Part shown: positions 1-64,000 of the stretch, piece after piece
Position numbering within the stretch: the stretch's first letter is position 1
Layout of the letters: the number at the start of each line of letters is the position of its first letter
DNA from: Bacilli bacterium
GTDB taxonomy: Bacteria > Bacillota_I > Bacilli_A > RFN20 > CAG-826
Direction of reading: 5' to 3'
Length of the DNA stretch: 64,000 nucleotides
Assembly: GCA_017468925.1 (NCBI GenBank)
Contig: JAFUHI010000009.1
Location: 274,162 to 338,161, forward strand
Made by a program: the position numbers and the translations under genes
Notes under the pieces: generated by a model
What the model was told of the DNA's origin: nothing
Seen by the model: the letters and a program-made list of their open reading frames with translations, nothing else
Databases searched by the model: none

Positions 1-193
1 GTCCGTGACTATACCAAATTTCACGCAGTCGGCCATTTCAACATCGACTCTAGAAGAGAAATATTTGGTGAGCCACCTAATGCCCATTCCAATCAATCCG
101 AAAACAATGAAGAATAGGAGGACAAAGACGAGCAAGACAATTAACAATTTCTTGTCGTTATCGCTCATTGTAACGTTCACAAACGAAATGAAA

Positions 194-775
194 TCACCCA
201 TTATTTTCTCCTAAATCATCGTCATCTAATTCGACCGTATTGTTTTCTAATAATGTGCTTGAGTGCGGCAACCCTGGAGTGGGTTGAACATTTGTGTTGT
301 TTTCCAAAAACGGATTGGCTTCCTCTAATTTTTGCTGTCCTACCCATTGGCCCTGTGCCTCAAAAGCGCCCGACTGGAATTGGTTGTTGTTTGGAAGAGG
401 AGTGGCTTCTGCCTGGTTATTGTTAAGCTGTGGAGGAGGTGTTGTTGTCTGATTCTGATTCTGATAATAATTCTGCTGCACGTATACTGTAGAATTCGTC
501 GTATTGCTTGAATTTGTTTGAGGAGCTTGGGCTGGTTGAGCAGAAGCATTTGCGAGCATATCTATTTGAGCTTTTCTGATTCTTTCTACTTGGATATCCT
601 CATTAAATGGAGGAAATATTTCTTTGGCTTTGAAGAATGATATAACAGCCTTTACCCCGGTCACAAACCACATGATAATTCCATAAATCATGAAGAAAGC
701 GACCGCGACCAAAAACAACGGCAAAAGGAGCATATAAACAACACCTAACCCGAAGTTTTTAAGGAATTTAATCAT
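194..775 (-). CDS. Hypothetical membrane-anchored protein with N/Q/P/T-rich low-complexity domain
   Basis: 193 aa ORF with one N-terminal hydrophobic helix (LLLPLFLVAVAFFMIYGIIMWFV). The C-terminal half is strongly biased to N, Q, T and P (QQNYYQNQNQTTTPPPQLNNNQ). No recognisable catalytic motif. Confidence 0.45.
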   Translation of the reverse strand: MIKFLKNFGLGVVYMLLLPLFLVAVAFFMIYGIIMWFVTGVKAVISFFKAKEIFPPFNEDIQVERIRKAQIDMLANASAQPAQAPQTNSSNTTNSTVYVQQNYYQNQNQTTTPPPQLNNNQAEATPLPNNNQFQSGAFEAQGQWVGQQKLEEANPFLENNTNVQPTPGLPHSSTLLENNTVELDDDDLGENNG

Positions 776-1766
776 TCTTCGCCTTTCTCTCTTTCAATAT
801 TAATAATATTCTTCCCAAAAGGGAAGGAAAGGCAACTGAAAAAGAATAGAAGCCTATCAATAATAGTTTACCACCTTCTGGATAATATTTATTTAATATC
901 GCATTCAACATGAATGAGATTATGCATAGGGCGGCCACCATTAAATATAGCCACCAAGTTTTAGCCCTTATCAAAGGAACAAGGGAAAGGAAAGAAAAAT
1001 AGACCGAGAATAGCAAGAAAATCGCCCCAGTTGCTAAATTAACGAACCCCAATCCCAAAGCAAAGGCGGCTGAAACAATAGCCATGCAAGGATAAATGAA
1101 CCACGATATTGCCAAATCAATACGTGAAATATTTAGTTTTTTAAATTCTAATTGGATCACTAAATTGGAAAGCGACGTTTCCACTAAAGACAAAACAAAG
1201 ATGAAGCAGGGGACAATCTCATAGATATGCGGTCTATCGGATAAGCCAATTAGGGTTATCGCACTTTCAATGAAATCAATCCCGTAGATAGCTTTTAGAA
1301 TCGGCAAAGTCAGGTAATTAAGGCCTATGTTTAAAAGCGACACAAGTAATATCAATATTCCAAGCGGTATCCTGAATGATGAAAGAAGTCCATAGAGAGT
1401 TCCACTGATTATTGCAGGAATGATGTAGAAAATGACATTGCTTAAGTCGTACATTCCGGATAAGAGAGAGATGGCGATTGAGGCCAATAAATATATTGGT
1501 ATGTAGATTTTCTTTAGCAAACTGCTGGCAAATGCGCTTACTAATGGAAGAAAAATAACCACAAAAAGAGACGAAAGCGGGACAAAAGAACTTAGTAAAG
1601 AAGCCAAAGCGTTAATCGCAACCATGATGGCGGAAAAGGCGATATTCTGCACTGGTGTTTCTTTTTTCTCAAACAAACGCATGGATATATTATCTATTTT
1701 TTTGCCTTCATTTTGAATGAAAATGAAAACTTTGAAACATAATTTTGTTTCATTCGCCAAAAACAT
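768..1766 (-). CDS. Polytopic integral membrane protein of unknown function
   Basis: 332 aa ORF that is hydrophobic throughout, with about 8-10 predicted TM helices. It overlaps the downstream ORF by 8 nt, so the two probably form an operon. No family assigned from sequence alone. Confidence 0.45.
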   Translation of the reverse strand: MFLANETKLCFKVFIFIQNEGKKIDNISMRLFEKKETPVQNIAFSAIMVAINALASLLSSFVPLSSLFVVIFLPLVSAFASSLLKKIYIPIYLLASIAISLLSGMYDLSNVIFYIIPAIISGTLYGLLSSFRIPLGILILLVSLLNIGLNYLTLPILKAIYGIDFIESAITLIGLSDRPHIYEIVPCFIFVLSLVETSLSNLVIQLEFKKLNISRIDLAISWFIYPCMAIVSAAFALGLGFVNLATGAIFLLFSVYFSFLSLVPLIRAKTWWLYLMVAALCIISFMLNAILNKYYPEGGKLLLIGFYSFSVAFPSLLGRILLILKERKAKND

Positions 1767-1840
1767 TCACTTTTTTGTCATTTATTGCATTAATCTTTAT
1801 TTAGTCTTCAAAAAAGTATATCCTTAACATAGTTAAGATT

Positions 1841-6147
<4,307 letters not shown>

Positions 6148-6166
6148 TAATGTGATAATCTTTTAG

Positions 6167-6472
6167 GTGGAAAATATGAAAGAAGTCAACAAAGAAGTAC
6201 TGGTAGACGCTGCATCTCGCCTCTTATTCTCCATGGAGGAAAGAGAGTACGATACCTTGTTAGAAGAATTCAAAATTCTAAAAATTCAAATGGAGAAGAT
6301 TGGGAAAATTGAAGGGTTGGACGAATATCCGCCGATGACTTTCCCTTTCCCTTGTGAGGTCGATTTTCTTAGGGAAGACGTTCCATCCAAGCCATTGAGC
6401 AGGGATGAGGCTTTAAGAAACGCCGGCAGCAAGCAAGACAATCAAATAAAATTGCCAAAGGTGGTGAAATAA
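6167..6472 (+). CDS. gatC: Glu-tRNA(Gln)/Asp-tRNA(Asn) amidotransferase subunit C (GatC-like)
   Basis: 101 aa small acidic protein lying immediately upstream of gatA and gatB. Its size and position match GatC. Sequence similarity alone is weak. Confidence 0.65.
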   Translation: MENMKEVNKEVLVDAASRLLFSMEEREYDTLLEEFKILKIQMEKIGKIEGLDEYPPMTFPFPCEVDFLREDVPSKPLSRDEALRNAGSKQDNQIKLPKVVK

Positions 6473-6473
6473 G

Positions 6474-7943
6474 ATGGATTATTTAGATTTGCCTTTATTA
6501 GAATTGCATAAGGCTTTGGTGAATAAAGAAGTCACCCCATTTGATTTGGCCAAAGAAGCGCTAAATAGAGCTCATCGTGATGAAAATAACGCCTTTGAAT
6601 ATTTATGTGATGAAGAGGCTCTTAGCTTTGCTAAAACACTTACCGAGCCAGAAGAAGATAATGTCCTTTGGGGCATTCCATATTTCGCAAAAGACAATTT
6701 CTCCACCAAAGACATACCTACCTGTGCCTCCAGCGACATTCTTTCTGGATATGTACCGGTTTATGATGCGACAGTCATAGAATTGCTACGTGATAAAAAA
6801 GCGGTTTTATTAGGAAAAACCACATTAGACGAATTGGCTATGGGTGGGACTGGTATGACAGGGCATCTAGGCATAACTTATAACCCTTTTGATCCTTCAA
6901 AAGAGAGAATGGTGGGTGGCTCTAGCTGTGGCAGTGCCGCTTCAGTCGCCGCTTCAATAGTACCTTTCGCCTTAGGCTCAGATACCGGGGATTCGGTAAG
7001 AAAACCAGCATCTTTAGCGGGTCTAGTCGGCTTCAAGCCAACTTGGGGAAGGATATCTAGATATGGTTTATTCCCCTTTGCCCCATCCTTAGACCATGTT
7101 GCTTATTTCTCTAGAGACGTCATTTCTTCTGCACTTATCCTTGATGTTTTGGCGGGAAGAGATGAAAAAGATGCGACTTCATCTTTTGTTCCTGTTGAGA
7201 AATACGAGGAAAACATAGGAAAACCGATAAAAGGAATGAAGGTTGGAATCATCAAAGAAGTATATGATTCTTTATCGAACCAGGCGACTAAGAAACATTT
7301 TGATTCGGCGATAGAGGCTTTGAAAAATAGTGGAGTAGAAATAAAAGAGATTTCTCTAGGCCACGACTTGATGGAAAGTCTGTACGCCACATATTTCGTG
7401 ATAAGCTGTGCTGAAGCAACAAGCAACAATGCCAATTTAGATGGCATCAAATTCGGGCCTTATAGAGCAGGAAATTCCTACGAGGAAGTGATGAATAAAG
7501 CCAGAACCCAAGGGTTCTCTGAGCTCATAAAACGCCGCTTTGTCATCGGATCCTACTGTCTAATGAAAGAAAATCAGGATGAACTATTCCTTAGAGCCCA
7601 GAAAAATAGGGCGAAGATTGTTGATGAGGTCAACAAGGCTTTGAAAGAAGTTGACTTCCTCATCGCCATGGCTGCGCCAGGCATCGCTCCTAAATTCACT
7701 CAGAAAAGCGATAAATTAAGTAGGGAGTATCTTATCGCAGACAATCACCTATGCATCGGCAACTTTGCAGGTCTCCCTTCAATCACCATCCCTCTATATT
7801 TAGAGAACGATATGCCTGTAGGAATCAATTTCACCGGCAGGGCATTTGAGGAGAAAGAACTGTTCCAAATCGCTGCCGCATTAGAAAAAGAAACGGGTTT
7901 GGCGGGGTTATCCGCTAAAAACAAGAAGGAGGGGAACTTATGA
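6474..7943 (+). CDS. gatA: Glutamyl-tRNA(Gln) amidotransferase subunit A (amidase signature family)
   Basis: 489 aa protein. Has the amidase-signature Gly/Ser-rich block (GGSSCGSAASVAASIVPFALGSDTGDSVR) and the catalytic Ser-cisSer-Lys context. Confidence 0.9.
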   Translation: MDYLDLPLLELHKALVNKEVTPFDLAKEALNRAHRDENNAFEYLCDEEALSFAKTLTEPEEDNVLWGIPYFAKDNFSTKDIPTCASSDILSGYVPVYDATVIELLRDKKAVLLGKTTLDELAMGGTGMTGHLGITYNPFDPSKERMVGGSSCGSAASVAASIVPFALGSDTGDSVRKPASLAGLVGFKPTWGRISRYGLFPFAPSLDHVAYFSRDVISSALILDVLAGRDEKDATSSFVPVEKYEENIGKPIKGMKVGIIKEVYDSLSNQATKKHFDSAIEALKNSGVEIKEISLGHDLMESLYATYFVISCAEATSNNANLDGIKFGPYRAGNSYEEVMNKARTQGFSELIKRRFVIGSYCLMKENQDELFLRAQKNRAKIVDEVNKALKEVDFLIAMAAPGIAPKFTQKSDKLSREYLIADNHLCIGNFAGLPSITIPLYLENDMPVGINFTGRAFEEKELFQIAAALEKETGLAGLSAKNKKEGNL

Positions 7944-9367
7944 ATTTTGAAGCCATAATTGGATTAGAGATCCACGTTGAGCAGAAAACCGCATCAAAGA
8001 TGTTTTCCTCAGCCCCAAATTCCTTCTCAAGGGAACCAAACACCCAGGTCATGCCTCTTGATATGGCTTTCCCAGGAACTATGCCCACCGTTAATAAGCA
8101 AGCGGTCATTAATGCGATTAGAGTCGCTAACGCCTTGCATATGGAAATAGACCATGTTTTGACGTTTGACCGCAAAAACTATTTCTATAGCGATCTTCCA
8201 AAAGGATTCCAAATAACGCAGCAATTCCACCCAATTGGGAGAAATGGCTATGTTGAAGTTGACACCTCTTTAGGGAAGAAAAGAATCGGCATCGAAAGAA
8301 TCCATATGGAGGAAGATACATGCAAACAAGAGCATTTCCTCGACTATACGCTATTAGACTATAACCGCGCTGGCGTCCCACTTATCGAAATAGTCTCTTT
8401 GCCAGAAATGTCATCTGGACTAGAAGCTAGAGAATACGCTGAAGCGATTAGAAATATTGTCGTTTACACCAACACAAGCGATGGAAAAATGGAAGAAGGA
8501 TCCCTTAGATGCGATTGCAATATCTCGATTCGCCCTATAGGACAAAAAGAATTCGGCACGAAAGTCGAAGTCAAGAACATCAATTCCTTCAAAAACATCG
8601 AGTTAGCGGTCGATTATGAGATAAAAAGACAAAGCAAACTCATATTGTCTGGCTCAAAAGTCGAGCAAGAGACAAGAAGATGGGATGAATCTAGCTCCCG
8701 CACAATTCTTATGAGAAAGAAAACAGATGCGGTCGATTACAAATATTTCTGTGAGCCAAATATCGCCCCAATTAGACTAAGCGATGAATTTGTTAACCAC
8801 GCAATTGAGACTTGCCCGGAATTATATGATTCCAAGAAAGAAAGATATCTTTCTCTAGGATTAACGGTCTCGGATGCTGAGATAATTCTTTCTTCCAAAA
8901 GCTTGGCATCCTATTTCGAAAGTGGGCTATCTAGTGTCAAAAATGCCAAATCTTTGGCGAATTTCCTCATTGTCGAAATCAATGCATATTTGAACAAAAA
9001 TGGCAAAAAGATCGAGGATTTGCAGATGAAATGCCCAACTTTATCTGAAATAGTCAATATGGGAGAAGAAGATAAATTAACCCATAAGCAATGCGTCGAT
9101 ATTTTAAATAGGGTATTAGAGACAAATGTCTCGCCGAAACTTGCCAAAGAGCAACTCAACATCGTTTCCCAAGCTTCTGACGATGCGACGATTCTAGAAT
9201 TCGTAACCAAGGTATTGGACGCCAATCCGCAGTCTATCATCGACTTCAAGGCCGGAAAGGATAGAGCCTTAGGGTTCTTAGTCGGACAAATAATGAAAGA
9301 GAGCAAAGGCAAGGTCAACCCCGCCGCAGCCTCCAAATTATTGAAGGAAGAAATCGCCAAACGATAA
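7940..9367 (+). CDS. gatB: Glutamyl-tRNA(Gln) amidotransferase subunit B
   Basis: 475 aa protein. N-terminal MNFEAIIGLEIHVEQ and the IHMEEDT motif are GatB hallmarks. Has a C-terminal YqeY-like domain. Overlaps gatA by 4 nt. Confidence 0.9.
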   Translation: MNFEAIIGLEIHVEQKTASKMFSSAPNSFSREPNTQVMPLDMAFPGTMPTVNKQAVINAIRVANALHMEIDHVLTFDRKNYFYSDLPKGFQITQQFHPIGRNGYVEVDTSLGKKRIGIERIHMEEDTCKQEHFLDYTLLDYNRAGVPLIEIVSLPEMSSGLEAREYAEAIRNIVVYTNTSDGKMEEGSLRCDCNISIRPIGQKEFGTKVEVKNINSFKNIELAVDYEIKRQSKLILSGSKVEQETRRWDESSSRTILMRKKTDAVDYKYFCEPNIAPIRLSDEFVNHAIETCPELYDSKKERYLSLGLTVSDAEIILSSKSLASYFESGLSSVKNAKSLANFLIVEINAYLNKNGKKIEDLQMKCPTLSEIVNMGEEDKLTHKQCVDILNRVLETNVSPKLAKEQLNIVSQASDDATILEFVTKVLDANPQSIIDFKAGKDRALGFLVGQIMKESKGKVNPAAASKLLKEEIAKR

Positions 9368-9399
9368 ATGTAATGTTATAATGTAGTTGAGGAAACTAC

Positions 9400-10176
9400 A
9401 TGGACTACAAGAAAGAACTAGATGAACTGACTGAATGGCTAAAAAATGCCTTGTCTTTTAAACTGCCTTCCTATAAGGAATTGCCTCCTGTTCCTTTGTA
9501 CATGGAGCAGGTTGTCACTTATATAAACACCATTATGGCGCCTCTATCCAGCGGTGAGAAAAAGAATCTCACATCCTTCATGGTAAATAACTATGTGAAG
9601 GCAAAGATAATAGATGAGCCAGTCAAAAAGAAATATGATTCAAATCAGCTCGGCTATCTTTTGGCGATTTATAGCCTTAAAGAAGTTCTTAATATGTCAG
9701 ATATATCTCTTCTCATCGAAATGGACGAGGATGTTTCGACCGATAAATCAACCTTATATAGATTCTATAGCCGTATGAGCGAAGACATCATCTCCACAAG
9801 AGTTGGACAAGCCAAAGACAAAGTTGAGATGTACAAACAATCTTATGAAAGGCAAAAGAAAGCGGGTAACCCAAAAGCCGAGCAATATCTAAATGATGAA
9901 CTGGCTTTGATGGCCTTGCGTCTATCAATCAAATCATCCATAGACAAGATTTTAGCGGAGGCGCTTCTCGCCACGATCGCAAAAACCACAAATAAGAAAG
10001 AACTTGCTTCAACAAAGACCTTGCATGAGAGCAAATTTGTTGAAAAAGCAGCGCTTGAAGAATCCAAGAGAGTTGCCGAAGCGAAAGCGAAAATAAGTAG
10101 AAAAAAGAAGAAAGAGATTGAATCTCTTGAAGTAAGTTCAAAACCGAAAAAACAGAAAAAAGAGAAGAAGAAATAA
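9400..10176 (+). CDS. DUF1836-like protein with Lys-rich C-terminal tail
   Basis: 258 aa protein. The N-terminal 110 aa resemble the DUF1836 family that commonly follows gatB in Firmicutes. The C-terminus is a K/E-rich charged tail (KKKKEIESLEVSSKPKKQKKEKKK). Confidence 0.45.
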   Translation: MDYKKELDELTEWLKNALSFKLPSYKELPPVPLYMEQVVTYINTIMAPLSSGEKKNLTSFMVNNYVKAKIIDEPVKKKYDSNQLGYLLAIYSLKEVLNMSDISLLIEMDEDVSTDKSTLYRFYSRMSEDIISTRVGQAKDKVEMYKQSYERQKKAGNPKAEQYLNDELALMALRLSIKSSIDKILAEALLATIAKTTNKKELASTKTLHESKFVEKAALEESKRVAEAKAKISRKKKKEIESLEVSSKPKKQKKEKKK

Positions 10177-10204
10177 TAGCAATTATCGAGTTTTTCGATA
10201 TAGT

Positions 10205-10295
10205 TTTCAAACTTCAAAAATTAATTTATTTTAATAACTTCAATGTGACTTTGAAGTAACTTTGAAGTGGACATTGAAGTAACTATGAAGCAAAT
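10205..10295. repeat. Cluster of TTGAAGT / ACTTCAA motifs (direct and inverted copies, period about 11-12 bp) in the intergenic region
   Basis: Seen directly. ACTTCAA occurs at about 10212 and 10238. TTGAAGT occurs at 10251, 10262 and 10274, and a TATGAAG variant at 10284. The cluster lies between the DUF1836 gene and the acyltransferase gene. Confidence 0.4.
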
Positions 10296-10374
10296 GATGG
10301 CGGTGCACATTTTCGTTTTTGCGATTTTGGTATTAATATTTATTCATTAAAGAAAGACAAAGCAGGCGGATGAT

Positions 10375-11676
10375 ATGAAAAAGAAAATGACTTTAGAACA
10401 AAAAATAGCCAAAAGGAAATATAAAATACCCAACCCCATTTTATGGTGGTTCTTAATGAGAGTTATTTTAAAACCATTCCTTTCTCCGAAATTCAATCCA
10501 CACATAAAAGTGGTTGATGATATAAACAAGGAAAAGGGCCCTGCCTTCCTCATATATAACCATCAAAGCCGTTGCGATTATATCTATATTACTCAAGCAG
10601 TGTATCCCAAGAGAATCAATTTCGTAGTTGGATATAACGAATTCTTTAGAAGCCATCTTCATCTGATTCTTAAGATGCTAAATGCCATCCCGAAGAAGAA
10701 TTTCACCATCGATATGGTTTCCATAAAAGCTATGTCAAGCATCATAAAGCAAGGCGGCGTGGTCTGTTTGGCGCCTGAAGGAATGTCTTCAATCACCGGC
10801 CATAACCAGCCTGTTGGTGAAGGGACTGGAAAATTATTTAAACACTACGGAATCCCTGTTTACTTGGTCAAATTAAATGGTGCATTCTTATCAAACACCA
10901 AAGTTTGTTTGGATGAAAGAAAAGGAAGAGTGGACGCTACCTTGACGAAATTATTTGATCCAGAAGACTTGAAGAACATGAGTGCAGAAGAGATTCAGTT
11001 AAAGACCGATGAAGCTTTGTGGCACGATGATTATGAATGGAATAAGAAAGAGCATGTCAAATTCGATGGACATGGCAATATGGGAAGCCATCTCCATGAT
11101 TTGCTATACCGTTGTCCAAAATGTGGCCACGAATTAGAGATGATAGGCGAAAAGGACTATATCAAGTGCAAACATTGTGGAAACGGGGCGACAATAAACG
11201 ATTACTATGAATTCGTTCCGTTTGATGAGACCTGCGTTTTGCCTGAATCTCCATCAAAATGGGTCGATGAAGAAAGACAAATCGTAATCAAAGAGATAAG
11301 AAATAACCCTTCTTATAGCTTCAAAGAGCATGTGAAAATAGGAAAACTCTCAGATTACAAGCTTCTCAAGGATATGAAGACCTCGGAGATATGCGGAGAG
11401 GGAGATATCACCATCGACCACCAAGGCGTTCATTATGTTGGCACAAAGGATGGCGAACCTTGGTCGTTTGATCTTTCATACAACATGATACCGACACCCG
11501 GGATGGTCACCGATGTGAGTTTCTTCGCTACATACGTGAATGGAAAATATTACGATTTCTTCCCTGAGCGACCTTCAGTCGGTAAAATATTGTTGACGAT
11601 AGAGGAAATGCATCGACTCCATGTGAATAGCTGGAAGAACTTCCCATGGATGGATTATATGTATAAGGAGCAATAA
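10375..11676 (+). CDS. Lysophospholipid (1-acyl-sn-glycerol-3-phosphate) acyltransferase family protein with internal zinc ribbon and extra C-terminal domain
   Basis: 433 aa protein. Has the HX4D acyltransferase motif (NHQSRCDY) and a PEG-like block (APEGMSS). Carries a C2-C2 zinc ribbon (CPKCGHELEM...CKHCGN) and an extra C-terminal domain of about 180 aa. Confidence 0.6.
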   Translation: MKKKMTLEQKIAKRKYKIPNPILWWFLMRVILKPFLSPKFNPHIKVVDDINKEKGPAFLIYNHQSRCDYIYITQAVYPKRINFVVGYNEFFRSHLHLILKMLNAIPKKNFTIDMVSIKAMSSIIKQGGVVCLAPEGMSSITGHNQPVGEGTGKLFKHYGIPVYLVKLNGAFLSNTKVCLDERKGRVDATLTKLFDPEDLKNMSAEEIQLKTDEALWHDDYEWNKKEHVKFDGHGNMGSHLHDLLYRCPKCGHELEMIGEKDYIKCKHCGNGATINDYYEFVPFDETCVLPESPSKWVDEERQIVIKEIRNNPSYSFKEHVKIGKLSDYKLLKDMKTSEICGEGDITIDHQGVHYVGTKDGEPWSFDLSYNMIPTPGMVTDVSFFATYVNGKYYDFFPERPSVGKILLTIEEMHRLHVNSWKNFPWMDYMYKEQ

Positions 11677-11677
11677 T

Positions 11678-12055
11678 ATGAAAAAAGCGGCGATTATTTT
11701 GTATTCAGTAGGTATAGCTATATGGCTTACGATCCTAATTTTTGGCATCGTCTTTGGTTTCTCTTCCCAGCAAGGAATTGACCAAGGAGGTGAGCAAGTT
11801 GATTCAGGAGGTGAAGCAATTGGCTTTGTTTTTGCAGCGATTTTCCTCGCTTTGTTCTCAGTGATGGGATATGGTGCTGCCATAATATCAGGATTGTTTT
11901 TGGCCTTCTGCGTTTTCGGAATCATAGTCTTGGCCAAAAGCAAGAAAAAAGGATTTGTGGTTCTTTCTGGAGTATTGGGTTTATTTGGCTCGTTGCCCGC
12001 AGGAATCATTACTCTTGTCTATTCGAAAAGTCTTACAAAAGGCGCGGCTGAATGA
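11678..12055 (+). CDS. Small membrane protein (3-4 TM) of unknown function
   Basis: 125 aa ORF that is hydrophobic and Gly-rich. Its start codon is 2 nt after the acyltransferase stop, and its TGA stop overlaps the ATG of the next gene. Confidence 0.4.
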   Translation: MKKAAIILYSVGIAIWLTILIFGIVFGFSSQQGIDQGGEQVDSGGEAIGFVFAAIFLALFSVMGYGAAIISGLFLAFCVFGIIVLAKSKKKGFVVLSGVLGLFGSLPAGIITLVYSKSLTKGAAE

Positions 12056-12660
12056 AGATTAATTTTCTAGGCGATAGCATCACCGAAGGTGTTGGTGCTT
12101 CAATCCACGAAGAAACATACACTTATTTGGTGTGTAAATATTTTGGCGCTGAAGAATGCAATTTCGGCATCTCTGGGACTAGGATTGCCGCTCAAAGAGG
12201 CCCATCATTACAAGAAGATTGGGATGAACAATTCATCGTCAGAGCGAAAAGGATGGGCGAAGCGGATTTCACTTTTGTTTTTGGTGGTACCAATGATTTT
12301 GGACATGGGGACGCTATATTGGGTAAGTGTGGCGATAAAAGCCAATATACTTTCTATGGCGCTTTCTTGTATTTAGCAAATTATCTAAAAGAAAAATTCG
12401 GAAAGAAGCTTTGCTTTATTTTGCCTATCCCACGCTTTGACCAGAATGACGCGCACAAGGAAATACCAGGCGAACCGCTAGAAAAATACATCGAATCGGA
12501 AAAGATAATATTAAATGGCCTGCATATTGAATATCTCGATTTGAAAGATGCATTTCCTAAAGAAATATTTTCTTGGACTGTTGATGGGGTTCACCCGAGC
12601 CCATACGGATATAAGATTTTAGCTAATAACGTTATTGAGTATTTGAAGAAACGATTGTAG
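12052..12660 (+). CDS. SGNH/GDSL-family hydrolase (lipase/acylesterase)
   Basis: 202 aa protein. Has the N-terminal GDSIT motif (INFLGDSITEG), the GGTND block (FGGTNDF) and a C-terminal DGVHP catalytic His block. Confidence 0.65.
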   Translation: MKINFLGDSITEGVGASIHEETYTYLVCKYFGAEECNFGISGTRIAAQRGPSLQEDWDEQFIVRAKRMGEADFTFVFGGTNDFGHGDAILGKCGDKSQYTFYGAFLYLANYLKEKFGKKLCFILPIPRFDQNDAHKEIPGEPLEKYIESEKIILNGLHIEYLDLKDAFPKEIFSWTVDGVHPSPYGYKILANNVIEYLKKRL

Positions 12661-12725
12661 AAGCAATCATATTTAATGATTTTCTATAGAAAATGAAGCA
12701 TAATTGTGGAGAAGAGGTTTTTGTT

Positions 12726-13742
12726 ATGAAAAATATTTTGGTCACAGGAGGCTTAGGTTTCATCGGAAGCGAGACTGTTGTTTGCTTAATCGAAGAAGGA
12801 TACACTCCGATAATCATCGACAATTTGTATAATTCCAAGAAAGCCGTGTTGCCTCGCATTAAAGAAATAACTGGCGTTTTGCCAAAATTCTATGAGAATG
12901 ACGTAACCGATGAAGACGCTCTTAGAAAGATTTTTAAAGAGAATAAAATCGATGGAGTAATCCATTTTGCTGGATATAAAGCAGTCGGCGAATCGGTCCA
13001 AAAACCGCTTGAATATTATTCAAATAACCTCATTTCCACATTGAAATTGGTCAAGGTGATGAAGGAATTTGGCGTCAAAAACCTCATCTTTTCTTCATCC
13101 GCGACCGTTTATGGGCTTCCAAAAAGAGTCCCAGTCACCGAAGAAGATGAACTAAATGAAGCGACAAATCCTTATGGAGAAACCAAATTCATGATTGAGA
13201 GGATTCTTGGTGATATTTCCAAAGCCGATCCATCATTTAACGTCGCGTTGCTTAGGTATTTCAATCCAATTGGAGGTCATCCTTCTGGCCTTTTGGGCGA
13301 GGATCCAAACGGCATTCCAAATAACTTATTGCCATATATTTCTCAAGTCGCAATAGGCAAATTAGACCATTTGAATATCTTTGGAGATGATTATGACACA
13401 CCAGATGGCACGGGAGTTAGAGATTACATTCACGTCGTTGACTTGGCTTCTGGCCACGTAGCTACCCTTAAGAAATTAGAAACCAATCCAGGCTTGGTCA
13501 TCTATAATCTTGGCACCGGCAAAGGAACATCGGTATTAGAGATGGTTAAGGCATACGAAAAGGCAAATAACGTCAAAATCCCGTATGAGATAAAACCAAG
13601 GAGAGCGGGCGACATCGCCGCCAATTATGCGAATGTGGATAAAGCCAAAAGAGAGCTTGGCTGGGTTGCCAAATATGACATCGTCCAAGCTTGCTTAGAC
13701 GCGTATAACTTCCAAAAGAAAAATCCAGATGGGATTAAATAG
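12726..13742 (+). CDS. galE: UDP-glucose 4-epimerase
   Basis: Rossmann GxxGxxG motif (VTGGLGFIGS) and YxxxK (YGETK) fit GalE. The start was moved to the internal Met (MKNILVTGG) that is preceded by a GGAGAAG ribosome-binding site. The computed ORF began 33 nt upstream of that. Confidence 0.8.
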   Translation: MKNILVTGGLGFIGSETVVCLIEEGYTPIIIDNLYNSKKAVLPRIKEITGVLPKFYENDVTDEDALRKIFKENKIDGVIHFAGYKAVGESVQKPLEYYSNNLISTLKLVKVMKEFGVKNLIFSSSATVYGLPKRVPVTEEDELNEATNPYGETKFMIERILGDISKADPSFNVALLRYFNPIGGHPSGLLGEDPNGIPNNLLPYISQVAIGKLDHLNIFGDDYDTPDGTGVRDYIHVVDLASGHVATLKKLETNPGLVIYNLGTGKGTSVLEMVKAYEKANNVKIPYEIKPRRAGDIAANYANVDKAKRELGWVAKYDIVQACLDAYNFQKKNPDGIK

Positions 13743-13751
13743 GAGAACAAA

Positions 13752-14255
13752 ATGATCACACTTAAAATCAAAGATTATGGCGATATCAAGATTATTCTTG
13801 ATTACAAAAACGCCCCAAATACATGCAAAAACTTTGCAAAACTGGCCTCAAATGGTTTTTATGATGGTTTGACATTTCATAGAATCATCAAGAAATTCAT
13901 GATTCAAGGCGGTGACCCAAAGGGGATTGGCATTGGGGGGCCTGGCTATTCTATAAAAGGGGAATTCTTATCGAACGGTTTCCCAAATAACCTTTCGCAT
14001 CTGCGTGGAACAATCTCCATGGCTAGAGCCCAAGACCCAGACTCTGCTGGCTCACAATTCTTCATCTGCGACAATGATGACACCTTCTTAGACGGGCAAT
14101 ATGCAGCGTTCGGAAAAGTTATTGAAGGCATGGATGTTGTGGACGCTATCGCAAAGGAGCCAAAGGATTTTAGAGATAAGCCGTTAAAACCAATCGTGAT
14201 TGAAAAAGCGATTGTCGAAGATGAGCCATTAGACGAACCTGAGATAATCAGATAG
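13752..14255 (+). CDS. ppiB: Peptidyl-prolyl cis-trans isomerase, cyclophilin type
   Basis: 167 aa protein. Has the cyclophilin signature FHRIIKKFMIQGGD and the SMARAQDPDSAGSQFFI block. Confidence 0.85.
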   Translation: MITLKIKDYGDIKIILDYKNAPNTCKNFAKLASNGFYDGLTFHRIIKKFMIQGGDPKGIGIGGPGYSIKGEFLSNGFPNNLSHLRGTISMARAQDPDSAGSQFFICDNDDTFLDGQYAAFGKVIEGMDVVDAIAKEPKDFRDKPLKPIVIEKAIVEDEPLDEPEIIR

Positions 14256-14311
14256 TTTCAAAATGTTTATATAATAAAGCACTAAAATATCTGTTGTGTT
14301 AGAATAAGACC

Positions 14312-15751
14312 ATGAAAGTACTTTCAATTGATATATCCGCTTCAAGCGGAAGACTAATCGTCGTAGACCATACGAAAAACAATTTTGAATTTGAAGAAAT
14401 TTTTCGCTTCAAAAACGAGATGAAAATGGAGAATGGCCATTATAGATGGGACCAAGACTATATTCTTGAAAACATAAAAAAAGGCCTGGTAGAAGCTCTA
14501 AAAAAACATCCAGATATCGCTTCAATCGGAATAGATACCTGGGGAGTTGATTATGTTTTAATTGATGAGAATGGCAAGTCAATCGATAAAACCATCGCTT
14601 ATAGAGATCCTAGAAATGCCGAAGCGGCTGAAAGGCTCTTCAAAAAGCATTCATATTGGGAGATTTACAAGGAAAGCGGGATTCAATATTGCCCATTCAA
14701 TACGATATTCCAGCTTTTCGATGACATCCATAACAGGAAAATGGAATTCTCCAAATTCCTTTTGATGCCAGATTATCTTTCTTATGGATTAACGGGCGAA
14801 AAGAGACTAGAAGTCACAAATCTTTCAACTGGGGCGATATATGATCCCGTAAAGAAAGAAGTCTCTCCTTCTTTGCTTGATATGATTGGCTGCTCAAAAG
14901 ATAAGTTATGCAGAATAATTAGGCCCGGCGAAACGATTGGGATGGTTGATGTCGAAGGCAAGAAAATACCTCTAATCGCAGTTGCTAGCCACGACACCGC
15001 CTCAGCGGTCGGCTCATTATTCTTAGATGAAGACACCGCTTATATCAGCTCTGGCACTTGGTCTTTGTTGGGCTGCGAAGAAAAATCTCCAATAATCACC
15101 AAAGAAGGATATAAAGCCAACTTCACCAATGAAATCGGAATTAATGACAATGTCTGTTATTTAAAAAACATCATGGGTTTATTCATGATTCAGGAACTCA
15201 AGAAAGAATATGAGGTCACTAGACCTGGATTGAGTTTCCAAAACATTCTTGATGAAGCTACGGCGGTACAAAACGAAGAAAGATATGTCGATGTCGATTA
15301 TCCCCCATTCTCATATCCTGAACATATGAAAGATAAAGTTATCGAATATCTTGAAAAGACAAACCAATCAGTGGAAAATCTTTCCTTAGGAAACATCGCT
15401 AGAATCATATATCAATCCTTGGCGGTCAAATACGCGGAGGAATTGAAGAATCTAGAAACACTCCGTGGCAAGAGATTCAAGAGATTGGTATTAGTTGGCG
15501 GTGCGACCAATGTGCCATTATTGGAGCAAGCGATGGCGGATCTAATGGGCATAGAAATATTGATTGGCGAGAAAGAGGCGACCGTAGCGGGTAACGCCCT
15601 ATGCCAATTCATCGCCAATAAAGAATTCTCTTCTTTGGAAGGGGCAAGAAAAGCGTTATGGGATAGAGCAAAACATCAAATATTCATCCCTAACAAAGAC
15701 TTTGATTCTAAAAAGGTTATTGAGGCCTATAAGGCTGCAACAAATATATAA
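14312..15751 (+). CDS. rhaB: Rhamnulokinase (FGGY carbohydrate kinase family)
   Basis: 479 aa protein. Has the FGGY N-terminal phosphate-1 loop ([14 protein letters not shown]) and a C-terminal GGATN-like block (VGGATNV). The rhaB call, as opposed to another FGGY kinase, rests on adjacency to rhaA. Confidence 0.7.
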
Positions 15752-15765
15752 ATGAAAGGAAAATT

Positions 15766-17013
15766 ATGAGCACAAAGCAAGCTTACGAACTAGCCAAAGC
15801 GGAATACGCGAAATATGGCGTTGACACCGACAAGGCTTTAGAAGCGATGGAGAAAGTCGTTATTTCGCTTCACTGCTGGCAAGGAGACGATGTCAGAGGA
15901 TTTTTATTTAATGACGAGTTGTCTGGCGGCATCCAAACCACTGGAAATTACCCAGGCAGAGCGAGAACCATACAGGAACTAAGAAATGATTTGGAGAAAG
16001 TTCTTTCTTTGCTCCCCGGTCACTTCAAAGTCAATCTCCACGCGATTTACGCGGACACCAAAGAAAAGATTGATTTGGATCAATTAGAGCCAAAGCATTT
16101 CGCTTCTTGGGTCGAATGGGCCAAAAAGAACCATGTTGGACTTGATTTCAATCCAACTTGCTTCTCCCATCCAAAAGCCTCCAGCGGCTTCACTTTATCA
16201 AGCAATGACCCAGAAATCAGGAAATTCTGGATTGAGCACTGCAAAAGAAGCAGAAAGATCGGTGAATATTTCGGCCGTGAATTAGGCGAGCCATGCGTCA
16301 CCAACATTTGGGTGCCAGACGGCATGAAAGATACTCCAATCGATAGATTAGCCCCGAGAAAGAGACTCATGGAATCTCTTGATGAAATCTTGGAAGAGAA
16401 GATTGATCCAAAATACAATATTGATTCAGTCGAATCAAAATTATTCGGAATCGGCGTAGAATCCTACACTACTGGAAGCAATGAATTCTATATGGGATAT
16501 GCCACATCAAGACAAATCTCTTTGACGCTTGATTCTGGCCATTTCCATCCGACCGAAGTCATTTCCGATAAGATTCCTACAGTCTTGCTATACGTCCCAC
16601 ATTTGCTTCTCCACGTCTCTAGACCAGTGAGGTGGGATAGCGATCACGTTGTCGTCTTGGATGATGAATTAAACGAGATTGCTAGAAGCTTAGTGAGAAA
16701 CAACCTTATCGAGAAAACTTCGATTGGCCTTGATTATTTCGATGCCTCAATCAATAGAATCGCTGCATGGGTCATCGGTGTCAGAGCAACATTGACCGCT
16801 ATATTGAAAGCCTATTTGGATCCAATCGATTATTTGATGAAGGTCGAAAACGAAGGCAATTACACCGACAGATTGTTCTTGCAGGAAAGATTGAAGCAAC
16901 TCCCATATGGTGTTGTCTTTGATTATTATTGCGAGAAGCACGGCGTTAAGATTGGCCAAGATGCGCTCGATGAAATTCATAAATACGAGAAAGAAGTAAC
17001 TTCAAGGAGATAA
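15766..17013 (+). CDS. rhaA: L-rhamnose isomerase
   Basis: 415 aa protein. Length and the N-terminal region ([20 protein letters not shown]...LHCWQGDDV) match RhaA, which is about 419 aa. Lies directly downstream of the kinase. Confidence 0.85.
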
Positions 17014-17034
17014 AAACAATCCATAACCAACAAG

Positions 17035-17066
17035 AAGGCATCCTCGGGTGCCTTTTTTGTTTTTGC
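17035..17066 (+). terminator. Rho-independent terminator after rhaA
   Basis: A GC-rich hairpin (AAGGCATCC-TCG-GGTGCCTT) followed by TTTTTTGTTTTT, located 22 nt after the rhaA stop. Confidence 0.55.
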
Positions 17067-17280
17067 TCAGTTGAGTAATAACACAACGCAGCAAGTTTAT
17101 CGATGTCTATCAAAATTATAGAGAAAGTATTTCATTCCTTTAAGCGTGTTTATAAAGCACATACGGCTAGTTTGTTAAACCAAAAAAAGAATGAAGATGT
17201 ATTAGCGAGACTTCAATAGAACCCCACACCAAGAAGAATGCAAACACGTTAGTTGTGTTGATGAAAAATAATTTTTGATG

Positions 17281-17571
17281 ATTTATTTGAAAATGTTGTT
17301 TTTATTGGTTTTATATTCAATCCAACATAAAACAAATATCAACAAAAATTATGTAAAAATTATACATAATTTTTATAGTAAAACTCATCTCTATAATTAA
17401 ATAAATAATGTATATAAAAACCACATAAAACAACATACTAATACAACATAAATTTGCTTAAAAATGTTGGTTTTTGTGGGTTTTATGTTGGTTTTCTTTG
17501 TTTTTGTTGTTTTTTTGTGTTTGCTTTGTTTGTTTGTGTGTGTTATATTAGGCGCAGTAGGAAGAATCGAG
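17281..17571. promoter_or_regulatory. AT-rich promoter/operator region upstream of the GRE gene, with repeated ATGTTG(G/T)TTTT motifs and a GT-rich leader
   Basis: Seen directly. Copies of ATGTTGKTTTT occur at about 17284, 17464 and 17488. Reverse-complement copies (AACATAAAAC / AAAACAACAT) occur at about 17323 and 17425-17445. A roughly 100 nt stretch made only of G and T (17464-17545) precedes the RBS-ATG at 17572. Confidence 0.35.
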
Positions 17572-20100
17572 ATGCAAAAGTTTTACACAGAAAAAATCCA
17601 AAAGAGCGATCGTATAACGAGACTTGTAGATAACCTTTTCAAGAAAATGCCAGAGGTAGAAGCGGCTAGGGCTGTTTTGCTTACTGAATCATATAAGCAA
17701 ACAGAAAATGAACCAATCATTACTCGCCGCGGAAAAGCCTTTGCTCATATTCTTGATAACATTCCAATCATCATCCGCGATGAGGAATTGATTGTCGGTT
17801 CGACTACGTTAGCGCCAAGAGGTTGTCAAACATATCCAGAATTCTCCTATGAGTGGCTTGAAGCGGAATTCGACACCTTATCAACTAGGGTTGCCGACCC
17901 ATTCTATATTTCCGAAGAGACGAAGAAGACCCTCAAGGAAGTCAATAAATATTGGAAAGGCAAAACGACATCGGAACTCGCCATCTCTTACATGGATCCT
18001 AGAGCCTATACCGCTTTCTTGCATGAGATGTATACGACTGGCAATTATTTCTTCAACGGCGTTGGCCATATAACCGTCAATTATCCGAAAGTCATCAAAT
18101 ATGGATATCGCAGCATCATAAATGAGGCTTTGGAGGCCAAATCAAAATTGACTTTCTCCGATGCAGATTATCCAACTAGAATTGCTTTCTTGGATGCGGT
18201 CATAACATCGCTCAAGGCTGTTATTAGATACGCTAATAGATACAGCGAATTGGCCAAAAAGATGGCGGATGAGACAAATGATTCCAAACGCAGAGCCGAA
18301 TTATTGGAGATATCAAGAATCACCGCGAAAGTTCCTGAATATGGCGCGGAATCATTCTATGAGGCTTGCCAATCATTCTGGTTTGTCCAGCAATTATTGC
18401 AGCTTGAATCTTCAGGACATTCAATTTCCCCAGGCAGATTCGACCAATACATGTATCCATATTTCAAGAATGATTTTGATAAAGGCTTAATAACCAGAGA
18501 ATACGCTCAAGAATTATTGGATTGCATCTGGGTTAAACTCAACGATTTGAATAAATGCCGCGACTGCGTAAGCGCCGAAGGATTCGCGGGATATTCCTTA
18601 TTCCAAAACCTTATTGTCGGCGGTCAAGACGTAAACGGAGTTGATGCCACGAACGATTTGTCCTTCATGTGCATCACTGCTACAGAGCATGTCTTCTTGC
18701 CACAGCCAAGCTTCTCAATCCGCGTATGGAACGGATCGCCTCATTCATTGCTTATTAGAGCCGCTGATCTTACTAGAACCGGAATCGGCTTCCCAGCGTA
18801 TTACAACGATGAAGTCATTATTCCTCAATTAATATCACGCGGATTAAGCGTGCAAGATGCTAGAGACTATAACATCATCGGCTGCGTTGAACCTCAGAAG
18901 GCATTCAAGACCGAAGGATGGCACGATGCCGCATTCTTCAATATGTGCCGTCCACTAGAACTTGTCTTCTCCAACGGCGTTGATAAAGGCGTTCAAATCG
19001 GACCAAAGACAGGAGATGTCAGCACGTTTGATACATACGAGAAATTCGAGAACGCTTATAGAACCCAGATCAATTTCTTCATTCAATGCCTTGTCAATTC
19101 AATTAATTCAATTGATTACGCGCATAGAACCAGATGCCCATTGCCATTCGAATCATCGATGGTAGAGGATTGCATCGGTAGGGGCAAAGCCTTGCAAGAA
19201 GGTGGAGCCATCTACAATTTCTCCGGTCCTCAAGGATTTGGTGTCGCCAATATGGCGGATGCCATGTGGGCGATAAAGACACTCGTCTACGAGCAAAAGA
19301 AATACACCATCGAATTCTACAAAGAAGCGCTTGAAAACAATTATGGCGAAATGATGGATGAGCACCACGCCGAGAAATTGACCAAGGAAATTGTCAAAAA
19401 GCTCGCCGAAACTGGCAAAAACGTTAATAGAGAAGACATCATAAACATCTTCAATATGGTCAGAGAAAACAAATGCTCGCCAGAAAAGAAAGAAGCCTAT
19501 AGACGTCTAAAAGAAGACATCGAGGCTCTACCAAAATATGGAAACGACATCGAGGAGATAGACAACTTCGCACGCGAAATAACCTATTGTTATACGCGCC
19601 CGATGGAGCAATATAGAAACCCACGTGGAGGTATCTTCCAAGCGGGATTGTATCCTGTTAGTGCCAACGTGTTACTAGGTTCGCAAACCGGCCCAACACC
19701 GGATGCAAGACTTGGCTATACTCCTGTTGCCGATGGGGTCTCCCCAGCCGCCGGAAGAGATGTAAATGGACCAACTGCAGCATGTAATTCCGTCTCGCAT
19801 TTAGACCATTTCATCGCCTCAAACGGCACATTATTCAACATGAAATTCCACCCAACCGCGCTTGCGGGCACCCAGGGTTTAGAGAATTTCGTCTCTTTGG
19901 TCAGGGGTTACTTTGACCGCAAAGGCACGCACATGCAATTCAATGTCGTGTCCAGAGAGACGTTAAGGGATGCGCAAAAGCACCCAGAAAAATACAAGGG
20001 CTTAGTGGTCAGAGTTGCTGGCTATAGTGCCCTATTCACCACGTTATCCCGCGCCTTGCAGGATGATATCATAAGCCGCACCGAACAAGGAGAATTCTGA
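17572..20100 (+). CDS. Glycyl radical enzyme, probably B12-independent 1,2-propanediol dehydratase (PFL-like family)
   Basis: Has the C-terminal glycyl-radical motif RVAGYSALF and a PFL-like fold of about 842 aa. The computed ORF started at 17464 inside a G/T-only tract. The start was moved to the Met (MQKFYTEK) that is preceded by an AGGAAG ribosome-binding site. The substrate assignment is inferred from the neighbouring rhaBA genes, aldolase, PduP/PduL and BMC shell genes (GRM5-like). A choline TMA-lyase cannot be fully excluded from sequence alone. Confidence 0.85.
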   Translation: MQKFYTEKIQKSDRITRLVDNLFKKMPEVEAARAVLLTESYKQTENEPIITRRGKAFAHILDNIPIIIRDEELIVGSTTLAPRGCQTYPEFSYEWLEAEFDTLSTRVADPFYISEETKKTLKEVNKYWKGKTTSELAISYMDPRAYTAFLHEMYTTGNYFFNGVGHITVNYPKVIKYGYRSIINEALEAKSKLTFSDADYPTRIAFLDAVITSLKAVIRYANRYSELAKKMADETNDSKRRAELLEISRITAKVPEYGAESFYEACQSFWFVQQLLQLESSGHSISPGRFDQYMYPYFKNDFDKGLITREYAQELLDCIWVKLNDLNKCRDCVSAEGFAGYSLFQNLIVGGQDVNGVDATNDLSFMCITATEHVFLPQPSFSIRVWNGSPHSLLIRAADLTRTGIGFPAYYNDEVIIPQLISRGLSVQDARDYNIIGCVEPQKAFKTEGWHDAAFFNMCRPLELVFSNGVDKGVQIGPKTGDVSTFDTYEKFENAYRTQINFFIQCLVNSINSIDYAHRTRCPLPFESSMVEDCIGRGKALQEGGAIYNFSGPQGFGVANMADAMWAIKTLVYEQKKYTIEFYKEALENNYGEMMDEHHAEKLTKEIVKKLAETGKNVNREDIINIFNMVRENKCSPEKKEAYRRLKEDIEALPKYGNDIEEIDNFAREITYCYTRPMEQYRNPRGGIFQAGLYPVSANVLLGSQTGPTPDARLGYTPVADGVSPAAGRDVNGPTAACNSVSHLDHFIASNGTLFNMKFHPTALAGTQGLENFVSLVRGYFDRKGTHMQFNVVSRETLRDAQKHPEKYKGLVVRVAGYSALFTTLSRALQDDIISRTEQGEF

Positions 20101-20885
20101 TGGACGATTATCTTAAAACATCAGGAAGGATATTCGATATTCAACGATTCTCCGTCCACGATGGCCCTGGCATCAGAACGATAGTCTTCTTCAAAGGATG
20201 CTATCTAAGATGCAGATGGTGCTGCAACCCAGAAGGTCAGGAATTCTTCCCCCAGGAGCTGACGATGAATGGCAAAACCAAAACAGTCGGCAGAGACATT
20301 ACGGTGGAAGAAATCCTAGACATCGTTGAGAAAGACCGCATCTATTACAAAAGAAGCGGCGGCGGGCTCACGATATCCGGGGGCGAATGTCTAGGACAGG
20401 CTGACTTCGCTAGAGACCTTCTAAGAGGGGCTAAAGAAAGAGGCATTAACACAGCGATCGAATCAACTGGATTCGCTCCATGGGAGAAGATTGAGCCTCT
20501 AATCCCATATCTAGATGTCTATTTGATGGACATCAAACATATGGATTCCGCCAAACACAAAAGCTTCACCTCCCAACCAAACGAATTGATTCTTGAAAAC
20601 GCGAGGAAAATCGCCAAGAACTTCAAGAAATTGATCGTGAGAACGCCTGTCATCCCAACCTTCAATGACACAGAGGATGAGATAAGGGCTATAGCGAGAT
20701 ACGCCAAATCAATCGGGGTGGAGGAGATGCATTTGCTCCCATACCACAGACTAGGCAAAGACAAATATTATGGCCTTGGCAGAACATATTCCTTGGAGGA
20801 GATAGAACCTCCATCTAAAGAAAAGATGAACGCATTGCTCGACGTCGTTCTGCAAGAAGGGTTAAAAGGGCAGAAAGGAGGTTAA
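20100..20885 (+). CDS. Glycyl radical enzyme activating enzyme (radical SAM)
   Basis: 261 aa protein. Has the CX3CX2C radical-SAM motif (CYLRCRWCCNPEG) and a glycine-rich SAM site (GGGLTISGGE). Its start overlaps the GRE stop. Confidence 0.85.
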   Translation: MDDYLKTSGRIFDIQRFSVHDGPGIRTIVFFKGCYLRCRWCCNPEGQEFFPQELTMNGKTKTVGRDITVEEILDIVEKDRIYYKRSGGGLTISGGECLGQADFARDLLRGAKERGINTAIESTGFAPWEKIEPLIPYLDVYLMDIKHMDSAKHKSFTSQPNELILENARKIAKNFKKLIVRTPVIPTFNDTEDEIRAIARYAKSIGVEEMHLLPYHRLGKDKYYGLGRTYSLEEIEPPSKEKMNALLDVVLQEGLKGQKGG

Positions 20886-21265
20886 TGATGGAATTCGATA
20901 AACTTCAATCAAACGAGACGAAGACAAGGATTATTCAGGAAAGCGTTCCTGGAAAGCAAATAACGCTCGCTCATATCATCGCCAATCCAGATGAATTGCT
21001 CTATCGCAAGCTTGGGCTCGATCCGAATGTCGAATACGCATCAAAAGCAATCGGCATCATGACATTATGCCCATCAGAGACAGCGATAATCGCCGCCGAC
21101 ATATGCATGAAAGCAAGTGGTGCGAGAATGGGATTCGTCGATAGATTCTCAGGCACCGTCATCATCACCGGCACGGTATCCGAGGTCGAGGCATCGCTTA
21201 AAGCGGTCATGGAATTCTGCACTTACACATTGCGCTTCACCGTTTGCGACATAACGAAGACATAA
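20885..21265 (+). CDS. BMC shell protein, circularly permuted BMC domain (EutS/PduU type)
   Basis: 126 aa protein. The N-terminus (RIIQESVPGKQITLAHIIANPDELLYRKLGL) closely resembles the EutS/PduU N-terminal region. Confidence 0.7.
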   Translation: MMEFDKLQSNETKTRIIQESVPGKQITLAHIIANPDELLYRKLGLDPNVEYASKAIGIMTLCPSETAIIAADICMKASGARMGFVDRFSGTVIITGTVSEVEASLKAVMEFCTYTLRFTVCDITKT

Positions 21266-21711
21266 TGAGAAAAATCATATTCATAGGTCGAAGCGGCGTA
21301 GGCAAAACAACCCTCAAGCAGGCCTTGCGAAAGGAAAAAATAGAATATAAGAAAACACAATATATCGATTGGCAAGATTGGATCATAGACACCCCTGGGG
21401 AATATTGCGAAAACAAAAACCTCGGATGCGCCTTAGGTCTATACGCCTATGAGTCCGATGTCGTTGGACTCCTAGTGGCCGCCAACGAATGGTATTCCCT
21501 CTTCTCCCCGAATATGGTGGGGATGGTGAGCAGGGAATGCGTAGGGATCGTCACCAAGTGCGACTTGGCCGATCCATCTAGGGCAGAACAGTGGCTTAGG
21601 CTAACTGGATGCAAAAAAATATTCCACGTCAATTCGTTGACGGGAGAAGGAGTAGAAGAATTAATCGAATACCTCAAAATCGATAAACCTCGATATTACG
21701 ATTACGAATAA
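21265..21711 (+). CDS. EutP/PduV-family small GTPase
   Basis: Has a P-loop (GRSGVGKTTL) and a DTPGE switch. Its size and the BMC context are typical of EutP/PduV. The start was moved to the Met that overlaps the upstream stop (MRKIIFIG). Confidence 0.7.
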   Translation: MRKIIFIGRSGVGKTTLKQALRKEKIEYKKTQYIDWQDWIIDTPGEYCENKNLGCALGLYAYESDVVGLLVAANEWYSLFSPNMVGMVSRECVGIVTKCDLADPSRAEQWLRLTGCKKIFHVNSLTGEGVEELIEYLKIDKPRYYDYE

Positions 21712-21722
21712 GGAGAAAAATT

Positions 21723-22532
21723 ATGGTTATCAAAAACGAGTACGAAATCAAGAAAGAGATCTGTGAAATCGGAAAAAGGATCTACAACCGCGGTATGGTT
21801 GCCGCAAACGATGGAAACATCTCAGTCAAATTGAATGATCACGAATTCCTTTGCACCCCAACCGGTGTCTCAAAAGGATTCATGACCCCAGAAATGATCT
21901 GCAAGGTCAATGAGAAAGGCGAAGTCATCGAGGCCCGTGCCCCCTATAAGCCAAGCAGCGAAATCAAGATGCATATGCGCGTCTATGAAAGAAGAAAAGA
22001 TGTAGGCGCAGTCGTTCACGCTCACCCACTATATGCGACAACATTCGCTATCGCTGGCCAAGCTTTGACTCAGCCAATCATGCCAGAGGCCGTTATCTCT
22101 TTAGGATGTGTCCCTCTAGCAAAATATGGCAGACCATCCACTGAAGAAATTCCAGACTCCATCGAAGAATACTTGCCATATTTCGACGCAGTTCTTTTGG
22201 CACAGCATGGTGCGCTGACCTGGTCTGATACATTGCTCAATGCCTATATGAAAATGGAATCGGTCGATTTCTACGCCCAGCTTCTATATCAAACAAAGCA
22301 GATTGGCGGGCCAAAGGAATTCACCCCAGAGCAAGTCGAGGAACTTTACGAAATAAGACGCAAATTCGGCATGAAAGGAAAGCATCCTGCCAATGTCTGT
22401 TTGCGTGTCAAAGAAGGTAAGCCTTCTTGCCATGGATGTGGTGGAACATGCAAGAGCCACCCAAATACTTCAAGCTCTGATAGCGAGTTGGTTGAAGAGA
22501 TCACCAAGCGCGTCATGGCCGCACTTAAATAA
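21723..22532 (+). CDS. Class II aldolase (L-fuculose-/L-rhamnulose-1-phosphate aldolase family) with Cys-rich linker and C-terminal encapsulation-peptide-like helix
   Basis: 269 aa protein. The class II aldolase/adducin fold shows the zinc-binding His cluster (VVHAHPLYAT). About 50 extra C-terminal residues contain CHGCGGTC followed by the amphipathic SELVEEITKRVMAALK. Confidence 0.8.
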   Translation: MVIKNEYEIKKEICEIGKRIYNRGMVAANDGNISVKLNDHEFLCTPTGVSKGFMTPEMICKVNEKGEVIEARAPYKPSSEIKMHMRVYERRKDVGAVVHAHPLYATTFAIAGQALTQPIMPEAVISLGCVPLAKYGRPSTEEIPDSIEEYLPYFDAVLLAQHGALTWSDTLLNAYMKMESVDFYAQLLYQTKQIGGPKEFTPEQVEELYEIRRKFGMKGKHPANVCLRVKEGKPSCHGCGGTCKSHPNTSSSDSELVEEITKRVMAALK

Positions 22533-22543
22533 AGAAGGATTTT

Positions 22544-23023
22544 ATGAATCAGGCGGATATCAAAGAGAATGTAAGGAAGGTTGTCGAAGAATATTTTCGT
22601 CCAACCGAAGATATGACTCTTTTTTCCGCCATCCAATTAGCGAGAAAAGTCAAAGAAAAAGCGCTAGAGATGGGAGTTAACGCCGTCATCGCAATCGCCA
22701 ATAAAGGCGGAAATCCGGTATTGGTCGAATGCATGGATAATTCCTATATCGCAAGCTATGACATCGCCTTCAACAAGGCGTATACCGTAGTCGCATTAAA
22801 GATGTCGACCAAGAAACTCGCTAAATTAGCATCACCAAACGGCTCCTTATATGGCATCCAATTCACAAACGGTGGAAGGATTGTCATATTCGGTGGCGGA
22901 GAGCCTTTAGAGAATAAAAAAGGACAAATCATCGGCGGAGTCGGCATAAGCGGAGGAAGCGAAGAGCAAGATACCGCTTTAGCAGCATTCGCAAAAGAAA
23001 CATTTGAGAAAGGAGTGAATTGA
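22544..23023 (+). CDS. GlcG/DUF336 (PduO C-terminal domain-like, possible heme-binding) protein
   Basis: 159 aa protein. The DUF336 pattern includes the conserved GG...G(I/V)SG segment (IIGGVGISGGSEEQD). Such proteins are common in pdu/eut-type loci. Confidence 0.6.
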   Translation: MNQADIKENVRKVVEEYFRPTEDMTLFSAIQLARKVKEKALEMGVNAVIAIANKGGNPVLVECMDNSYIASYDIAFNKAYTVVALKMSTKKLAKLASPNGSLYGIQFTNGGRIVIFGGGEPLENKKGQIIGGVGISGGSEEQDTALAAFAKETFEKGVN

Positions 23024-23024
23024 A

Positions 23025-24233
23025 ATGGACGTCAATTCATACGAAATCGAAGAGCTTGTCAAGAAAGTACTAGGCGAGCTTAGCGGGGTAAAATCCCCAA
23101 ATAGAAGCGTCTCAAACCAAGCGATACCAACCAAAGCCCATGTCGCTTATTTGACCGCTTTGGAGAAATTCGAGGTTAAAGAGGTCGATGTTCCTCCAGT
23201 CGGCGATGACGATATTTTAGTCAAAGTTGAAGGCTGTGGAATATGCGGCACCGACGCACACGAATTCAGGAAAGATCCCTTTGGTCTTATTCCAGTTGTT
23301 TTAGGTCATGAAGGAACTGGCGAAATCATCAAAATGGGCAAGAACGTCAAGCTCGATAGCGCTGGCAAACCATTAAATATCGGCGATAAAGTCGTCACTT
23401 GCATGATCTTCAAAGATAACCCAGACATCACGATGTTTGACCTCAATAAACAGAATGTCGGAGGCGCTGATGTCTATGGTTTATTGAAGGATGACGATCC
23501 AAATAACCACCTTAAAGGCTGGTTCTCGGATTATATCCTTATAAAAGGTGGCTCCACCGTCTTCAATGTGTCGGATTTAGATTTAGAAAGCCGCATATTG
23601 ATTGAGCCATGCGCCGTTTTGATCCACGCGGTTGAAAGAGCTAAAACCACAGGAATTCTAAGATTCAATTCACGCGTTGTCGTCCAAGGCGTAGGCCCAA
23701 TTGGACTTATCTGCGTTGCGGTTTTAAGAACATTAGGCATCGAAAACATCTGCGCGGTCGATGGCAATAATAAGCGCCTTGAATTCGCTAAAAAGATGGG
23801 TGCGACCAAGACCGTCAATTTCACCGAATACAAAGGAATCGAAGCTTTATCCGGAGCAGTCAAAGACGCATTCGATGGGCATTTAGCGGATTTTGCTTTC
23901 CAATGCACCGGTGCGCCAGGAGGCCATAGCAATATCTATAAATTCATCCGCAATGGCGGAGGCTTATGCGAATTAGGCTTCTTCATCAATGGGGGAGACG
24001 CCACGATCAATCCGCATTTCGATATCTGCTCTAAAGAAATCACAATCGTCGGTAGCTGGGTCTATACCTTAAGAGACTACGCCACGACATTTGATTTCTT
24101 GAAGAGGAGCCAAGCCATCGGTTTACCGATGAAAGAGCTCATCACCCACAAATTCCCATTGGCGGAAATCAATGAAGCAATGCAGGTGAATCTACGTCAA
24201 GAAGGATTCAAGATTGCTATCGTTAACAAATAA
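23025..24233 (+). CDS. Zinc-dependent alcohol dehydrogenase (MDR superfamily) with N-terminal encapsulation-peptide-like extension
   Basis: 402 aa protein. Has the catalytic-Zn motif GHEGTGEI, the structural-Zn/CxxC region (CGICGTDAHE) and a Rossmann GxGxxG (VQGVGPIGL). About 45 extra N-terminal residues begin with the amphipathic SYEIEELVKKVLGEL, followed by a Ser/Pro linker. Confidence 0.8.
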   Translation: MDVNSYEIEELVKKVLGELSGVKSPNRSVSNQAIPTKAHVAYLTALEKFEVKEVDVPPVGDDDILVKVEGCGICGTDAHEFRKDPFGLIPVVLGHEGTGEIIKMGKNVKLDSAGKPLNIGDKVVTCMIFKDNPDITMFDLNKQNVGGADVYGLLKDDDPNNHLKGWFSDYILIKGGSTVFNVSDLDLESRILIEPCAVLIHAVERAKTTGILRFNSRVVVQGVGPIGLICVAVLRTLGIENICAVDGNNKRLEFAKKMGATKTVNFTEYKGIEALSGAVKDAFDGHLADFAFQCTGAPGGHSNIYKFIRNGGGLCELGFFINGGDATINPHFDICSKEITIVGSWVYTLRDYATTFDFLKRSQAIGLPMKELITHKFPLAEINEAMQVNLRQEGFKIAIVNK

Positions 24234-24236
24234 GGA

Positions 24237-24557
24237 ATGAATATGCATCAAGCAGTAGGAATGGTTGAAGTTTATGGACTTGTCGCAGCCTTCGCCGCAT
24301 GCGATGCCGGATGCAAAGCTGGCAACGTCACGGTAGAGAGGTTCGACAAGAACAAGCCGGCAAATGCCGATTCTTTGCCTGTCCCTCTTCTTGTATGCGT
24401 TAAATTCAGAGGTCGCGTAAGTGACGTCGAAGCCGCAGTAGAAGCCGCTTTAGATGCCGCTAAACGCGTCAGCGGGATCGTTACTTACCACATCATCCCG
24501 CAGGCTGAGGAAGATACGGAGAAGATGCTGAAATTATCAGCATTTGACGTTGATTAG
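24237..24557 (+). CDS. Divergent BMC-H (single BMC domain) shell protein with an inserted loop
   Basis: 106 aa protein. The BMC-domain core (VGMVEVYGLVAAFAACDAGCKAGNV) aligns to the canonical [25 protein letters not shown]. The canonical GSG pore motif is replaced by an insertion of about 14 aa (FDKNKPANADSLPVP). Two Cys residues (ACDAGC) are present. Confidence 0.6.
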   Translation: MNMHQAVGMVEVYGLVAAFAACDAGCKAGNVTVERFDKNKPANADSLPVPLLVCVKFRGRVSDVEAAVEAALDAAKRVSGIVTYHIIPQAEEDTEKMLKLSAFDVD

Positions 24558-24565
24558 GAGCGAAT

Positions 24566-24901
24566 ATGAGCAGGAATGCATTGGGATTCATAGAAACCTC
24601 AGGTGTAGTGGCTGCCATAGACGCTCTCGACATCATGGTCAAAAGCGCCAATGTGCGCTTCGTAACTTGGGAGAGGAAATTAGGTGGCAGACTAGTCACA
24701 ATCATCGTTGAAGGTGAAGTGGCTGCAGTCAATTCAGCGGTTGAAAACGCCTGCAATAGGTCGATAAAAAAACCGGCTGCCCACCTGGTCTTAGCTTCGC
24801 CCCACGAAGAGACATGGCGCATGGTTGAGATTAGCGCTTCTAGGCTCAAGAAGAAAGAAAAAGCTCAGCAAGAAGAAGGTTATCAAGACGTTCACTTCTG
24901 A
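24566..24901 (+). CDS. BMC-H shell protein with basic C-terminal tail
   Basis: 111 aa protein. Has a BMC domain ([25 protein letters not shown]) with an RKLGGRLV pore region. Carries a Lys-rich C-terminal extension of about 20 aa ([19 protein letters not shown]). Confidence 0.7.
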
Positions 24902-24912
24902 TAAAGGAAGGA

Positions 24913-25415
24913 AAGGAGGAGAGACAAATGGCACAACTCGAAGCATTAGGCATGGTTGAGACCAGAGGACTCGTCGCGGCTATCGAGGCCGCCGATGCCA
25001 TGGTCAAGGCTGCCAACGTGACCCTCATCGGCACCGAGAAAATCGGTAGCGGATTGGTGTCGGTCATGGTCCGCGGAGATGTCGGAGCAGTTCAAGCTGC
25101 GACAGAAGCGGGAGGCGCTAGAGCGCAAAAGCTTGGCGAAGTGATTGCGATTCACGTAATCCCACGCCCACATTCAGATGTCGAGAGGATCTTACCGACC
25201 CTCAAGCATAAAGAAGACTAAATAGGAGGAGAGACAAATGGCACAACTCGAAGCATTAGGCATGGTTGAGACCAGAGGACTCGTCGCGGCTATCGAGGCC
25301 GCCGATGCCATGGTCAAGGCTGCCAACGTGACCCTCATCGGCACCGAGAAGATCGGTAGCGGATTGGTGTCGGTCATGGTCCGCGGAGATGTCGGCGCGG
25401 TCAATGCAGCGACCG
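24913..25415 (+). repeat. Tandem direct duplication spanning the RBS and 5' ~175 nt of two pduA-like genes
   Basis: Seen directly. A block of about 190 nt including the ribosome-binding site (GGAGGAGAGACAAATGGCACAACTCGAAGC...GGTCCGCGGAGATGTCGG) occurs at 24913-25102 and again at 25223-25412. The two copies differ by a single A/G. Sequence downstream of the block has diverged. Confidence 0.9.
24928..25221 (+). CDS. pduA: BMC-H shell protein, PduA/PduJ type (copy 1)
   Basis: 97 aa protein. Canonical throughout: [55 protein letters not shown]...[14 protein letters not shown]. Confidence 0.88.
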
Positions 25416-25519
25416 AGGCTGGCGGAAACGCGGCTAGGAAGCTTGGCGAAGTGATCGCAGTCCACGTGATCCCACGCCCACACTCAGATGTCGAGAAGAT
25501 CTTACCGAAATTAGGTTAA
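25238..25519 (+). CDS. pduA: BMC-H shell protein, PduA/PduJ type (copy 2, tandem paralog)
   Basis: 93 aa protein. Its first 58 residues are identical to copy 1. The C-terminal third has diverged. Confidence 0.88.
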
Positions 25520-25589
25520 TCTTCACCTTGAAATCCCCGCCGCGACGCTTTGTTGCGGTGGGGTTATGGACACAGAAAGGAAGAAGCAA

Positions 25590-25871
25590 ATGATCGTAGG
25601 GAAAGTTATTGGTAGCGTAGTGTCTACCCGTAAAATGAACTCTTTGGTCGGAAGTAAACTTATGGTCGTTGAGCCTTTATCCGCGACCGAGGGTCCGAAA
25701 GAGAAAATCATCGCAATCGATAATATCGGTGCTGGCATCGGCGAGACAGTTTTGCTCGCTACCGGAAGCGCCGCTAGAATCGGTTCAAATATGCCTGATT
25801 CGCCAATCGATGCCGCAATAGTCGGTATCATCGACGATGAGATAGGCCTTAAAGGAGCCAATCTGTATTGA
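25590..25871 (+). CDS. BMC vertex pentamer protein (BMC-P; EutN/PduN/CcmL family)
   Basis: Has the N-terminal MIVGKVIGSVVST pattern of EutN/PduN, and is about 93 aa. The start was moved to the internal Met that is preceded by an AGGAAG ribosome-binding site. Confidence 0.75.
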   Translation: MIVGKVIGSVVSTRKMNSLVGSKLMVVEPLSATEGPKEKIIAIDNIGAGIGETVLLATGSAARIGSNMPDSPIDAAIVGIIDDEIGLKGANLY

Positions 25872-27196
25872 TGGATTTTGACGGTCTTAAACAATTGATG
25901 CGCGATAATGGCATCGTCGGTTGCGGCGGTGCTGGGTTTCCAAGTTATGCGAAACTCAATGACAAGGCAGATACCTTGATCATCAATTGCGCCGAATGCG
26001 AGCCGCTTTTGCGCTTGCATCGCCAGCTTATTGAAGTTAGGGCAAAAGAGATTGTCGAGACCGCCTCATTCATCGCAAAAACGATTGGCGCCAAAGAGGT
26101 CGTAATAGGCATCAAGGCCGCCTATAAAAAAGCGGTCGCCGCCTTAAGGAATCAAATAGGCGACTCAAATTTTGTTAGAATCCATCTTTTGCCTGAAGTT
26201 TATCCAGCAGGAGATGAATTGGTTCTAATCTATGAGACGACAAAAAGGGTGATTAGGCCAGGCCAATTGCCCGCAAGCGTCAACGTGCTCGTGTATAACG
26301 TTGAGACAATATATAACGTCTATCGCGCTTTGCATGGGCACCCTGTCACCCATAAATTCGTGACGGTCACAGGAGAAGTAAACCAGCCAGAAACATTCTA
26401 CGCCCCAATAGGAAGCAAGATATTCGGTTTGGTGAAACGCTCCGGAGGGCAGAAGATCGATGACCCAGCCTTCCTGATCGGTGGACCGATGATGGGATTC
26501 CTTGGAAGCGATCAAGACGTCGTTACCAAGACCACAAACGCCATCATTGTTTTGCCTAAGGACCACCCAGTGGTTTTAAGGAAGAAAATGAAGCCGAGAA
26601 TCGACCTAAAAAGAGCGATGGCCGCTTGCTCACAATGCAGTTATTGCACCGACATGTGCCCAAGGCATATGTTAGGCCATCCTATCGATCCAGCGGCCTT
26701 CATGAGAGTGGTCTCCAATCAAGATGCGCATAACGTAGGCCCATACCTCAACGCGAGATATTGTTCATCATGCGGGGTGTGTGAAGCTTATGCTTGCCAT
26801 CAGGGGTTATCGCCACGCATATTGCTAGGATTTGTTAAAAACAACATCCGGGCAAGCGGGATTAAATATCCAGATTATGATGGACCAGTCGTTCCAGATG
26901 AAGAAATGGATTTTAGGCGAGTTCCATTAAAAAGGCTCGTCGCCAGGCTTGATTTGGAGAAATACGCTGACCCAGCACCGATTTACGAAGAGCCAATCAA
27001 CGCGAAAGAAGTGGATATCAAATTACTTCAGCACGTTGGCAAAAAAGCAATACCAGTCGTCAAAATCAATGATCATGTTAAAGAGGGCGATATAATCGCC
27101 CATTACGATGATACATCGTTATCTGTCAATATACATGCATCGATCGATGGAACAGTGAGTGAAATCACAAGCACATACATAAGGATAAGAAAATAA
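25868..27196 (+). CDS. pduS: PduS-like RnfC-family Fe-S flavoprotein
   Basis: 442 aa protein. Has an RnfC/NqrA-like N-terminal region (GCGGAGFPSYAKL) and two Cys clusters (CSQCSYCTDMCP; CSSCGVCEAYAC) as in PduS. Lies in the BMC operon. Confidence 0.7.
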   Translation: MMDFDGLKQLMRDNGIVGCGGAGFPSYAKLNDKADTLIINCAECEPLLRLHRQLIEVRAKEIVETASFIAKTIGAKEVVIGIKAAYKKAVAALRNQIGDSNFVRIHLLPEVYPAGDELVLIYETTKRVIRPGQLPASVNVLVYNVETIYNVYRALHGHPVTHKFVTVTGEVNQPETFYAPIGSKIFGLVKRSGGQKIDDPAFLIGGPMMGFLGSDQDVVTKTTNAIIVLPKDHPVVLRKKMKPRIDLKRAMAACSQCSYCTDMCPRHMLGHPIDPAAFMRVVSNQDAHNVGPYLNARYCSSCGVCEAYACHQGLSPRILLGFVKNNIRASGIKYPDYDGPVVPDEEMDFRRVPLKRLVARLDLEKYADPAPIYEEPINAKEVDIKLLQHVGKKAIPVVKINDHVKEGDIIAHYDDTSLSVNIHASIDGTVSEITSTYIRIRK

Positions 27197-27204
27197 TAAG
27201 CAAA

Positions 27205-27756
27205 ATGGCAAAGGCAATTGGACTAATAGAATATAAGACCGTATCTAGCGGTATGACCGCCACCGATATAATGGCAAAGTCCGCGGATATCGAGATATTG
27301 CAAGCCGAGACGGTGTGTCCAGGCAAATATTTCGCATTGGTCGAAGGCGAAGTCGCCGCAGTCCAATCTGCCGTTAATGCCGCCAAAAAAGCCATCCCCG
27401 AGAAATTAATCGATGATTTTGTTTTAGGCAATCCGCATGAATCGATATTCCGCGCCATCTGGGGAACAACAGAAGTTGATCAACCTGAAGCGCTAGGGAT
27501 ATTAGAGACATATTCAATTGCCCAAGCTATTGTCGGGGCGGATATTGCCGCCAAGGCTGCAGACGTCAAACTCATCGAATTAAGGCTAGGAAGAGGGATG
27601 TGTGGAAAATCATATCTATTAATCACCGGCCAAGTGGCGGCAGTGACGATGGCTATAGAAAAGGCCAAATCCAGCGCCGGCGAATACGGTATGTATTTAG
27701 ATAGCTCCGTAATCGCTAGACCGGATATGAAGGCCTGGAGAAAATTCGTGATGTAA
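27205..27756 (+). CDS. pduT: BMC-T shell protein (tandem BMC domains), PduT type with putative Fe-S-ligating pore cysteine
   Basis: 183 aa protein with two BMC domains (IGLIEYKTVSSG...; LGILETYSIAQAIVGADIAAKAADV). Cys in CPGKYF matches the position of the 4Fe-4S ligand in PduT. Confidence 0.8.
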   Translation: MAKAIGLIEYKTVSSGMTATDIMAKSADIEILQAETVCPGKYFALVEGEVAAVQSAVNAAKKAIPEKLIDDFVLGNPHESIFRAIWGTTEVDQPEALGILETYSIAQAIVGADIAAKAADVKLIELRLGRGMCGKSYLLITGQVAAVTMAIEKAKSSAGEYGMYLDSSVIARPDMKAWRKFVM

Positions 27757-27764
27757 GGAAAATT

Positions 27765-28553
27765 ATGTTTAGTTTAGAGAGGCGAAACTTAATAATCCAA
27801 AGGCTCAATCTTGAAGGCCGCATCATCGTTTCCGATTTGTCCAAAGAATTCAATGTGACAGAAGAGACGATTAGACGCGACATCGAGAAGCTTGAGCTTG
27901 AAGGATTAGCCACCAAAACATATGGTGGTGCGGTTTCGACCAGCTCCCAAAATAGAGATTTGCCTTACAAAATAAGAAAGAAATCAAATGTAGAATCGAA
28001 ACAGAGAATCGCCGCTAGAGTCGCTCAGATGATCAACGATGGCGATCAATTGATGTTTGATGCTTCCTCGACATCTTTGTATGTCGTAAGGCAAATAAAG
28101 CATCTAAATAACATCACAATCATAACGAATTCCATCGAGATTATGTTGGAGTTAGGCGATAAAACCGGATGGAATATTCTATCGACCGGAGGATCGCTTA
28201 GAGAAGGGGCGTATTCTCTTTCTGGCTCCTCAGCCGAAAGAATGATACGCGACCACCATGTCGATTTGGCAATTTGCAGCGCCAAAGGAATAGATGGAAT
28301 TATGGGTATCACCGAAAGCAATGAGAAGGATGCTGAAATCAAAAAAGCAATCTTCTCTGCTGCGACAAAGCGAATCCTAGCGATTGACCATTCCAAATTC
28401 GATAAAATATCGTTCATCAAAGTATGCGACATCAAAGATGTCGATGTAATAGTCACAGATAAAAACCCAGGCATGGCGTGGGAGAGAAGAATCTCCGATA
28501 GCAGAGCCGAGTTGATTGTATATGGAGAAAAAAATGAGAATACTAGTAATTAA
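27765..28553 (+). CDS. DeoR/GlpR-family transcriptional regulator
   Basis: 262 aa protein. Has an N-terminal HTH (RRNLIIQRLNLEGRIIVSDLSKEFNVTEETIRRDIEKLE) and a C-terminal DeoR sugar-phosphate-binding domain. Confidence 0.8.
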   Translation: MFSLERRNLIIQRLNLEGRIIVSDLSKEFNVTEETIRRDIEKLELEGLATKTYGGAVSTSSQNRDLPYKIRKKSNVESKQRIAARVAQMINDGDQLMFDASSTSLYVVRQIKHLNNITIITNSIEIMLELGDKTGWNILSTGGSLREGAYSLSGSSAERMIRDHHVDLAICSAKGIDGIMGITESNEKDAEIKKAIFSAATKRILAIDHSKFDKISFIKVCDIKDVDVIVTDKNPGMAWERRISDSRAELIVYGEKNENTSN

Positions 28554-29733
28554 TTCAGGGTCTTCATCACTCAAATATCAATTGTTTGAGATGAATTCCG
28601 GCAAAATCCTCGCCAAAGGTTTATGTGAAAGAATCGGAACCGATGGTTTTATAACGCATAAAGTCCCAGGAAAAGAGGATTATAGCTCCTCAAAGGATTT
28701 CCCAACCCATTATGAAGCGTTAAGTGAAGTCTTCTCATTATTGGTTGATAAAGAGAAAGGTGTATTGAAATCCATCGATGAAATAGATGCGGTTGGACAC
28801 CGTGTCGCCCATGGCGGGGAAAGATTCAAAGAATCATCTATCGTCAATGAGGATATGATCTCTTATCTCGAATCAATCGTTCCAATCAACCCGCTTCATG
28901 GCCCGGCCGCCATCAAAGGTATGAAAGCCTGCCTTGAATTGCTCCCAAATACACCGCAGACAGCGACATTTGACACATCATTTTATTCTTCATTTAAGAA
29001 AAGCCGCTTTATCTATGGCTTGCCTTATGAATGCTATGAAAAAGATGGGGTTAGAAGATATGGCTTCCATGGAACTAGCCATCGTTTTGTAAGCGCCCAA
29101 GCTGCTGAATACTTAAATAAACCGATAACATCTTTAAAGATAATTACCTGCCACTTAGGAAATGGCAGTTCGATAAGTGCGGTGGAAAATGGCGTTGCCA
29201 TCGATACCACGATGGGATTCACCCCACAGGAAGGGATAATCATGGGAACAAGAAGTGGCAGTATTGACCCAACCATCATCCCTTACCTCATGAAGAAGAG
29301 AAATCTAAATCCCGATCAAATGACGGATTTATTAAATAAACAATCAGGACTTTTGGGAATAAGCGGCATTTCAAATGATCTAAGGAATTGCGTTGAAGCC
29401 GCTTCAAAAGGAAACGAGAGAGCTCAATTAGCCTTGGATATCCTAACCGACGGTGTCAAAAAATATATCGGTGGATTCGCCGCGCTTATGAATGGGCTTG
29501 ATGTATTGGTCTTCACCGCTGGAATCGGCGAGAATTCCACAATTGCTCGTGAAATGATTTGCGACAAAATGGACTACCTAGGCATAAAGATAGATAAAGA
29601 AAAGAACAATAATTTCAGAAGAGGCGTGATCGAAGATATATCTGCAGCCGATTCAAAAGTAAAAATATTAGTCATTCCTACAAATGAGGAATACATGATA
29701 GCTTTGGATACCCAAAAACTAGTCAATCGATAA
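28534..29733 (+). CDS. Acetate/propionate kinase (PduW-like)
   Basis: The MRILVINSGSSSLKYQLF N-terminus is the acetate-kinase signature. Start moved to the Met that follows a GGAGAAAAAA ribosome-binding site. Confidence 0.85.
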   Translation: MRILVINSGSSSLKYQLFEMNSGKILAKGLCERIGTDGFITHKVPGKEDYSSSKDFPTHYEALSEVFSLLVDKEKGVLKSIDEIDAVGHRVAHGGERFKESSIVNEDMISYLESIVPINPLHGPAAIKGMKACLELLPNTPQTATFDTSFYSSFKKSRFIYGLPYECYEKDGVRRYGFHGTSHRFVSAQAAEYLNKPITSLKIITCHLGNGSSISAVENGVAIDTTMGFTPQEGIIMGTRSGSIDPTIIPYLMKKRNLNPDQMTDLLNKQSGLLGISGISNDLRNCVEAASKGNERAQLALDILTDGVKKYIGGFAALMNGLDVLVFTAGIGENSTIAREMICDKMDYLGIKIDKEKNNNFRRGVIEDISAADSKVKILVIPTNEEYMIALDTQKLVNR

Positions 29734-29745
29734 GGAGGCGTTATT

Positions 29746-31197
29746 ATGGCAAACATCGATGAAAGACAAGTAAAAGAAATAATTGAACGCATTGTTAAGG
29801 AATATAAAGGGGCGGATACTACACCAAGCACCGGCTACACACCAACCTCTTACAATGGTCGTAAGTTCATCGGCATTTTTTCCGATATGAATGAAGCGAT
29901 AGAGGCAGCCAATAAAGGATATCAAGCAATCCGTTCAATGAGCGTTGAGCAAAGAGAGAAAATAATCACAGAGATTAGAAAACTTACTAGGGAAGAAGCT
30001 TGGACTTTAGCGGAGATTGGTGTTTCTGAAACCCATATGGGAAGAGTAGAGCACAAGAGGCTCAAACATATCCTTGTCGCTGATAAAACACCAGGCACCG
30101 AAGATATAGTGAGCAACGCCAAAACTGGTGATAACGGCCTCACTCTTATCGAAATGGCACCATTTGGTATTGTCGGAAGCATCACCCCATCCACAAACCC
30201 AAGCGAAACAGTCATCTGCAACTCAATCGGCATGATTGCCGCGGGGAATGGGGTCGTTTTTAATCCACATCCAAATGCGGTCTGCACATCGAACTATGCG
30301 GTTGATTTAGTCAATAGAGCTTGCAAAGCTGCAGGTGGCCCAGAGATTTTGGTCGCCTCAATGGATAAACCAACAATGGAATCGAGCGCAGTGATGATGA
30401 AACATCCTCTAATAAAATTATTGGTCTGCACAGGAGGTCCTGGAGTAGTCAAAGCCGTATTAAGCAGTGGCAAGAAAGCGATTGGGGCTGGAGCAGGAAA
30501 TCCACCTGTCATTGTGGATGATACAGCCGATATTGCTAAAGCCGCCAAAGACATAATCGATGGCTGCACATTCGATAACAACCTACCTTGCATCGCCGAA
30601 AAAGAAGTCTTCGTTTTCAACAATGTCGCTGACGATTTGATTAGAGGCATGAAAAAGGCTGGATCATATGAGATAAACCGTGCCCAAGCCGATCAATTGG
30701 CGAAAATAGTGCTTGTGTCCAAAACCGGAAAAGACGGAAAAGTAACCAAATCAGTCAATAGGGATTGCGTTGGTAGAGACGCCAAAGTCTTGCTTGAGAA
30801 AATCGGCATTCACGTTGGCGATGAGATAAGATGTATCATCGCAGAAGTTCCATTCGAGCATGATTTCGTCCAAAATGAGCTTATGATGCCAATCCTTGGA
30901 ATCGTCAGAGTCAGAAATATTGATGAAGCAATCGATCTAGCTTGCAAGGCGGAAGGAGGCAGAAGGCATTCCGCTCACATGCATTCAAAGAATATCGATA
31001 ACCTATCTAGATTCGCCAAAGCAGTAGAAACAACAATCTTTGTGAAGAATGCACCAAGTTACGCCGGCATTGGTTTTGGTGGCGAAGGCCACACGACTTT
31101 CACGATCGCTGGCCCAACTGGGGAAGGCATCACATCCGCTAAAAGCTTCACTAGACAAAGACGCTGCGTTATGGCGGATAGTTTCAGAATCATTTAA
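29746..31197 (+). CDS. pduP: CoA-acylating aldehyde dehydrogenase (PduP/EutE family) with N-terminal encapsulation peptide
   Basis: 483 aa protein. ALDH superfamily with a catalytic Cys context (FDNNLPCIAEKE). The N-terminal amphipathic ERQVKEIIERIVKEY is followed by a Thr/Pro/Ser linker. Confidence 0.85.
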   Translation: MANIDERQVKEIIERIVKEYKGADTTPSTGYTPTSYNGRKFIGIFSDMNEAIEAANKGYQAIRSMSVEQREKIITEIRKLTREEAWTLAEIGVSETHMGRVEHKRLKHILVADKTPGTEDIVSNAKTGDNGLTLIEMAPFGIVGSITPSTNPSETVICNSIGMIAAGNGVVFNPHPNAVCTSNYAVDLVNRACKAAGGPEILVASMDKPTMESSAVMMKHPLIKLLVCTGGPGVVKAVLSSGKKAIGAGAGNPPVIVDDTADIAKAAKDIIDGCTFDNNLPCIAEKEVFVFNNVADDLIRGMKKAGSYEINRAQADQLAKIVLVSKTGKDGKVTKSVNRDCVGRDAKVLLEKIGIHVGDEIRCIIAEVPFEHDFVQNELMMPILGIVRVRNIDEAIDLACKAEGGRRHSAHMHSKNIDNLSRFAKAVETTIFVKNAPSYAGIGFGGEGHTTFTIAGPTGEGITSAKSFTRQRRCVMADSFRII

Positions 31198-31221
31198 AAA
31201 GAAGGGAGTTTTGCGGGGTTT

Positions 31222-31893
31222 ATGGACCAAAAACAGATTGAAAGCATCGTTAGAGATGTTTTGAATGAATACAAAAACGGAAGCAAAATATCTACCTCTA
31301 GTGATTTTGGCGATATCCCAGTCGGCGTTTCAGCTCGCCATATCCATCTCACCCAGGAACATGTAGATATTCTTTTTGGAAAGGGATATCAGCTAACCAA
31401 ACTTAAAGATCTTTCTCAGCCAGGCCAATTCGCCTGCAAAGAACAATTGACTTTAATCGGCCCTTCCTTGAAGGCGATCGAAGGAGTGAGAGTCCTTGGG
31501 CCAGTTAGAAAAAAATCACAGGTCGAAATATCGAAAACTGACTCATTTGTCCTCAAGGTCAATCCGCCGGTCAGAGAAAGCGGCGATGTGGAGGGAAGTG
31601 CCCCAATCACCATCCTAGGGCCAAAAGGCGTAGTGGAACTTAAAGAAGGATGCATTCTCGCCAACCGTCATATTCATATGTCTCCTGCGGACGCTCAAAG
31701 ATTCGGCGTCAAAGATGGTGATTATGTAGCTACCGATACGGTTGGAAATGGAAAAAGAACAACTTTATGGGATGTCCAAATAAGGGTTTCTGACAAATTT
31801 GTGTTGGAGATGCATCTAGATACAGATGATGCAAATGCCTGTGGCATTGGAAATGGTTCCAAAGTAAAATTGATAAAGAACAAGGAGAGGTAA
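31222..31893 (+). CDS. pduL: Phosphate propanoyltransferase PduL with N-terminal encapsulation peptide
   Basis: 223 aa protein. Two PduL-repeat His blocks (GVSARHIHLTQEHVD; ANRHIHMSPADAQRFG). The N-terminus is QKQIESIVRDVLNEY followed by a Ser-rich linker. Confidence 0.8.
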   Translation: MDQKQIESIVRDVLNEYKNGSKISTSSDFGDIPVGVSARHIHLTQEHVDILFGKGYQLTKLKDLSQPGQFACKEQLTLIGPSLKAIEGVRVLGPVRKKSQVEISKTDSFVLKVNPPVRESGDVEGSAPITILGPKGVVELKEGCILANRHIHMSPADAQRFGVKDGDYVATDTVGNGKRTTLWDVQIRVSDKFVLEMHLDTDDANACGIGNGSKVKLIKNKER

Positions 31894-31898
31894 AAGCC

Positions 31899-32303
31899 AT
31901 GAATAACGAAGAAGCTAGCAAATTATTATCATTATTATCAGATCCAAATCGTTTGCTTATTGTCACTTTATTAAAAGATAAGCATAAGATGGCGGCAAAT
32001 GAATTCCTTTCCTCGCTCACATGCAAGCAAGCCACCTTATCCCACCATTTAACAGAGATGGCTGGCGCAGGACTATTAACCTTCAAGAAAAAAGGGAACA
32101 AAATCTTCTATTCCATGAATAATAGGAAATTTAACGAACTACTCAATTTCCTTGGCAAACTGAGCCAAAAAGAGAAAGAAGAGATAAAAGAAGAACCTAA
32201 AGTCGAGGTCGAAGAGGAAAAGAAAGAGGTCTATCGCGTTGTCGATAGCGACATCATCAAACCAGACCCAGTCAAAATTGAACTTCCAGTCTGGCTCTTA
32301 TAA
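31899..32303 (+). CDS. ArsR/SmtB-like winged-helix transcriptional regulator with Lys/Glu-rich tail
   Basis: 134 aa protein. HTH pattern (LLSDPNRLLIVTLLKDKHKMAANEFLSSL...LSHHLTEMAGAGLL). Starts 6 nt after the pduL stop. Confidence 0.5.
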   Translation: MNNEEASKLLSLLSDPNRLLIVTLLKDKHKMAANEFLSSLTCKQATLSHHLTEMAGAGLLTFKKKGNKIFYSMNNRKFNELLNFLGKLSQKEKEEIKEEPKVEVEEEKKEVYRVVDSDIIKPDPVKIELPVWLL

Positions 32304-32320
32304 TTTCTTAAAAGAAGATA

Positions 32321-32349
32321 AAACCGCTACAGATTGTGGCGGTTTTTTG
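32321..32349 (+). terminator. Rho-independent terminator closing the BMC operon
   Basis: Hairpin AAACCGC-tacagattgtg-GCGGTTT followed by a T-run, 18 nt after the ArsR-like stop. Confidence 0.6.
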
Positions 32350-32396
32350 TTGCCCTCTTCCAATCTTGTTCATAAAATAAAGACAAGAGGTATTAT

Positions 32397-33296
32397 ATGG
32401 AAACATTTGAGGTTGTTTTGCCATCAGGCAAATCTTTGAAAGGCACTTCCTGGGTCAAGGAAGGAAGCACAAGGAATCTAGTGATGCATACAGGCATGAA
32501 TGAATATTCGGCCCGTTATGATAGATTCGCTTTATATTTAAATGAGCAAGGAATTGACGTTCATATTCTTGACGCGGAAGGGCAGGGGAAGAATGTTTCA
32601 TCACCAGAAGAGCAGGAAAAATGGACTGTTGGTGCTTTCGATTTATCAATTGACTGCCTTGCAGAAAAGATTAAAGAATTAAGAAAACAAGGGAAACCCG
32701 TTTATTTAATGGGCCATTCAATGGGTTCATTTATGGTCCAAAGGCTATTAGAAAGATATCCTCATATTTCTGATGGAGTTGTGATATGTGGGTCGAATGG
32801 ACCTAATGCGAAAGGACTAATGTCAATCGCCGCGGTTCTATCGAATATGATTGTCCATAAGGGCAATTGGGATAAGCCATCGGGGCTTCTTTCCAATCTC
32901 GGTTTGGGCGCATATACCAAATCGGTTAAAGATAGGAAAACCGATAACGATTGGCTTTCGTACAATGAAGAGAATGTAAGGCTCTATAACGAAGATCCTT
33001 ATTGTGGGCACCGTAATACGAACGGCTTCTGGAGAGTGTTCCTCAATGGGATGAAATATGTATGGAGACCAAAGGAGATGAAGAAGGTCTCGAAAGAAGA
33101 AAGAATCTTCATCATCGCTGGAGATAGCGATCCAGTTGGCGCGAACGGCAAAGGCCCGAAAGCGTTGTATGATGCATATAAGAAACTCGGCATCAATGAT
33201 GTCACATTAAAAATATATCCTCATATGAGACACGAGATTCATAATGAGGATGATTATTTGACGGTCTATAAAGATATCGCCGAATTCTTGAAATAA
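32397..33296 (+). CDS. Alpha/beta-hydrolase (lysophospholipase/monoacylglycerol-lipase-like)
   Basis: 299 aa protein. Nucleophile elbow GHSMGS. The catalytic Asp and His lie late in the sequence (DSDPV...HEIHNE). Confidence 0.65.
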   Translation: METFEVVLPSGKSLKGTSWVKEGSTRNLVMHTGMNEYSARYDRFALYLNEQGIDVHILDAEGQGKNVSSPEEQEKWTVGAFDLSIDCLAEKIKELRKQGKPVYLMGHSMGSFMVQRLLERYPHISDGVVICGSNGPNAKGLMSIAAVLSNMIVHKGNWDKPSGLLSNLGLGAYTKSVKDRKTDNDWLSYNEENVRLYNEDPYCGHRNTNGFWRVFLNGMKYVWRPKEMKKVSKEERIFIIAGDSDPVGANGKGPKALYDAYKKLGINDVTLKIYPHMRHEIHNEDDYLTVYKDIAEFLK

Positions 33297-33297
33297 T

Positions 33298-33924
33298 TTA
33301 TCTGCCTTTATTTATTCCTAACAAAGATAAGAACGAAAGGATAAATATTTTCGTGTCCAACCCAAGGCTAAGATGGGCGACATAATACGAATCAAGCCTC
33401 GCTTTTTCGTGCGGGTCGTGGCCGCGTCTCATTTTGACTTGAGCGTATCCTCCCACCCCAGGCTTAACCAAATAGGCTGATGGCTCGTAGGAAGAACGAT
33501 CTCTAATAAGCTCGCCTTCAACGTCCTCGCCTTGAGAAGGTCTTGGTCCAATGAAACTCATAGAGCCAACGAAAATATTAAATAGCTGAGGTATTTCGTC
33601 CAAGGAAGTTTTTCTGATGAATTTGCCCCATTTGGTGGTCATATCCTTTTGGGTTGCTTCCGATATGTCGCTTGGGGCGACTTGAGCAGCGTCCACCCTC
33701 ATGGAACGGAACTTAAGAAGCGTGAACATCTTTTTGTTTTTGCCAACTCTTTTTTGCTTAAAGAAAATTGGTCCTTTGGAAGTTATTTTTGTCATGACCG
33801 CACAGAAAATAATCAAAAGAGATAGCAAAATTATTGCAAAAGCCGAGCCAAATATATCAATTGCTCTTTTTACAACTAGATAGAAACGCTGACTTTTTGA
33901 AAAAGAGAATTTCATAGACAACAA
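33298..33924 (-). CDS. Bacterial sugar transferase (initiating polyprenyl-phosphate hexose-1-phosphate transferase, WbaP/CpsE C-terminal-domain type)
   Basis: 208 aa protein with one N-terminal TM helix. Has the conserved KFRSM and PQLFNIFVGSMSFIGPRP motifs of the small phosphoglycosyltransferase family. Confidence 0.75.
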   Translation of the reverse strand: MLSMKFSFSKSQRFYLVVKRAIDIFGSAFAIILLSLLIIFCAVMTKITSKGPIFFKQKRVGKNKKMFTLLKFRSMRVDAAQVAPSDISEATQKDMTTKWGKFIRKTSLDEIPQLFNIFVGSMSFIGPRPSQGEDVEGELIRDRSSYEPSAYLVKPGVGGYAQVKMRRGHDPHEKARLDSYYVAHLSLGLDTKIFILSFLSLLGINKGR

Positions 33925-34015
33925 AGATTATATGCCAAATAGTGCGGTTTTAAAATCGTCAGTTATTTCTCGGGATATGAAAACACCTTTTTAAGGTGTA
34001 TCATATCAACATCGT

Positions 34016-35995
34016 ATGACATTTTTGAAAAGGGGCAATAATAGACATCTTATTCATCTCTTGATGTTTGTTTTATGTTTCTTGTATTTGCTTTTCATGA
34101 GCGATGGATGCTATACGATTGAAGCATTCTTTATGAGTGGGCTTGATGTCCCGACATATCTGATTTTGCTTTTTATTGGAGTGGTGTTATTTGGCTCTTA
34201 TTTCTTATTTGCATACCGTAACTTTAAAATAAAGACAAAGCCGGTATTGCTTGCGATATTCGCATCAATATTTGTTATTCAAACAATCGGTGTTCTGGCT
34301 TTTAGGGGCGTTTTTGATACGGGAGAATTGATGTATTCATTAACTCCCTTTCTTAGAGCACAATTCATTTTTGAGGGTTTTTTCCTTTCGGTAGGGTTTT
34401 ACGCTTTATTCGCCATCGCTCCCCAATGCATTAGAAGCGTGCATTTCGGCAGAATCATCGCTTATTTGATTCTGTTATTAGTTTCCGTTTTGGTGATTTA
34501 TAGTCTTATAACAGAGATGGGTTTATATGTCGAATTCCTTAAGGAAGGACCGACAAACGCTTTCGAGGCTCCGAAATCATTGACTTGGAACCGCAACACT
34601 TTTGGGTATTGGCTGCTTATGGGAACGCTATCCTGCTACTATCTTTATTACCCTTGCAAGAGGCTTTGGTGGTGGATTCCAATCGCTTTACTATCGTTTA
34701 TCCAAGTGTTCACAATGTGTAAAACATCCCTAATTATTCAGGCGATTGTTGTTTTGGCAATGGTGATTCATTTTGTTGCAACTTCGTTTAAGAAACATAA
34801 GGTGATAAGCATCCTGATGCTAGCGGTAGTTGCTTTGGGAGCCTTTTTGGTCGTGTGGAAAGCGGACGCCTTTATTTCGCTTATGAAAGGGGCGGCGACA
34901 AGCACGATCAACGATCGATTGGTCATATGGAATGATACGATGGATTTGCTTGACGATAACCCTGGATCCTGGGCGTTTGGCCTTGGTGGAATGAATTTTC
35001 CATTTGCATTAAATATCCAAAATCTTGGAGTTGATGGGGTTGGTGCTCTTGCGTCGGTGGATTCTGGATTGTTCGAAATCATAGGCCGATATGGAATAAT
35101 TGGTCTTATCATTTATTGCGCCTTCTTGACGTATATCGTTCTCTTGTTCATAAAGGCTTCTAAAAAGAAATACATTTATCTAATTCCAACTATCTTTGTT
35201 TTTGTGGCGACTTTGTTGCACGGAATCACTGAAATAACTTATCTCTTATCTTTCTCTATGAGAAATTCAATTGTCATATGTTTTATCATGATTCCCTTGT
35301 CTAATTTCCTTGAAGAACGTGAAGTTTTGCGAGAAAAGAAAGTCGAGATGGTGCCATACACCCAAAGCGACATCATAAAGACGTTTATGTTCTTCTTTAA
35401 CTTTGTGTTCGCATTTATGCTTGGGCCAATGGCTAAGAAATTTAATTTTTCTTCACCGTATTTAATGGCGTTAGCCGCAATCCTCTATGTTTATTTGCCT
35501 TTCTTAATAACAGGAGTCTTTAGAAGACTTGAAAAAAACGAGAAGTTATTAGGCATTTTCCCATTGATTTTGTTTGAAGGGTCCATTATTTGCTATTTTG
35601 TAGGAGGCTTCACTTCCTTGCCACCGCTTTATCTATTTATAGCCGGTGTTGTTCTATTCATTGCATCTTTTTTCGTTTCCTATTACCGAAACGGCAAAAT
35701 CCCCTCATTATTCGCAGATATATGGCCATATGTTGCAACATTCATTCTCGTCACATCGATAAACCTTATTTGCAACGCATTTGTTCCCATGAGTAAATTC
35801 TATCCTCTTATGATGGTGGCGTTTGATTCACTTATATTCGTTCTTGTCTTTATCGCCAGCCCATTTGCTCAATATTCTTTAGCATTTTCTAATACAGTCG
35901 ATAGAATAGAGATTAGATCATATGAGTTGATCGATAAAATCGAAGATACATTTAATCCGGTTGTTTTGGAGGCAATAGACGATGGAAGAAATTAA
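34016..35995 (+). CDS. Large polytopic membrane protein, possibly Wzy-like polysaccharide polymerase/O-antigen-ligase-like
   Basis: 659 aa protein with about 14 or more predicted TM helices. Lies in a glycan locus between the initiating transferase and the flippase. Function assigned by context only. Confidence 0.35.
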   Translation: MTFLKRGNNRHLIHLLMFVLCFLYLLFMSDGCYTIEAFFMSGLDVPTYLILLFIGVVLFGSYFLFAYRNFKIKTKPVLLAIFASIFVIQTIGVLAFRGVFDTGELMYSLTPFLRAQFIFEGFFLSVGFYALFAIAPQCIRSVHFGRIIAYLILLLVSVLVIYSLITEMGLYVEFLKEGPTNAFEAPKSLTWNRNTFGYWLLMGTLSCYYLYYPCKRLWWWIPIALLSFIQVFTMCKTSLIIQAIVVLAMVIHFVATSFKKHKVISILMLAVVALGAFLVVWKADAFISLMKGAATSTINDRLVIWNDTMDLLDDNPGSWAFGLGGMNFPFALNIQNLGVDGVGALASVDSGLFEIIGRYGIIGLIIYCAFLTYIVLLFIKASKKKYIYLIPTIFVFVATLLHGITEITYLLSFSMRNSIVICFIMIPLSNFLEEREVLREKKVEMVPYTQSDIIKTFMFFFNFVFAFMLGPMAKKFNFSSPYLMALAAILYVYLPFLITGVFRRLEKNEKLLGIFPLILFEGSIICYFVGGFTSLPPLYLFIAGVVLFIASFFVSYYRNGKIPSLFADIWPYVATFILVTSINLICNAFVPMSKFYPLMMVAFDSLIFVLVFIASPFAQYSLAFSNTVDRIEIRSYELIDKIEDTFNPVVLEAIDDGRN

Positions 35996-37847
35996 GGCGA
36001 AACAAAGGAGCGGGAAACTTTCATTCTCGTTTTTTATCGTTTTTTCAACACTTTTCGCTGTGACATTGATGTTTGCATCTAGGCTATCAAGTGAGCTTCT
36101 TTTGAATGGGAATCGTTTCTTATATTTGATAGTTGCAAGTGGAGCCAGTGTTGGGCTTTTCTTATTGTCCTTCATATGCGGAATTTCATATAGAAAAGCA
36201 GGGGAAAACAAATTCAATCAATCTGTGTCGAAATGGAAGGTGTTTATCGCCTTTGTTATTTTAACTGCATCATTTTTCGCATTGTATTTCTGTTACGGTT
36301 ACATTGAAAAGTTATTTGAATCGACGAATACGAATGAGTACACGAACATAACAATGTTTTCTTTTGTCTTTGCCGCCTCCCTCTTCATCGTTTTCATGAA
36401 CATTATTTTCTTGAGAAAAGTAAAACCAAAAGAGCCTCATATCCCAGTCCTTTCGCTTAAATATGAGCCGTATGAAAAGGCTTTGAAGGAGAAAAAACCA
36501 TTTGGTTTTGCAAAAGTCGTTAACGCATTGACACCTTATGTTCTTTGCATCTATGCCTTGATGGTCTTCATCCCTTGGGTCTGCAAGCCGTATGATGGGT
36601 TATATAACATCCTCAATGGAAAAAGCTTTTCTCTAATTTATCGTCTTATTGAAGCGGGGGTGTTCGTTGTTTGGATGCTGCTAATAATGATTTTCAACAA
36701 GAAAGCTCCCGAATTAAATAAATGGCTTTTGTTTGCTTTGATTGGCGGGATGCTCGCTTTTGTGGCGTTTACCAGTGATGTCAAATTTGTCCATGAGTCT
36801 ATGGAAGTTGTTTTGACGAAGAAGGATATAGTTGTACATTATGCGAACATATATTTCGCTTTATTCTTTGCTTTTTCGGCAATGTTCATCATCCCAATAG
36901 CGAAATGCAATGTTCATTCCAAAAACTTGATTCTCTGGCTTTTCTTGCTTATTGGTGTGGCCTCAATTGCTTTTAGTTTCTATAAAGAGTTTGATATGTA
37001 TAAAGAGACTTTGACTCATTTCTCAAGCAAATATAGCGATGAAGTCACATCCTTCTATAAGAGCAAAAATGTTTACGGCGTTATAGTGATGATTTCATTT
37101 GTCTCGTCCACCGTGCTTGCCTTCCAAAAGAAGCGGGTTTTACGCGTGATTTTGCTTGTTTATACATTCTTAGCGGTGGTTTTAACCGGAATAATTTTCT
37201 GCACGACAGCCTTCCTATCCGGCATCGCGTTGATAGCGTTTATGATAATTTGGTTCTTCGTAAAATATGTTAGAAGACACCCAATCACGCTTTCAATAAT
37301 TTATTCTTTGGTTATCTCCGCGATAATAGTGGTTGTCCTTTTCATAACCATCCCAGAACTATATGAATTGAATTCCGTTCTGACTGAATTTAACAAGATG
37401 CTATTCAGAACAAAATTCGCCGATAGGATAACGATTTGGGAACGATTATTTGAAAATTTGGGCGGAAACAAGAATTTCGCCGGAAATGGTTTGATTACTT
37501 TATATTATTTCCCGTTGATTCGTGACAACGTCGTTCAATTGAAAGCGCTGCACAATGGTTATTTGAATCTTTTCGCTTTCGGCGGGGTTGTCTATTTGTC
37601 GTTCTACATTTATATCGTTTTCGATTCATTTAGAAACATTCATCGCTTTAAGAAGTTCGGCAAAAAGCCAATGGCCTTGGCGATTGCATCAATAATTGCT
37701 GCGATGATGGTGTATTCCTTTGCCGAATCAAATGTCATTGGACTTGATTCATCTATCATCGCCCTTTTGCCTTCCCTGGTTGCTCTTACATTCCCAAAAT
37801 GGTATATGCCAGAATTCAAGAAAGAATGGTTGTCTCAGGATATATAA
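35982..37847 (+). CDS. Second large polytopic membrane protein (Wzy-like / unknown)
   Basis: 621 aa hydrophobic protein. Overlaps the previous gene by 14 nt. No soluble catalytic domain recognised. Confidence 0.3.
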   Translation: MEEIKAKQRSGKLSFSFFIVFSTLFAVTLMFASRLSSELLLNGNRFLYLIVASGASVGLFLLSFICGISYRKAGENKFNQSVSKWKVFIAFVILTASFFALYFCYGYIEKLFESTNTNEYTNITMFSFVFAASLFIVFMNIIFLRKVKPKEPHIPVLSLKYEPYEKALKEKKPFGFAKVVNALTPYVLCIYALMVFIPWVCKPYDGLYNILNGKSFSLIYRLIEAGVFVVWMLLIMIFNKKAPELNKWLLFALIGGMLAFVAFTSDVKFVHESMEVVLTKKDIVVHYANIYFALFFAFSAMFIIPIAKCNVHSKNLILWLFLLIGVASIAFSFYKEFDMYKETLTHFSSKYSDEVTSFYKSKNVYGVIVMISFVSSTVLAFQKKRVLRVILLVYTFLAVVLTGIIFCTTAFLSGIALIAFMIIWFFVKYVRRHPITLSIIYSLVISAIIVVVLFITIPELYELNSVLTEFNKMLFRTKFADRITIWERLFENLGGNKNFAGNGLITLYYFPLIRDNVVQLKALHNGYLNLFAFGGVVYLSFYIYIVFDSFRNIHRFKKFGKKPMALAIASIIAAMMVYSFAESNVIGLDSSIIALLPSLVALTFPKWYMPEFKKEWLSQDI

Positions 37848-37850
37848 AAC

Positions 37851-39494
37851 ATGGATGAAAACAACGTAAAAATAAACGAGAAAAAAGAGACAAAGAACAT
37901 CAAAATCGGTGTTGTTCTTTCTTATGTAAGGCTAATCATCCTTGTCGCCGTAAGCATTTTCTATCCTCCATTTTTGGTCGCAAGCATTGGCAAAGAATTA
38001 AATGGCTTATATCAATTTGCCGCTTCAATCCCTGGTTGGCTTGCCTTACTTTCTTTAGGCACTGAAAATGCATATGTAAGATTTGCTACGATTGCTGAAG
38101 AAAAAGGTGGTGAGGAAGAATTAAAGAAGGTCAACGGGTTCTTCTTGATCTTCTTTGGGCTTATTGCCCGTTTGGTTACGCTTGTTGGGGTTGGGGTTGC
38201 ATTTGCCTATCGGTTCGATATTTTGCATTTTGAAAGTGAATCAAGCGATCTCAATGGGCTTTTGGCCATATTAATCATCATCCTTGTTGTTTCTTGGGCG
38301 ATTGATTTTGCCACAGGCATATTTGCTAGATACATTTATTTCAGGGCTCGTTTTGCCTGGAATCAGCTGTTGAGGATATTGGCTAGAGTTATTATTGTCG
38401 GTGGCGCAGTCGCTGCATGTTTGCTTTTCAAAGATAAGCAGATAGAAGCAACGATAGGTGTTGCATTAGCAACGTTAATTGCCCAAATAGTGCTAGATTT
38501 TGGTAATGCCTTTCTTTCAATCAAAAAACTAAAGATGCGTTTTTCCTTTTCTGGCGGAGAGTATTTCAAAAAGATGCTTGGGCAAGTCATTGTCTTCTCC
38601 GTTTTCATTTTCTTGGTGATTATTTTTAATACTGTGAATCTGTATCTGGGAAGGACTGCTTTGGGAAGCCTTTATACAGTTTCCGCAGTAACGATATTTG
38701 CATATTCTATCCAGTTCTATGATTATGGGGAAATCATATCGAAATCAGTTTCTGATAATTTCGCCCCAAGGATTAATAGATACGTCGTTCAGAATAGAGA
38801 TGAAGAGATTAGGAAACTTTTCTTACGTGTTTCCGCAATTCAAATGGTCATCATGTTCCTTGTTGTCGGCGGCTTTATCGCCTGCGGTAGGGAATTTGTC
38901 TATGCATGGATGAGTAAATCTGGCATGGTGGGAGCGGATAAAGACGCTTTATTCTTCATGTCTGCGGCATTGCTAATCATCTGGCTTATACCATTCTGCC
39001 AGGCTTTGGGCGTGGAAATCCAAAGAGCATATAACAAACATAAATTTATTGCTGTATTTAATATCGGTGCTGCGATAGTGAATATCATCTTGACCGTCGT
39101 TCTGGTTAAATTTTTGCCTGATGATTTGAAGATCTATGGCCCAGTAATAGGCATGGCTGTAGCGGTCATTGCCGGAATGGTTGTTGCCTCAAACATCTAT
39201 TATTCAAAGGTTATCAAATTGCCGATAGGGAAGTTCTTTATTTATTTTGGTGTGATGCTTTTAATCACGTCATTTGCTGCAGGTATGACATATCTTTTAT
39301 ACCATTTCGTCAAACTTCCTGAAGACATGAATAAATGGTATGTCACAATCATTAGAGCAGTGACGTTTGTTGTTTTGTATATACCGCCGACCGCGATTGT
39401 TTTCAGAAAAGAAATAAAAGCCAAAATCGATGCTTTTAAGAATAGGCACAACAATAATAAAGACGATGAAGAAGCCAAAACGGAAAATAAATAG
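37851..39494 (+). CDS. Polysaccharide flippase-like MOP/Wzx-family membrane protein
   Basis: 547 aa protein with about 12-14 TM helices and a Lys-rich N-terminus, as typical for Wzx/MATE-like polysaccharide exporters. Assigned by topology and context. Confidence 0.5.
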   Translation: MDENNVKINEKKETKNIKIGVVLSYVRLIILVAVSIFYPPFLVASIGKELNGLYQFAASIPGWLALLSLGTENAYVRFATIAEEKGGEEELKKVNGFFLIFFGLIARLVTLVGVGVAFAYRFDILHFESESSDLNGLLAILIIILVVSWAIDFATGIFARYIYFRARFAWNQLLRILARVIIVGGAVAACLLFKDKQIEATIGVALATLIAQIVLDFGNAFLSIKKLKMRFSFSGGEYFKKMLGQVIVFSVFIFLVIIFNTVNLYLGRTALGSLYTVSAVTIFAYSIQFYDYGEIISKSVSDNFAPRINRYVVQNRDEEIRKLFLRVSAIQMVIMFLVVGGFIACGREFVYAWMSKSGMVGADKDALFFMSAALLIIWLIPFCQALGVEIQRAYNKHKFIAVFNIGAAIVNIILTVVLVKFLPDDLKIYGPVIGMAVAVIAGMVVASNIYYSKVIKLPIGKFFIYFGVMLLITSFAAGMTYLLYHFVKLPEDMNKWYVTIIRAVTFVVLYIPPTAIVFRKEIKAKIDAFKNRHNNNKDDEEAKTENK

Positions 39495-39540
39495 CATTAT
39501 TTATTAATAAAATATGCAATAATCGTAAGGAGGAAACCAT

Positions 39541-40566
39541 ATGAAAGACATATTCGAAGGCAAGACTCTTCTCATAACTGGAGGAACTGGATCTTTTGGT
39601 CACGCAGTTGTTGATAGATTCTTAAATACCGGCATCAAAGAGATCAGGATTCTATCCAGGGATGAAAAGAAACAGGATGACATGAGAAAGTTTTATGACA
39701 ATCCTAAACTCAAATTCTATATTGGTGATATTCGCGATTATAATGCAATAAAAGGTGCATTTTCTGGCGTGGATTTTGTTTTCTCCGCAGCTGCGTTAAA
39801 ACAAGTTCCATCCTGTGAATTCTATCCGATGGAAGCGGTAAAAACTAACATAATCGGTTCAGATAACGTCATTACCGCCTGTGTTGAAAACCATGTTAAA
39901 AAAGCGATTTTCTTATCCACTGATAAGGCGGCGTATCCAATTAATGCGATGGGGATGACAAAGGCTTTGATGGAGAAAAACGTTATCGCAAGATCGAGAC
40001 AATTAAAAGAAGGCGATACTATTTTATGTTTAACTAGATATGGCAATGTCATGGCAAGCAGAGGCAGTGTCATTCCTCTATTCTTGAACCAAATCAGCGA
40101 AGGGAAACCTCTTACTATAACGAACCCTGAAATGACAAGATTTATGATGACATTAGATGATGCCGTTTCGTTGGTTATGTTTGCGTTCGAACACGGAGAG
40201 CAAGGCGACTTGTTTGTACAAAAAGCCCCTGCAGCGACTATAGAGACACTTGCTAAATCCGTCATTGAGTTAAGTGGAAAAGACGCAAAAATTGAATACA
40301 TCGGAACTAGACACGGTGAAAAACTTTTTGAGACTTTGGTGACTCAAGAAGAAATGCTTAGAGCGGTAGATGAAGGGGACTTCTATAGGATTTGCGCAGA
40401 TAATCGCGATTTGAATTACGATAAATTCTTTACCAAAGGCGAGAGCAAATTGAATATAGGAGAATCATATACATCGCACAATACCGAAAGACTTGATGTT
40501 GAAGGCATGAAAAAGCTTTTGAAAAAATTAGAGTTGTTCGGTGGTGAGGTCAAACAACACGATTAA
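39541..40566 (+). CDS. fnlA: UDP-N-acetylglucosamine 4,6-dehydratase/5-epimerase (FnlA/Cap5E/WbjB family)
   Basis: 341 aa protein. N-terminus (LLITGGTGSFGHAVVDRFL...IRILSRDEKKQ) and the YGNVMASRGSVIPLF block are characteristic of the CapE/FnlA subgroup of the CapD/PseB extended-SDR family. Confidence 0.8.
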   Translation: MKDIFEGKTLLITGGTGSFGHAVVDRFLNTGIKEIRILSRDEKKQDDMRKFYDNPKLKFYIGDIRDYNAIKGAFSGVDFVFSAAALKQVPSCEFYPMEAVKTNIIGSDNVITACVENHVKKAIFLSTDKAAYPINAMGMTKALMEKNVIARSRQLKEGDTILCLTRYGNVMASRGSVIPLFLNQISEGKPLTITNPEMTRFMMTLDDAVSLVMFAFEHGEQGDLFVQKAPAATIETLAKSVIELSGKDAKIEYIGTRHGEKLFETLVTQEEMLRAVDEGDFYRICADNRDLNYDKFFTKGESKLNIGESYTSHNTERLDVEGMKKLLKKLELFGGEVKQHD

Positions 40567-40569
40567 TGT

Positions 40570-41688
40570 ATGAAAGTATTGGTCACTGGTTCAAAAGGAT
40601 TTATAGGAAAAAATCTATGCCTATGGCTTGAAAATGCCGGGCACGATGTTTTAGGTTTTGACATAAATGAAAGCATTGAAACGTTAAAATCCTATGTTGA
40701 ATCAGCGGATTTCATAGTTCATCTCGCTGGAGTGAATCGCCCGCTTAATGAAGAAGAATTCATAGATGGTAATGTCAATTTCACAAAGCAATTACTTGAT
40801 ATAGTCGAGGATAAAAAATCATCTGCTTCTATAATCTTTTCTTCCAGCGTGAAAGCCGAGGAAGATAGCACTTATGGAAGAAGCAAATTGCAGGCGGAGA
40901 AACTTGTTGAGGAATTCGGCAAGAAGAACGGAAACAATGTCTTCATTTATAGATTGAATAACGTTTTTGGCAAATGGTGCAGGCCAAATTACAACTCTGT
41001 TATTGCGACATTCTGCTACAACGTTGCGCACGAAATAGAGCTCCAAATTAATGAAAACGCATTGCCGATAGAGTTTATTTATATAGATGATATTTGCAGG
41101 CAATTTCTTAAAACAATCAAAGAAAACCCCGTAGAACACGCTTCAATTTTGTATATTGAGCCAAAATACAAGAGGTCATTAAAGGATATTGCTTACAGTT
41201 TGTATTCATTCAAAGAATCAAGAAAGAGTTTCATGGTTCCGAACATAGTCGATGATTTTGATAAGAAACTATATTCAACATATCTCTCTTATCTTGATGA
41301 AGATGACTTTTCCTATCCTTTGACGACGCATAGCGACTATAGAGGATCGTTTACAGAGATATTGAAAACAAATGGTGCAGGCCAATTTTCGGTTAATATC
41401 TCCAAACCAGGAATCGTTAAAGGGAATCATTATCACAACACCAAAAACGAGAAATACCTTGTTGTTGCCGGAACCTGCGAGATTAAGTTTAGAAAAATAG
41501 GTACATCAAAAATATTTACTTATGTTTGCAGTGATAAGGAATTGAAGGTTGTAGACATCCCACCAGGATATACACATTCTATAAAGAACATTGGCAAAAC
41601 AGATTCAGTCACATTCATGTGGGCGAATGAATTATATGATCCAGACAATTCGGATACATTTTATTTACCAGTAGAGGAAACAAAATGA
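40570..41688 (+). CDS. fnlB: UDP-2-acetamido-2,6-dideoxy-hexos-4-ulose reductase (FnlB/Cap5F/WbjC family; N-terminal SDR plus C-terminal cupin)
   Basis: 372 aa protein. Rossmann VTGSKGFIGKNL. The C-terminal His-rich cupin (GNHYHNTKNEKY) with this length and domain order matches Cap5F. Confidence 0.75.
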   Translation: MKVLVTGSKGFIGKNLCLWLENAGHDVLGFDINESIETLKSYVESADFIVHLAGVNRPLNEEEFIDGNVNFTKQLLDIVEDKKSSASIIFSSSVKAEEDSTYGRSKLQAEKLVEEFGKKNGNNVFIYRLNNVFGKWCRPNYNSVIATFCYNVAHEIELQINENALPIEFIYIDDICRQFLKTIKENPVEHASILYIEPKYKRSLKDIAYSLYSFKESRKSFMVPNIVDDFDKKLYSTYLSYLDEDDFSYPLTTHSDYRGSFTEILKTNGAGQFSVNISKPGIVKGNHYHNTKNEKYLVVAGTCEIKFRKIGTSKIFTYVCSDKELKVVDIPPGYTHSIKNIGKTDSVTFMWANELYDPDNSDTFYLPVEETK

Positions 41689-42812
41689 GCAAGAAATATA
41701 AAGTGATGACAATTTTGGGCACTAGACCAGAAATCATACGTCTTTCTGAAGTCATCAAAAAATGTGATAAAGAATTTGATCATATTTTGGTTCATACAGG
41801 CCAAAACTACGCATACGAATTGAATGAAATCTTTTTCAAGCAACTAGGGCTTAAATCACCTGATTATTATTTGAACGCGGTCGGGAGAGACCTGGGTGAA
41901 ACCATGGGCAATGTCATCGCGAAGTCATATGACCTAATAAAAGAAGTTAAACCAGATGCGGTTTTGATTTTAGGCGACACCAATAGCGCGCTCTCCGCCA
42001 TTTCAGCGAAAAGGCTCAAAACCCCGATATTCCATATGGAAGCGGGAAATAGATGTTGGGATTGGAATGTCGCTGAGATGACGAACCGAACCATCGTTGA
42101 TCATATTTCCGACATAAACATGCCTTATAGCCATGTCGCGTATGATAATTTGGTCAATGAAGGACTGCCAAAGAATAGAATCATCAGAACCGGTTCCCCA
42201 ATGAAGGAAGTAATTCTAGCCCATAAGGATGAAATAGAAAAAAGCGATATTTTAAATCGACTTGGATTGAAGAAGGATCATTACATAGTCGTTTCTGCAC
42301 ATAGAGAAGAGAATGTAGATATTGAATCCAAGTTCAATAGACTCTATCCATCACTAAATCGCATCGCTGATGAATATGGGATGCCAGTTGTTTTCAGCGT
42401 CCATCCACGTACCAAAAAGAGATTCGAGGACAGGGGCTTTAAACTATCGAATAATATAATCGATTCAAAGCCGTTTGGCCTTTTTGAATACGAGAAACTC
42501 CAAGAAAACGCATATGTGGTTTTGAGCGATAGCGGAACCCTGACTGAAGAATCATCATTGCTTGATTTCCCTGCAGTTCTCATTCGAACATCGACAGAAA
42601 GACAAGAAGGATGCATTCACGGTTCAATTGTTATCGGAGGTGTAGATTACGACACAATTAGACCTTCAATTGACTTAGCTAGGAAATTGCATAGAAACGG
42701 AAACAATAAGGTTGTTCCGGATTATGATACAACCGATGTTTCGGAGATTGTGGTGAATACGATCAAAGAATACACCGATGTCATAAATAAAGAAACGTGG
42801 CTTAAAGAATAA
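41685..42812 (+). CDS. fnlC: UDP-N-acetylglucosamine 2-epimerase, non-hydrolysing (FnlC/Cap5G/WbjD)
   Basis: 375 aa protein. N-terminus (KVMTILGTRPEIIRLSEVI) and the HVHTGQNY block are typical of the WecB/Cap5G family. Confidence 0.8.
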   Translation: MSKKYKVMTILGTRPEIIRLSEVIKKCDKEFDHILVHTGQNYAYELNEIFFKQLGLKSPDYYLNAVGRDLGETMGNVIAKSYDLIKEVKPDAVLILGDTNSALSAISAKRLKTPIFHMEAGNRCWDWNVAEMTNRTIVDHISDINMPYSHVAYDNLVNEGLPKNRIIRTGSPMKEVILAHKDEIEKSDILNRLGLKKDHYIVVSAHREENVDIESKFNRLYPSLNRIADEYGMPVVFSVHPRTKKRFEDRGFKLSNNIIDSKPFGLFEYEKLQENAYVVLSDSGTLTEESSLLDFPAVLIRTSTERQEGCIHGSIVIGGVDYDTIRPSIDLARKLHRNGNNKVVPDYDTTDVSEIVVNTIKEYTDVINKETWLKE

Positions 42813-42862
42813 AATTCTTTGGTTGTAAGTAAAATTAATAAAGGTAAAATTAACAAGTCTAA

Positions 42863-43921
42863 ATGGAAAATAACAAGCATCTTGTAACAATAGTCATCCC
42901 TATCTATAATTCTGAGCCTTTTATCCATAGGTTTTTCGAGGCATTAGACGCTCAGACGTTTAAGGATTTTAAAGTCATTTTTGTCTATGACCATTCAACG
43001 GATCACACCCACGCAGCCTATAAACGTGAGATGGTATATTTCAGCGATTTAGACATTAAAGTGCTTCATAAACCTGAATGTGAAGGCGTTGGAAAAGCTA
43101 GGGATTATGCAATCGAATCGGGTTTGTTAGATACAAAATACACCTTGTTTTTAGATATAGACGATATACCAAGGCCAACGCTTCTTGAGAAATTGGTAAA
43201 AAAAGCCGAAGAGGAAAACGCCGATGTTACAATATGCGGTTACCAAAGAGTGAATTTGGAGACTGGAAAAAGAATTGCGACCGAGATGGTCAACAATCCT
43301 GAAATAATCGATGACCCCCAGCACAATCTGGTAATGCCGTTTATTAACCCTGCTCCATGGAATAAATTGATTAAAACTGAGCTGATTGGTGATGCAAGAT
43401 TCATTTATAGAGGAGGCTCTGGCGAAGATGCCATGTTCTTCCTTAAAGTAATGCCTAATTGCAAAAAGCTCGTTTTCATAAATGAAGTTTTGTATACATA
43501 TTTGGTCAGGCATGGCTCGAATGCTGACAAGACGAACTTATCATCATTAGAAGAAACCAAAAAGGGATATATTGATACACTGCAGTTCTACAAAGACAAA
43601 GGTGGTGTTTTCAATGAATTCATTCCGTTGCTTGAGTCTTTTGTTGTTCTTCATATGGCAATCGGAACAACAACAAGAGTCTGCATATCTAATCCAAAAG
43701 AAAAAAGAAAGATAATCGCCTTATCTAGGAAATATATGGTTGAGAATTTCCCTCATTGGAAAAAGAACAAGTTCTTATCGTTCTGGAACTGTATAAGACT
43801 TGGATTTAAGGGCTTGATGGTCAGAAGCTGTCTCAATCTTTATAAAATGCATATGTTTGGTGTCTTTGTGTGGGCCTACAAGACATATACTGGCCTCTTC
43901 AAAAAGGATATTAAGTGGTAA
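42863..43921 (+). CDS. Family 2 glycosyltransferase
   Basis: 352 aa protein. GT-A N-terminus (VTIVIPIYNSEPFI) and a DxD-like LDIDD. Confidence 0.7.
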   Translation: MENNKHLVTIVIPIYNSEPFIHRFFEALDAQTFKDFKVIFVYDHSTDHTHAAYKREMVYFSDLDIKVLHKPECEGVGKARDYAIESGLLDTKYTLFLDIDDIPRPTLLEKLVKKAEEENADVTICGYQRVNLETGKRIATEMVNNPEIIDDPQHNLVMPFINPAPWNKLIKTELIGDARFIYRGGSGEDAMFFLKVMPNCKKLVFINEVLYTYLVRHGSNADKTNLSSLEETKKGYIDTLQFYKDKGGVFNEFIPLLESFVVLHMAIGTTTRVCISNPKEKRKIIALSRKYMVENFPHWKKNKFLSFWNCIRLGFKGLMVRSCLNLYKMHMFGVFVWAYKTYTGLFKKDIKW

Positions 43922-45435
43922 TGAATGGCCATAAAACACGTAAATTATTTGTTTATCCTTTCATTGTTTTGTTTTTGAATGCATGTCGTTTTCCAGTCGC
44001 GGAAAAAGATGTAATCTTTAAAGAAACAATTAATCTTAACGTCCTTGATCATATTGATATAAGAGAAGCAAAATTGAAGAAACATTATTCAGATGAAGGT
44101 TTCACGTTGCTATATGAAAAAGAACTCTTTGAGTCAGGCTTTGTCAAATTCAAACAGGCTGGCACAAATGGCAATAAGTATGGAGTAAAGTTTTTATACA
44201 ATGGTTTGAACACCGCCAAATACAGTTATAACAAATATGAAGTTATAATATCAAAGTGCAATGGCAACTATATAGCTTTAGCCGATGCAAATGACGAAGA
44301 AAAAATCGACATATATGATTTCGAAGGGAGAATAGTATTTCAGGGTGTTGAAAAAGACGCATCAATTAGTTTGGATACGGAGATTGTTGAACTTGAATTA
44401 AGGGAAGAAGCCTTGCTTGAAAGATGGACAATCAATGATTCTGATGAATACAAAATCGTTAATAAATATAATATTCGTTCATCAAAAATCCCTGCAAATC
44501 TGCTTTTAAAAACAAAAAACGGAGAATATTATCCTTGCGAAAGCCCACTGGATTCAATAGGTTTGAGTCATAAGACCGGTTCAATTTCTAAAGAAGGTCT
44601 ATTTTCTTGTGGAAATGCCTCGTTTGCGATACCCGCTTATGATGTGGGCGCTTTTGTTTGGAAGTCCTTCGTGTTTCAAGAGAATGAAGATGAAATGGTT
44701 ACTTCTGGTCGATTTGATATTTTAACAGGTGAGAAACATATATTTGATTTCGATAAAAAAATCGAATCCATCAGGCTAATAAAAGATATCTATGGGCAAG
44801 ACAAATATATGCTTGCGGATATTGACGATGAAAGACATTCAAGGCTTGTTCTAGATAATGAGTTTAAGGTTGTTATCGATGTGACGGATTCATCCGCAGC
44901 ATATTGCAACGATCTTGAAAAATTAACGAACTTTATATTCTTTTCAAAAGAAAAAAACGCTATTGTTGATTATCTTGCGGATGAGTCATTTAGTTTAGAA
45001 GGAAAACCGACATCGTATTCATATTCGTTAAAGACATTCGCGGTCCAAAAAGATGACGGAAATGTTTATTTGGTTGATTTGGAAAACAAACGCGGAAAAG
45101 ACCTTGGAACCCTTAGTGACGTGAATATTAAATATCCTAATTACAAGAAAGGAATTGCGAAAAACCAAGAAGGAAAATTTGTTTGCATTGATATAGAAGA
45201 AAAAACGGCAGAACTGTCTTCTTTCCAACCAGAAGAATGGTTCGATACCGACATCGGTATTATTGTTTACCAAAGCGATGATGATCTTGTATTCAACGGG
45301 TACAGCGACAACATTTTAACTTCTTTAGAAGGAGAATTAATTGAGGCCAAGTCGTTTAACACATATGCAACAAAGTATTCAGTATTTTCAGTGAATATGG
45401 GCTCATATACACAGCTGCTAAGTATTTATCTCTGA
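43915..45435 (+). CDS. Hypothetical lipoprotein embedded in the glycan locus
   Basis: 506 aa protein. N-terminal signal with a lipobox-like LNAC (KLFVYPFIVLFLNAC). The remainder is hydrophilic with no recognisable domain. Confidence 0.4.
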   Translation: MVMNGHKTRKLFVYPFIVLFLNACRFPVAEKDVIFKETINLNVLDHIDIREAKLKKHYSDEGFTLLYEKELFESGFVKFKQAGTNGNKYGVKFLYNGLNTAKYSYNKYEVIISKCNGNYIALADANDEEKIDIYDFEGRIVFQGVEKDASISLDTEIVELELREEALLERWTINDSDEYKIVNKYNIRSSKIPANLLLKTKNGEYYPCESPLDSIGLSHKTGSISKEGLFSCGNASFAIPAYDVGAFVWKSFVFQENEDEMVTSGRFDILTGEKHIFDFDKKIESIRLIKDIYGQDKYMLADIDDERHSRLVLDNEFKVVIDVTDSSAAYCNDLEKLTNFIFFSKEKNAIVDYLADESFSLEGKPTSYSYSLKTFAVQKDDGNVYLVDLENKRGKDLGTLSDVNIKYPNYKKGIAKNQEGKFVCIDIEEKTAELSSFQPEEWFDTDIGIIVYQSDDDLVFNGYSDNILTSLEGELIEAKSFNTYATKYSVFSVNMGSYTQLLSIYL

Positions 45436-45475
45436 TTCTAAGCAAATTGTATCTTTTAAAATTAAATATAAAATA

Positions 45476-46609
45476 ATGTCTATGAAATTAATTTGCGTTT
45501 TAACAACCAGACACAATTGTGATGATAACAGAATCTATCACAAAGAAGTCAAAACTCTAGCAGATGCTGGCTACTCAGTTCTCTATATTGCCCCAAACAA
45601 TACCGATAAAGGTTATCAAAATGTAACATACGAATCTATCCCTCTAGTCCCAAGAAAAAAACTGAAGCCAGTTTTTAAACATGTTTATGAGCTCATCACA
45701 AAGAAATATAAGGTTGAATCAGTTCACTTCCATGATCCAGAGATTTTGCCTTTCGCCTGCAAAATAAAGCGCAGAACCAAAATCAAAGTAATATATGACG
45801 TCCATGAAGACTATAAGTCTGAAATGCTCATAAAACTTTACCTTTCCAAAATTGAAAAGAAATTATTCTATACGGTCGTTTCTCATTATCAAAAGAAAGC
45901 CGATAAAAAATTTGATGCAATAGTGAATGCAGATAACTTTGTCGCAGAGGAATTTCACAACAAAAACAAAATCATTTTGTTTAATTATCCGGATGTATCT
46001 AACCTACCAGAAACCTATGTAAAAGATATAAGGGAGAGGAATGATTTTGATATCATTTTCCCTGGCACAATAAACCCCTTTATTTTCAAGATGATGATGG
46101 ATATGACTAGGATTTGCAGGGAAAAAGGCCATCCAATAAGGTGTTGCATCATCACTGAATATAGATACAAAAAAGACCAAGATGATAATTTGGCGTATAT
46201 GGAATCATCCGGCGTAAACAAGGATGATGTTACTTTATTGCCGCGCATACCAACCAAGGAAGTCCCTTTGTATTTGAACAGGACAAAACTTGGGGTTGCG
46301 CCATTGCCAGATAATCCTAAATTTAGAAAAAACATCGCCACAAAGATGTTTGAATACATGTATTATTACCTTCCAGTGCTGACAAGCGACTTGCCGCCTG
46401 CCAAACAGTATTTGGACGTAACAAATTCCGGTTATTTAATTAAATATGATGACGCTGAAGCCTACGCGGATAAGATTATTTATTTGTTGAACAATCCAGA
46501 TGTCGCAAATGAGATGGGCAAGACAGGGCACGACAAAGTGGCCTCAAGCTGGAATTGGTCGACAGAGAAAGAAAAACTCATCGAACTATACAAAACATTA
46601 CTAGGTTAA
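45476..46609 (+). CDS. GT-B fold glycosyltransferase (family 4-like)
   Basis: 377 aa protein. C-terminal half shows the GT4 pattern (E...FEYMYYYLPVLTSD...; EX7E-like region). Confidence 0.6.
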   Translation: MSMKLICVLTTRHNCDDNRIYHKEVKTLADAGYSVLYIAPNNTDKGYQNVTYESIPLVPRKKLKPVFKHVYELITKKYKVESVHFHDPEILPFACKIKRRTKIKVIYDVHEDYKSEMLIKLYLSKIEKKLFYTVVSHYQKKADKKFDAIVNADNFVAEEFHNKNKIILFNYPDVSNLPETYVKDIRERNDFDIIFPGTINPFIFKMMMDMTRICREKGHPIRCCIITEYRYKKDQDDNLAYMESSGVNKDDVTLLPRIPTKEVPLYLNRTKLGVAPLPDNPKFRKNIATKMFEYMYYYLPVLTSDLPPAKQYLDVTNSGYLIKYDDAEAYADKIIYLLNNPDVANEMGKTGHDKVASSWNWSTEKEKLIELYKTLLG

Positions 46610-46652
46610 AACCTGGTTTGTTGATATAAAATTTTGTAATTGTATAATTTTC

Positions 46653-47987
46653 TTGTATAACAAGAGGCTTTTTATGAATAACTACAATAATCTTATCGAA
46701 AAGAAATCTAATCTAGCTGTAATTGGGCTTGGATATGTTGGTATGCCAATCGCAGTTCAATTTGCAAAAAAAATTAACGTAATCGGATTCGACATCAACG
46801 ATTCCAAGATAAATGAATATAAAAAAGGACATGACGTCACCAAAGAAGTCGGCGATGAGGAACTAGCAAAAACAACACTGAAATTTACATCTAAAGAAAG
46901 TGAACTAAAGAACATCAATTTCTTTATTGTCGCCGTGCCAACCCCAATTAATTTGGATAAAACACCAGATTTAACCCCTGTGGTAGGCGCTTCAGAAGTT
47001 GTCGGTAGAAATATAGAAAAAGGGTCGATTGTGGTTTTCGAATCAACAGTTTATCCAGGTGTCACCGAAGATGTTTGCGTCCCAATCATTGAAAAATTAT
47101 CAGGATTAAAAGCCGGTAAGGATTGGTGGATTGGTTATTCTCCAGAAAGAATTAACCCCGCTGATAAAGTTCACCGCCTTTGGAACATCAAAAAAGTCGT
47201 ATCTGGCATGGATAAAGAAAGCTGTGACGAGATCGCAAAAGTATACGAGTTGGTTGTCGAGGTAGGCGTCCATAAAGTATCATCTATCAAAACCGCGGAG
47301 GCCGTTAAAGTTGTAGAAAACTCCCAAAGAGACATTAATATCGCTTTCATGAATGAACTTGCAATGGTGTTTGACCGCATGGGAATAGATACCAAAGAGG
47401 TCGTTGAAGGCATGAATACAAAATGGAATGCATTAGGCTTTATGCCGGGTCTTGTTGGCGGCCATTGCATAGGCGTTGATCCATATTATTTCACATACGA
47501 AGCCGAAAAACTCGGCTATCATTCGCAAATTATTCTTGCTGGACGCAAGGTTAATGATGATATGGGCAATTTCGTGGCAGAAAGAACCGTACGTCAAATG
47601 ATTAAATCAGGTGTAGATGCCTCAAAAGCCAGGGTTTTGATACTAGGCGCTACATTTAAAGAAAACTGCCCAGATATAAGAAACTCAAAAGTATTTGATA
47701 TTTACGATGGACTCAAGGGTTTTGGCATTAAACCAGATGTATTTGACGATAATGCAAACCCCGAAGAAATCGAAAAAGAGTATGGTGTCAAACCAATAAC
47801 TAAAGATAATCTTAATGGTTATGATTGCGTGATTCTTGCTGTTGCACACGAGTCATTTAAGAGCCTTCCGATCGAAAAAATATTCAATCAAAAATTAGTC
47901 AACGAAAAAAGAGTTATTATAGATGTTAAGAGCATCTTGGACAAAGATGAATATCTACGCAAAGGATATTCGTTCTGGCGCCTATAA
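46653..47987 (+). CDS. UDP-sugar (UDP-N-acetyl-hexosamine) 6-dehydrogenase, UDP-glucose/GDP-mannose dehydrogenase family
   Basis: 444 aa protein. N-terminal NAD-binding site (VIGLGYVGMPIAVQF) and a catalytic Cys region (GGHCIGVDPYY). Confidence 0.8.
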   Translation: MYNKRLFMNNYNNLIEKKSNLAVIGLGYVGMPIAVQFAKKINVIGFDINDSKINEYKKGHDVTKEVGDEELAKTTLKFTSKESELKNINFFIVAVPTPINLDKTPDLTPVVGASEVVGRNIEKGSIVVFESTVYPGVTEDVCVPIIEKLSGLKAGKDWWIGYSPERINPADKVHRLWNIKKVVSGMDKESCDEIAKVYELVVEVGVHKVSSIKTAEAVKVVENSQRDINIAFMNELAMVFDRMGIDTKEVVEGMNTKWNALGFMPGLVGGHCIGVDPYYFTYEAEKLGYHSQIILAGRKVNDDMGNFVAERTVRQMIKSGVDASKARVLILGATFKENCPDIRNSKVFDIYDGLKGFGIKPDVFDDNANPEEIEKEYGVKPITKDNLNGYDCVILAVAHESFKSLPIEKIFNQKLVNEKRVIIDVKSILDKDEYLRKGYSFWRL

Positions 47988-48045
47988 TATAACAACAAAC
48001 AGCTGAAGCAATTCCTATCATTAACGCATACACGCAAGCTATAAT

Positions 48046-48084
48046 GCGCATCATACAAGCGAAACTGTAAGATGCGCTTTTTAT
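48046..48084 (+). terminator. Rho-independent terminator after the dehydrogenase gene
   Basis: Hairpin GCGCATC-(17 nt loop)-GATGCGC followed by TTTTTATTT. Confidence 0.55.
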
Positions 48085-48280
48085 TTATTATCGAGCACAG
48101 ATTATGATCATTAACATGTTTATTTCTAAATTGAATTCACAGATTGGTTTCGACAGAAATCATGCTAAACTAAATAAACAAAATTAGTTTTTCAAGTTTA
48201 TATAAATATAAACTATATAATGAAAATAAAAATGGTTGCATAAATAAATATTTTCTAAAAATGGTTTCATATATTATAAT

Positions 48281-49111
48281 ATGCTTATGAATGAAAAATG
48301 TTACGCGTTAATATGTGATGCAGTCGGTTCTATGAAGCTTTCAAGGGATGAATGGGAACTCCTCGACGAAAGACTAAATTTGACTAAAAAAGTTATATCA
48401 GCATATTTTCAAACGGACTTATGTTCTGATGTTATTCTTTCTGGCGGTGATGGTTTGGAAGCCCTGTTTACGAATCTTAATTCCTGCGCAGAAGCCTTTT
48501 ATCTAATTTCATCAATTATGTTTCCATTTAAAATGAGGGGTGGAATTGGTGCTGGACATGTTTCTAAAAAAACAGTCAATGCCAACACTGTTGATTGCCC
48601 CGGTGCATTCTTTAAAGCGAGGTCTGCTTTGAACGCAACTAAGGAGGATGAGAAAACCCTATACTTTTATATAGATTCCTTCTCTGATGATACAAACTAT
48701 GGGGGTTTGATTAATTCCTCGTTTTCACTATTGTCTCTTCTTACCAAGCATCAAAGGGAAGTATTCAATCTGTTTTGTTTTTTGTCTCCAGTCTCAAATT
48801 CGTCTAGACCTTCGTTCCTAAAACCGCTTTTGCTTCAAAAGTTTATTGATGGTGGCATAGAGAACGGTTTAAGCAATATAGATAAACAAGTTTATGTGAA
48901 AACAATTAATGAAATTAAGAAACGCGAATTGGAGATGCTTGAATGCAAATACTCTTTTCCGCCTTTTATGAATGTGATTGTTGCCAATTTGTGCTCTAGC
49001 TCAAGACAAAATATATCTAAGGCGAAAAAATCTGGCATTTTTGATATTATTAAAACAATGCAAGTAGTTTCCTTGGATTTAATAAGCGATTATGACCATA
49101 AAAATAAGTGA
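48281..49111 (+). CDS. Nucleotide-cyclase-like (class III adenylyl-cyclase/GGDEF palm-like, possibly SatD-like) protein
   Basis: 276 aa protein. In order along the sequence: a hydrophobic strand ending in Asp (YALICDAVGS), a hydrophobic-GDG motif (VILSGGDGLEALF) and an RxGIxxGxV motif (KMRGGIGAGHVSKKTV). These match the three palm-domain signature blocks of class III cyclases. The fold assignment is inferred from motifs only. Confidence 0.4.
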   Translation: MLMNEKCYALICDAVGSMKLSRDEWELLDERLNLTKKVISAYFQTDLCSDVILSGGDGLEALFTNLNSCAEAFYLISSIMFPFKMRGGIGAGHVSKKTVNANTVDCPGAFFKARSALNATKEDEKTLYFYIDSFSDDTNYGGLINSSFSLLSLLTKHQREVFNLFCFLSPVSNSSRPSFLKPLLLQKFIDGGIENGLSNIDKQVYVKTINEIKKRELEMLECKYSFPPFMNVIVANLCSSSRQNISKAKKSGIFDIIKTMQVVSLDLISDYDHKNK

Positions 49112-50177
49112 ATTAGTTATAAAAAGTGGGTCGAAAGATCTAGGTCAAGAACCAATTACTTTTAATTTTTATAACGGCATAAACGAGCTTTCATTTAGAA
49201 AACGAGTCGCGTTTGATGTTCTTTCTTTTGGGTTTGAAGAGATAGTCTCTGGTTCTATTGATATCGGCGGAACTATCATCAATAGTGAAACCAATTCAAG
49301 GGCAAATCTATTTTTGATGCTCATCAATATTAAAAAGGTCGGAAAATTCTTTTGTTTGTTCCCTCTAGGGGAAGACCAAGAAACAAGAAAAAACGACATT
49401 ATTAATAAGATCTCTGAGCATAAATTTGAAAGAGTGGACACACACGATCAAAAAGAAGCAAAACTTAAATCTGTTATAAATGATTTGAATTCATTTGGTT
49501 GTTTGTATGTGCTCATCAATAGAAACGAATACGCTAATAAAGACAACATCGATATGCTTTATGATTGCTTTTCTGGTGTCTTGATGCCAGTTTTGTTTTT
49601 AATGCCTCCGGTGACTTCCAAGAAAGAAATACCTCAGCAGCCGAACAAAAAGGGCAAGGAAATAGAAACAAAAGCAAAATATGCAGCAAAAAGTGACAAC
49701 GATGCAAAGTATTATCAAGTTCAGTTTACAAAAGCTAACCTATCAGACATCAGATCAATGTACATCTTTTTCCTCGTGTTCCCATTGATATTCATCGTTT
49801 GTCTTGGGGTTGCGGTGAACTCCATTGAAAGTCAAAATGCAGTGAGGGCGGTAATAACAATTCTCATTTCTGTATTGTGCTTGGGGATGCATTTATATAA
49901 TTCATCCACCATCAAGCACCCTTCTAAAGACTCAATGGGACAACTGATTCTAGAGTTTACTTCATCAGCCTTTAGTCTAGTAGGATGCGGTTTATCTTGC
50001 CTTGTTATTTTCTTATTGGCGAATTCCAATATTTTATTCGCGATGGAATCATTCGATCATGTTTTGATCATATGCATTGTGGTGTTTTCTATTCTTTGTA
50101 TCATTTTGCCTTTCTTTGCAATCCATTTGAGAAAAGTATTTGCCAAAATTGCTAATATGTTCAAAAAGAAAAACTAA
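49092..50177 (+). CDS. Hypothetical protein: 210-aa soluble N-terminal domain plus four C-terminal TM helices
   Basis: 361 aa protein. Overlaps the upstream cyclase-like gene by 20 nt. The N-terminal domain has no confident family. It contains an FGFEEI...SRAN stretch faintly reminiscent of a cNMP-binding phosphate-binding cassette. The C-terminal 150 aa are hydrophobic. Confidence 0.4.
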   Translation: MTIKISELVIKSGSKDLGQEPITFNFYNGINELSFRKRVAFDVLSFGFEEIVSGSIDIGGTIINSETNSRANLFLMLINIKKVGKFFCLFPLGEDQETRKNDIINKISEHKFERVDTHDQKEAKLKSVINDLNSFGCLYVLINRNEYANKDNIDMLYDCFSGVLMPVLFLMPPVTSKKEIPQQPNKKGKEIETKAKYAAKSDNDAKYYQVQFTKANLSDIRSMYIFFLVFPLIFIVCLGVAVNSIESQNAVRAVITILISVLCLGMHLYNSSTIKHPSKDSMGQLILEFTSSAFSLVGCGLSCLVIFLLANSNILFAMESFDHVLIICIVVFSILCIILPFFAIHLRKVFAKIANMFKKKN

Positions 50178-50238
50178 TATATTCACTTATTTGCGCAATG
50201 CATCTATAATTGAAGTCGTTAAAAGGAGATATTAACCT

Positions 50239-50964
50239 ATGGTTAAATTAGTATTAATAAGACACGGACAATCGGAATGGAATTTAGAGAATAAATTCAC
50301 CGGTTGGACTGATGTCAATTTGAGTGAACAAGGAGTAAGAGAAGCCATTGAAGCCGGAGAATACCTAAAACAAGGCGGATACACATTCGATGTCGCTTTT
50401 AGTTCCATTTTGAAAAGAGCTAACAGAACAATGGATTTGGCTTTGGAGGCTCTTGGCGAATCAAATATAGAAAAGCATTACACTTGGAGACTTAATGAAA
50501 GACATTACGGCGCTCTCCAAGGGTTAAACAAGGCAGAATCCGCCGTTAAATGGGGGAATGAGCAAGTCCATTTATGGAGAAGAAGTGCTGATATCCAACC
50601 TCCAGCCTTAACAAAAGAAGATCCAAGATTCCCAGGTAACCAAGATCTTTATAAGAAACTTGTTGAATCTGGCGATATGAAAGAAGAGGAGTTGCCACTT
50701 ACTGAATGCTTAATTGACACAGTAGCCCGTGTAAAGCCATACTTCGATTCTGATATCGCTCCAGCAATCAAAGAAGGCAAAAAGGTCTTAATCGTAGCGC
50801 ATGGCAATAGTTTAAGAGCCTTGGTCATGGAGCTTGAGCACCTAAACGCTGAACAAATAATTTCTGTTGAAATCCCCACCGGAAACCCGCTCGTTTACGA
50901 ACTAGACGAGAAAACCCTAGCTGTTTTAAACAAATATTATTTGAAACCAGTCGCTGGGAAATAG
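50239..50964 (+). CDS. gpmA: 2,3-bisphosphoglycerate-dependent phosphoglycerate mutase
   Basis: 241 aa protein. Histidine phosphatase signature LIRHGQSEWN and the RLNERHYG block. Confidence 0.9.
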   Translation: MVKLVLIRHGQSEWNLENKFTGWTDVNLSEQGVREAIEAGEYLKQGGYTFDVAFSSILKRANRTMDLALEALGESNIEKHYTWRLNERHYGALQGLNKAESAVKWGNEQVHLWRRSADIQPPALTKEDPRFPGNQDLYKKLVESGDMKEEELPLTECLIDTVARVKPYFDSDIAPAIKEGKKVLIVAHGNSLRALVMELEHLNAEQIISVEIPTGNPLVYELDEKTLAVLNKYYLKPVAGK

Positions 50965-50973
50965 GAATTAAAT

Positions 50974-51010
50974 AAATCCTCAAAATTAAAACTTGAGGAT
51001 TTTTTATTTG
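50974..51010 (+). terminator. Rho-independent terminator after gpmA
   Basis: Perfect 9-bp stem AATCCTCAA/TTGAGGATT with a 9-nt loop, followed by TTTTTATTT. Confidence 0.6.
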
Positions 51011-51053
51011 GATAAAAGCGTTAAGCAAAGCTAATATATTAAAGAGGTAAATT

Positions 51054-52025
51054 ATGGCAGTAAAAGCGTATGTAACTGGGGCTGGTGGAATGATTGGCTC
51101 ACACCTTGTGGAGATGCTAGCAAAAAGAGGCTATGAGGTTGTGGGGTCTTATTACACACCGACGGTTGATCTAAAAGACATTGATAAAACAGGCGTAAGA
51201 TTATTTGAACTTGACGTTAGAAACCACGAAACAATGAAAGATTGGATCTGCAATTTCCTCCCGGATAAGATTTTCCATCTTGCCGCCCAAAGCTTTCCAG
51301 TTGTCAGCTGGAATGAGCCATATTACACATTCGATGTTAACGCTAATGGAACTGTTGGCTTGCTTGAGGCCGTCAAAGAAGCAAAAAAGCGCAATCCAGG
51401 ATACGACCCAATGGTTGTGGTTATCTCTTCTAGTGCGATATATGGCGAAGCCTTGCTTTCATATGACGTGAACAATTTGCCAAAGGAAGACTGTGCATTG
51501 TTGCCTCTCCATCCTTATGGCGTATCAAAAGTCGCAGAAGATTTGCTTTGCTTCCAATACTATAGAAATTTCGGTATAAGAACGGCAAGAGTGAGGCTAT
51601 TCAACTGCACAGGGCCAAGAAAAGTGGGGGATATCACCGCAGATTTCACAAAAAGAGCAGTGGAGCTCAAGAAGCGTGGAGACAATAAATTAGTCGTTGG
51701 AAATTTAACCGCCTTAAGAGCGATAATCGATGCTAGGGATGTATGCGAAGCACTTATCGTGTTGAGTGAAAAAGGCGCGCCAGGAGAAGCTTACAATCTT
51801 TGCTCAAGCCATATTTTCAAGATGACGCACGTGGTGGAATGCATTGAACAAATAATGGGTGTTAAATACGAATTGGTAACTGATCAAAAACTCCTTAGGC
51901 CCGCTGACGAAAGACTCTACGCTGGCAATTGCGATAAACTTAAATCACTTGGTTGGGAAGAAAAATATCAATATATCGACACTGTTAGAGACATGATTGA
52001 CTATTGGGAAAAGAAATTAGGATAA
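51054..52025 (+). CDS. NAD-dependent epimerase/dehydratase (extended SDR; GDP-sugar dehydratase/reductase-like)
   Basis: 323 aa protein. Has a Rossmann fold (VTGAGGMIGSHL) and a YxxxK motif (YGVSK). Specific substrate not assignable. Confidence 0.65.
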   Translation: MAVKAYVTGAGGMIGSHLVEMLAKRGYEVVGSYYTPTVDLKDIDKTGVRLFELDVRNHETMKDWICNFLPDKIFHLAAQSFPVVSWNEPYYTFDVNANGTVGLLEAVKEAKKRNPGYDPMVVVISSSAIYGEALLSYDVNNLPKEDCALLPLHPYGVSKVAEDLLCFQYYRNFGIRTARVRLFNCTGPRKVGDITADFTKRAVELKKRGDNKLVVGNLTALRAIIDARDVCEALIVLSEKGAPGEAYNLCSSHIFKMTHVVECIEQIMGVKYELVTDQKLLRPADERLYAGNCDKLKSLGWEEKYQYIDTVRDMIDYWEKKLG

Positions 52026-53288
52026 TTTGCCTTCTTGATCCAATACTTCTAAAAGAGATAAAACAGCTCCTGCAACGGGGTTGTTTTTCATGATTAAGCC
52101 AAGTTTTGCATAGGTTTTTGCATCAATATAATCTTTATATAATCTATAAATCATCGCTTTTTTATCAGATTCAGACACAGGCGCTGTCAGCATTAAAGTT
52201 TTATATTTTGAGGCAACTTTCTTGTTTGCTTTAAGTGACTTTATTCCCTTCAATATAATCTCAGTAAATTCATCTAGTTTATGTATGTTGTAATAGTCAT
52301 GAGAAAAATTGTCTCCAATGTATTCAAGTGTGCTTAAATAAAAATCCTTGTTACTCTTCGGGACATAGTGGCCATGAAGAGATGTGAATTTCTTTGCTAT
52401 CCCTTCGAATGATTCAAAGTACTTTTTTGATAATATTGATATGAATTTTGAAGCGTAAATTTCTGTTTTTTCATCTTTTTCAAAAGTGAACTTCACACCA
52501 TCCAATTTTCCATATGCTTTGCAAGCGTCTAAATAGCCCAATTTAAAATTATTGTTCACAACCTTATTGTCAAAATTCATCATCGTCCCAAGTGGTCTTG
52601 TCGGAATAATGGTTTTGACATTTGGAAGCCAAGTATATTCAAATTTTTGTGGAATTCTTGGGAATGCAGGCAACATAACTGCAATAACTTCATCCGCGCC
52701 CAACCTTAAAGCAAAATCTATTGCGAGATTGTTTGTCCAGCCACCATCTATATAAAGAACTCCGTCGATTTTTTCCATAGGAAAGATGGGCCAGCATGAA
52801 CTTGATGCATGAAGAAAAGGAATGATTTTCTCTACAGGTAAATCCTGGGCAACCAAATCAATTTCCTTCGTGCCAGCGTATTTTGTTGTTACGATTCCTA
52901 ATGTTATTTCGCTATTCTTGACTTTTTCTGGATCAATTGCAGTCTTAACCCACTCCTTAAATGGAGTGATATCTACACCTTTATTCTTAAAATAAATTTT
53001 TCCTAAATCTACTAATTTTCTATAGTTCTCTTTCCTGAATGTGTCGTTTCTTAAGAAGTCGCTAGGGAGATTGACACCTCCTCTAATTACCTTGTTGACA
53101 TTGACATTTTCCCATAGAGAAACCGCCTCATCATAAGCATCATATGTCATCAATGCTCCGTTGAGCGAACCGATAGAAGTGCCTACTACTATATCGTATT
53201 TTATGCCGTTTTCGCGGAGATATTTCCAGACCCCGAGCTCATAAGAGCCCATTGAACCTCCTCCACACAAAACGACAGCGCGTTTCAT
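52017..53288 (-). CDS. Patatin-like phospholipase with extra C-terminal helical domain
   Basis: 423 aa protein. Oxyanion hole GGGSMGS, nucleophile GTSIGS (GxSxG) and the catalytic Asp (DGG) block. The C-terminal extension of about 200 aa is of unknown function. Confidence 0.8.
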   Translation of the reverse strand: MKRAVVLCGGGSMGSYELGVWKYLRENGIKYDIVVGTSIGSLNGALMTYDAYDEAVSLWENVNVNKVIRGGVNLPSDFLRNDTFRKENYRKLVDLGKIYFKNKGVDITPFKEWVKTAIDPEKVKNSEITLGIVTTKYAGTKEIDLVAQDLPVEKIIPFLHASSSCWPIFPMEKIDGVLYIDGGWTNNLAIDFALRLGADEVIAVMLPAFPRIPQKFEYTWLPNVKTIIPTRPLGTMMNFDNKVVNNNFKLGYLDACKAYGKLDGVKFTFEKDEKTEIYASKFISILSKKYFESFEGIAKKFTSLHGHYVPKSNKDFYLSTLEYIGDNFSHDYYNIHKLDEFTEIILKGIKSLKANKKVASKYKTLMLTAPVSESDKKAMIYRLYKDYIDAKTYAKLGLIMKNNPVAGAVLSLLEVLDQEGKLS

Positions 53289-53663
53289 TTAAAACTCTGC
53301 CTTCCAAAGATTATGAAGGTTGCAATATGCATAAGCTACGCCATGCTCGACATCATCAAAACATACGACTGGTTTTTCACCTGGTTTTAGCTCTTTTAGC
53401 GATATCTTGCCTTCGGATACGACAGCGACAAAGGGAATGAAATGCTCTGGAGTCATAGGATGTTCAACGCCACCCACTTTGACAATAAGCTTTCCGTCTT
53501 TGTGTTCAACGACTGGGACATGTTTTTCTAAAGCTGCATCGGTTGTGTTTGCTTTCAAAAGCTTCATTTCTTCTCCGCAGCAATGTGGTGTGCAGCAAGT
53601 CTTGTTCATTCTTACTATTGTTGATCCGCATTTTTGGCATTTAAGGACTAATAATTCTTCCAT
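53289..53663 (-). CDS. dfx: Desulfoferrodoxin (2Fe superoxide reductase)
   Basis: 124 aa protein. N-terminal desulforedoxin-like Cys4 (CQKCGS...CCTPHCC). C-terminal SOR domain with His ligands and Cys (HVPVVEH...HPMTPEH...CNLH). Contiguous with and upstream of the patatin gene on the minus strand. Confidence 0.85.
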   Translation of the reverse strand: MEELLVLKCQKCGSTIVRMNKTCCTPHCCGEEMKLLKANTTDAALEKHVPVVEHKDGKLIVKVGGVEHPMTPEHFIPFVAVVSEGKISLKELKPGEKPVVCFDDVEHGVAYAYCNLHNLWKAEF

Positions 53664-53763
53664 AAAACCACCTCCGAATTAAATATAGCATATTTATCCA
53701 TCATAAATAAATAGTAAGATTGAAATTAATAACAAGTTTAACTAGTAAATAAAACTAGATGTA

Positions 53764-53793
53764 TTGACAAAAGCAACTAGATAATATTAAAAT
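53764..53793 (+). promoter_or_regulatory. Candidate sigma-70-like promoter for the hemolysin-III gene
   Basis: TTGACA at 53764-53769 with a TATTAA-like -10 about 15-17 nt downstream. Lies in the divergent AT-rich intergenic region between dfx and hlyIII. Confidence 0.25.
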
Positions 53794-53799
53794 CGTGTT

Positions 53800-54471
53800 A
53801 TGCCAGTAAAAGATATCCCATTACCAAAATACAGCCTATCGCAGGAGATATGGAACTCGATCTCACATGGTCTTGGTGCCCTTTTAAGCCTCATTTTCGG
53901 TTCTATTTTGATTATTAAAAGTGCTTATACTGGAGATGTTTGGAAGATTGTCTCATCATCAATTTTTGTTGCTGGTTTGGTTTTACTTTACACCATCTCA
54001 TGCATCTATCACTCGCTAAAAAGAAATGATGGGAAAAGAGTTATGAGAATCATGGACCACAACATGGTTTATGTTTTGATAATGGCGACTTATGTCCCTT
54101 ATTGCTTGGTAACGCTTAGGAGTTATAACCCTTGGTGGGGGTGGGGGATAATAATGGGCTGTTTTGCAACCGGTATTGTTTCCATCGTTTTGAATTCGGT
54201 AAATATACAAAAATTTAAAGTCTTTTGTAATATCGCTTATATCGCGATGGGATGGTGCATAATATTGTCTTTCTACCCCTTGGTGCAAGCGATGGGAGGA
54301 TTTTATCCTGGGCCATTCCTCTTATTGCTTGGAGGAATCCTATATTCCATCGGCGCGATTCTTTATGGAATCGGTGGAAAAGGCTCACCTTGGTGGCACA
54401 CCATCTTCCATTTCTTTGTTGTTTTTGCTTCCGCGAGCATGTTTGCTTCAATATATTTCTTCGTTATATAA
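53800..54471 (+). CDS. Hemolysin III / PAQR-family 7-TM membrane protein
   Basis: 223 aa protein. HlyIII signature N-terminus (EIWNSISHGLGALLS) and conserved His in TM7 (WHTIFHFFVV). Confidence 0.8.
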   Translation: MPVKDIPLPKYSLSQEIWNSISHGLGALLSLIFGSILIIKSAYTGDVWKIVSSSIFVAGLVLLYTISCIYHSLKRNDGKRVMRIMDHNMVYVLIMATYVPYCLVTLRSYNPWWGWGIIMGCFATGIVSIVLNSVNIQKFKVFCNIAYIAMGWCIILSFYPLVQAMGGFYPGPFLLLLGGILYSIGAILYGIGGKGSPWWHTIFHFFVVFASASMFASIYFFVI

Positions 54472-54511
54472 ATGATAAATTTGTAATTTATCGCTATAAT
54501 ATAGTGATTGT

Positions 54512-56164
54512 ATGAGATTTAAGCGTTTTTTGTTATTGACACCTCTTACTGCACTTACACTTAGCTCCTGCGCTATGAATATTTTCGATTTGTTCAGTCA
54601 AACCGACCCAGAAGAAGGAGCCTATGGTTATGTGGAACAAACGACAACATTCGCGAAATCTTCGTTGCCATCAATTACTTATAAAAATCTTCAAATTGCT
54701 AATACTGTCTCTGGCGGTGCTTGTAACGCCATCCCATCCACAGGCGATATAAACCTTTTGGTGGTGCCTATAGAATTTAGGGGATATCCGTTTACCTCCA
54801 AGACATTAAGTGATTTGAATAGATGCTTTAATGGCAATGGCTCTATTGAGACTGGATATTGGGAGAGCCTTTCCTCGTTTTATAAAAAAAGCTCATTTAA
54901 TAAATTGAATCTCGTTGCAGAAATTACACCTGTTTATTCTTTAAGTTCAACCCCAACAACGTTCCTCCCGACGAGCAGCGGTGATAGCTCTAAGATTTCT
55001 TCGCTGGTGAAAGAAGTGTCCGACTGGTATAAGACCAACAATCCAGGCGAGATTGAAAGATTCGATAACGATAAGGATGGTTTTATAGATGGCATTTATT
55101 TGATCTATTCTTGCCCTGACTATAATGCTGCAGAGAAAAATGGCATCCAGCTTAACTCCAATTATTGGGCTTTTGTAAGCTGGCTTCCAAAACAAAAATC
55201 ATCAATATCCTCGCCAAACCCCAATAATTTCATGTGGGCTTCATATGATTTTATGTACACTGGCTTGCCAGAAGAAATGGTATTAAATTCGGTTGATGCG
55301 CACACCTTCATCCATGAGACTGGGCATATGTTGGGATTCGATGATTATTACAATTATGATGCTGACCCCAATAACGACGAATATACCGATACGAATTATA
55401 AATATTACACACCAACCGGCGGATTAGACATGATGGATTACAACATCCTCGACCACAATTGCTGGAGCAAATTTGCTTTGGGCTGGGTTAACCCATATGT
55501 CATAGATTCGACGACCAGTTTGCCGCTCACTATAGAAATAAATGATAGCCAATCAAGCGGTGATTTCATCCTTATCAAAGATAAACGCACGAAATATAAC
55601 AACTCTGCCTTTGACGAATATATGATGGTCGAATTATATACGCCAACGGGATTAAATTATCTTGACTCTCACCAAAGATATGAGGGCACTTATCCACTTG
55701 GGTTCACCGTCCCAGGAGTGAAAATAACGCATATCGATGCTAGAGTTGGTGAATTCCGTAAAGTAGGTCTCGACTTCAGTGGCGATTATGTCGACTATTT
55801 GACCTTGGATCTTTTGGGCAAAGCGTCATCGACAACAAGCTTCAATATTTTAGCGTCCAATACCCCATCTTATTCTTCGGGTAATCAAGGATATCGTTTG
55901 ATACATCTTATGGAAAGTAATGGCAAAAACACTTTCCAGAACAAAGATTATGAAGAAGATAACAAATACTATTTCGCTAACGACAAGACTTTATTCGTCG
56001 GCTCTTCTGGTAGAGGCTTCTTCACGACGAAAAAATTCTCCTCGTTCTTTGAAAATAAAACAAAACTAAATAATGGTTATTCATTCCCATATTCCATCAA
56101 AGTGAATGGGATCAAAGAGACTGAAAGTGGGGCAAAAGCCTCCATCACCATCGCGGAGGTCTAA
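54512..56164 (+). CDS. Lipoprotein zinc metallopeptidase (M6 / immune-inhibitor-A-like HExxH...D motif)
   Basis: 550 aa protein. Signal peptide plus lipobox LSSC. HETGHMLGFDDYY resembles the M6 HEfGHdLGLpDeY motif. Family assignment is tentative. Confidence 0.5.
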   Translation: MRFKRFLLLTPLTALTLSSCAMNIFDLFSQTDPEEGAYGYVEQTTTFAKSSLPSITYKNLQIANTVSGGACNAIPSTGDINLLVVPIEFRGYPFTSKTLSDLNRCFNGNGSIETGYWESLSSFYKKSSFNKLNLVAEITPVYSLSSTPTTFLPTSSGDSSKISSLVKEVSDWYKTNNPGEIERFDNDKDGFIDGIYLIYSCPDYNAAEKNGIQLNSNYWAFVSWLPKQKSSISSPNPNNFMWASYDFMYTGLPEEMVLNSVDAHTFIHETGHMLGFDDYYNYDADPNNDEYTDTNYKYYTPTGGLDMMDYNILDHNCWSKFALGWVNPYVIDSTTSLPLTIEINDSQSSGDFILIKDKRTKYNNSAFDEYMMVELYTPTGLNYLDSHQRYEGTYPLGFTVPGVKITHIDARVGEFRKVGLDFSGDYVDYLTLDLLGKASSTTSFNILASNTPSYSSGNQGYRLIHLMESNGKNTFQNKDYEEDNKYYFANDKTLFVGSSGRGFFTTKKFSSFFENKTKLNNGYSFPYSIKVNGIKETESGAKASITIAEV

Positions 56165-56166
56165 TA

Positions 56167-56637
56167 ATGGGAAAGAAAGAAAAATCATCCGCGCTTCTTT
56201 TGGAAAACCGCAAAGCCAGATTTGAATATTTCCTCTCCGATTTTATTGTGGCCGGATTGGTGTTGACCGGCACAGAAATAAAATCACTCAGAAGGCATGA
56301 TGCGGGGATATCAGACGCTTATATTTATATAAAAAACAGAGAAGCTTTTGTGGCGAATATGCACATCGCCCCTTACAAAGAAGGAAATATTTTTAATGTT
56401 GACCACTTAAGGGATAGAAAACTTCTTTTAAATAAAAGAGAGATAGATAAACTTGACAAAAAATTAAAAGAAGGTGGAGTGACTTGCGTTCCCACAAAAC
56501 TGTTTTTGCAAAGAGGATATGCAAAACTAGAGATAGCCTTAGCAAAAGGAAAGAAAAATTACGACAAGAGACAAACGATAAAAGAAAGAGATTTGGCAAA
56601 GAAAGTCAAAGAGGCGAAAAACGAATTCAACTCATGA
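56167..56637 (+). CDS. smpB: SsrA-binding protein
   Basis: 156 aa protein. Conserved ENRKARFEYF...GTEIKSLR SmpB signature and a basic C-terminal tail. Confidence 0.9.
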   Translation: MGKKEKSSALLLENRKARFEYFLSDFIVAGLVLTGTEIKSLRRHDAGISDAYIYIKNREAFVANMHIAPYKEGNIFNVDHLRDRKLLLNKREIDKLDKKLKEGGVTCVPTKLFLQRGYAKLEIALAKGKKNYDKRQTIKERDLAKKVKEAKNEFNS

Positions 56638-56646
56638 GGAAATGAT

Positions 56647-57885
56647 ATGAATTACAACGAGATGCTAGATTACCTAAAAGAAAAAGATTTGACGATGCAA
56701 CGTTATGAAAGAGAAGGATTTGACGATTTCATAAGCAAAATCAAATTTAAAATCAATTTTCCCTTCATCCATGTCGCTGGGTCAAACGGCAAGGGATCAA
56801 CAGTTCATTTCCTCGAAAACATTTATTTAGCTGCAGGCTATAAAGTCGCCTCTTATAAATCCCCATACGGTTATCTGCCTAATGAAATGATTAGGTATAA
56901 CGGCAGTGAAATATCCGACGAAGATTTCGTCTCGATATTTAACGAATATAAGAATTACTTTGATAAATATGATTTATCGTCATTCGAGATTGAGACATTT
57001 ATCGCTTTTAAATATTTTTCGACGAAAGAAGTGGATGTCGCCATTATTGAATGTGGGATGGGTGGCGAGATAGATGCGACAAATATTTTAGATGCTACTC
57101 CCTTGCTTTCCATTATCACGACAATATCGCTAGAACACACCGCTTTTCTAGGCACGACCACCAGTGAGATAGCATCAAGCGTTTCAGGTATCATCAAAGA
57201 TAAACATCCTGTTCTTGTTGGAAAATTGGATGAGAGCGCTTTGTCTTTATTAAGAAACGTCACGAATAAGCGCGGTGGTAAATTCTATTTAGTCGATGAT
57301 TTCCATAATAACCACTATGCCTCGCCCTATTTCAGGTTTGACTATAGGCCGTATGCTGATTTGGCGTTATTGACTTCAGCTTCGTATCAGTTACTTAATG
57401 CTTCAATTGCAGTTGAAGCAACAAAAATCCTCGCAGAAACCTTGCCGATCAACGAAGATGCGGTAAGAAGAGGATTGATGTGCAAGCCATTGCCTGTCAG
57501 ATTGGAAAAACACCGCAACGTCATAATCGATGGTGCGCATAACTACGAAGCCGTAGACGCCTTGATGAAAAACATTTGGAATATTGGACTTGGGAAACCT
57601 GTTCACTGTGTTTTTGCTTGCTATAGAGATAAAAATATATCCGCCATTCTTCCTAAGATAGCCAACTATGTTTCAGATATTGCTCTCACCACATTCCCAG
57701 ATGAAAGAGCAAGGAATGAAATGGACTATTTCCTCTACATTGATGATTATAGGTATGTCGAAGATTATAGATTTGCCATTCAGGACATTTTAGCCAAGTA
57801 TCCTGATGACATTATTTTGGTAACTGGGTCGCTTGCCTTTGCTTATTTAGTCAAACGTTTTGTAGAGGAGGAATTAAAGATTTGA
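56647..57885 (+). CDS. folC: Folylpolyglutamate synthase / dihydrofolate synthase (Mur ligase family)
   Basis: 412 aa protein. P-loop HVAGSNGKGST, Mur-ligase middle domain and DGAHN motif. Confidence 0.8.
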   Translation: MNYNEMLDYLKEKDLTMQRYEREGFDDFISKIKFKINFPFIHVAGSNGKGSTVHFLENIYLAAGYKVASYKSPYGYLPNEMIRYNGSEISDEDFVSIFNEYKNYFDKYDLSSFEIETFIAFKYFSTKEVDVAIIECGMGGEIDATNILDATPLLSIITTISLEHTAFLGTTTSEIASSVSGIIKDKHPVLVGKLDESALSLLRNVTNKRGGKFYLVDDFHNNHYASPYFRFDYRPYADLALLTSASYQLLNASIAVEATKILAETLPINEDAVRRGLMCKPLPVRLEKHRNVIIDGAHNYEAVDALMKNIWNIGLGKPVHCVFACYRDKNISAILPKIANYVSDIALTTFPDERARNEMDYFLYIDDYRYVEDYRFAIQDILAKYPDDIILVTGSLAFAYLVKRFVEEELKI

Positions 57886-58688
57886 GATTTAAGTTCCCAA
57901 TTATTCAAAAAATAACGATTGCGGCAATGCTGGTGGTTCTAGACACATTTTTCATTGCACTATCTAAGTTTTCTATTTTGCCGGGAATTAGCTACGTAAG
58001 ACTTAACGTCGGTCCGATGATTGTGATTTTTTCTTCAATTCTACTAGGACCACTATACGGTGGGATTGTTGGTGCGCTTGGCGATTTGCTAGGGATGCTC
58101 ATCGCCCCGATTGGCATATACAACCCATTCATGACTGTAATTAGCATTCTTTATGGGGTTTTGCCTTGGCTATTGATGTTACTAACACGTAAGTTTAGAA
58201 CAAAGCTAAAGATATCTCTTCCTGTTATTGCCTCTTTGGTATCAATCTTGATTGCAAGCGTTCTTCTTTTTTACTTAACCGACCTCTTTGATAAAAATTA
58301 TGGTGACCAATCATATTGGATAAAGCCTGTAATCATATCCGCTTTATCGATCTCCATTGCTATAACGATATTCGGCATTATTTTGGTTAATAAAAAGTTT
58401 CAAAAAAACATATTGGAAATGCCCTCTTTACCATCTCCAAACGAGATTGGTTTAATATGCATTTTCGTTGAGGTTTTGCTGGGGGTTTTTGCTAATTCTG
58501 CAGCGATTTTGTTTTATTTCCATGTTTTGGCACCGAACCCTGATTTATCTAGAAGCATAGGTGTTATTTTGCCATTTTATTTATGCACATGCCCATTCGA
58601 GATATTGATCGAGACGCTTGGTGTCTCCTGGCTATCGTTAATTTCCACCAAACTGTTGAAAAGATATATTTCTAAGGATGAGGATTAA
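57882..58688 (+). CDS. Membrane protein, possibly an extended ECF-transporter S (substrate-capture) component (folate?)
   Basis: 268 aa protein with 6-7 TM helices. It is translationally coupled to folC, and a folC-folT arrangement is common in Firmicutes. However, it is longer than typical S components (about 180 aa). Confidence 0.3.
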   Translation: MRFKFPIIQKITIAAMLVVLDTFFIALSKFSILPGISYVRLNVGPMIVIFSSILLGPLYGGIVGALGDLLGMLIAPIGIYNPFMTVISILYGVLPWLLMLLTRKFRTKLKISLPVIASLVSILIASVLLFYLTDLFDKNYGDQSYWIKPVIISALSISIAITIFGIILVNKKFQKNILEMPSLPSPNEIGLICIFVEVLLGVFANSAAILFYFHVLAPNPDLSRSIGVILPFYLCTCPFEILIETLGVSWLSLISTKLLKRYISKDED

Positions 58689-58690
58689 TT

Positions 58691-58870
58691 ATGGAAGAGG
58701 AAGAGTTTGAGAAAAAAGACGAAGAAGTAGAAAAATATATGGATGAGATTCTTGTTGAAGGAGATCCAAAAGAAGACAAAAAAGCCAAAATTGGGTGGAT
58801 TGTTTTCTTCTCGATTCTGGTCGCTTTGATGGCCGCTTGCATAATCGTGATTGTCCATTTTTCACAATAA
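58691..58870 (+). CDS. Small acidic protein with a C-terminal TM helix (below the 60-aa cut-off of the ORF track)
   Basis: Open frame ATG 58691 to TAA 58870 (59 aa), read from the sequence. The product is MEEEEFEKKDEEVEKYMDEILVEGDPKEDKKAKIGWIVFFSILVALMAACIIVIVHFSQ. Starts 3 nt after the upstream stop. Confidence 0.25.
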   Translation: MEEEEFEKKDEEVEKYMDEILVEGDPKEDKKAKIGWIVFFSILVALMAACIIVIVHFSQ

Positions 58871-58965
58871 TTAGTCCAATAAAAGTAATTTTTATCGTTT
58901 AAATGTTTGTTTTTTATTAATAAAGTTCTAAAGTAATAAATGAAAAGGGATTTATTTAAGCGAGG

Positions 58966-59295
58966 TTGATTATGGCAGTAATAGATATACCCAGAGCTGA
59001 TGGCAGCAAAGTAAAATGTGACACTGAAGCAAGAACGCTTTCTTATTACAGATACCATGTTAGATTCACGCCGTTGGAGTGGAAAATATTAGTTTATCTT
59101 TATGATCATCGCCCGAATCCAGTGAGCCGCAATGATCTTATTAAGCTAATCTGGGGTCAATCAAAGGTTTTCCCAACTAGAACTATCGACGTTCATATTT
59201 CTTCCATAAGAAAAAAAGTCGCCTATATCAAAGGCGCCCGTATTGAATCGATATACGGTAAAGGCTATCGCCTTATAATGCTCAATAGAATATAA
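58966..59295 (+). CDS. Stand-alone OmpR/PhoB-type winged-helix DNA-binding domain protein (no receiver domain)
   Basis: 109 aa protein. Trans_reg_C pattern: RYHVRFTPLEWKILVYLYDHRPNPVSRNDLIKLIWG...TRTIDVHISSIRKK...GKGYRL. Confidence 0.55.
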   Translation: MIMAVIDIPRADGSKVKCDTEARTLSYYRYHVRFTPLEWKILVYLYDHRPNPVSRNDLIKLIWGQSKVFPTRTIDVHISSIRKKVAYIKGARIESIYGKGYRLIMLNRI

Positions 59296-59369
59296 TTTTG
59301 ATATTTTATTTTGAAAAAGATTAATCTTTTTAATTTTTCTTATTTGCCCTCTAGTGTATACTAGTTTCA

Positions 59370-59864
59370 TTGGAGCAAATTATGGAAGAGCATAGAAAAG
59401 ATTACTTAAGCTGGGACGAATATTTTATGGGCATCGCGATGCTTTCTGCTTTAAGAAGCAAAGATCCTTCGACCCAAGTAGGCGCCTGTGTCGTTGATAA
59501 AGACAACAAAGTTGTTTCTATTGGCTACAACGGAATGCCACGCGGAGTCGATGATGAGCAGATTCCATGGGGACATGGAGAAGGGCTTGAAAGCAAATAT
59601 CTCTATGTTTGTCACGCAGAATTCAACGCAATATTGAATACCAGAGATGGCTCTAGGCTCAACGGATGCAAGATTTATGTGACTTTATTCCCATGCAATG
59701 AATGTGCCAAAGCCATCGTCCAGACTGGAATCAAAGAAATAATCTATCTCGATGATAAATACCATGACCACGTCAGTGAACAAGCTTCAAGGAAAATTCT
59801 TGATATGGCCGGAGTCAAATACACCCAATATCAAGGAAAGAGTATGGAGTTCAGCATTAAATGA
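59370..59864 (+). CDS. dCMP deaminase (ComEB-like)
   Basis: 164 aa protein. Zinc-ligand motifs HAEFNA and PCNECAK of the cytidine/deoxycytidylate deaminase family. Confidence 0.8.
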   Translation: MEQIMEEHRKDYLSWDEYFMGIAMLSALRSKDPSTQVGACVVDKDNKVVSIGYNGMPRGVDDEQIPWGHGEGLESKYLYVCHAEFNAILNTRDGSRLNGCKIYVTLFPCNECAKAIVQTGIKEIIYLDDKYHDHVSEQASRKILDMAGVKYTQYQGKSMEFSIK

Positions 59865-60094
59865 AAATTAAACACAATTTCATATATAGGTTTTTAGTTT
59901 TATTACTAGCATACACAATTTTCGCTGTGGCGGTTGATCTTTCCCTGGTCCAAGGCTTCAAAGACAACCCTGTGGCAGTCTGGATAATGGTAGGCGTCAC
60001 AATAGGCTTATTTGTTGTGATTGAAGTGGCAAACGAAATCATAATCCATATCCGAAAGAAGAAGGGGGAAGCGAAAGATAATGAAGGCGATTGA
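59861..60094 (+). CDS. Small two-TM membrane protein
   Basis: 77 aa hydrophobic ORF. It overlaps the upstream stop and the downstream start, so it appears translationally coupled on both sides. Confidence 0.3.
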   Translation: MKIKHNFIYRFLVLLLAYTIFAVAVDLSLVQGFKDNPVAVWIMVGVTIGLFVVIEVANEIIIHIRKKKGEAKDNEGD

Positions 60095-60899
60095 AGCGTC
60101 CTCTCTAACTTTCTCTTATGATGAAGAAATGGAGGCCTTGCACGGTCTCTCTTTTTCGCTAGACAAGGGCGAATATCTTGCGGTGATTGGACATAACGGT
60201 TCTGGCAAAAGCACCCTTGCCAAAATATTGGTTGGGCTGCTTATGGATTTCGACGGGGAGATAAAAATCTTTGATTTGCCGTTAAATAAGAAAAATCTTG
60301 GCAAAATCCGCAGCAAAGTCGCCATCGTTTTCCAAAATCAAGATAATCAATTCGTTGGTTCCACCGTTGCAGATGATATCGCTTTTGGATTAGAAAACAA
60401 AAACGTTCCGCACGATAAAATGCAATCCATAATCGATGAATACGCATTAAAGGTGGGAATGGATAAATACCTAGATAAGGCACCAGAGAATTTATCCGGG
60501 GGGCAGAAACAAAGAGTCGCTATTGCAGGCGTTTTGGCCATGCATCCAGACTTGTTTTTCTTAGATGAAGCGACATCTATGCTCGATCCAGTTGGCAAAA
60601 GAGAGATTTTGGAACTTGTCGGGAAGATGAGAAAAGAAAATCCAGACCTAACCGTTGTTTCAATCACGCATGATGTAGAAGAAGCTGCCTTAGCGGATAA
60701 AGTAATGGTGTTAGATAAAGGCAATATGGTCCTTTTTGGCTCGCCAAAGGAAGTTTTCGCCAATAAGGAAATACTCAAATCCGTAAATCTTGAGCAGCCA
60801 TATTTCATGAGGCTAATCGAAGCGTTAAAAGAAAACGGAATCTATGTGCCAGATAACATCAATAACATCTCTGAGCTGGAGGATTTCCTATGCCGATAG
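60081..60899 (+). CDS. ecfA1: ECF transporter ATPase subunit EcfA1
   Basis: 272 aa protein. Walker A GHNGSGKST, ABC signature LSGGQKQR and Walker B LFFLDEATS. The tandem ATPase pair followed by ecfT is the canonical ECF module. Confidence 0.85.
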   Translation: MKAIEASSLTFSYDEEMEALHGLSFSLDKGEYLAVIGHNGSGKSTLAKILVGLLMDFDGEIKIFDLPLNKKNLGKIRSKVAIVFQNQDNQFVGSTVADDIAFGLENKNVPHDKMQSIIDEYALKVGMDKYLDKAPENLSGGQKQRVAIAGVLAMHPDLFFLDEATSMLDPVGKREILELVGKMRKENPDLTVVSITHDVEEAALADKVMVLDKGNMVLFGSPKEVFANKEILKSVNLEQPYFMRLIEALKENGIYVPDNINNISELEDFLCR

Positions 60900-61744
60900 A
60901 TTTTAGGAACCTCGGTTACGTATATGATAAAAAGAGCCCTTTTTCTCATGAGGCGATTAGAGATATTTCTTTGCATCTCGATGAAGGGAAATTCATCGCG
61001 ATAGTTGGAAAAACAGGATGTGGCAAAAGCACGCTTATCCAGCAGTTAAACGCATTGCTCACTCCGACATCTGGAGAGGTTCAGATCAACGAATTCTGCA
61101 ATTCATCCGAAAAGAAAAAGAGAACGAAAAAATACAAAGAATTAAGAAAGCTCGTCGGTTTGGTGTTTCAATTCCCGGAATATCAATTATTTGATGATAC
61201 GGTTGAAAAGGACGTCTCGTTTGGACCAAAGAATTTCGGCTTGAAAAAAGAACAGGCAATAGAGGAAGCTCATAAGGCTCTAAATAAAGTCGGTTTGGAT
61301 GAATCATTCTATGACAGGTCGCCATTTGAATTATCTGGTGGTGAGAAAAGAAAAGTGGCTATTGCAGGGATTTTGGCTATTCATCCTTCATATTTGGTCG
61401 TGGATGAGCCTACGGCAGGATTAGATCCTAGAGCATCGAAAGACATGATGCAGATGTTCCAATCAATCAATAAAGAAGGAACAACAATCATCCTGGTTAC
61501 GCATGATATGAATCTTGTGCAGGAATTCGCCACGGACGTCATTGTGATGGATGAAGGCAGAGTTGCAGAGGTTACTACCCCAGTTGAATTATTCTCAAAG
61601 GACTTGGAGCATTATTCATTAGAAAAGCCATTGATTTTCAAAACCGCTTCAAAGCTAAATGCTTCAAAGAAATACAACATAGACGAGAGCAAATTAAGAA
61701 ACGTAGATGATTTGGCAAAAGCCATCGCGGAGGGCGGAAAATGA
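60890..61744 (+). CDS. ecfA2: ECF transporter ATPase subunit EcfA2
   Basis: 284 aa protein. Walker A GKTGCGKST, signature LSGGEKRK and Walker B LVVDEPTAGLD. Confidence 0.85.
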   Translation: MPIDFRNLGYVYDKKSPFSHEAIRDISLHLDEGKFIAIVGKTGCGKSTLIQQLNALLTPTSGEVQINEFCNSSEKKKRTKKYKELRKLVGLVFQFPEYQLFDDTVEKDVSFGPKNFGLKKEQAIEEAHKALNKVGLDESFYDRSPFELSGGEKRKVAIAGILAIHPSYLVVDEPTAGLDPRASKDMMQMFQSINKEGTTIILVTHDMNLVQEFATDVIVMDEGRVAEVTTPVELFSKDLEHYSLEKPLIFKTASKLNASKKYNIDESKLRNVDDLAKAIAEGGK

Positions 61745-62613
61745 AAAACCTCGCGATGGGCCGTTACGTGGCGTATGGCTCCTTTATCCACAAATTAGAT
61801 CCTCGAAACAAGATACTTTTAACGATTTTAGCAATCGTCTGCGTTTTCCTTCCGTTTAGTGGCTATGCCATGACTTTCACTATGGCGGGGATAATCCTTG
61901 CAATCACTATAATTGCTCTAGCGATTACCCATACATCTTTTCTTTCCTTTTTGAAGTCGTTATCCAGTCTGTGGTTCACTGCTTTGTTTTTATTGATCAT
62001 TTATGTCTTCATCCCAAAAATGGGCAGTGTTGATGTTTCCTCTTTGCACGAAGCATTCTCAATAAACGGATATGTCGTCTATTGGGAAAGTTTCATGGAT
62101 GCGGGAAAAATAATGCTTAGATTGATTAATATGATTGCGATCACCATGGTTTTGACCGCTTCGACAACACCACTTGAACTGACATATGCATTAGAATGGT
62201 ATATGTATCCTTTGAAAAAGATAGGTTTTCCTTCTTCTGAACTTGCCATGATTCTTTCCATCGCCCTACGTTTCATTCCTACGATTCTTGAAGATGTCCA
62301 AAGAATCATGAAAGCCCAGGCTTCTAGGGGTGTTGATTTTGAGCACGGAGGACTAATTACAAAAACCAAGGCCATTATTTCATTAATAATCCCTCTATTC
62401 GCCTCCAGCATCATGAGAAGCGAAGAACTCGCAGACGCGATGGAATGCCGTTGTTATGACCCAAAGGCTAAAAGAAGCAGATATAGAAAACTTAAATTCG
62501 GTTGGGGAGACTTATTATCATTCTTGATTATTGGGGTTGTCACATCCGGTTTCCTTTATTGCTGCATAACTAATTTCAATGTTTATGCGTTTTTCGGAGT
62601 CGTTGTGATATGA
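61741..62613 (+). CDS. ecfT: ECF transporter transmembrane subunit EcfT
   Basis: 290 aa polytopic protein. Conserved ARG motifs of CbiQ/EcfT (AMILSIALRFIPTI; MKAQASRG). Confidence 0.8.
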   Translation: MKNLAMGRYVAYGSFIHKLDPRNKILLTILAIVCVFLPFSGYAMTFTMAGIILAITIIALAITHTSFLSFLKSLSSLWFTALFLLIIYVFIPKMGSVDVSSLHEAFSINGYVVYWESFMDAGKIMLRLINMIAITMVLTASTTPLELTYALEWYMYPLKKIGFPSSELAMILSIALRFIPTILEDVQRIMKAQASRGVDFEHGGLITKTKAIISLIIPLFASSIMRSEELADAMECRCYDPKAKRSRYRKLKFGWGDLLSFLIIGVVTSGFLYCCITNFNVYAFFGVVVI

Positions 62614-63350
62614 GATATTTAGGGACTGTTGCATATTTAGGAACCGCATATCACGGATTCGAAAGACAAAAAGGTTTTAGAACCATCCAAGGAGAATTGG
62701 ATAGGGCGGCTTCGATTGTTTTAAATAAAGAAACAAAGGTGCATGGTGCCGGAAGGACTGATGCGGGGGTGCATGCAAAAGGACAGCGATTTGCCTTCGA
62801 TTCTGGAAGGATTTTGGATCTTTCCAAGACAATAAACGGGATTAATAAAGCTTTGGAAAAAGATATTAGAGTCACCAACTTAATCCAGGTTAACGATGAT
62901 TTTGATGTCAGAAGGGATGCGGTGGCAAAAAGGTATTCATACACATTCCACGTAGGCACAAGCAACCCGCTTGAACTACCTCTAGTTAGCCAAATTGAAT
63001 GCAAATCATTCGACATGGATAAATTCATTTTGTGCATCGAAAAATTCAAAGGAAAACATAACTTCAACGCTTTCACTTCTAAAGAAAGCGATCCTTTTGA
63101 TTATGTAAGAACGATATACGATATCAAAGTGGAAAAAGGCAACAATACCAAAGTTGTTTTTGTCGGTGATGGCTTTATGCGTTATCAGGTTAGATTCATG
63201 ATCGGTGCTTCTTTCAAAGTTGCACAAGGAAGCTTATCCCTAGGAGAAGTTGATGCGTTATTAGATGGAGGTAAAAGGCCAAAGACGTTGTTCGCGGCTC
63301 CCCCAAATGGATTAGTGTTGGAGGAGGTCTATTATGAAAAGATTTATTGA
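62610..63350 (+). CDS. truA: tRNA pseudouridine(38-40) synthase
   Basis: 246 aa protein. N-terminus (MRYLGTVAYLGTAYHGFERQ) and catalytic Asp context (GAGRTDAGVHA) are typical of TruA. The ecfAAT-truA order is conserved in Firmicutes. Confidence 0.9.
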   Translation: MRYLGTVAYLGTAYHGFERQKGFRTIQGELDRAASIVLNKETKVHGAGRTDAGVHAKGQRFAFDSGRILDLSKTINGINKALEKDIRVTNLIQVNDDFDVRRDAVAKRYSYTFHVGTSNPLELPLVSQIECKSFDMDKFILCIEKFKGKHNFNAFTSKESDPFDYVRTIYDIKVEKGNNTKVVFVGDGFMRYQVRFMIGASFKVAQGSLSLGEVDALLDGGKRPKTLFAAPPNGLVLEEVYYEKIY

Positions 63351-64000
63351 CGCTAATTATCATAGTCACACCTATCGTTGCGGTCATGCGCAAGGAAGCG
63401 ATGAAGAATACGTTGTTGCCGCCATAGAAAATGGATTTAAAATCCTTGGAGTCACAGACCATATTTTCTTGCCAAACATTTCTCAACCAGGCATGAGAGG
63501 GGATTTCAGTGAACTGAAAGGCTATGTCGTTTCGCTTGAGAAATTAAGAGAAAAATACAAAGACAAAATAGAATTACATATTGGTTTTGAAGCCGAATGG
63601 TATGGGGAAAGATACAAAGACTATTATGAATGGCTTTTGAAAACTGGAGTGGTGGAATATCTGATATTAGGCAACCACATGACAATCATCAATAAAAGCG
63701 AAGACGATGATACGCCTGTCGCTTTGAATTATGGGGCGATGAAAGACGAGAAATTGGCCACAAAGATGTATGTTGACTCTTTGATAGAAGGAATGGAATC
63801 AGGATTATTTACCTATGTAGCTCATCCAGATTTCTTCCATTATTGGTATAGAGAATGGGATGAATATATCGAAAAAGAATCCAAAAGAATAATCGATGCA
63901 GCGATTAGGCTTGATATCCCCCTAGAAATCAATATGGGACCATCAAGATTTTTGAAAAATGGAATCAAAGAGGATGAACTAGTATATCCCTGGAATAAAT
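63334..64000 (+). CDS. PHP-family phosphoesterase (histidinol-phosphatase HisK-like), 5' partial, continues beyond window
   Basis: ATG at 63334 preceded by GGAGGAGG. Translation MKRFIDANYHSHTYRCGHAQGS...GVTDHIF...HIGFEAEW shows the PHP-domain His clusters. No stop before the window end. Confidence 0.6.
   Translation, partial: MKRFIDANYHSHTYRCGHAQGSDEEYVVAAIENGFKILGVTDHIFLPNISQPGMRGDFSELKGYVVSLEKLREKYKDKIELHIGFEAEWYGERYKDYYEWLLKTGVVEYLILGNHMTIINKSEDDDTPVALNYGAMKDEKLATKMYVDSLIEGMESGLFTYVAHPDFFHYWYREWDEYIEKESKRIIDAAIRLDIPLEINMGPSRFLKNGIKEDELVYPWNK

Follow-up and report, generated by a model that had tools for sequence, protein, structure and literature searches.

The stretch of DNA analysed in this study, 64 kb long and hereafter called the window, raised the question of which organelle its microcompartment genes encode, which sugar would feed it and how it came to lie in a Bacilli genome. 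The genes are present at positions 14312–32349, where rhaB and rhaA are followed by a terminator and then by a 14.8-kb operon of 20 genes (17572–32303). Very probably, this region encodes a canonical GRM5 metabolosome for 6-deoxyhexoses in uncultured gut Bacilli, beside two cytosolic enzymes of L-rhamnose entry.

Layout and class of the operon

Every gene listed in a sequence-only reading of this DNA was found as an intact open reading frame (ORF) on the + strand at its given position, and each named family was recovered by Pfam or NCBIfam profile search. A family was assigned to all 22 genes (the 20 of the operon, rhaB and rhaA). An ArsR-like gene, missing from that list, was also found to be part of the operon. 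The rhamnose genes and the limits of the operon are as follows.

14312–15751 (+), rhaB-like FGGY sugar kinase, probable rhamnulokinase (Pfam FGGY_N/FGGY_C)
15766–17013 (+), rhaA, L-rhamnose isomerase (Pfam RhaA, 682 bits; NCBIfam NF002203, 695.8 bits, equivalog cut-off 572)
17032–17057 (+), intrinsic terminator 3' of rhaA (11-bp stem hairpin, then a T-run; top + strand match in the terminator scan)
17417–17571 (+), putative GRM promoter/operator region (TRF, sequence, inverted repeats)
31899–32303 (+), final gene of the operon, ArsR-like winged-HTH protein whose tail is acidic/basic (HTH_20/HTH_5)
about 32322–32349 (+), terminator-like hairpin and T-run closing the operon, read directly from the sequence: AAAACCGCTACAGATTGTGGCGGTTTTTTG

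The closing hairpin was missed by the consensus terminator scan. The rhaBA genes had been described as fused to the GRM operon and separated from it only by a terminator. The terminator was confirmed, but the 558-nt gap between rhaA and the glycyl radical enzyme (GRE) gene also holds the putative promoter/operator region, so the word "only" does not hold. The word "fused" was an overstatement, as rhaBA form a transcription unit of their own and are missing from L004, which is the operon's nearest relative.

The assignment to GRM5 stood: genes for a fuculose/rhamnulose-phosphate aldolase, a lactaldehyde reductase and a glycyl-radical 1,2-propanediol (PD) dehydratase lie beside rhaBA. All the published hallmarks of the class (sources include Ferlez 2019, PMC6325248; Axen 2014, PMC4207490; Petit 2013, PMC3557285) were found, namely a PF00596 aldolase, a PF00107/PF08240 alcohol dehydrogenase (ADH), the PduS and PduT pair and the absence of GrpU, together with an activase devoid of a ferredoxin insertion, an internal insertion in the GRE, a DeoR regulator and a DUF336 protein. 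The absence of a PduQ-type Fe-ADH, PduM and EutJ had been taken as the mark of a variant, but it is the published norm of GRM5, in which the ADH is of the Zn type (PMC3557285; PMC4207490; PMC6325248). The operon is intact but typical of GRM5. The reasons for regarding it as a noteworthy variant mostly fail, its gene order also being common in Clostridia, and the only unusual points are the uncultured gut Bacilli host, whose GRM was probably acquired from Clostridia, and the adjoining rhamnose genes.

Enzymes, encapsulation peptides and shell proteins

The enzymes and ancillary proteins of the operon are as follows.

17572–20100 (+), glycyl radical 1,2-propanediol dehydratase, 842 aa (PFL-like and Gly_radical domains, RVAGYSA motif)
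20100–20885 (+), GRE-activating radical-SAM enzyme, 261 aa (Radical_SAM/Fer4_12; CX3CX2C motif CYLRCRWC)
21244–21711 (+), EutP/PduV family GTPase (PduV-EutP, 166 bits; TIGR02528, 138.6 bits, cut-off 138.35)
21723–22532 (+), class II (FucA-type) aldolase (Aldolase_II over residues 12–188 of 269)
22544–23023 (+), GlcG/DUF336 (HbpS-like) protein with an N-terminal helix like an encapsulation peptide (EP) (PF03928, 116.7 bits; N-terminal conservation)
23025–24233 (+), Zn-dependent MDR alcohol dehydrogenase, the GRM5 "lactaldehyde reductase" (ADH_N and ADH_zinc_N)
25868–27196 (+), PduS-like flavo-FeS oxidoreductase (Complex1_51K, SLBB, Fer4_17 and RnfC_N domains)
28516–29733 (+), acetate/propionate kinase, PduW-like (Acetate_kinase, 472 bits; TIGR00016, 486 bits, cut-off 293)
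29746–31197 (+), PduP-type CoA-acylating aldehyde dehydrogenase (Aldedh; NF011927, 666.8 bits, cut-off 403)
31222–31893 (+), PduL phosphotransacylase (PTAC, 258 bits; NF011652, 263.9 bits, cut-off 209)

The GRE most likely starts at ATG 17572, giving 842 aa as in the NCBI gene call, and not at the start of the long ORF 17464–20100, whose first 36 codons translate the T/G-rich putative promoter region. The EutP/PduV protein may start at 21265 (deposited gene call, 148 aa) and the kinase probably at 28534 (deposited gene call, 399 aa). The activase matched TIGR02494 in two stretches (295.6 bits, cut-off 174), the best of which placed residues 60–253 on profile positions 97–292, and a ferredoxin-like insertion was absent. 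The PduS-like protein contained two Cys4 motifs, CSQCSYCTDMCP and CSSCGVCEAYAC.

The aldolase contained a Cys/His-rich linker (about residues 231–245) followed by a C-terminal EP, SELVEEITKRVMAALK, and this tail was kept in 73 of 76 related aldolases; C-terminal EPs of GRM5 aldolases have been published (PMC4594438). A conserved Cys/His motif was present within the tail. The Zn-ADH contained the N-terminal EP YEIEELVKKVLGEL, whose helix was kept in all 81 loci; a dedicated HMM for the EP of GRM5 ADHs is given in the Sutter 2021 supplement, and their role as lactaldehyde reductase is published (PMC6325248). N-terminal EPs conserved among related loci were also found in PduP, RQVKEIIERIVKEY, and PduL, QIESIVRDVLNEY. 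Overall, the EP-like helices were conserved in 50–81 related loci. DUF336 is a published ancillary gene of GRM5. No EP was found on the acetate/propionate kinase.

The shell set comprised one EutS-type protein, four BMC-H (24237–25519), one BMC-P and one PduT-type BMC-T.

20885–21265 (+), EutS/PduU-type (permuted) BMC-H shell protein (Pfam BMC; NCBIfam EutS NF012012, 113.9 bits, below the cut-off of 123)
24237–24557 (+), BMC-H H1, atypical, with an insertion (Pfam BMC, E = 4e-19)
24566–24901 (+), BMC-H H2, with a charged C-terminal extension (Pfam BMC, E = 9e-21)
24928–25221 (+), BMC-H H3, PduA/EutM-like (Pfam BMC, 99.5 bits; EutM model, 126 bits; GSG pore and RPH motifs)
25238–25519 (+), BMC-H H4, PduA/EutM-like (Pfam BMC, 101 bits; EutM model, 124 bits)
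25566–25871 (+), BMC-P vertex protein, EutN/CcmL (PF03319, 102 bits)
27205–27756 (+), PduT-type BMC-T, tandem BMC domains, pore Cys38 (two BMC domains, 149.6 bits; best NCBIfam model eut_PduT)

The sequence-only reading had made its case depend on conserved BMC domains; these proteins were recovered by Pfam/NCBIfam, and the shell is canonical. The product of 20885–21265 was also considered as GrpU and rejected, as the G-x-C-P-Q-N/H pore motif was absent.

Substrate and regulation

The GRE showed 64% gap-free identity to the characterised 1,2-propanediol dehydratase of Roseburia inulinivorans (PDB 5I2A), which was its best PDB match at 1263 bits, and H166, C438, E440 and G817 were kept at identical numbering; the roles of C438 and E440 are described in PMC13450708. 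An internal EP-like insertion (residues ~593–649, about 57 aa) was present, which is typical of the PD dehydratases of microcompartments whereas the glycerol dehydratase of C. butyricum lacks it. It is highly improbable that the GRE is another eliminase (glycerol dehydratase, CutC, HypD or sulfopropanediol dehydratase) acting on a different substrate, although glycerol dehydratase was the second PDB match at 987 bits (CutC, about 514) and only the broad PFL2-3 subfamily model exceeded its cut-off. The NCBIfam matches included no PD-dehydratase equivalog, so no such model confirms the assignment; the curated models of CutC (591 bits, cut-off 1050), HypD (570, cut-off 1100) and sulfopropanediol dehydratase (657, cut-off 1000) fell far under their cut-offs, and propanediol would be supplied by the aldolase and lactaldehyde reductase of the operon itself. 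A GRE of the CutC type had been named as what would overturn the earlier reading; the failed CutC model and the kept active-site residues place the enzyme with the PD dehydratases. As to the sugar, the best NCBIfam model of the rhaB-like kinase was rhamnulokinase TIGR02627 (407 bits, below the cut-off of 528; fuculokinase, 121 bits). The aldolase stayed under all equivalog cut-offs and scored higher with FucA (best model 117 bits, cut-off 264) than with RhaD (52 bits), which would fit a microcompartment used mainly for fucose or free 1,2-propanediol, with rhaBA adjacent by coincidence and feeding a cytosolic aldolase encoded elsewhere. The separate terminator of rhaBA and putative promoter of the GRM point the same way, as do the unrelated genes flanking the closest homologous operon (L004) and the loci in which GRM5 is followed by an FGGY kinase and L-fucose isomerase (L031) or by the kinase alone (L065, L072 and L074). 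We consider this unlikely, as no second aldolase (rhaD or fucA) was found in the window, so that rhaBA depend, at least locally, on the aldolase of the microcompartment; L053 also contains rhaA shortly upstream of the GRM5 GRE, with two other ORFs intervening. Moreover, the homologous locus of C. phytofermentans was induced 15–87 fold on fucose and rhamnose, and its aldolase has been assigned to both substrates (PMC3557285). No transporter or mutarotase was found in the window. With rhaBA a separate unit, absent from L004, and other GRM5 loci lying beside fucI, the link of rhamnose to the organelle is one of adjacency only.

The putative promoter region contained 3.3 copies of AAAACAACAT (17417–17452) facing 5.4 copies of ATGTTGGTTTT (17464–17518) in the TRF output. 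The repeats lead into a putative -35 element TTTGCT (17520–17525), an extended -10 element TGtTATATT (17541–17549) and the ribosome-binding site AGGAAG (17559–17564). In 22 aligned GRM5 upstream regions, the same T/G repeats were found to flank TTGACA...TAnAAT in the Clostridia loci, and the motif family, defined from these same sequences, was about four times as dense here as in intergenic DNA elsewhere in the loci. The array of conserved 10-nt T/G-rich repeats covers the putative GRM promoter. A regulator is encoded within the operon.

27765–28553 (+), DeoR-family regulator (HTH_DeoR and DeoRC)

DeoR is the published regulator type of GRM5 (PMC3557285), and the protein encoded here would probably bind the 10-nt repeats and respond to a sugar phosphate.

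Relatives, origin and proposed pathway

At least 542 relatives of the Zn-ADH were found in species-representative genomes, the best 80 of which were 76–88% identical. Among these best 80 loci, 76 carried a Clostridia-type label, many of them with identical gene order in MAGs of Acutalibacteraceae and Oscillospiraceae; the other four were the Bacilli MAG L004, the Coriobacteriaceae genome L066 and the "Bacillota bacterium" MAGs L067 and L071. Taxon labels are the submitters' names for MAGs. A neighbour-joining tree of GRE, Zn-ADH and PduP was built from 47 loci picked by ADH similarity, in which the window and L004 (both Bacilli) were paired in 100 of 100 bootstraps. The pair was nested inside an Oscillospirales-type Clostridia clade in 100 of 100, was grouped with L054 and L076 in 88, and was sister to the whole clade in only 3. 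This nesting suggests horizontal acquisition, with the likely direction from Oscillospirales-type Clostridia to the Bacilli host. The Bacilli affinity of the host PcrA and the GC3 of the GRM genes, for the most part above that of the flanks, speak for transfer as well.

Vertical inheritance within Bacilli, or transfer from Bacilli to Clostridia, appears rather improbable beside that nesting, the predominance of Clostridia labels and the unrelated genomic contexts of the two Bacilli loci. It would account for the ArsR-like gene, which among the best 80 loci (L004–L083) was present only in L004 (35% identity, same position), so that sister loci with a shared extra gene occur in two different Bacilli MAGs. 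It would also agree with the modest GC3 contrast: the GRM genes ranged from 0.40 to 0.66 (about 0.48–0.55 for most up to PduT) against roughly 0.30–0.48 in the flanks, and the last genes (kinase, PduP and PduL) fell within the flank range. The metagenomic source and the higher GC of the operon than of its flanks could be read as an assembly or binning artefact in which a piece of Clostridia GRM5 was attached to the backbone of a Bacilli genome, but the chance of this is negligible. The upstream junction (epimerase-PPIase-rhaBA-GRE) was present in ENA assembly L001 and Logan contig L002, the rhaA-GRE junction also in Logan contig L003, and the downstream junction (PduL-ArsR-hydrolase) in the 572-kb ENA contig L001. 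Every window protein that was checked, whether of housekeeping or GRM function, is deposited from a single Bacilli MAG at NCBI, under consecutive accessions (MBQ7995424-53) and on contigs of 570–572 kb. As the junctions recur in an ENA metagenome assembly and in contigs from a pair of Logan runs, and the proteins are deposited from the NCBI MAG, a chimeric assembly can be dismissed.

The host had been called Mollicutes/Erysipelotrichia-like. This was supported loosely, at the level of Bacilli, by the NCBI label "Bacilli bacterium" and by PcrA, whose closest relatives were about 61% identical, none higher, with "Bacilli bacterium" as every organism-named match. The surface-polysaccharide genes of the window, Wzy-type ones among them, give a hint of a walled cell, but a Mollicutes-like cell is still compatible with them.

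In the proposed pathway, RhaA would convert L-rhamnose to L-rhamnulose, which RhaB would phosphorylate. The shell would be assembled from the EutS-type, four BMC-H, BMC-P and PduT proteins, and cargo would be recruited through amphipathic EPs, which are C-terminal in the aldolase, N-terminal in Zn-ADH, PduP, PduL and possibly GlcG, and internal in the GRE. The aldolase would cleave rhamnulose-1-phosphate (or fuculose-1-phosphate) to DHAP and L-lactaldehyde, which Zn-ADH would reduce with NADH to 1,2-propanediol, and the GRE, once activated by the radical-SAM activase, would yield propionaldehyde. PduP would then form propionyl-CoA and regenerate NADH, closing the cofactor loop so that a PduQ-type ADH would be unnecessary. 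C. phytofermentans makes microcompartments, propanol and propionate (summarised in PMC6325248), and given this propanol a propanol dehydrogenase activity may still be required, from the Zn-ADH here or from a gene at another place. PduL would form propionyl-phosphate, the EP-less kinase would produce propionate and ATP outside the shell, and PduS and PduT would probably pass electrons across it. As a GRM5, the locus would thus provide this host with a protein-shelled organelle that turns the breakdown products of rhamnose or fucose into propionate.

Gene content of the locus

The stretch 14312-32349 of the window was found to contain an unbroken series of intact open reading frames (ORFs) on the + strand, and all the families named there by the sequence-only reading were recovered in Pfam and NCBIfam searches of the window proteins.

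Features of the rhamnose genes and of the glycyl-radical-enzyme (GRE) microcompartment (GRM) operon

14312-15751, +, FGGY kinase, best model rhamnulokinase (407 bits, below the equivalog cut-off of 528; fuculokinase 121 bits)
15766-17013, +, L-rhamnose isomerase, RhaA (695.8 bits against a cut-off of 572)
17464-20100 (long ORF; likely start ATG 17572), +, PFL-like/Gly_radical GRE (PF02901 and PF01228)
20100-20885, +, radical-SAM activase of 261 aa (PF04055; Radical_SAM and Fer4_12)
20885-21265, +, EutS-type bacterial microcompartment (BMC) shell protein
21244-21711, +, EutP/PduV
21723-22532, +, class II aldolase of 269 aa (PF00596 over residues 12-188)
22544-23023, +, HbpS-like/DUF336 (GlcG) protein
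23025-24233, +, Zn-dependent MDR dehydrogenase, Zn-ADH (PF00107 and PF08240)
24237-24557, 24566-24901, 24928-25221 and 25238-25519, +, four BMC-H proteins
25566-25871, +, EutN/BMC-P
25868-27196, +, PduS-like flavo-FeS protein
27205-27756, +, PduT-type BMC-T with two BMC domains
27765-28553, +, DeoR regulator
28516-29733, +, acetate/propionate kinase
29746-31197, +, PduP-type acylating aldehyde dehydrogenase
31222-31893, +, PduL
31899-32303, +, ArsR-like winged-HTH protein with a long charged tail, terminal operon gene

The GRM operon comprised 20 genes in 15 kb. The ArsR-like gene, the twentieth, was absent from the list of the sequence-only reading, whose end coordinate is explained by a hairpin and T-run at ~32322-32349, 3' of this gene. 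That reading also described the operon as fused to the rhamnose genes, which was too strong, since the 558-nt gap between rhaA and the GRE contained a strong terminator (17032-17057) and a separate promoter region. The alpha/beta hydrolase at 32397-33296 was considered as the GRM5 'hydrolase' of Axen 2014 and rejected; it was not conserved beside the other related loci and was therefore taken as a host gene.

A surface-polysaccharide cluster was present directly 3' of the GRM at 34016-47987, with a Wzy-like protein, glycosyltransferases, a UDP-sugar dehydrogenase and epimerases, and an FnlA-like dehydratase; three of its ORFs, of 500-660 aa, had no Pfam match (34016-35995, 37851-39494 and 43915-45435). 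Pfam matches were likewise absent or below threshold for a SatD-like protein (26 bits, cut-off 29) and the neighbouring 361-aa ORF at 48281-50177, and for a 550-aa ORF just 5' of smpB (54512-56164). No integrase or transposase families were found among the Pfam matches of the flanking ORFs.

The radical enzyme and the microcompartment class

The long GRE ORF begins 36 codons early, and its first residues (MLVFVGFMLVFF...) come from translation of T/G-rich promoter DNA. Alignment with the solved homologue begins just past Met37 of this ORF, NCBI calls the identical protein at 842 aa, and an AGGAAG ribosome-binding site lies 7 nt upstream of ATG 17572, which is most likely the start of an 842-aa enzyme. 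The GRE frame was devoid of stop codons in the T/G-rich promoter DNA at 17464-17571, and for this reason automatic gene calls often give the protein 878 or 854 aa, the added N-terminus being hydrophobic and spurious; the 90% cluster of the GRE holds the 842-, 854- and 878-aa versions together.

The best solved relative was the 1,2-propanediol (PD) dehydratase of Roseburia inulinivorans (PDB 5I2A), with 1263 bits and 64% identity over 835 aligned residues with no gaps. With the start at 17572, the GRE numbering matched that of 5I2A, and the alignment began at residue 6 of the latter. H166, which we take from the literature on PD and glycerol dehydratases to be an active-site residue, was conserved between the two proteins, as were the C438-x-E440 loop (GCVEP) and the glycyl residue G817 (RVAGYSA). 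The roles of C438 and E440 in PD dehydratase have been described (PMC13450708).

Other radical enzymes were weighed by score. The choline lyase CutC, the comparison proposed by the sequence-only reading, was rejected at 591 bits against the TIGR04394 cut-off of 1050, and the CutC structures gave ~514 bits. HypD (570 bits, cut-off 1100) and sulfopropanediol dehydratase (657 bits, cut-off 1000) were also rejected, as was the B12-independent glycerol dehydratase, with 987 bits against 1263 for 5I2A. The PDB match and the NCBIfam scores thus place the predicted enzyme in the 1,2-propanediol dehydratase group and not among the choline lyases.

Residues ~593-649 of the GRE aligned to 5I2A and were skipped in the two-stretch alignment to the glycerol dehydratase of C. 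butyricum. An internal insertion of ~60 aa is described as the predicted encapsulation peptide (EP) of the GRM3/4/5 dehydratases, and the GRM5 GRE is defined by this insertion and by the lack of an N-terminal EP (PMC6325248); by alignment, residues ~593-649 are this predicted insertion, and no N-terminal EP is present. In the activase, a CX3CX2C motif was seen and further Cys clusters were absent. Against the NCBIfam activase models that include an insertion, the best stretch started at profile positions ~90-106 for activase residues ~54-65 and the insertion region was skipped, and the activase is accordingly predicted to be devoid of the ferredoxin-like insertion (~70 aa in other GRM activases).

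GRM5, the fucose/rhamnose class of GRE microcompartments, is defined by a PD-type GRE, an activase that uniquely among GRMs is devoid of the ferredoxin-like insertion, a PF00596 aldolase, a PF00107/PF08240 'lactaldehyde reductase', PduS and PduT in all loci, the absence of GrpU, a DeoR regulator and a DUF336 protein (Ferlez 2019, PMC6325248; Axen 2014, PMC4207490; Petit 2013, PMC3557285). Every one of these items was checked and found in the window, which bears out the earlier assignment to GRM5. The GRE and its cognate activase lay within the shell-gene locus, together with a metabolosome core (acylating aldehyde dehydrogenase and PduL-type phosphotransacylase) and a full shell set of BMC-H and BMC-P as well as BMC-T. 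PduS, with two Cys4 motifs, was adjacent to PduT, which contained tandem BMC domains with the pore residue Cys38. The GrpU pore motif G-x-C-P-Q-N/H was absent from all shell proteins of the operon, and the EutS-type protein, which lacks it, was rejected as a GrpU. The DeoR-family regulator and the DUF336 protein, ancillary GRM5 genes (PMC4207490), were both present. EP-like amphipathic helices, conserved across the related loci, were found at the C-terminus of the aldolase (common to 76 related aldolases) and at the N-termini of Zn-ADH, PduP, PduL and GlcG; that of Zn-ADH was present in 81 of 81 loci. The available part of the Sutter 2021 catalogue lists 216 GRM5 loci; it also has an EP HMM specific to the GRM5 Zn-ADH, for which 197 sequences were used.

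The Zn-ADH is predicted to be the lactaldehyde reductase/alcohol dehydrogenase of the locus, in place of an Fe-ADH. The absence of PduQ, PduM and EutJ had been read as a notable variant and is instead canonical: the GRM5 alcohol dehydrogenase is of the Zn type and not of the Fe type (PduQ) (PMC4207490; PMC3557285), and the locus table of C. phytofermentans and R. inulinivorans contains neither PduM nor EutJ (PMC3557285). The choline classes GRM1 and GRM2 were rejected because the GRE is not a CutC, and GRM3, GRM4 and GRM6 (propanediol only, with an insertion-bearing activase) because an aldolase and a Zn-ADH, both EP-bearing, are present and the activase has no insertion. A B12-dependent PDU was also rejected, as the PduCDE and PduGH families were absent from the Pfam matches of the scanned window ORFs.

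Read with the established knowledge of GRM5 (PMC6325248; PMC3557285), the observed parts list, catalytic motifs, EP-like helices and their conservation suggest the following route. RhaA and RhaB would produce L-rhamnulose-1-phosphate in the cytosol, and the encapsulated aldolase would cleave it to DHAP and L-lactaldehyde. Lactaldehyde would be reduced to 1,2-propanediol by Zn-ADH with NADH, and propanediol would be dehydrated to propionaldehyde by the GRE. PduP would convert propionaldehyde to propionyl-CoA and return NADH, so that the lumenal NAD+/NADH cycle would be closed without PduQ; PduL would recycle CoA, and the EP-less kinase would yield propionate and ATP. PduS and PduT may form an electron relay, e.g., for the reduction of the activase. 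In C. phytofermentans, the GRM5 system is associated with induction by fucose and rhamnose, polyhedral bodies, and propanol and propionate production (PMC6325248; PMC3557285).

No rhaD, transporter or mutarotase gene was found in the 64-kb window, and the lack of rhaD makes rhaBA locally dependent on the BMC aldolase. The aldolase scored below all NCBIfam equivalog cut-offs and was closer to FucA than to RhaD. Its linker (residues ~231-245), between the domain and the C-terminal EP, contained the motif HPA[ND]xC-x(4-14)-C[HP]xC-x(1-6)-C, here HPANVCLRVKEGKPSCHGCGGTC, and the Cys/His motif was present in 73 of 76 related aldolases, which suggests a site for metal or Fe-S. In Aussignargues 2015, the aldolase linker is said to be without sequence conservation, yet it is the most Cys-rich linker in their table (PMC4594438).

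Repeats at the putative GRE promoter

The 150 nt 5' of the GRE start contained 3.3 copies of AAAACAACAT (17417-17452) facing 5.4 copies of the reverse-complement unit ATGTTGGTTTT (17464-17518). The T/G-rich DNA ran on through a putative -35 element TTTGCT, an 18-nt spacer and an extended -10 element TGtTATATT. A MAFFT alignment of 22 GRM5 upstream regions showed that Clostridia loci share this layout, ...CTTTGTTTT..TTCTGTTTTT.TnTTGGTTTT-N4-TTGACA-N4-TGTGGTTTTG-N3-TAnAAT, often with an inverted AAAACCACA copy ~100 nt upstream. Phased T/G-rich units of ~10 nt (TTGGTTTT / TGTGGTTTT / CTTTGTTTT) flanked and filled the spacer between the -35 and -10 elements. Besides 17417-17571 of the window, the layout was found in the related loci L004, L009, L013, L016, L018, L020, L023, L029, L032, L037, L038, L040, L042, L044, L045, L051, L052, L058, L073, L078 and L081.

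A regular expression for the motif family matched 1.69 times per 250 nt upstream of the GREs against 0.41 in other intergenic DNA of the same loci (~4x), a comparison that is not independent because the pattern was derived from the sequences on which it was tested; 26 of 52 upstream regions contained two or more matches. A search of the window with a single 10-mer operator was too degenerate (22 matches, 7.6 expected), and the only cluster was at 17417-17513. An Rfam scan of the whole window gave no riboswitch or leader RNA. An RNA structure in the leader (17285-17575) was also considered and rejected, the fold z-score of -1.98 not being compelling; since the putative promoter is downstream of the inverted repeats, a role of these as DNA operators is the better reading. 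The simplest reading is that the T/G-rich repeats are probably the operator array of the DeoR-family regulator of the operon. The GRM5 literature examined contained no description of this architecture.

Related loci, host and probable horizontal transfer

A Zn-ADH scan of contigs from one genome per species gave at least 542 confirmed relatives. The best 80 of these (76-88% identity, full length) were annotated against the window proteins, and three recurrent gene orders were found. The window order, GRE-AE(activase)-EutS-EutP-aldolase-GlcG-ZnADH-BMC-H array-BMC-P-PduS-PduT-DeoR-(kinase)-PduP-PduL, was reproduced exactly by many Acutalibacteraceae and Oscillospiraceae MAGs among the 80 (Oscillospirales-type loci, e.g., L014, L054, L076 and L078). 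These shared the T/G-rich promoter layout with the window, and their proteins were 50-89% identical to its own; unlike the window, they had Clostridia hosts and contained neither the terminal ArsR-like gene nor rhaBA. In the classical Lachnospiraceae order, PduP is ahead of the ADH and PduL follows the BMC-H genes.

The loci of C. phytofermentans (Cphy_1174-1187) and R. inulinivorans are of this Lachnospiraceae type, whereas PduP and PduL follow DeoR in the window, whose host is a Bacilli MAG. The window shared with them the GRE PD dehydratase, the activase without ferredoxin insertion, a PduU/EutS-type shell protein, a FucA-type aldolase with C-terminal EP, Zn-ADH, PduA/PduK-like BMC-H proteins, PduN, PduS, PduT, PduP, PduL and DeoR, and PduCDE, PduQ, PduM and EutJ were missing from all of them. 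EutP, GlcG/DUF336, the propionate kinase, the ArsR-like protein and the directly upstream rhaBA set the window apart from these two loci.

Among the best 80 loci, an in-operon kinase was present in a subset (L004, L005, L010, L014, L054, L076 and L078). Sugar-entry genes recurred beside GRM5: an FGGY kinase and L-fucose isomerase after DeoR in L031, a kinase alone in L065, L072 and L074, and rhaA ~2.3 kb upstream of the GRE with two ORFs between in L053. A directly adjacent rhaB-rhaA pair upstream was found only in the window's own lineage.

Three loci (L026, L070 and L077) contained divergent aldolases (53-54% identical) with a different tail, in the order aldolase-(GlcG)-PduP-ZnADH-shell-PduL-BMC-P-PduS-PduT, GlcG being absent in L070. 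No GRE was found in the sequence examined, which for L026 reaches just ~3.8 kb upstream of the ADH; the three may represent variants of a GRM5-like or PVM-like kind that are devoid of the radical enzyme. PVM and PVM-like BMCs share with the window a homologous class II aldolase with C-terminal EP, DeoR, acetate kinase and the fucose/rhamnose substrate, whereas they have no GRE and process lactaldehyde directly. The Pdu BMC of Listeria monocytogenes, also of the class Bacilli, follows the same overall route from rhamnose via 1,2-propanediol and propionaldehyde to propionate and propanol (PMC8386454); its dehydratase is the B12-dependent PduCDE, and aldol cleavage and lactaldehyde reduction take place outside the organelle, in contrast to the GRE and the EP-bearing aldolase and reductase of the window. 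A Lachnospiraceae-order locus, L066 (ZnADH 77% identical), was found on contig CAVJHW010000029.1, labelled Coriobacteriaceae (Actinomycetota), and represents a further transfer between phyla or else an error of binning.

The upstream junction epimerase-PPIase-rhaBA-GRE was seen in an ENA contig of 572 kb and, from another run, in a Logan contig; the rhaA-GRE junction was also present in a third contig, and the downstream junction in the ENA contig. The gut samples of origin are ERZ27256836, SRR12529324 and SRR12529329. Eight window proteins, both housekeeping and GRM, were looked up, and all came from one NCBI MAG with consecutive accessions (MBQ7995424-53; locus tags IJ247_). The recurrence of the junctions in several contigs and the common origin of these proteins make a chimeric assembly very unlikely.

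PcrA, LigA, GatA and GatB of the window are deposited as 'MAG: Bacilli bacterium'; gatCAB, ligA, smpB and ecfA1A2T-truA were found in the rest of the window, along with the surface-polysaccharide cluster and its Wzy-type protein. From these labels and gene content, the host is an uncultured Bacilli lineage. Among 5.8 billion database proteins, the next PcrA in rank was only 61% identical, and the organism-named PcrA matches were all 'Bacilli bacterium'; the earlier guess of a Mollicutes/Erysipelotrichia-like host has only loose support. The polysaccharide genes hint at a walled host cell and are still compatible with a Mollicutes-like one. A literature search by the group names RF39 and RFN20 gave no paper linking them to BMCs, and the available part of the Sutter 2021 supplements contained no Erysipelotrichia entry.

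Unlike the housekeeping proteins, the GRM proteins had close relatives, with 63-96% identity to L004 (JAZRZI010000011.1), the sister locus in a second 'Bacilli bacterium' MAG, and 47-89% to Oscillospirales loci. In a neighbour-joining tree of concatenated GRE, ZnADH and PduP (47 loci, 1698 columns), the window and L004 paired in 100 of 100 bootstraps. The pair fell inside the Oscillospirales-type clade in 100 of 100 and joined L054 and L076 in 88 of 100; its placement as sister to the whole clade was found in only 3 of 100. Both Bacilli loci contained the kinase and the terminal ArsR-like gene (19217-19660 in L004), the latter in no other of the 80 related genome loci. Their genomic contexts were unrelated: L004 was flanked by an ABC transporter and a phosphatase, had no rhaBA and, unlike the window, contained one further PduA-like BMC-H copy. 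In the GRM genes, GC3 was 0.40-0.66, with ~0.48-0.55 for most of those up to PduT. The flanks gave roughly 0.30-0.48, a range that also takes in the kinase, PduP and PduL.

The nested tree position, the unrelated contexts and the GC3 contrast point to horizontal acquisition of the GRM from Clostridia and to a gain of the ArsR-like gene in the Bacilli branch; the tree behind this is a simple one, the taxon names were assigned by submitters, and the contrast in composition is modest. A fuller scenario, which we hold with rather less than even confidence, is that an uncultured gut Bacilli lineage (possibly one of the former 'Mollicutes' gut groups) took up a complete Oscillospirales-type GRM5, added an ArsR-type second regulator and, in this species, placed the locus directly after rhaBA. 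The encapsulated aldolase would then be the cell's only rhamnulose-1-phosphate aldolase, and, given this and the position after rhaBA, rhamnose catabolism would be obligatorily routed through the BMC.

With GRM5, anaerobes of the gut can ferment the fucose and rhamnose of plants and mucin to propionate and propanol with the toxic aldehydes contained, and this established picture of its function is unchanged by the locus and by the by-products of the analysis. Two of the latter are possibly more useful than the locus itself: the conserved Cys/His motif in an aldolase linker earlier described as unconserved, and the 10-nt T/G-rich array over GRM5 promoters, which is a testable DeoR operator and a candidate inducible promoter part. 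What is left as new is the host lineage with evidence of transfer, one lineage-specific regulator gene and the rhaBA adjacency. The locus adds an uncultured Bacilli host to an otherwise Clostridia-dominated GRM5 family and would be a clean example of the horizontal transfer of a whole organelle.

Follow-up and report, generated by a model that had tools for sequence, protein, structure and literature searches.

A GRM5-type microcompartment operon with probable encapsulation peptides on five cargo proteins and a conserved Cys/His module in its aldolase tail

The window analysed here (a 64,000-nucleotide stretch from Bacilli bacterium, GCA_017468925.1 JAFUHI010000009.1:274162-338161, with positions counted from its first letter) very probably holds a GRM5-type rhamnose/fucose microcompartment operon in which terminal segments of the cargo proteins are encapsulation peptides (EPs) and the tail of the class II aldolase is tripartite. 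The operon as such, with cargo-packing terminal helices of a known kind, is ordinary, published biology; what is new here, as judged from sequence, is that the tail of the aldolase holds a conserved Cys/His motif and that a fifth protein (DUF336) bears a tag. The features concerned are as follows:

17569-31893, + strand: GRM5-type microcompartment operon (Pfam and NCBIfam assignments)
19348-19518, + strand: internal insertion of ~50-57 aa in the glycyl-radical propanediol dehydratase, aa ~594-650 (structure alignments)
21723-22532, + strand: aldolase ORF, 269 aa, ending ...CHGCGGTCKSHPNTSSSDSELVEEITKRVMAALK
21723-22376, + strand: class II (FucA-type) aldolase catalytic core, aa 1-218 (Pfam PF00596 at aa 12-188; FucA PDB homologues to 215-219)
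22377-22451, + strand: conserved Cys/His module of the aldolase, aa 219-243, GKHPANVCLRVKEGKPSCHGCGGTC (conservation)
22452-22478, + strand: hypervariable spacer of the aldolase, aa 244-252, KSHPNTSSS (conservation and AF2)
22479-22529, + strand: probable C-terminal EP of the aldolase, aa 253-269, DSELVEEITKRVMAALK (AF2 helix, conservation, periodicity)
22544-23023, + strand: DUF336/HbpS-like protein, with the fifth EP-like helix at its N-terminus
22544-22603, + strand: N-terminal EP-like helix and short linker of the DUF336/HbpS-like protein, aa 1-20, MNQADIKENVRKVVEEYFRP (motif, alignments)
23025-24233, + strand: Zn-ADH ORF, starting MDVNSYEIEELVKKVLGEL, then SGVKSPNRSVSNQAIPTK
23025-23084, + strand: probable N-terminal EP of the Zn-ADH (lactaldehyde reductase candidate), aa 1-20 (motif, conservation)
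23085-23132, + strand: Ser/Pro-rich linker of the Zn-ADH, aa 21-36 (homologue variability, 1vj0)
29746-31197, + strand: PduP ORF, starting MANIDERQVKEIIERIVKEY, then KGADTTPSTGYTPTSYNGRK
29746-29859, + strand: probable EP (aa 1-20) and T/P/S linker (aa 21-38) of the PduP-type acylating aldehyde dehydrogenase (motif, 4c3s)
31222-31893, + strand: PduL ORF, starting MDQKQIESIVRDVLNEY, then KNGSKISTSSDFGD
31222-31311, + strand: probable EP (aa 1-17) and Ser-rich linker (aa 18-30) of the PduL phosphotransacylase (motif, Pfam, PDB)

The genes of the operon run in the order GRE, activase, PduU/EutS-like shell protein, PduV, aldolase, DUF336, Zn-ADH, four BMC-H, BMC-P, PduS, PduT, DeoR, AckA, PduP and PduL, and gene order is identical in independent contigs. 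Pfam and NCBIfam assigned the enzymes to PFL-like plus Gly_radical, Radical_SAM activase, Aldolase_II, ADH_N/ADH_zinc_N, Aldedh, PTAC and AckA, and the other genes to PduS-type domains, a tandem-BMC PduT, five BMC-H-type genes, EutN, PduV and DeoR; shell genes in the window number six with BMC domains (PF00936, one being the tandem-domain PduT) and one EutN. This gene content corresponds to the published definition of GRM5 (PMC6325248, PMC4207490). The GRE (PF02901 and PF01228) belongs to the 1,2-propanediol dehydratase clade, carries an insertion of ~60 aa and aligns along its whole length with 5i2a, the GRM5 diol dehydratase of R. inulinivorans (1264 bits). Its cognate activase (PF04055, 261 aa) is without the pfam00037 ferredoxin insert, as reported for GRM5 activases, and the locus includes a class II aldolase (PF00596) and a Zn-type ADH (PF00107/PF08240), both part of the GRM5 definition (PMC6325248). 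PduS and PduT (with Cys38) are present and GrpU is absent, its motif G-x-C-P-Q-N/H being found in no frame of the window. Judged by its genes, the locus, at about 17.5-31.9 kb, represents a textbook case of a GRM5 glycyl-radical microcompartment for L-rhamnose/L-fucose degradation.

Shared with the GRM5 loci of C. phytofermentans and R. inulinivorans are a GRE with internal insertion, a ferredoxin-less activase, a class II aldolase, a Zn-type ADH (pfam00107/08240), PduP (568 bits against the C. phytofermentans structure 4c3s), PduL, PduS plus PduT, a DeoR regulator, a DUF336 protein and the lack of GrpU; unlike in those loci, rhaB and rhaA (RhaB/RhaA by Pfam/NCBIfam) lie directly 5' of the operon and ackA lies inside it. 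AckA was found within the flanks of only 8 of 80 related loci. The organism, moreover, is uncultured, the same protein occurring on a 572-kb metagenome contig, and among species-level genomes the best match to the aldolase reaches only 78% identity. In the proposed pathway, the class II aldolase would convert rhamnulose-1-P or fuculose-1-P to DHAP and lactaldehyde, the Zn-ADH would turn lactaldehyde into 1,2-propanediol, and the glycyl-radical dehydratase would yield propionaldehyde, with PduP, PduL and AckA acting thereafter.

A BMC encapsulation peptide is defined as a terminal extension absent from non-BMC homologues, forming a predicted amphipathic α-helix of 15-20 residues, joined to the core by a poorly conserved linker rich in small or polar residues, and encoded alongside BMC shell genes (Kinney 2012 / Aussignargues 2015). 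Extension, helix, linker and shell locus were all found here. A preliminary description of the window had quoted termini of the aldolase, Zn-ADH, PduP and PduL as targeting-type extensions; the quoted residues agree exactly with the ORF translations, and none of the four segments falls within a catalytic domain. All four are conserved in up to 80 related loci and are amphipathic with α-helical periodicity. Pfam domains span aa 12-188 of the aldolase and begin at aa 60 in the ADH, 46 in PduP and 33 (PTAC) in PduL. Solved structures of non-BMC homologues end at aa 215-219 in the aldolase and begin at aa 37 in the ADH (closest structure 1vj0), 31 in PduL (5cuo) and 21 in the DUF336 protein (2a2l; Pfam from aa 25), while PduP was compared with an EP-less (truncated) C. 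phytofermentans construct, 4c3s, aligned from aa 39. The count of four proved too low, as the N-terminal helix of DUF336 and the internal dehydratase insertion had been overlooked. The EP set of the locus would comprise five terminal peptides (aldolase C-terminus; DUF336, Zn-ADH, PduP and PduL N-termini) and this insertion.

The shared pattern put forward for the four enzymes, E-x-x-[IV]-x-x-[IVL]-[LV]-x-x-[VL], is exact in the ADH only: the last position is I in PduP, the first is Q in PduL, and +7 is occupied by T in the aldolase. Their true common feature is hydrophobic-x-x-hydrophobic-hydrophobic-x-x-hydrophobic-hydrophobic (i, i+3, i+4, i+7, i+8), found in all five peptides, DUF336 included. 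It starts at aa 10 of DUF336 (VRKVVEEYF), aa 8 of the Zn-ADH (IEELVKKVL), aa 9 of PduP (VKEIIERIV) and aa 6 of PduL (IESIVRDVL). The EP was recovered in 72 of 73 related loci for the Zn-ADH and 68 of 69 for PduP, and an amphipathic N-terminus is present in all 60 related PduL genes. For DUF336, a regex detects an EP-like helix ahead of the core in 51 of 65 related loci, and inspection by eye adds more. The span covered by the preliminary description ends at 31290 and thus includes PduL with its N-terminus only. Linkers of the ADH, PduP and PduL vary in both length and sequence (60-73 loci), those of the ADH homologues being A/P/S-rich. Family-averaged hydrophobicity is α-periodic in all five peptides, with peaks at 90-100 degrees (90 in the aldolase; 100 in DUF336, Zn-ADH and PduL), which bears out the predicted helices; AF2 was applied to the aldolase only, the other peptides being judged by motif and periodicity.

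Amphipathic helices are common, and these termini might simply happen to have them; hydrophobic moment alone is indeed non-discriminating, since several core helices in the window score equal or higher. The distribution of the shared motif leaves such a chance resemblance with hardly any credibility. It occurs 19 times in 20,331 residues (64 non-overlapping window ORFs; a background of ~0.03 per protein by our own arithmetic from the window count), and the six occurrences at a terminus are all in the BMC cluster. Five of these are the extensions of the aldolase (C-terminus), DUF336, ADH, PduP and PduL (N-termini). The sixth, at aa 429 of PduS, lies inside the RnfC_N domain and was rejected as an extension. 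The segments also stand outside the conserved folds, and conservation of the peptides extends to as many as 80 species, against free variation in the linkers next to them. Terminal motif distribution, cross-locus conservation and helical periodicity together effectively refute chance.

EPs at the N-termini of BMC AldDH and PTAC and at the C-terminus of class II aldolase were described in 2015 (PMC4594438). PduP and PduL of this operon belong to the same enzyme families as the known EP-bearing PduP and PduL/PTAC, and the N-terminal EPs of PduP and PduD (Salmonella Pdu) and of PduL/PTAC likewise place hydrophobic residues at i, i+3, i+4, i+7 and i+8 ahead of a poorly conserved linker. Unlike in those systems, the pattern here extends to a Zn-dependent MDR alcohol dehydrogenase and a stand-alone DUF336 protein. 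Because the published survey found iron-type BMC alcohol dehydrogenases without an obvious EP and stated EPs to be absent from other BMC proteins (PMC4594438), the ADH and DUF336 peptides rest on the present analysis. The dehydratase insertion, which includes AEKLTKEIVKKLAETG and REDIINIFNMVREN, aligns throughout with R. inulinivorans 5i2a and is missing from C. butyricum glycerol dehydratase 1r8w; by alignment it matches the 'intramolecular EP' published for GRM3/4/5 enzymes (PMC6325248, PMC5311937).

Each EP would be an amphipathic helix of 15-20 residues on a flexible linker which, by analogy with PduP, PduD and PduL, may attach to shell hexamers on their luminal side and/or coalesce cargo into a shell-enclosed core. 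Both the actual targeting and the binding partner of the peptides are what we infer from their sequences. Rather doubtful, in our view, is that the helices only aggregate cargo with cargo, through a coiled-coil-like self-association nucleating the core and with no direct shell contact, as direct binding of EPs to the shell has reportedly been shown for PduP and PduD in the Pdu system. Five or six EP-bearing proteins per operon would nevertheless favour a multivalent network, and reviews have noted better solubility once EPs are removed, as well as a possible aggregation of luminal enzymes by EPs (PMC6325248, PMC4594438).

A C-terminal peptide on a class II aldolase, at first taken to be unusual, is the norm in PVM, PVM-like, GRM5, ACI and SPU5 microcompartments (PMC4594438, PMC8217296, PMC11585597) and, having been published in 2015, is to be regarded as the rule. 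The BMC class II aldolases of Aussignargues et al. 2015 carry a C-terminal amphipathic helix of ~17 residues and an extension of 23-81 residues from a FucA-type core (PMC4594438), in line with the 34-residue extension plus 17-residue helix seen here. The tail falls into three parts: a Cys/His module that begins where canonical FucA ends, then a hypervariable spacer, and last the probable EP. This last segment lies past the end of every solved FucA structure, and the AF2 model, for which the alignment was shallow and made up of sequences with 70% identity or more, places a helix at aa 253-267 (pLDDT 63-71, moderate) after a disordered stretch at 239-252 (pLDDT <50). Across 121 sequences, I260 and T261 of the EP are invariant and K262, V264 and L268 reach at least 95%; the spacer has many indels and a commonest residue of only 21-42% per column. 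Residues E80, H99, H101 and H162 of the core do not vary. Each of the 120 closest aldolases is a full-length protein that includes the tail.

The CxxCxxxC-like motif reported ahead of the aldolase peptide was confirmed (C236, C239, C243), with a fourth Cys at position 226, although its description as part of a linker was not: aa 219-243 form a strictly conserved module, H221-x4-C226-x9-C236-H237-x-C239-x3-C243, and thereby depart from the EP linker definition, to which only the hypervariable aa 244-252 conform. G219, H221, P222, A223, C226, G232, C236, H237 and C239 are 100% conserved in the 121 sequences and C243 96%, these 96-100% values at key residues comparing with a core mean of 87%. All 80 species loci have the motif (x9 spacing in 70, shorter in 10). 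No entry of Pfam (even at E<=10), NCBIfam or the PDB covered the module, and its AF2 pLDDT is ~60.

More distant EP-bearing aldolases also have a Cys-rich motif, often CxxCxxC, after the core. Cys makes up 4.1% of their tails versus 1.8% of their cores, and 30 of 36 have a Cys no more than 20 residues from the core end, versus 6 of 54 short-tailed aldolases; for CxxC the corresponding counts are 19 of 36 versus 1 of 54. The aldolase linkers of Aussignargues et al. 2015 were described as lacking conservation of composition or sequence, yet the accompanying table gives them 5.5% Cys, the highest of all linkers (PMC4594438); within the GRM5 clade, the first 25 linker residues are an invariant Cys/His module.

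That terminal segments of this kind be missing from homologues outside BMC loci was borne out by the short-tailed aldolase cluster representatives, 54 of 54 of which have no EP, but not by two tailed aldolases. One (locus L051) is a GRM5-type enzyme with complete tail around which BMC and cargo genes are absent from -10 to +4.8 kb; the other (P0143), 48% identical, has a CxxCxxC tail and an amphipathic C-terminal helix and sits in a sugar operon, with no BMC genes within ±10 kb on three contigs. The tail is thus not strictly confined to shell-adjacent genes. Perhaps these two are satellite genes; alternatively, the tail could act independently of the shell.

Such genes would fit a tail that is mainly a metal- or redox-dependent regulatory or oligomerisation element, its helix serving that role and not shell targeting; the Cys/His ligands could, for example, reach a neighbouring catalytic Zn or form a structural Zn/Fe-S site. 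The conservation of the module beyond that of the core and its start right at the canonical FucA C-terminus point the same way, and in E. coli FucA the C-terminus is a mobile tail at the active-site entrance. We consider this unlikely as the main function. Four other cargo proteins of the operon bear N-terminal peptides that share the pattern of the terminal helix, 75 of 80 close relatives lie within shell loci (with cargo neighbours in 4 more), and the spacer between module and helix is hypervariable, indel-rich and of low pLDDT, as for a tether. A regulatory role and shell targeting of the tail are not mutually exclusive.

Invariant H221, C226, C236, H237 and C239, C243 at 96% and their compact spacing suggest that the module plausibly binds a metal, either Zn, with His/Cys3 or Cys4 as ligands, or an Fe-S cluster; no resemblance to a characterised metal-binding fold or motif family was found in Pfam or the PDB. 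Comparable short Cys clusters on flexible extensions of microcompartment proteins, in organelles of a type called 'redox-replete' as here, are the PduT pore Cys, GrpU G-x-C-P-Q-N/H and the PduK tetracysteine tail. Those are shell proteins, whereas the present module is on a non-redox cargo enzyme with an only putative cofactor, and its spacing (H-x4-C-x7-9-C-H-x-C-x3-C) differs from theirs. We tentatively suggest, as a possibility short of even likelihood, that the module and the distant CxxCxxC motifs are a genuine metal centre (Zn or Fe-S) on a tether, through which metal or redox state could govern how the aldolase assembles, acts or is encapsulated, or which docks; in the docking variant, the module might reach a coordination site left open on an Fe-S cluster of the shell, for instance the one in PduT.

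The EP finding confirms the locus annotation and, in re-identifying published biology, adds little. That DUF336 and the Zn-ADH have EPs of their own argues that they are luminal cargo and not piggy-backing or cytosolic helpers, and if so, models of the role of DUF336 in B12-independent compartments are therefore constrained. The 'linker' of BMC aldolases, treated as unconserved by earlier surveys, holds a selected Cys/His module. Were it a true metal centre, it would be an unrecognised metallo-component of glycyl-radical and other aldolase-type microcompartments; metal binding would bear on the assembly and regulation of a signature enzyme inside organelles that, in gut Clostridia, are sensitive to oxygen, and on how synthetic EP tags are designed from aldolases.

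The gene content of the locus, called by Pfam and NCBIfam assignments, was compared with that published for the glycyl-radical fucose/rhamnose type (GRM5) of bacterial microcompartment (BMC). The published GRM5 gene set (PMC6325248, PMC4207490, PMC3557285) is exactly that of the locus.

Features of the locus (Pfam and NCBIfam for every gene; those marked ORF also from the ORF list)
Upstream end of the locus, + strand: RhaB-like kinase, then RhaA
17569-20100, + strand: glycyl radical enzyme (GRE, propanediol dehydratase), ATG 17569, 843 aa
19348-19518, + strand: insertion of ~50-57 aa (aa ~594-650) inside the GRE gene
After the GRE, + strand: radical-SAM activase of the GRE
Between activase and aldolase, + strand: PduU/EutS-like shell protein, PduV
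21723-22532, + strand: class II aldolase, 269 aa (ORF)
22544-23023, + strand: DUF336/HbpS-like protein
22544-22603, + strand: N-terminal amphipathic helix of the DUF336/HbpS-like protein, MNQADIKENVRKVVEEYF, resembling an encapsulation peptide (EP)
23025-24233, + strand: Zn-dependent MDR alcohol dehydrogenase, Zn-ADH (ORF)
After the Zn-ADH, + strand: four BMC-H genes, one BMC-P gene
Before PduP, + strand: PduS, PduT (tandem BMC, Cys38), DeoR regulator, acetate kinase
29746-31197, + strand: PduP-type aldehyde dehydrogenase (ORF)
31222-31893, + strand: PduL (ORF)

In PDB comparisons, the GRE aligned end to end with the Roseburia inulinivorans diol dehydratase 5i2a, and PduP was matched by the Clostridium phytofermentans fucose-BMC enzyme 4c3s. 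Shell genes other than PduT lie at 20885-21265 and 24237-25871. Seven metagenome contigs, including one of 572 kb, carry an identical aldolase with unchanged gene order. The locus is a new metagenomic example of the known GRM5 type. The GrpU pore motif G-x-C-P-Q-N/H was found nowhere in the window, and GrpU was rejected as the identity of the PduU/EutS-like shell protein, which lacks this motif and carries its Cys (TLCPSE) off the pore position. Mechanical ORF calling and a single public gene call both start the GRE 35 codons earlier (17464-17568), giving an 878-aa product from 17464 with a spurious hydrophobic leader (MLVFVGFMLVFFVF...); ATG 17569 was preferred because of its GGAAG Shine-Dalgarno sequence and the resulting length of 843 aa, as in 5i2a. 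The acetate kinase ORF opens with TTG at 28516 and shares its first 38 nt (28516-28553) with the end of the DeoR gene; an internal Met (MRILVINSG...) is the likelier start. Among 80 related loci, only 8 had AckA within the flanks.

The rhaA-GRE intergenic region (17014-17568) comprises 555 AT-rich nucleotides; a terminator-like hairpin lies 3' of rhaA, and beyond it come recurring TGTTGGTTTT / AAAACAACAT words, which may be operator sites of the DeoR regulator. An Rfam search of the whole window returned no RNA family. Judged from sequence alone, two genes follow pduL, of which 31899-32303 encodes an ArsR-like HTH protein and 32397-33296 one that resembles an alpha/beta hydrolase; 'a hydrolase' is listed among the GRM5 ancillary genes by Axen et al. 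2014. Further downstream of the BMC locus, translations of 33298-40566 resemble a polysaccharide-synthesis cluster with no relation to the EP finding (sugar transferase, flippase-like protein, NAD-dependent epimerase/dehydratase and large polytopic membrane proteins like O-antigen polymerase or ligase).

Four cargo enzymes had been described in the preliminary description as carrying EP-like termini, and the sequences quoted there were all reproduced, at the coordinates given, by the ORF list and translations. The aldolase ends in ...CHGCGGTCKSHPNTSSSDSELVEEITKRVMAALK, while the N-termini are MDVNSYEIEELVKKVLGEL followed by a Ser/Pro-rich stretch in Zn-ADH, MANIDERQVKEIIERIVKEY followed by a T/P/S stretch in PduP and MDQKQIESIVRDVLNEY followed by a Ser-rich stretch in PduL. 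Solved homologues stop or start short of all four, confirming them as extensions beyond the catalytic cores: FucA-type structures all end at aldolase query residues 215-219, and alignments begin at residue 37 for the closest ADH structure (1vj0), residue 31 of PduL for 5cuo and residue 39 of PduP for the truncated 4c3s. The proposed amphipathic helices were likewise borne out, with family averages (up to 81 sequences) giving a hydrophobicity periodicity peak at 90-100 degrees for each peptide, rather than a beta periodicity. An AF2 model of the aldolase, built on a 66-sequence alignment, reproduced the core well and predicted a helix at 253-267 (pLDDT 63-71) behind a stretch, 239-252, with pLDDT < 50. 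Isolated tails gave only weak PDB matches (E 0.1-0.4), to designed helical repeats resembling the EP helix.

The consensus proposed earlier for all four termini, E-x-x-[IV]-x-x-[IVL]-[LV]-x-x-[VL], fits Zn-ADH exactly but not the others; the pattern common to all termini places hydrophobic residues at i, i+3, i+4, i+7 and i+8, separated by polar ones. A motif scan of 64 non-overlapping window ORFs (20,331 residues) gave 19 matches; the six that lie no more than 20-25 residues from a terminus all belong to the microcompartment cluster. Since the background in the window is ~0.03 per protein, five independent terminal matches in one operon are not due to chance. Two matches were rejected as EPs: that at the PduS C-terminus (aa 429) lies inside the RnfC_N domain with no extension, and that at the GRE N-terminus (ITRLVDNLF) falls within the PFL-like domain, which Pfam starts at aa 14, and can be aligned with non-BMC GREs. 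The hydrophobic moment of single sequences was discarded as a test, as core helices score equally high (GRE aa 14-27, aldolase aa 11-24); extension status, the positional motif scan and family periodicity were therefore used.

All 120 closest aldolases (70-91% identity) had the tail and full length. A genome scan yielded 599 relatives, the best 80 of which, from distinct Clostridia species, served as the locus comparison set. Shell genes were present in 75 of these 80 loci, and four more were short contigs with cargo neighbours. The EP motif preceded the core in 72/73 ADH and 68/69 PduP genes of related loci. A strict regular expression caught only 18 of 60 PduL EPs, the pattern being shifted in this family (e.g. 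ALITKLVLEAVEK); PduL EPs were therefore judged by periodicity and by reading of the N-terminus, which by eye was amphipathic in 60/60 genes. Linkers of ADH, PduP and PduL varied freely in length and sequence among related loci. At the level of sequence, the termini agree with the published EP definition in every respect, because they are extensions, form amphipathic helices, are conserved along with their context and adjoin variable linkers. The EP interpretation is supported.

The earlier remark that it is unusual for a class II aldolase to bear a C-terminal peptide is wrong: Aussignargues et al. 2015 reported EPs at this position on 21 of 23 BMC class II aldolases (PVM, PVM-like and GRM5; PMC4594438), and later catalogues added the ACI and SPU5 aldolases (PMC8217296, PMC11585597). 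The same survey places EPs at the N- or C-terminus of aldehyde dehydrogenases and at the N-terminus of phosphotransacylases; it saw none that was obvious on iron-type BMC alcohol dehydrogenases, and it restricts EPs to signature and core enzymes, with none on other encapsulated proteins (PMC4594438). Reviews count the GRM5 lactaldehyde reductase as encapsulated, on the authority of a 2015 paper. The GRE insertion contains two amphipathic stretches, AEKLTKEIVKKLAETG and REDIINIFNMVREN, and recurs in R. inulinivorans 5i2a but not in C. butyricum glycerol dehydratase 1r8w; in GRM3/4/5 dehydratases it has been published as an intramolecular EP (PMC6325248, PMC5311937). Novelty is confined to a conserved Cys/His module in the aldolase and the additional DUF336 and Zn-ADH peptides. 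EPs on GRM5 enzymes were reportedly predicted by Zarzycki et al. 2015.

Column statistics over 121 sequences show that the aldolase extension is tripartite. Its first part, residues 219-243 (GKHPANVCLRVKEGKPSCHGCGGTC), begins at the exact end of canonical FucA and forms the Cys/His module, with G219, H221, P222, A223, C226, G232, C236, H237 and C239 conserved in 100% of sequences and C243 in 96%, above the core mean of 87%. In the spacer (244-252) the top residue reached only 21-42% per column and indels were frequent; in the EP (253-269), whose hydrophobic face includes I260, V264 and M265, I260 and T261 were invariant. The motif H-x4-C-x9-C-H-x-C occurred in 70 of 80 species loci, 57 of these having a further Cys after three residues (x3-C), and the remaining 10 keep these residues but have a first spacer of reduced length.

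A wider Cys pattern was seen among distant aldolases (cluster representatives below 50% identity). A Cys lay within 20 residues of the core end in 30 of 36 EP-tailed versus 6 of 54 short-tailed representatives, and CxxC, often as CxxCxxC and once as CxxCxxCxxCP, in 19/36 versus 1/54. The Cys content of EP-bearing tails was 4.1%, against 1.8% in their own cores, and EutN/BMC genes adjoin two distant Cys-tailed aldolases. With isolated tails as queries, no Pfam, NCBIfam or PDB entry was found to cover the module; the 2015 survey called the aldolase linker unconserved, yet its table gives 5.5% Cys, the highest of all linkers (PMC4594438). We therefore regard the module as real, selected and apparently undescribed, most economically read as a putative Zn site (His/Cys3 or Cys4) or Fe-S cluster.

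The DUF336/HbpS-like protein, missed in the preliminary description, begins MNQADIKENVRKVVEEYFRP ahead of a domain starting at residue 21-25. A similar helix with alpha periodicity was seen ahead of the domain in 51 or more of 65 related loci, making it a candidate fifth EP of the locus. In a Mediterraneibacter-like subset (L006, L013, L016, L017, L019, L023-L026, L032, L038, L047, L057, L078 and others), the linker between EP and DUF336 domain carries Cys/His motifs such as HVCKCKKH, GCCGKH or HTCKCGC, giving these loci a second cargo protein whose tether is rich in Cys; the window linker is without such motifs. Three loci have the DUF336 domain fused to PduO adenosyltransferase instead.

As counter-evidence to the EP reading, tailed aldolases also occurred away from shell genes. 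Locus L051 encodes a GRM5-type aldolase (9947-10798) that has the whole Cys/His module and the EP; its neighbours are helicase, TtcA-like, hydrogenase-like, hrcA and grpE genes, with no BMC or cargo gene from 10 kb upstream to 4.8 kb downstream. P0143, a distant tailed aldolase (48% identity; loci L087, L091, L092, L093), combines a CTNCGAC tail with an amphipathic helix at the C-terminus; its operon encodes a RhaA-like isomerase, epimerase, aldolase, PfkB kinase, ABC transporter, DhaK/L and FGGY kinase, and the 10 kb around it contained no BMC gene on the three contigs examined. Both could be satellites of compartments that are encoded at another site, or the tail may have a shell-independent role.

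Gene content and extensions, with their conservation and periodicity, are observed features of the locus. By analogy with the characterised Pdu system and from reviews, the amphipathic helices would attach to shell hexamers on their luminal side, associate with one another, or both; the enzymes of the pathway would thereby condense and become enclosed. Given the C4 symmetry of FucA, all four tethered EPs of an aldolase tetramer would project from a single face. Pathway knowledge suggests the reaction order aldolase, ADH, dehydratase, PduP, PduL, which would keep lactaldehyde and propionaldehyde inside the compartment.

Follow-up and report, generated by a model that had tools for sequence, protein, structure and literature searches.

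Dehydrogenases of described fucose and rhamnose microcompartments

Microcompartment loci of the GRM5 class (glycyl-radical, fucose/rhamnose) have been reported to carry a zinc-dependent MDR dehydrogenase instead of PduQ (Petit 2013, PMC3557285; Axen 2014; Ferlez 2019, PMC6325248), and the presence of PF00107 and PF08240 rather than PF00465 is a criterion of the class (Axen 2014; Ferlez 2019). The literature is split on the substrate of this enzyme: Petit 2013 described it as a propanol dehydrogenase and gave lactaldehyde reduction to the PduS homologue, while Ferlez 2019 labelled the GRM5 enzyme (pfam00107 and pfam08240) a lactaldehyde reductase. Compartment formation and induction by fucose and rhamnose have been shown for GRM5 in Clostridium (Lachnoclostridium) phytofermentans only (PMC3557285), where growth on fucose or rhamnose induces the locus, Cphy_1179 included, 45- to 73-fold (PMC3557285, Table 1). 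GRM5 compartments are common in gut Clostridia, with propionate and propanol formed from host- and diet-derived fucose and rhamnose, and the identity of the enzyme closing their internal NADH cycle matters for flux modelling and synthetic compartment engineering.

A zinc-type alcohol dehydrogenase (Zn-ADH) in place of the iron-type enzyme (Fe-ADH) is therefore already known at GRM5 loci and is their normal condition. Because the replacement has been in the literature since 2013-2014, the locus analysed here is one more member of the class and brings no new idea in this respect. The first-pass annotation, which proposed a non-orthologous replacement of the Fe-ADH, agrees with these three papers; its premise that GRM systems normally use an Fe-ADH holds for the other GRM subtypes but not for GRM5, of which the Zn-ADH is a regular component.

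A complete GRM5 gene set in one operon

The window, i.e., the whole 64 kb stretch of DNA that was analysed, contains a complete GRM5 gene set in one co-directional operon:

14312-17013, + strand: rhamnulokinase and L-rhamnose isomerase, directly upstream, feeding the aldolase (FGGY domains; RhaA E=6e-205)
17572-20100, + strand: glycyl radical enzyme (GRE), predicted 1,2-propanediol dehydratase (PFL-like E=1.3e-232; Gly_radical)
20100-20885, + strand: GRE activating enzyme, radical SAM, short form without ferredoxin insertion (Radical_SAM and Fer4_12 only, 261 aa)
20885-21265, + strand: BMC-domain shell protein, 126 aa (PF00936)
21244-21711, + strand: PduV/EutP GTPase (PF10662 E=5.7e-49)
21723-22532, + strand: class II aldolase (fuculose/rhamnulose-1-P aldolase) with C-terminal EP-like helix ELVEEITKRVMAALK (PF00596 E=2.9e-49)
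22544-23023, + strand: DUF336/HbpS-like protein with EP-like N-terminal helix IKENVRKVVEEYF (PF03928; hydrophobic moment 0.69)
23025-24233, + strand: Zn-type MDR alcohol dehydrogenase, the GRM5 'AlcDH / lactaldehyde reductase' (Pfam ADH_N and ADH_zinc_N)
24237-25519, + strand: four BMC-H shell genes (PF00936)
25566-25871, + strand: BMC-P (EutN/CcmL) vertex protein (PF03319)
25868-27196, + strand: PduS-like flavo-FeS oxidoreductase (Complex1_51K, Fer4_17, RnfC_N)
27205-27756, + strand: PduT-like tandem BMC-T shell protein (two BMC domains)
27765-28553, + strand: DeoR-family regulator (HTH_DeoR and DeoRC)
28516-29733, + strand: acetate/propionate kinase (PF00871 E=1.8e-141)
29746-31197, + strand: CoA-acylating aldehyde dehydrogenase (AldDH), PduP-like, with N-terminal encapsulation peptide (EP) RQVKEIIERIVKEY (PF00171)
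31222-31893, + strand: PduL phosphotransacylase with N-terminal EP KQIESIVRDVLNEY (PF06130 E=3.7e-77; hydrophobic moment 0.66)

The GRE (PF02901 and PF01228) is accompanied by a radical-SAM activase (PF04055) and a class II aldolase (PF00596), the dehydrogenase carries PF00107 and PF08240 instead of PF00465, and homologues of PduS and PduT, a DeoR regulator, BMC-H and BMC-P genes and an activase without ferredoxin insertion are all present; activases of the last type were found in GRM5 only (Ferlez 2019). Judged by this domain content, the operon is a GRM5 microcompartment locus. The GRE score exceeds the TIGR01774 cutoff, and AldDH reached 667 bits with NF011927 (cutoff 403), while the rhamnulokinase matched TIGR02627 at E=8e-122, below the cutoff of that model. 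The true start of the GRE is likely to be 17572, not 17464; the GRE gene call on L084 is 842 aa long. The EP-like helix of the aldolase was recognized from its C-terminal extension and hydrophobic moment, and C-terminal EPs on GRM5 and PVM aldolases have been described (Aussignargues 2015). No Rfam match at gathering thresholds was obtained in the gap of about 450 nt 5' of the GRE or elsewhere, and no tRNA or tmRNA was found within the 64 kb window.

Scanning for related loci matched at least 542 genome stretches. Wherever the flanking sequence of a related genome locus was long enough, the Zn-ADH kept its context: the aldolase was present in 58/58 and the GRE in 50/58 evaluable loci, and in all 69 loci evaluable for it a BMC-H gene lay no more than 1.5 kb downstream of the dehydrogenase.

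Family, zinc sites and cofactor residues of the Zn-ADH

The Zn-ADH reading frame starts with ATG 1 nt after the DUF336 stop codon, is preceded by an AGGAG Shine-Dalgarno sequence about 10 nt 5' of the start, and encodes 402 aa followed by a stop. Its placement between the aldolase/DUF336 pair and the shell genes, as first annotated, was confirmed, as was its identity as a Zn-ADH with both expected motifs (ADH_zinc_N E=4.9e-22; ADH_N E=1.8e-12). Pfam, PDB sequence search and Foldseek all recovered the GroES-like catalytic domain and the Rossmann GxGxxG domain of the MDR family, the nearest solved structure being 1vj0 (phmmer E=6.4e-38; Foldseek E=3.4e-24). The protein reached no curated NCBIfam cutoff (top score 128 bits against 328), and the names threonine, idonate and inosose dehydrogenase and phosphonate-associated ADH were rejected as all sub-threshold. 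At E<=1e-3 there were 7515 homologues; the identical protein occurs on 7 metagenome contigs, and 196 unique close homologues (76-93% identity) form the set behind the residue-conservation counts given below. A literature search found no biochemical assay on any member of the clade. The following features were located in the protein:

23037-23081, + strand: predicted encapsulation-peptide helix, residues 5-19, SYEIEELVKKVLGEL (AF2 helix)
23082-23132, + strand: poorly conserved linker, residues 20-36, between helix and catalytic core (pLDDT, homologue alignment)
23235-23264, + strand: CGICGTDAHE motif, residues 71-80, with C74 as predicted catalytic-zinc ligand (alignment)
23304-23327, + strand: GHEGTGEI motif, residues 94-101, with H95 and E96 as predicted catalytic-zinc ligands (alignment)
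23388-23480, + strand: degenerate structural-zinc lobe, residues 122-152, with one Cys (C126), not four (alignment)
23604-23612, + strand: E194-P195-C196, with E194 at the fourth zinc ligand position of the polyol/threonine-dehydrogenase type (alignment)
23688-23762, + strand: Rossmann GxGxxG (G222, G224, G227) and D246 at the end of beta-2 (invariant in 196/196)

CGICGTDAHE aligns with GVCGSD of 1vj0 and GICGSD of xylitol dehydrogenase (7y9p), GHEGTGEI with LGHEGAG and LGHESAG of the solved structures, and LIEPCAV of the Zn-ADH with LVEPLSV of xylitol dehydrogenase. All four predicted catalytic ligands (C74, H95, E96 and E194) thus align to the motifs of 1vj0 and 7y9p; C74, the GHEGTGEI motif, E194 and P195 are invariant in the 196 homologues, and C196 is found in 192 of them. 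From these alignments we infer that the Zn-ADH binds zinc. By general Rossmann-fold rules D246, which has no acidic counterpart in 1vj0, suggests NAD(H) rather than NADP(H) as its cofactor.

The structural-zinc lobe differs. Where 1vj0 and 7y9p read C..C..C.......C, exactly one Cys is found in 196/196 homologues, so that the four-Cys structural site is missing from the Zn-ADH. At least four Cys occur in the lobe of 68 of the 70 distant full-length representatives having the GHE motif, and P0128, a relative with 55% identity, retains CGTCDACLNTPARTNLC at this place. As far as the alignments go, the four-cysteine lobe is gone from the Zn-ADH clade and kept by non-compartment relatives. Its loss is compatible with MDR membership because some bona fide members also lack the site, mammalian sorbitol dehydrogenase being one of them.

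An N-terminal helix of the encapsulation-peptide type

In the AlphaFold2 model residues 5-19 form a helix, confidence is low over residues 21-31 (pLDDT <50) and the catalytic core begins at residue 37; the alignment to 1vj0 likewise starts only at residue 37, which supports the N-terminal helix of the first-pass annotation. The model is only moderate (pLDDT 69.8) because the underlying alignment is shallow (76-93% identity), and it was used for the helix, the linker and the fold assignment only. The helix has a hydrophobic moment of 0.54, within the top 4.2% of 14-mers from operon proteins, and its pattern I-E-x-I-V-x-x-V-L is kept among the homologues, while the linker varies in length and is rich in S/A/P/G. 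Motifs of the same type are found on AldDH (hydrophobic moment 0.81), PduL, DUF336 and the aldolase of the operon, and 70/80 distant full-length relatives lack any N-terminal extension. The Zn-ADH has the helix-plus-linker architecture of EP cargo, and its clade is accordingly predicted, from sequence and model, to bear a canonical N-terminal EP (helix 5-19 and variable linker). The closest relative without an EP is P0128, whose genomic context is uninformative because it lies on a 1.6-kb, low-coverage, apparently chimeric contig. No earlier account of an EP on a GRM5 Zn-ADH, of the structural-zinc loss or of an extra Fe-ADH was found in a literature search that did not take in Zarzycki et al. 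2015 (AEM).

A wider history can be proposed, though we consider it improbable: the GRM5 Zn-ADH may be a branch of an undescribed radiation of EP-tagged MDR proteins, its structural-zinc lobe remodelled at recruitment, with one enzyme reducing both lactaldehyde and propionaldehyde. A sister branch (P0137, P0143, P0154, P0195, P0243 and others) keeps the targeting helix and has lost all catalytic zinc ligands. The operons around its genes are of the IclR / DHDPS-type aldolase / DUF386 kind and also encode an MR_MLE dehydratase and a GntP permease; in some loci two BMC-H genes come next. On this reading, the sister branch could belong to a compartment type not yet catalogued, in which non-phosphorylated deoxy-sugar acids are broken down, again with lactaldehyde as a product.

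Iron-type alcohol dehydrogenases in the window and in sister loci

The first-pass statement that the window encodes no Fe-ADH was borne out: a Pfam scan of the 55 ORFs that are 150 aa or longer gave no PF00465 match, and when the window was searched in all six frames by tblastn with E. coli FucO, the best E was 0.76. The Zn-ADH itself does not match PF00465, the family of PduQ, EutG and FucO. That it 'takes the place of' an Fe-ADH fits the loci having the gene order of the window, in which 0/34 have an Fe-ADH, but not the related loci as a whole, as in 14/60 evaluable sister loci the Zn-ADH is accompanied by a FucO-like Fe-ADH that has no targeting peptide (31-36% identical to E. coli lactaldehyde reductase). 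This extra untargeted enzyme, present in about a quarter of the evaluable sister loci, bears on the step catalysed by the zinc enzyme.

Proposed role and alternative explanations

The Zn-ADH, a polyol/threonine-dehydrogenase-like MDR protein, is very probably the NADH-dependent aldehyde reductase of a GRM5 microcompartment for L-rhamnose/L-fucose catabolism, with putative cofactor and substrates as follows. Rhamnose isomerase and rhamnulokinase would supply rhamnulose-1-phosphate, from which the class II aldolase would release DHAP and L-lactaldehyde. The amphipathic N-terminal EP would carry the Zn-ADH into the shell, where it would reduce lactaldehyde with NADH to 1,2-propanediol. Dehydration by the GRE would turn propanediol into propionaldehyde, which the Zn-ADH would probably also reduce to 1-propanol and which the PduP-like dehydrogenase would convert to propionyl-CoA with regeneration of NADH; PduL and the kinase would then yield propionate and ATP. 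Since the Zn-ADH would reduce aldehyde with NADH and the PduP-like enzyme would regenerate it, the Zn-ADH would close the luminal NAD+/NADH cycle, as PduQ and EutG do in pdu and eut.

It is possible, if rather unlikely, that the Zn-ADH is a dedicated 1-propanol dehydrogenase and strict PduQ analogue, with lactaldehyde reduced by the PduS homologue or by a cytosolic FucO-like Fe-ADH encoded elsewhere. This is the annotation of Petit 2013, C. phytofermentans forms both propanol and propionate (PMC3557285), and the untargeted Fe-ADH in 14/60 loci would suit a cytosolic lactaldehyde reductase beside an encapsulated Zn-ADH. However, the Zn-ADH is confined to the GRM subtype in which an aldolase acts; GRM3/4, whose pathway begins with propanediol, have an Fe-ADH (Axen 2014; PMC6325248). 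If the aldolase is encapsulated through its C-terminal EP, lactaldehyde would be freed inside the shell, where the Zn-ADH is the sole EP-bearing NAD(H) reductase of the operon, and loci with the gene order of the window have no Fe-ADH. The PduS family, moreover, consists of flavin/FeS electron-transfer proteins, which to our knowledge are not known as aldehyde reductases.

Encapsulation of the Zn-ADH is itself presumed from the helix, and a helix alone is no proof of it because P0143, a distant MDR relative in a sugar-acid operon, has an EP-like helix and no shell genes within 10 kb. The enzyme might then be cytosolic, its helix serving oligomerisation or solubility and going back to an ancestral MDR lineage; Aussignargues 2015 saw no obvious EP on the alcohol dehydrogenases of BMCs and suggested piggy-backing. 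We find this very unlikely, as P0243 and P0137 of the distant clade to which P0143 belongs are immediately followed by BMC-H genes, the helix-plus-linker layout agrees with the EP as defined in the literature and with the EPs borne by AldDH and PduL of this operon, homologues share the helix but differ in the linker, and most distant relatives have no such extension. It is scarcely credible that the Zn-ADH is an operon passenger whose substrate has nothing to do with the pathway (threonine, a polyol or a sugar alcohol, for example). Among curated families it comes closest to threonine, idonate and inosose dehydrogenases, in each case with a score far short of the cutoff, and public annotations read 'threonine dehydrogenase' or 'zinc-binding dehydrogenase'; but its position between aldolase and shell genes is strictly conserved in all evaluable loci, it has a predicted EP, fucose and rhamnose induce its C. 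phytofermentans orthologue together with the rest of the locus (PMC3557285), and the operon offers no other candidate for NAD+ recycling.

Comparison with known systems

In its proposed role, NADH-dependent aldehyde reduction that recycles NAD+ for an acylating AldDH in a metabolosome, the Zn-ADH resembles PduQ, EutG and FucO, the last being a lactaldehyde reducer. Fold and metal are unrelated, however, with no detectable similarity between FucO and the window, so that by sequence the enzyme would be PduQ-like in function and outside the PduQ family. It also carries a predicted canonical EP, while BMC Fe-ADHs were reported without an obvious one (Aussignargues 2015). For specialists, the points of interest are thus a BMC alcohol dehydrogenase with a predicted textbook EP, unlike the Fe-ADHs, and a lost structural zinc site.

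With TM0436 (PDB 1vj0) and the polyol/threonine dehydrogenase branch of MDR, the Zn-ADH shares the two-domain fold, the Cys/His/Glu catalytic zinc motif, the 'EP' Glu ligand position and GxGxxG at about 27-33% identity; unlike them, it has 36 N-terminal residues of EP and linker and no Cys4 structural-zinc lobe. The PVM microcompartment is likewise an aldolase-containing fucose/rhamnose compartment with a published non-iron dehydrogenase for NAD+ recycling, but its reductase is of the lactate/malate-dehydrogenase type, another protein family, and PVM processes lactaldehyde directly, without a glycyl radical enzyme.

The closest systems are the GRM5 loci of C. phytofermentans (Cphy_1179) and Roseburia inulinivorans (ABC25529), whose dehydrogenases also carry PF08240 and PF00107. 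The locus class is the same and the gene order nearly alike (GRE, activase, BMC, aldolase, [AldDH], Zn-ADH, BMC-H, [PduL], EutN, PduS, PduT, DeoR), and the putative orthology of the dehydrogenases rests on this architecture and on family, not on pairwise alignment. In the C. phytofermentans/R. inulinivorans type AldDH and PduL flank the Zn-ADH, whereas in the window both follow DeoR and acetate kinase, and the window differs further in having DUF336 and PduV. Among homologues with 76-81% identity to the Zn-ADH, some loci have a gene order like that of the window and others one like that of C. phytofermentans.

The dehydrogenase gene and its operon

The open reading frame of the zinc-type dehydrogenase (Zn-ADH) is real. 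It starts one base past the stop codon of the preceding gene, has a ribosome-binding site (AGGAG) about 10 nt upstream of its start, and encodes both domains of MDR zinc-type dehydrogenases in Pfam (ADH_N, residues 60-175; ADH_zinc_N, residues 225-360); no curated NCBIfam model was passed. The two motifs named in the first-pass annotation lie in this protein (CGICGTDAHE, residues 71-80; GHEGTGEI, residues 94-101), and the gene was rightly placed between an aldolase/DUF336 pair and shell genes, within a single co-directional operon (17572..33296).

Features of the compartment operon
17572 onward, + strand: PFL-like glycyl radical enzyme (GRE), short radical-SAM activase, microcompartment (BMC) shell protein, PduV/EutP GTPase
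21723-22532, + strand: class II aldolase
22544-23023, + strand: DUF336/HbpS-like protein
23025..24233, + strand: Zn-ADH, 402 codons, ATG start
24237-25519, + strand: four BMC-H genes, followed by EutN-type BMC-P
Continuing, + strand: PduS homologue, PduT-type BMC-T, DeoR regulator, acetate kinase
To 33296, + strand: CoA-acylating aldehyde dehydrogenase (AldDH), PduL, ArsR-type HTH protein, alpha/beta hydrolase

This is the gene set of the fucose and rhamnose glycyl-radical microcompartment class GRM5, published for Clostridium phytofermentans, Roseburia inulinivorans and Ruminococcus (Petit et al., PMC3557285; Axen et al.; Ferlez et al., 2019, PMC6325248). Rhamnulokinase and L-rhamnose isomerase are encoded directly 5' of the operon (14312-17571 region), and the window showed neither a fucose isomerase nor a fuculokinase, which hints at a rhamnose-specific version. 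Between rhaA and the GRE gene (about 450 nt to the mechanical ORF, about 560 nt to the corrected start), Rfam gave no match. The mechanical GRE ORF opens with 36 implausibly hydrophobic residues (MLVFVGFMLVFF..., window 17464-17571), and translation probably begins at the ATG at 17572 (MQKFYTEK), which gives a protein of 842 aa, the length also called for this gene on related contig L084.

Acetate kinase, AldDH and PduL are all encoded past the DeoR regulator (28516-33296), with the mechanical AckA ORF overlapping the end of deoR by 38 nt, and the ArsR-type and hydrolase genes form the operon end. Within the available flanks of 80 related loci, AckA was found in 8, an ArsR gene in a single locus and the hydrolase in 0. 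The DUF336/HbpS-like protein has an amphipathic N-terminal helix resembling an encapsulation peptide (IKENVRKVVEEYF, hydrophobic moment 0.69), which suggests that it is also cargo of the B12-independent compartment. After the operon lies a large cell-surface polysaccharide biosynthesis cluster (33298-52025), including a sugar transferase, a Wzy-like polymerase, epimerases, dehydratases, glycosyltransferases and a UDP-sugar dehydrogenase. smpB is present at 56167-56637; neither a tmRNA gene nor any tRNA was detected in the 64 kb by ARAGORN and Rfam.

Distribution and co-occurrence with iron-type enzymes

A search of a large protein database returned 7515 Zn-ADH homologues at E<=1e-3, the top 120 being 78-93% identical. 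The identical protein occurs on seven contigs from metagenomes, the longest named being 572 kb, so the window stems from an uncultured organism; at species level the nearest genome is a MAG with the label Bacilli bacterium (87% identity). A scan of species-representative genomes found at least 542 stretches encoding a relative, and the context counts rest on 80 loci kept from these, which belong to gut and rumen Clostridia (names among them are Lachnotalea, Mediterraneibacter, Faecalimonas, Dorea, Marvinbryantia, Ruminococcus, Acutalibacteraceae and Pumilibacter). The aldolase was upstream of Zn-ADH in 58/58 loci with enough upstream sequence, GRE was present in 50 of these 58, and a BMC-H gene lay within 1.5 kb downstream in all 69 loci with enough downstream sequence. 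Two gene orders were seen: in the C. phytofermentans-like order AldDH is directly 5' of Zn-ADH and PduL is amid the shell genes, whereas in the window-like order both are past DeoR.

The absence of an iron-type alcohol dehydrogenase (Fe-ADH) from the window, as first annotated, was borne out: a Pfam scan of all 55 window ORFs of at least 150 aa found no match to PF00465, and tblastn of E. coli FucO (from NC_000913) against the six window frames reached only E=0.76. Across the class, however, the proposed replacement is not absolute, since a FucO-like Fe-ADH is encoded beside Zn-ADH in 14 of the 60 evaluable related loci (15/80 overall: L003, L004, L009, L012, L019, L021, L022, L025, L027, L040, L043, L044, L054, L076 and L080). 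These genes are on the same strand, after DeoR or PduT, about 4-7 kb downstream of Zn-ADH. They were found in 10/22 loci of C. phytofermentans-like order and 4 loci where AldDH was not seen, and in 0/34 loci of window-type order. Their products (375-382 aa where complete, 31-36% identical to E. coli FucO) have no N- or C-terminal extension and thus no encapsulation peptide. Some organisms carry both enzymes, with the zinc one alone tagged for the lumen.

Catalytic core, N-terminal peptide and structural-zinc lobe

Among solved structures, Thermotoga TM0436 (1vj0; phmmer E=6.4e-38, Foldseek E=3.4e-24) is the best match, followed by threonine, sorbitol and xylitol dehydrogenases. Alignment to these structures predicts C74, H95 and E96 as catalytic-zinc ligands and puts E194 at the 'EP' position on which the polyol/threonine dehydrogenase branch relies. 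All four residues are invariant in 196 unique full-length homologues, as are the GxGxxG residues (G222, G224, G227) and D246, with which the second Rossmann strand ends. An acidic residue at this position is tied to NAD(H) by general Rossmann-fold rules, so D246 suggests a preference for NAD(H) over NADP(H).

Residues 1-36 precede the alignment start of all solved structures. The AlphaFold2 model, applied here solely to this region, (pLDDT 69.8, pTM 0.72) shows residues 5-19 as a helix, followed by a linker of low confidence (21-31). The helix pattern I-E-x-I-V-K/R-x-V-L is kept in homologues, and the S/A/P/G-rich linker differs in length among them. By hydrophobic moment the helix ranks in the top 4.2% of the 14-mers in all operon proteins, and AldDH, PduL and the DUF336 protein carry a similar motif N-terminally, as does the aldolase C-terminally. 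The extension with its predicted helix and linker fits the encapsulation peptide as defined in the literature, in agreement with the targeting helix first annotated.

The structural-zinc lobe of MDR dehydrogenases normally has four cysteines. In Zn-ADH (residues 122-152, nt 23388-23480) C126 is the sole cysteine, as in 196/196 homologues. The clade is tight: an exhaustive representative search gave a single full-length representative at 50% identity (P0121), other matches above 50% being partial and the next full-length relatives at most 40% identical. Among distant full-length representatives, 70/80 have no N-terminal extension and 68 of the 70 with the GHE motif have at least four lobe cysteines; the fragmentary P0128/P0131 (55% identical) begins at the position matching residue 38 and retains CGTCDACLNTPARTNLC. 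Peptide gain and structural-site loss thus both track the compartment-associated clade. Neither was found stated in the literature searched, the key 2015 GRM paper being outside that search.

Nine distant representatives, 26-35% identical by BLASTP, have a similar N-terminal helix (e.g. MDLKIDDIVKQVLSEV) and have lost the catalytic zinc ligands (GHE to GQQ, GKE or GTD; CGxCGTD cysteine gone).

Loci of the helix-bearing, zinc-ligand-less MDR-like clade
L092:5939-7673
L090:352-1800
L085:10001-11152

BMC-H genes directly follow two of these proteins (P0243 and P0137). The operons of P0243 and P0143 encode IclR, a DHDPS-type aldolase, DUF386, an MR_MLE dehydratase and a GntP permease, and a DHDPS-type aldolase also precedes P0154; no shell genes lie within 10 kb of P0143. 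This clade may be another compartment-linked MDR kind, perhaps of an uncatalogued system, and it cautions that such a helix by itself is no proof of encapsulation.

Function and comparison with known systems

The best-supported reading is that Zn-ADH is packaged in the shell by its N-terminal peptide and acts as a luminal aldehyde reductase, which would consume NADH and supply NAD+ to the PduP-like AldDH. Lactaldehyde is the favoured predicted substrate. The aldolase bears its own targeting peptide and would thus release lactaldehyde in the lumen, and reduction of lactaldehyde to propanediol would use exactly the NADH made by oxidation of propionaldehyde to propionyl-CoA; moreover, the zinc enzyme is restricted to the GRM subtype having the aldolase step (Axen et al.; Ferlez et al., 2019). 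Reduction of propionaldehyde to propanol, the assignment of Petit et al. (PMC3557285), who reported 45- to 73-fold induction of Cphy_1179 on fucose or rhamnose, may be a second activity. The pfam00107 + pfam08240 protein is annotated as a lactaldehyde reductase both by Ferlez et al. (2019, PMC6325248) and by Zarzycki et al. (2017, PMC5311937). Our literature search found no biochemical study of any member of the clade.

The non-orthologous replacement proposed at first pass is thus right as an interpretation but was already reported by Petit et al. and Axen et al., and its status as an exception does not stand: the zinc-type dehydrogenase is the normal state of GRM5, and the enzyme in the window adds one more to a known class that already has many members. 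To this our analysis makes small additions, namely the lost structural-zinc site, the co-occurrence with untargeted Fe-ADHs, and the canonical N-terminal peptide, in contrast to iron-type BMC alcohol dehydrogenases, in which no obvious peptide was found (Aussignargues et al., 2015).
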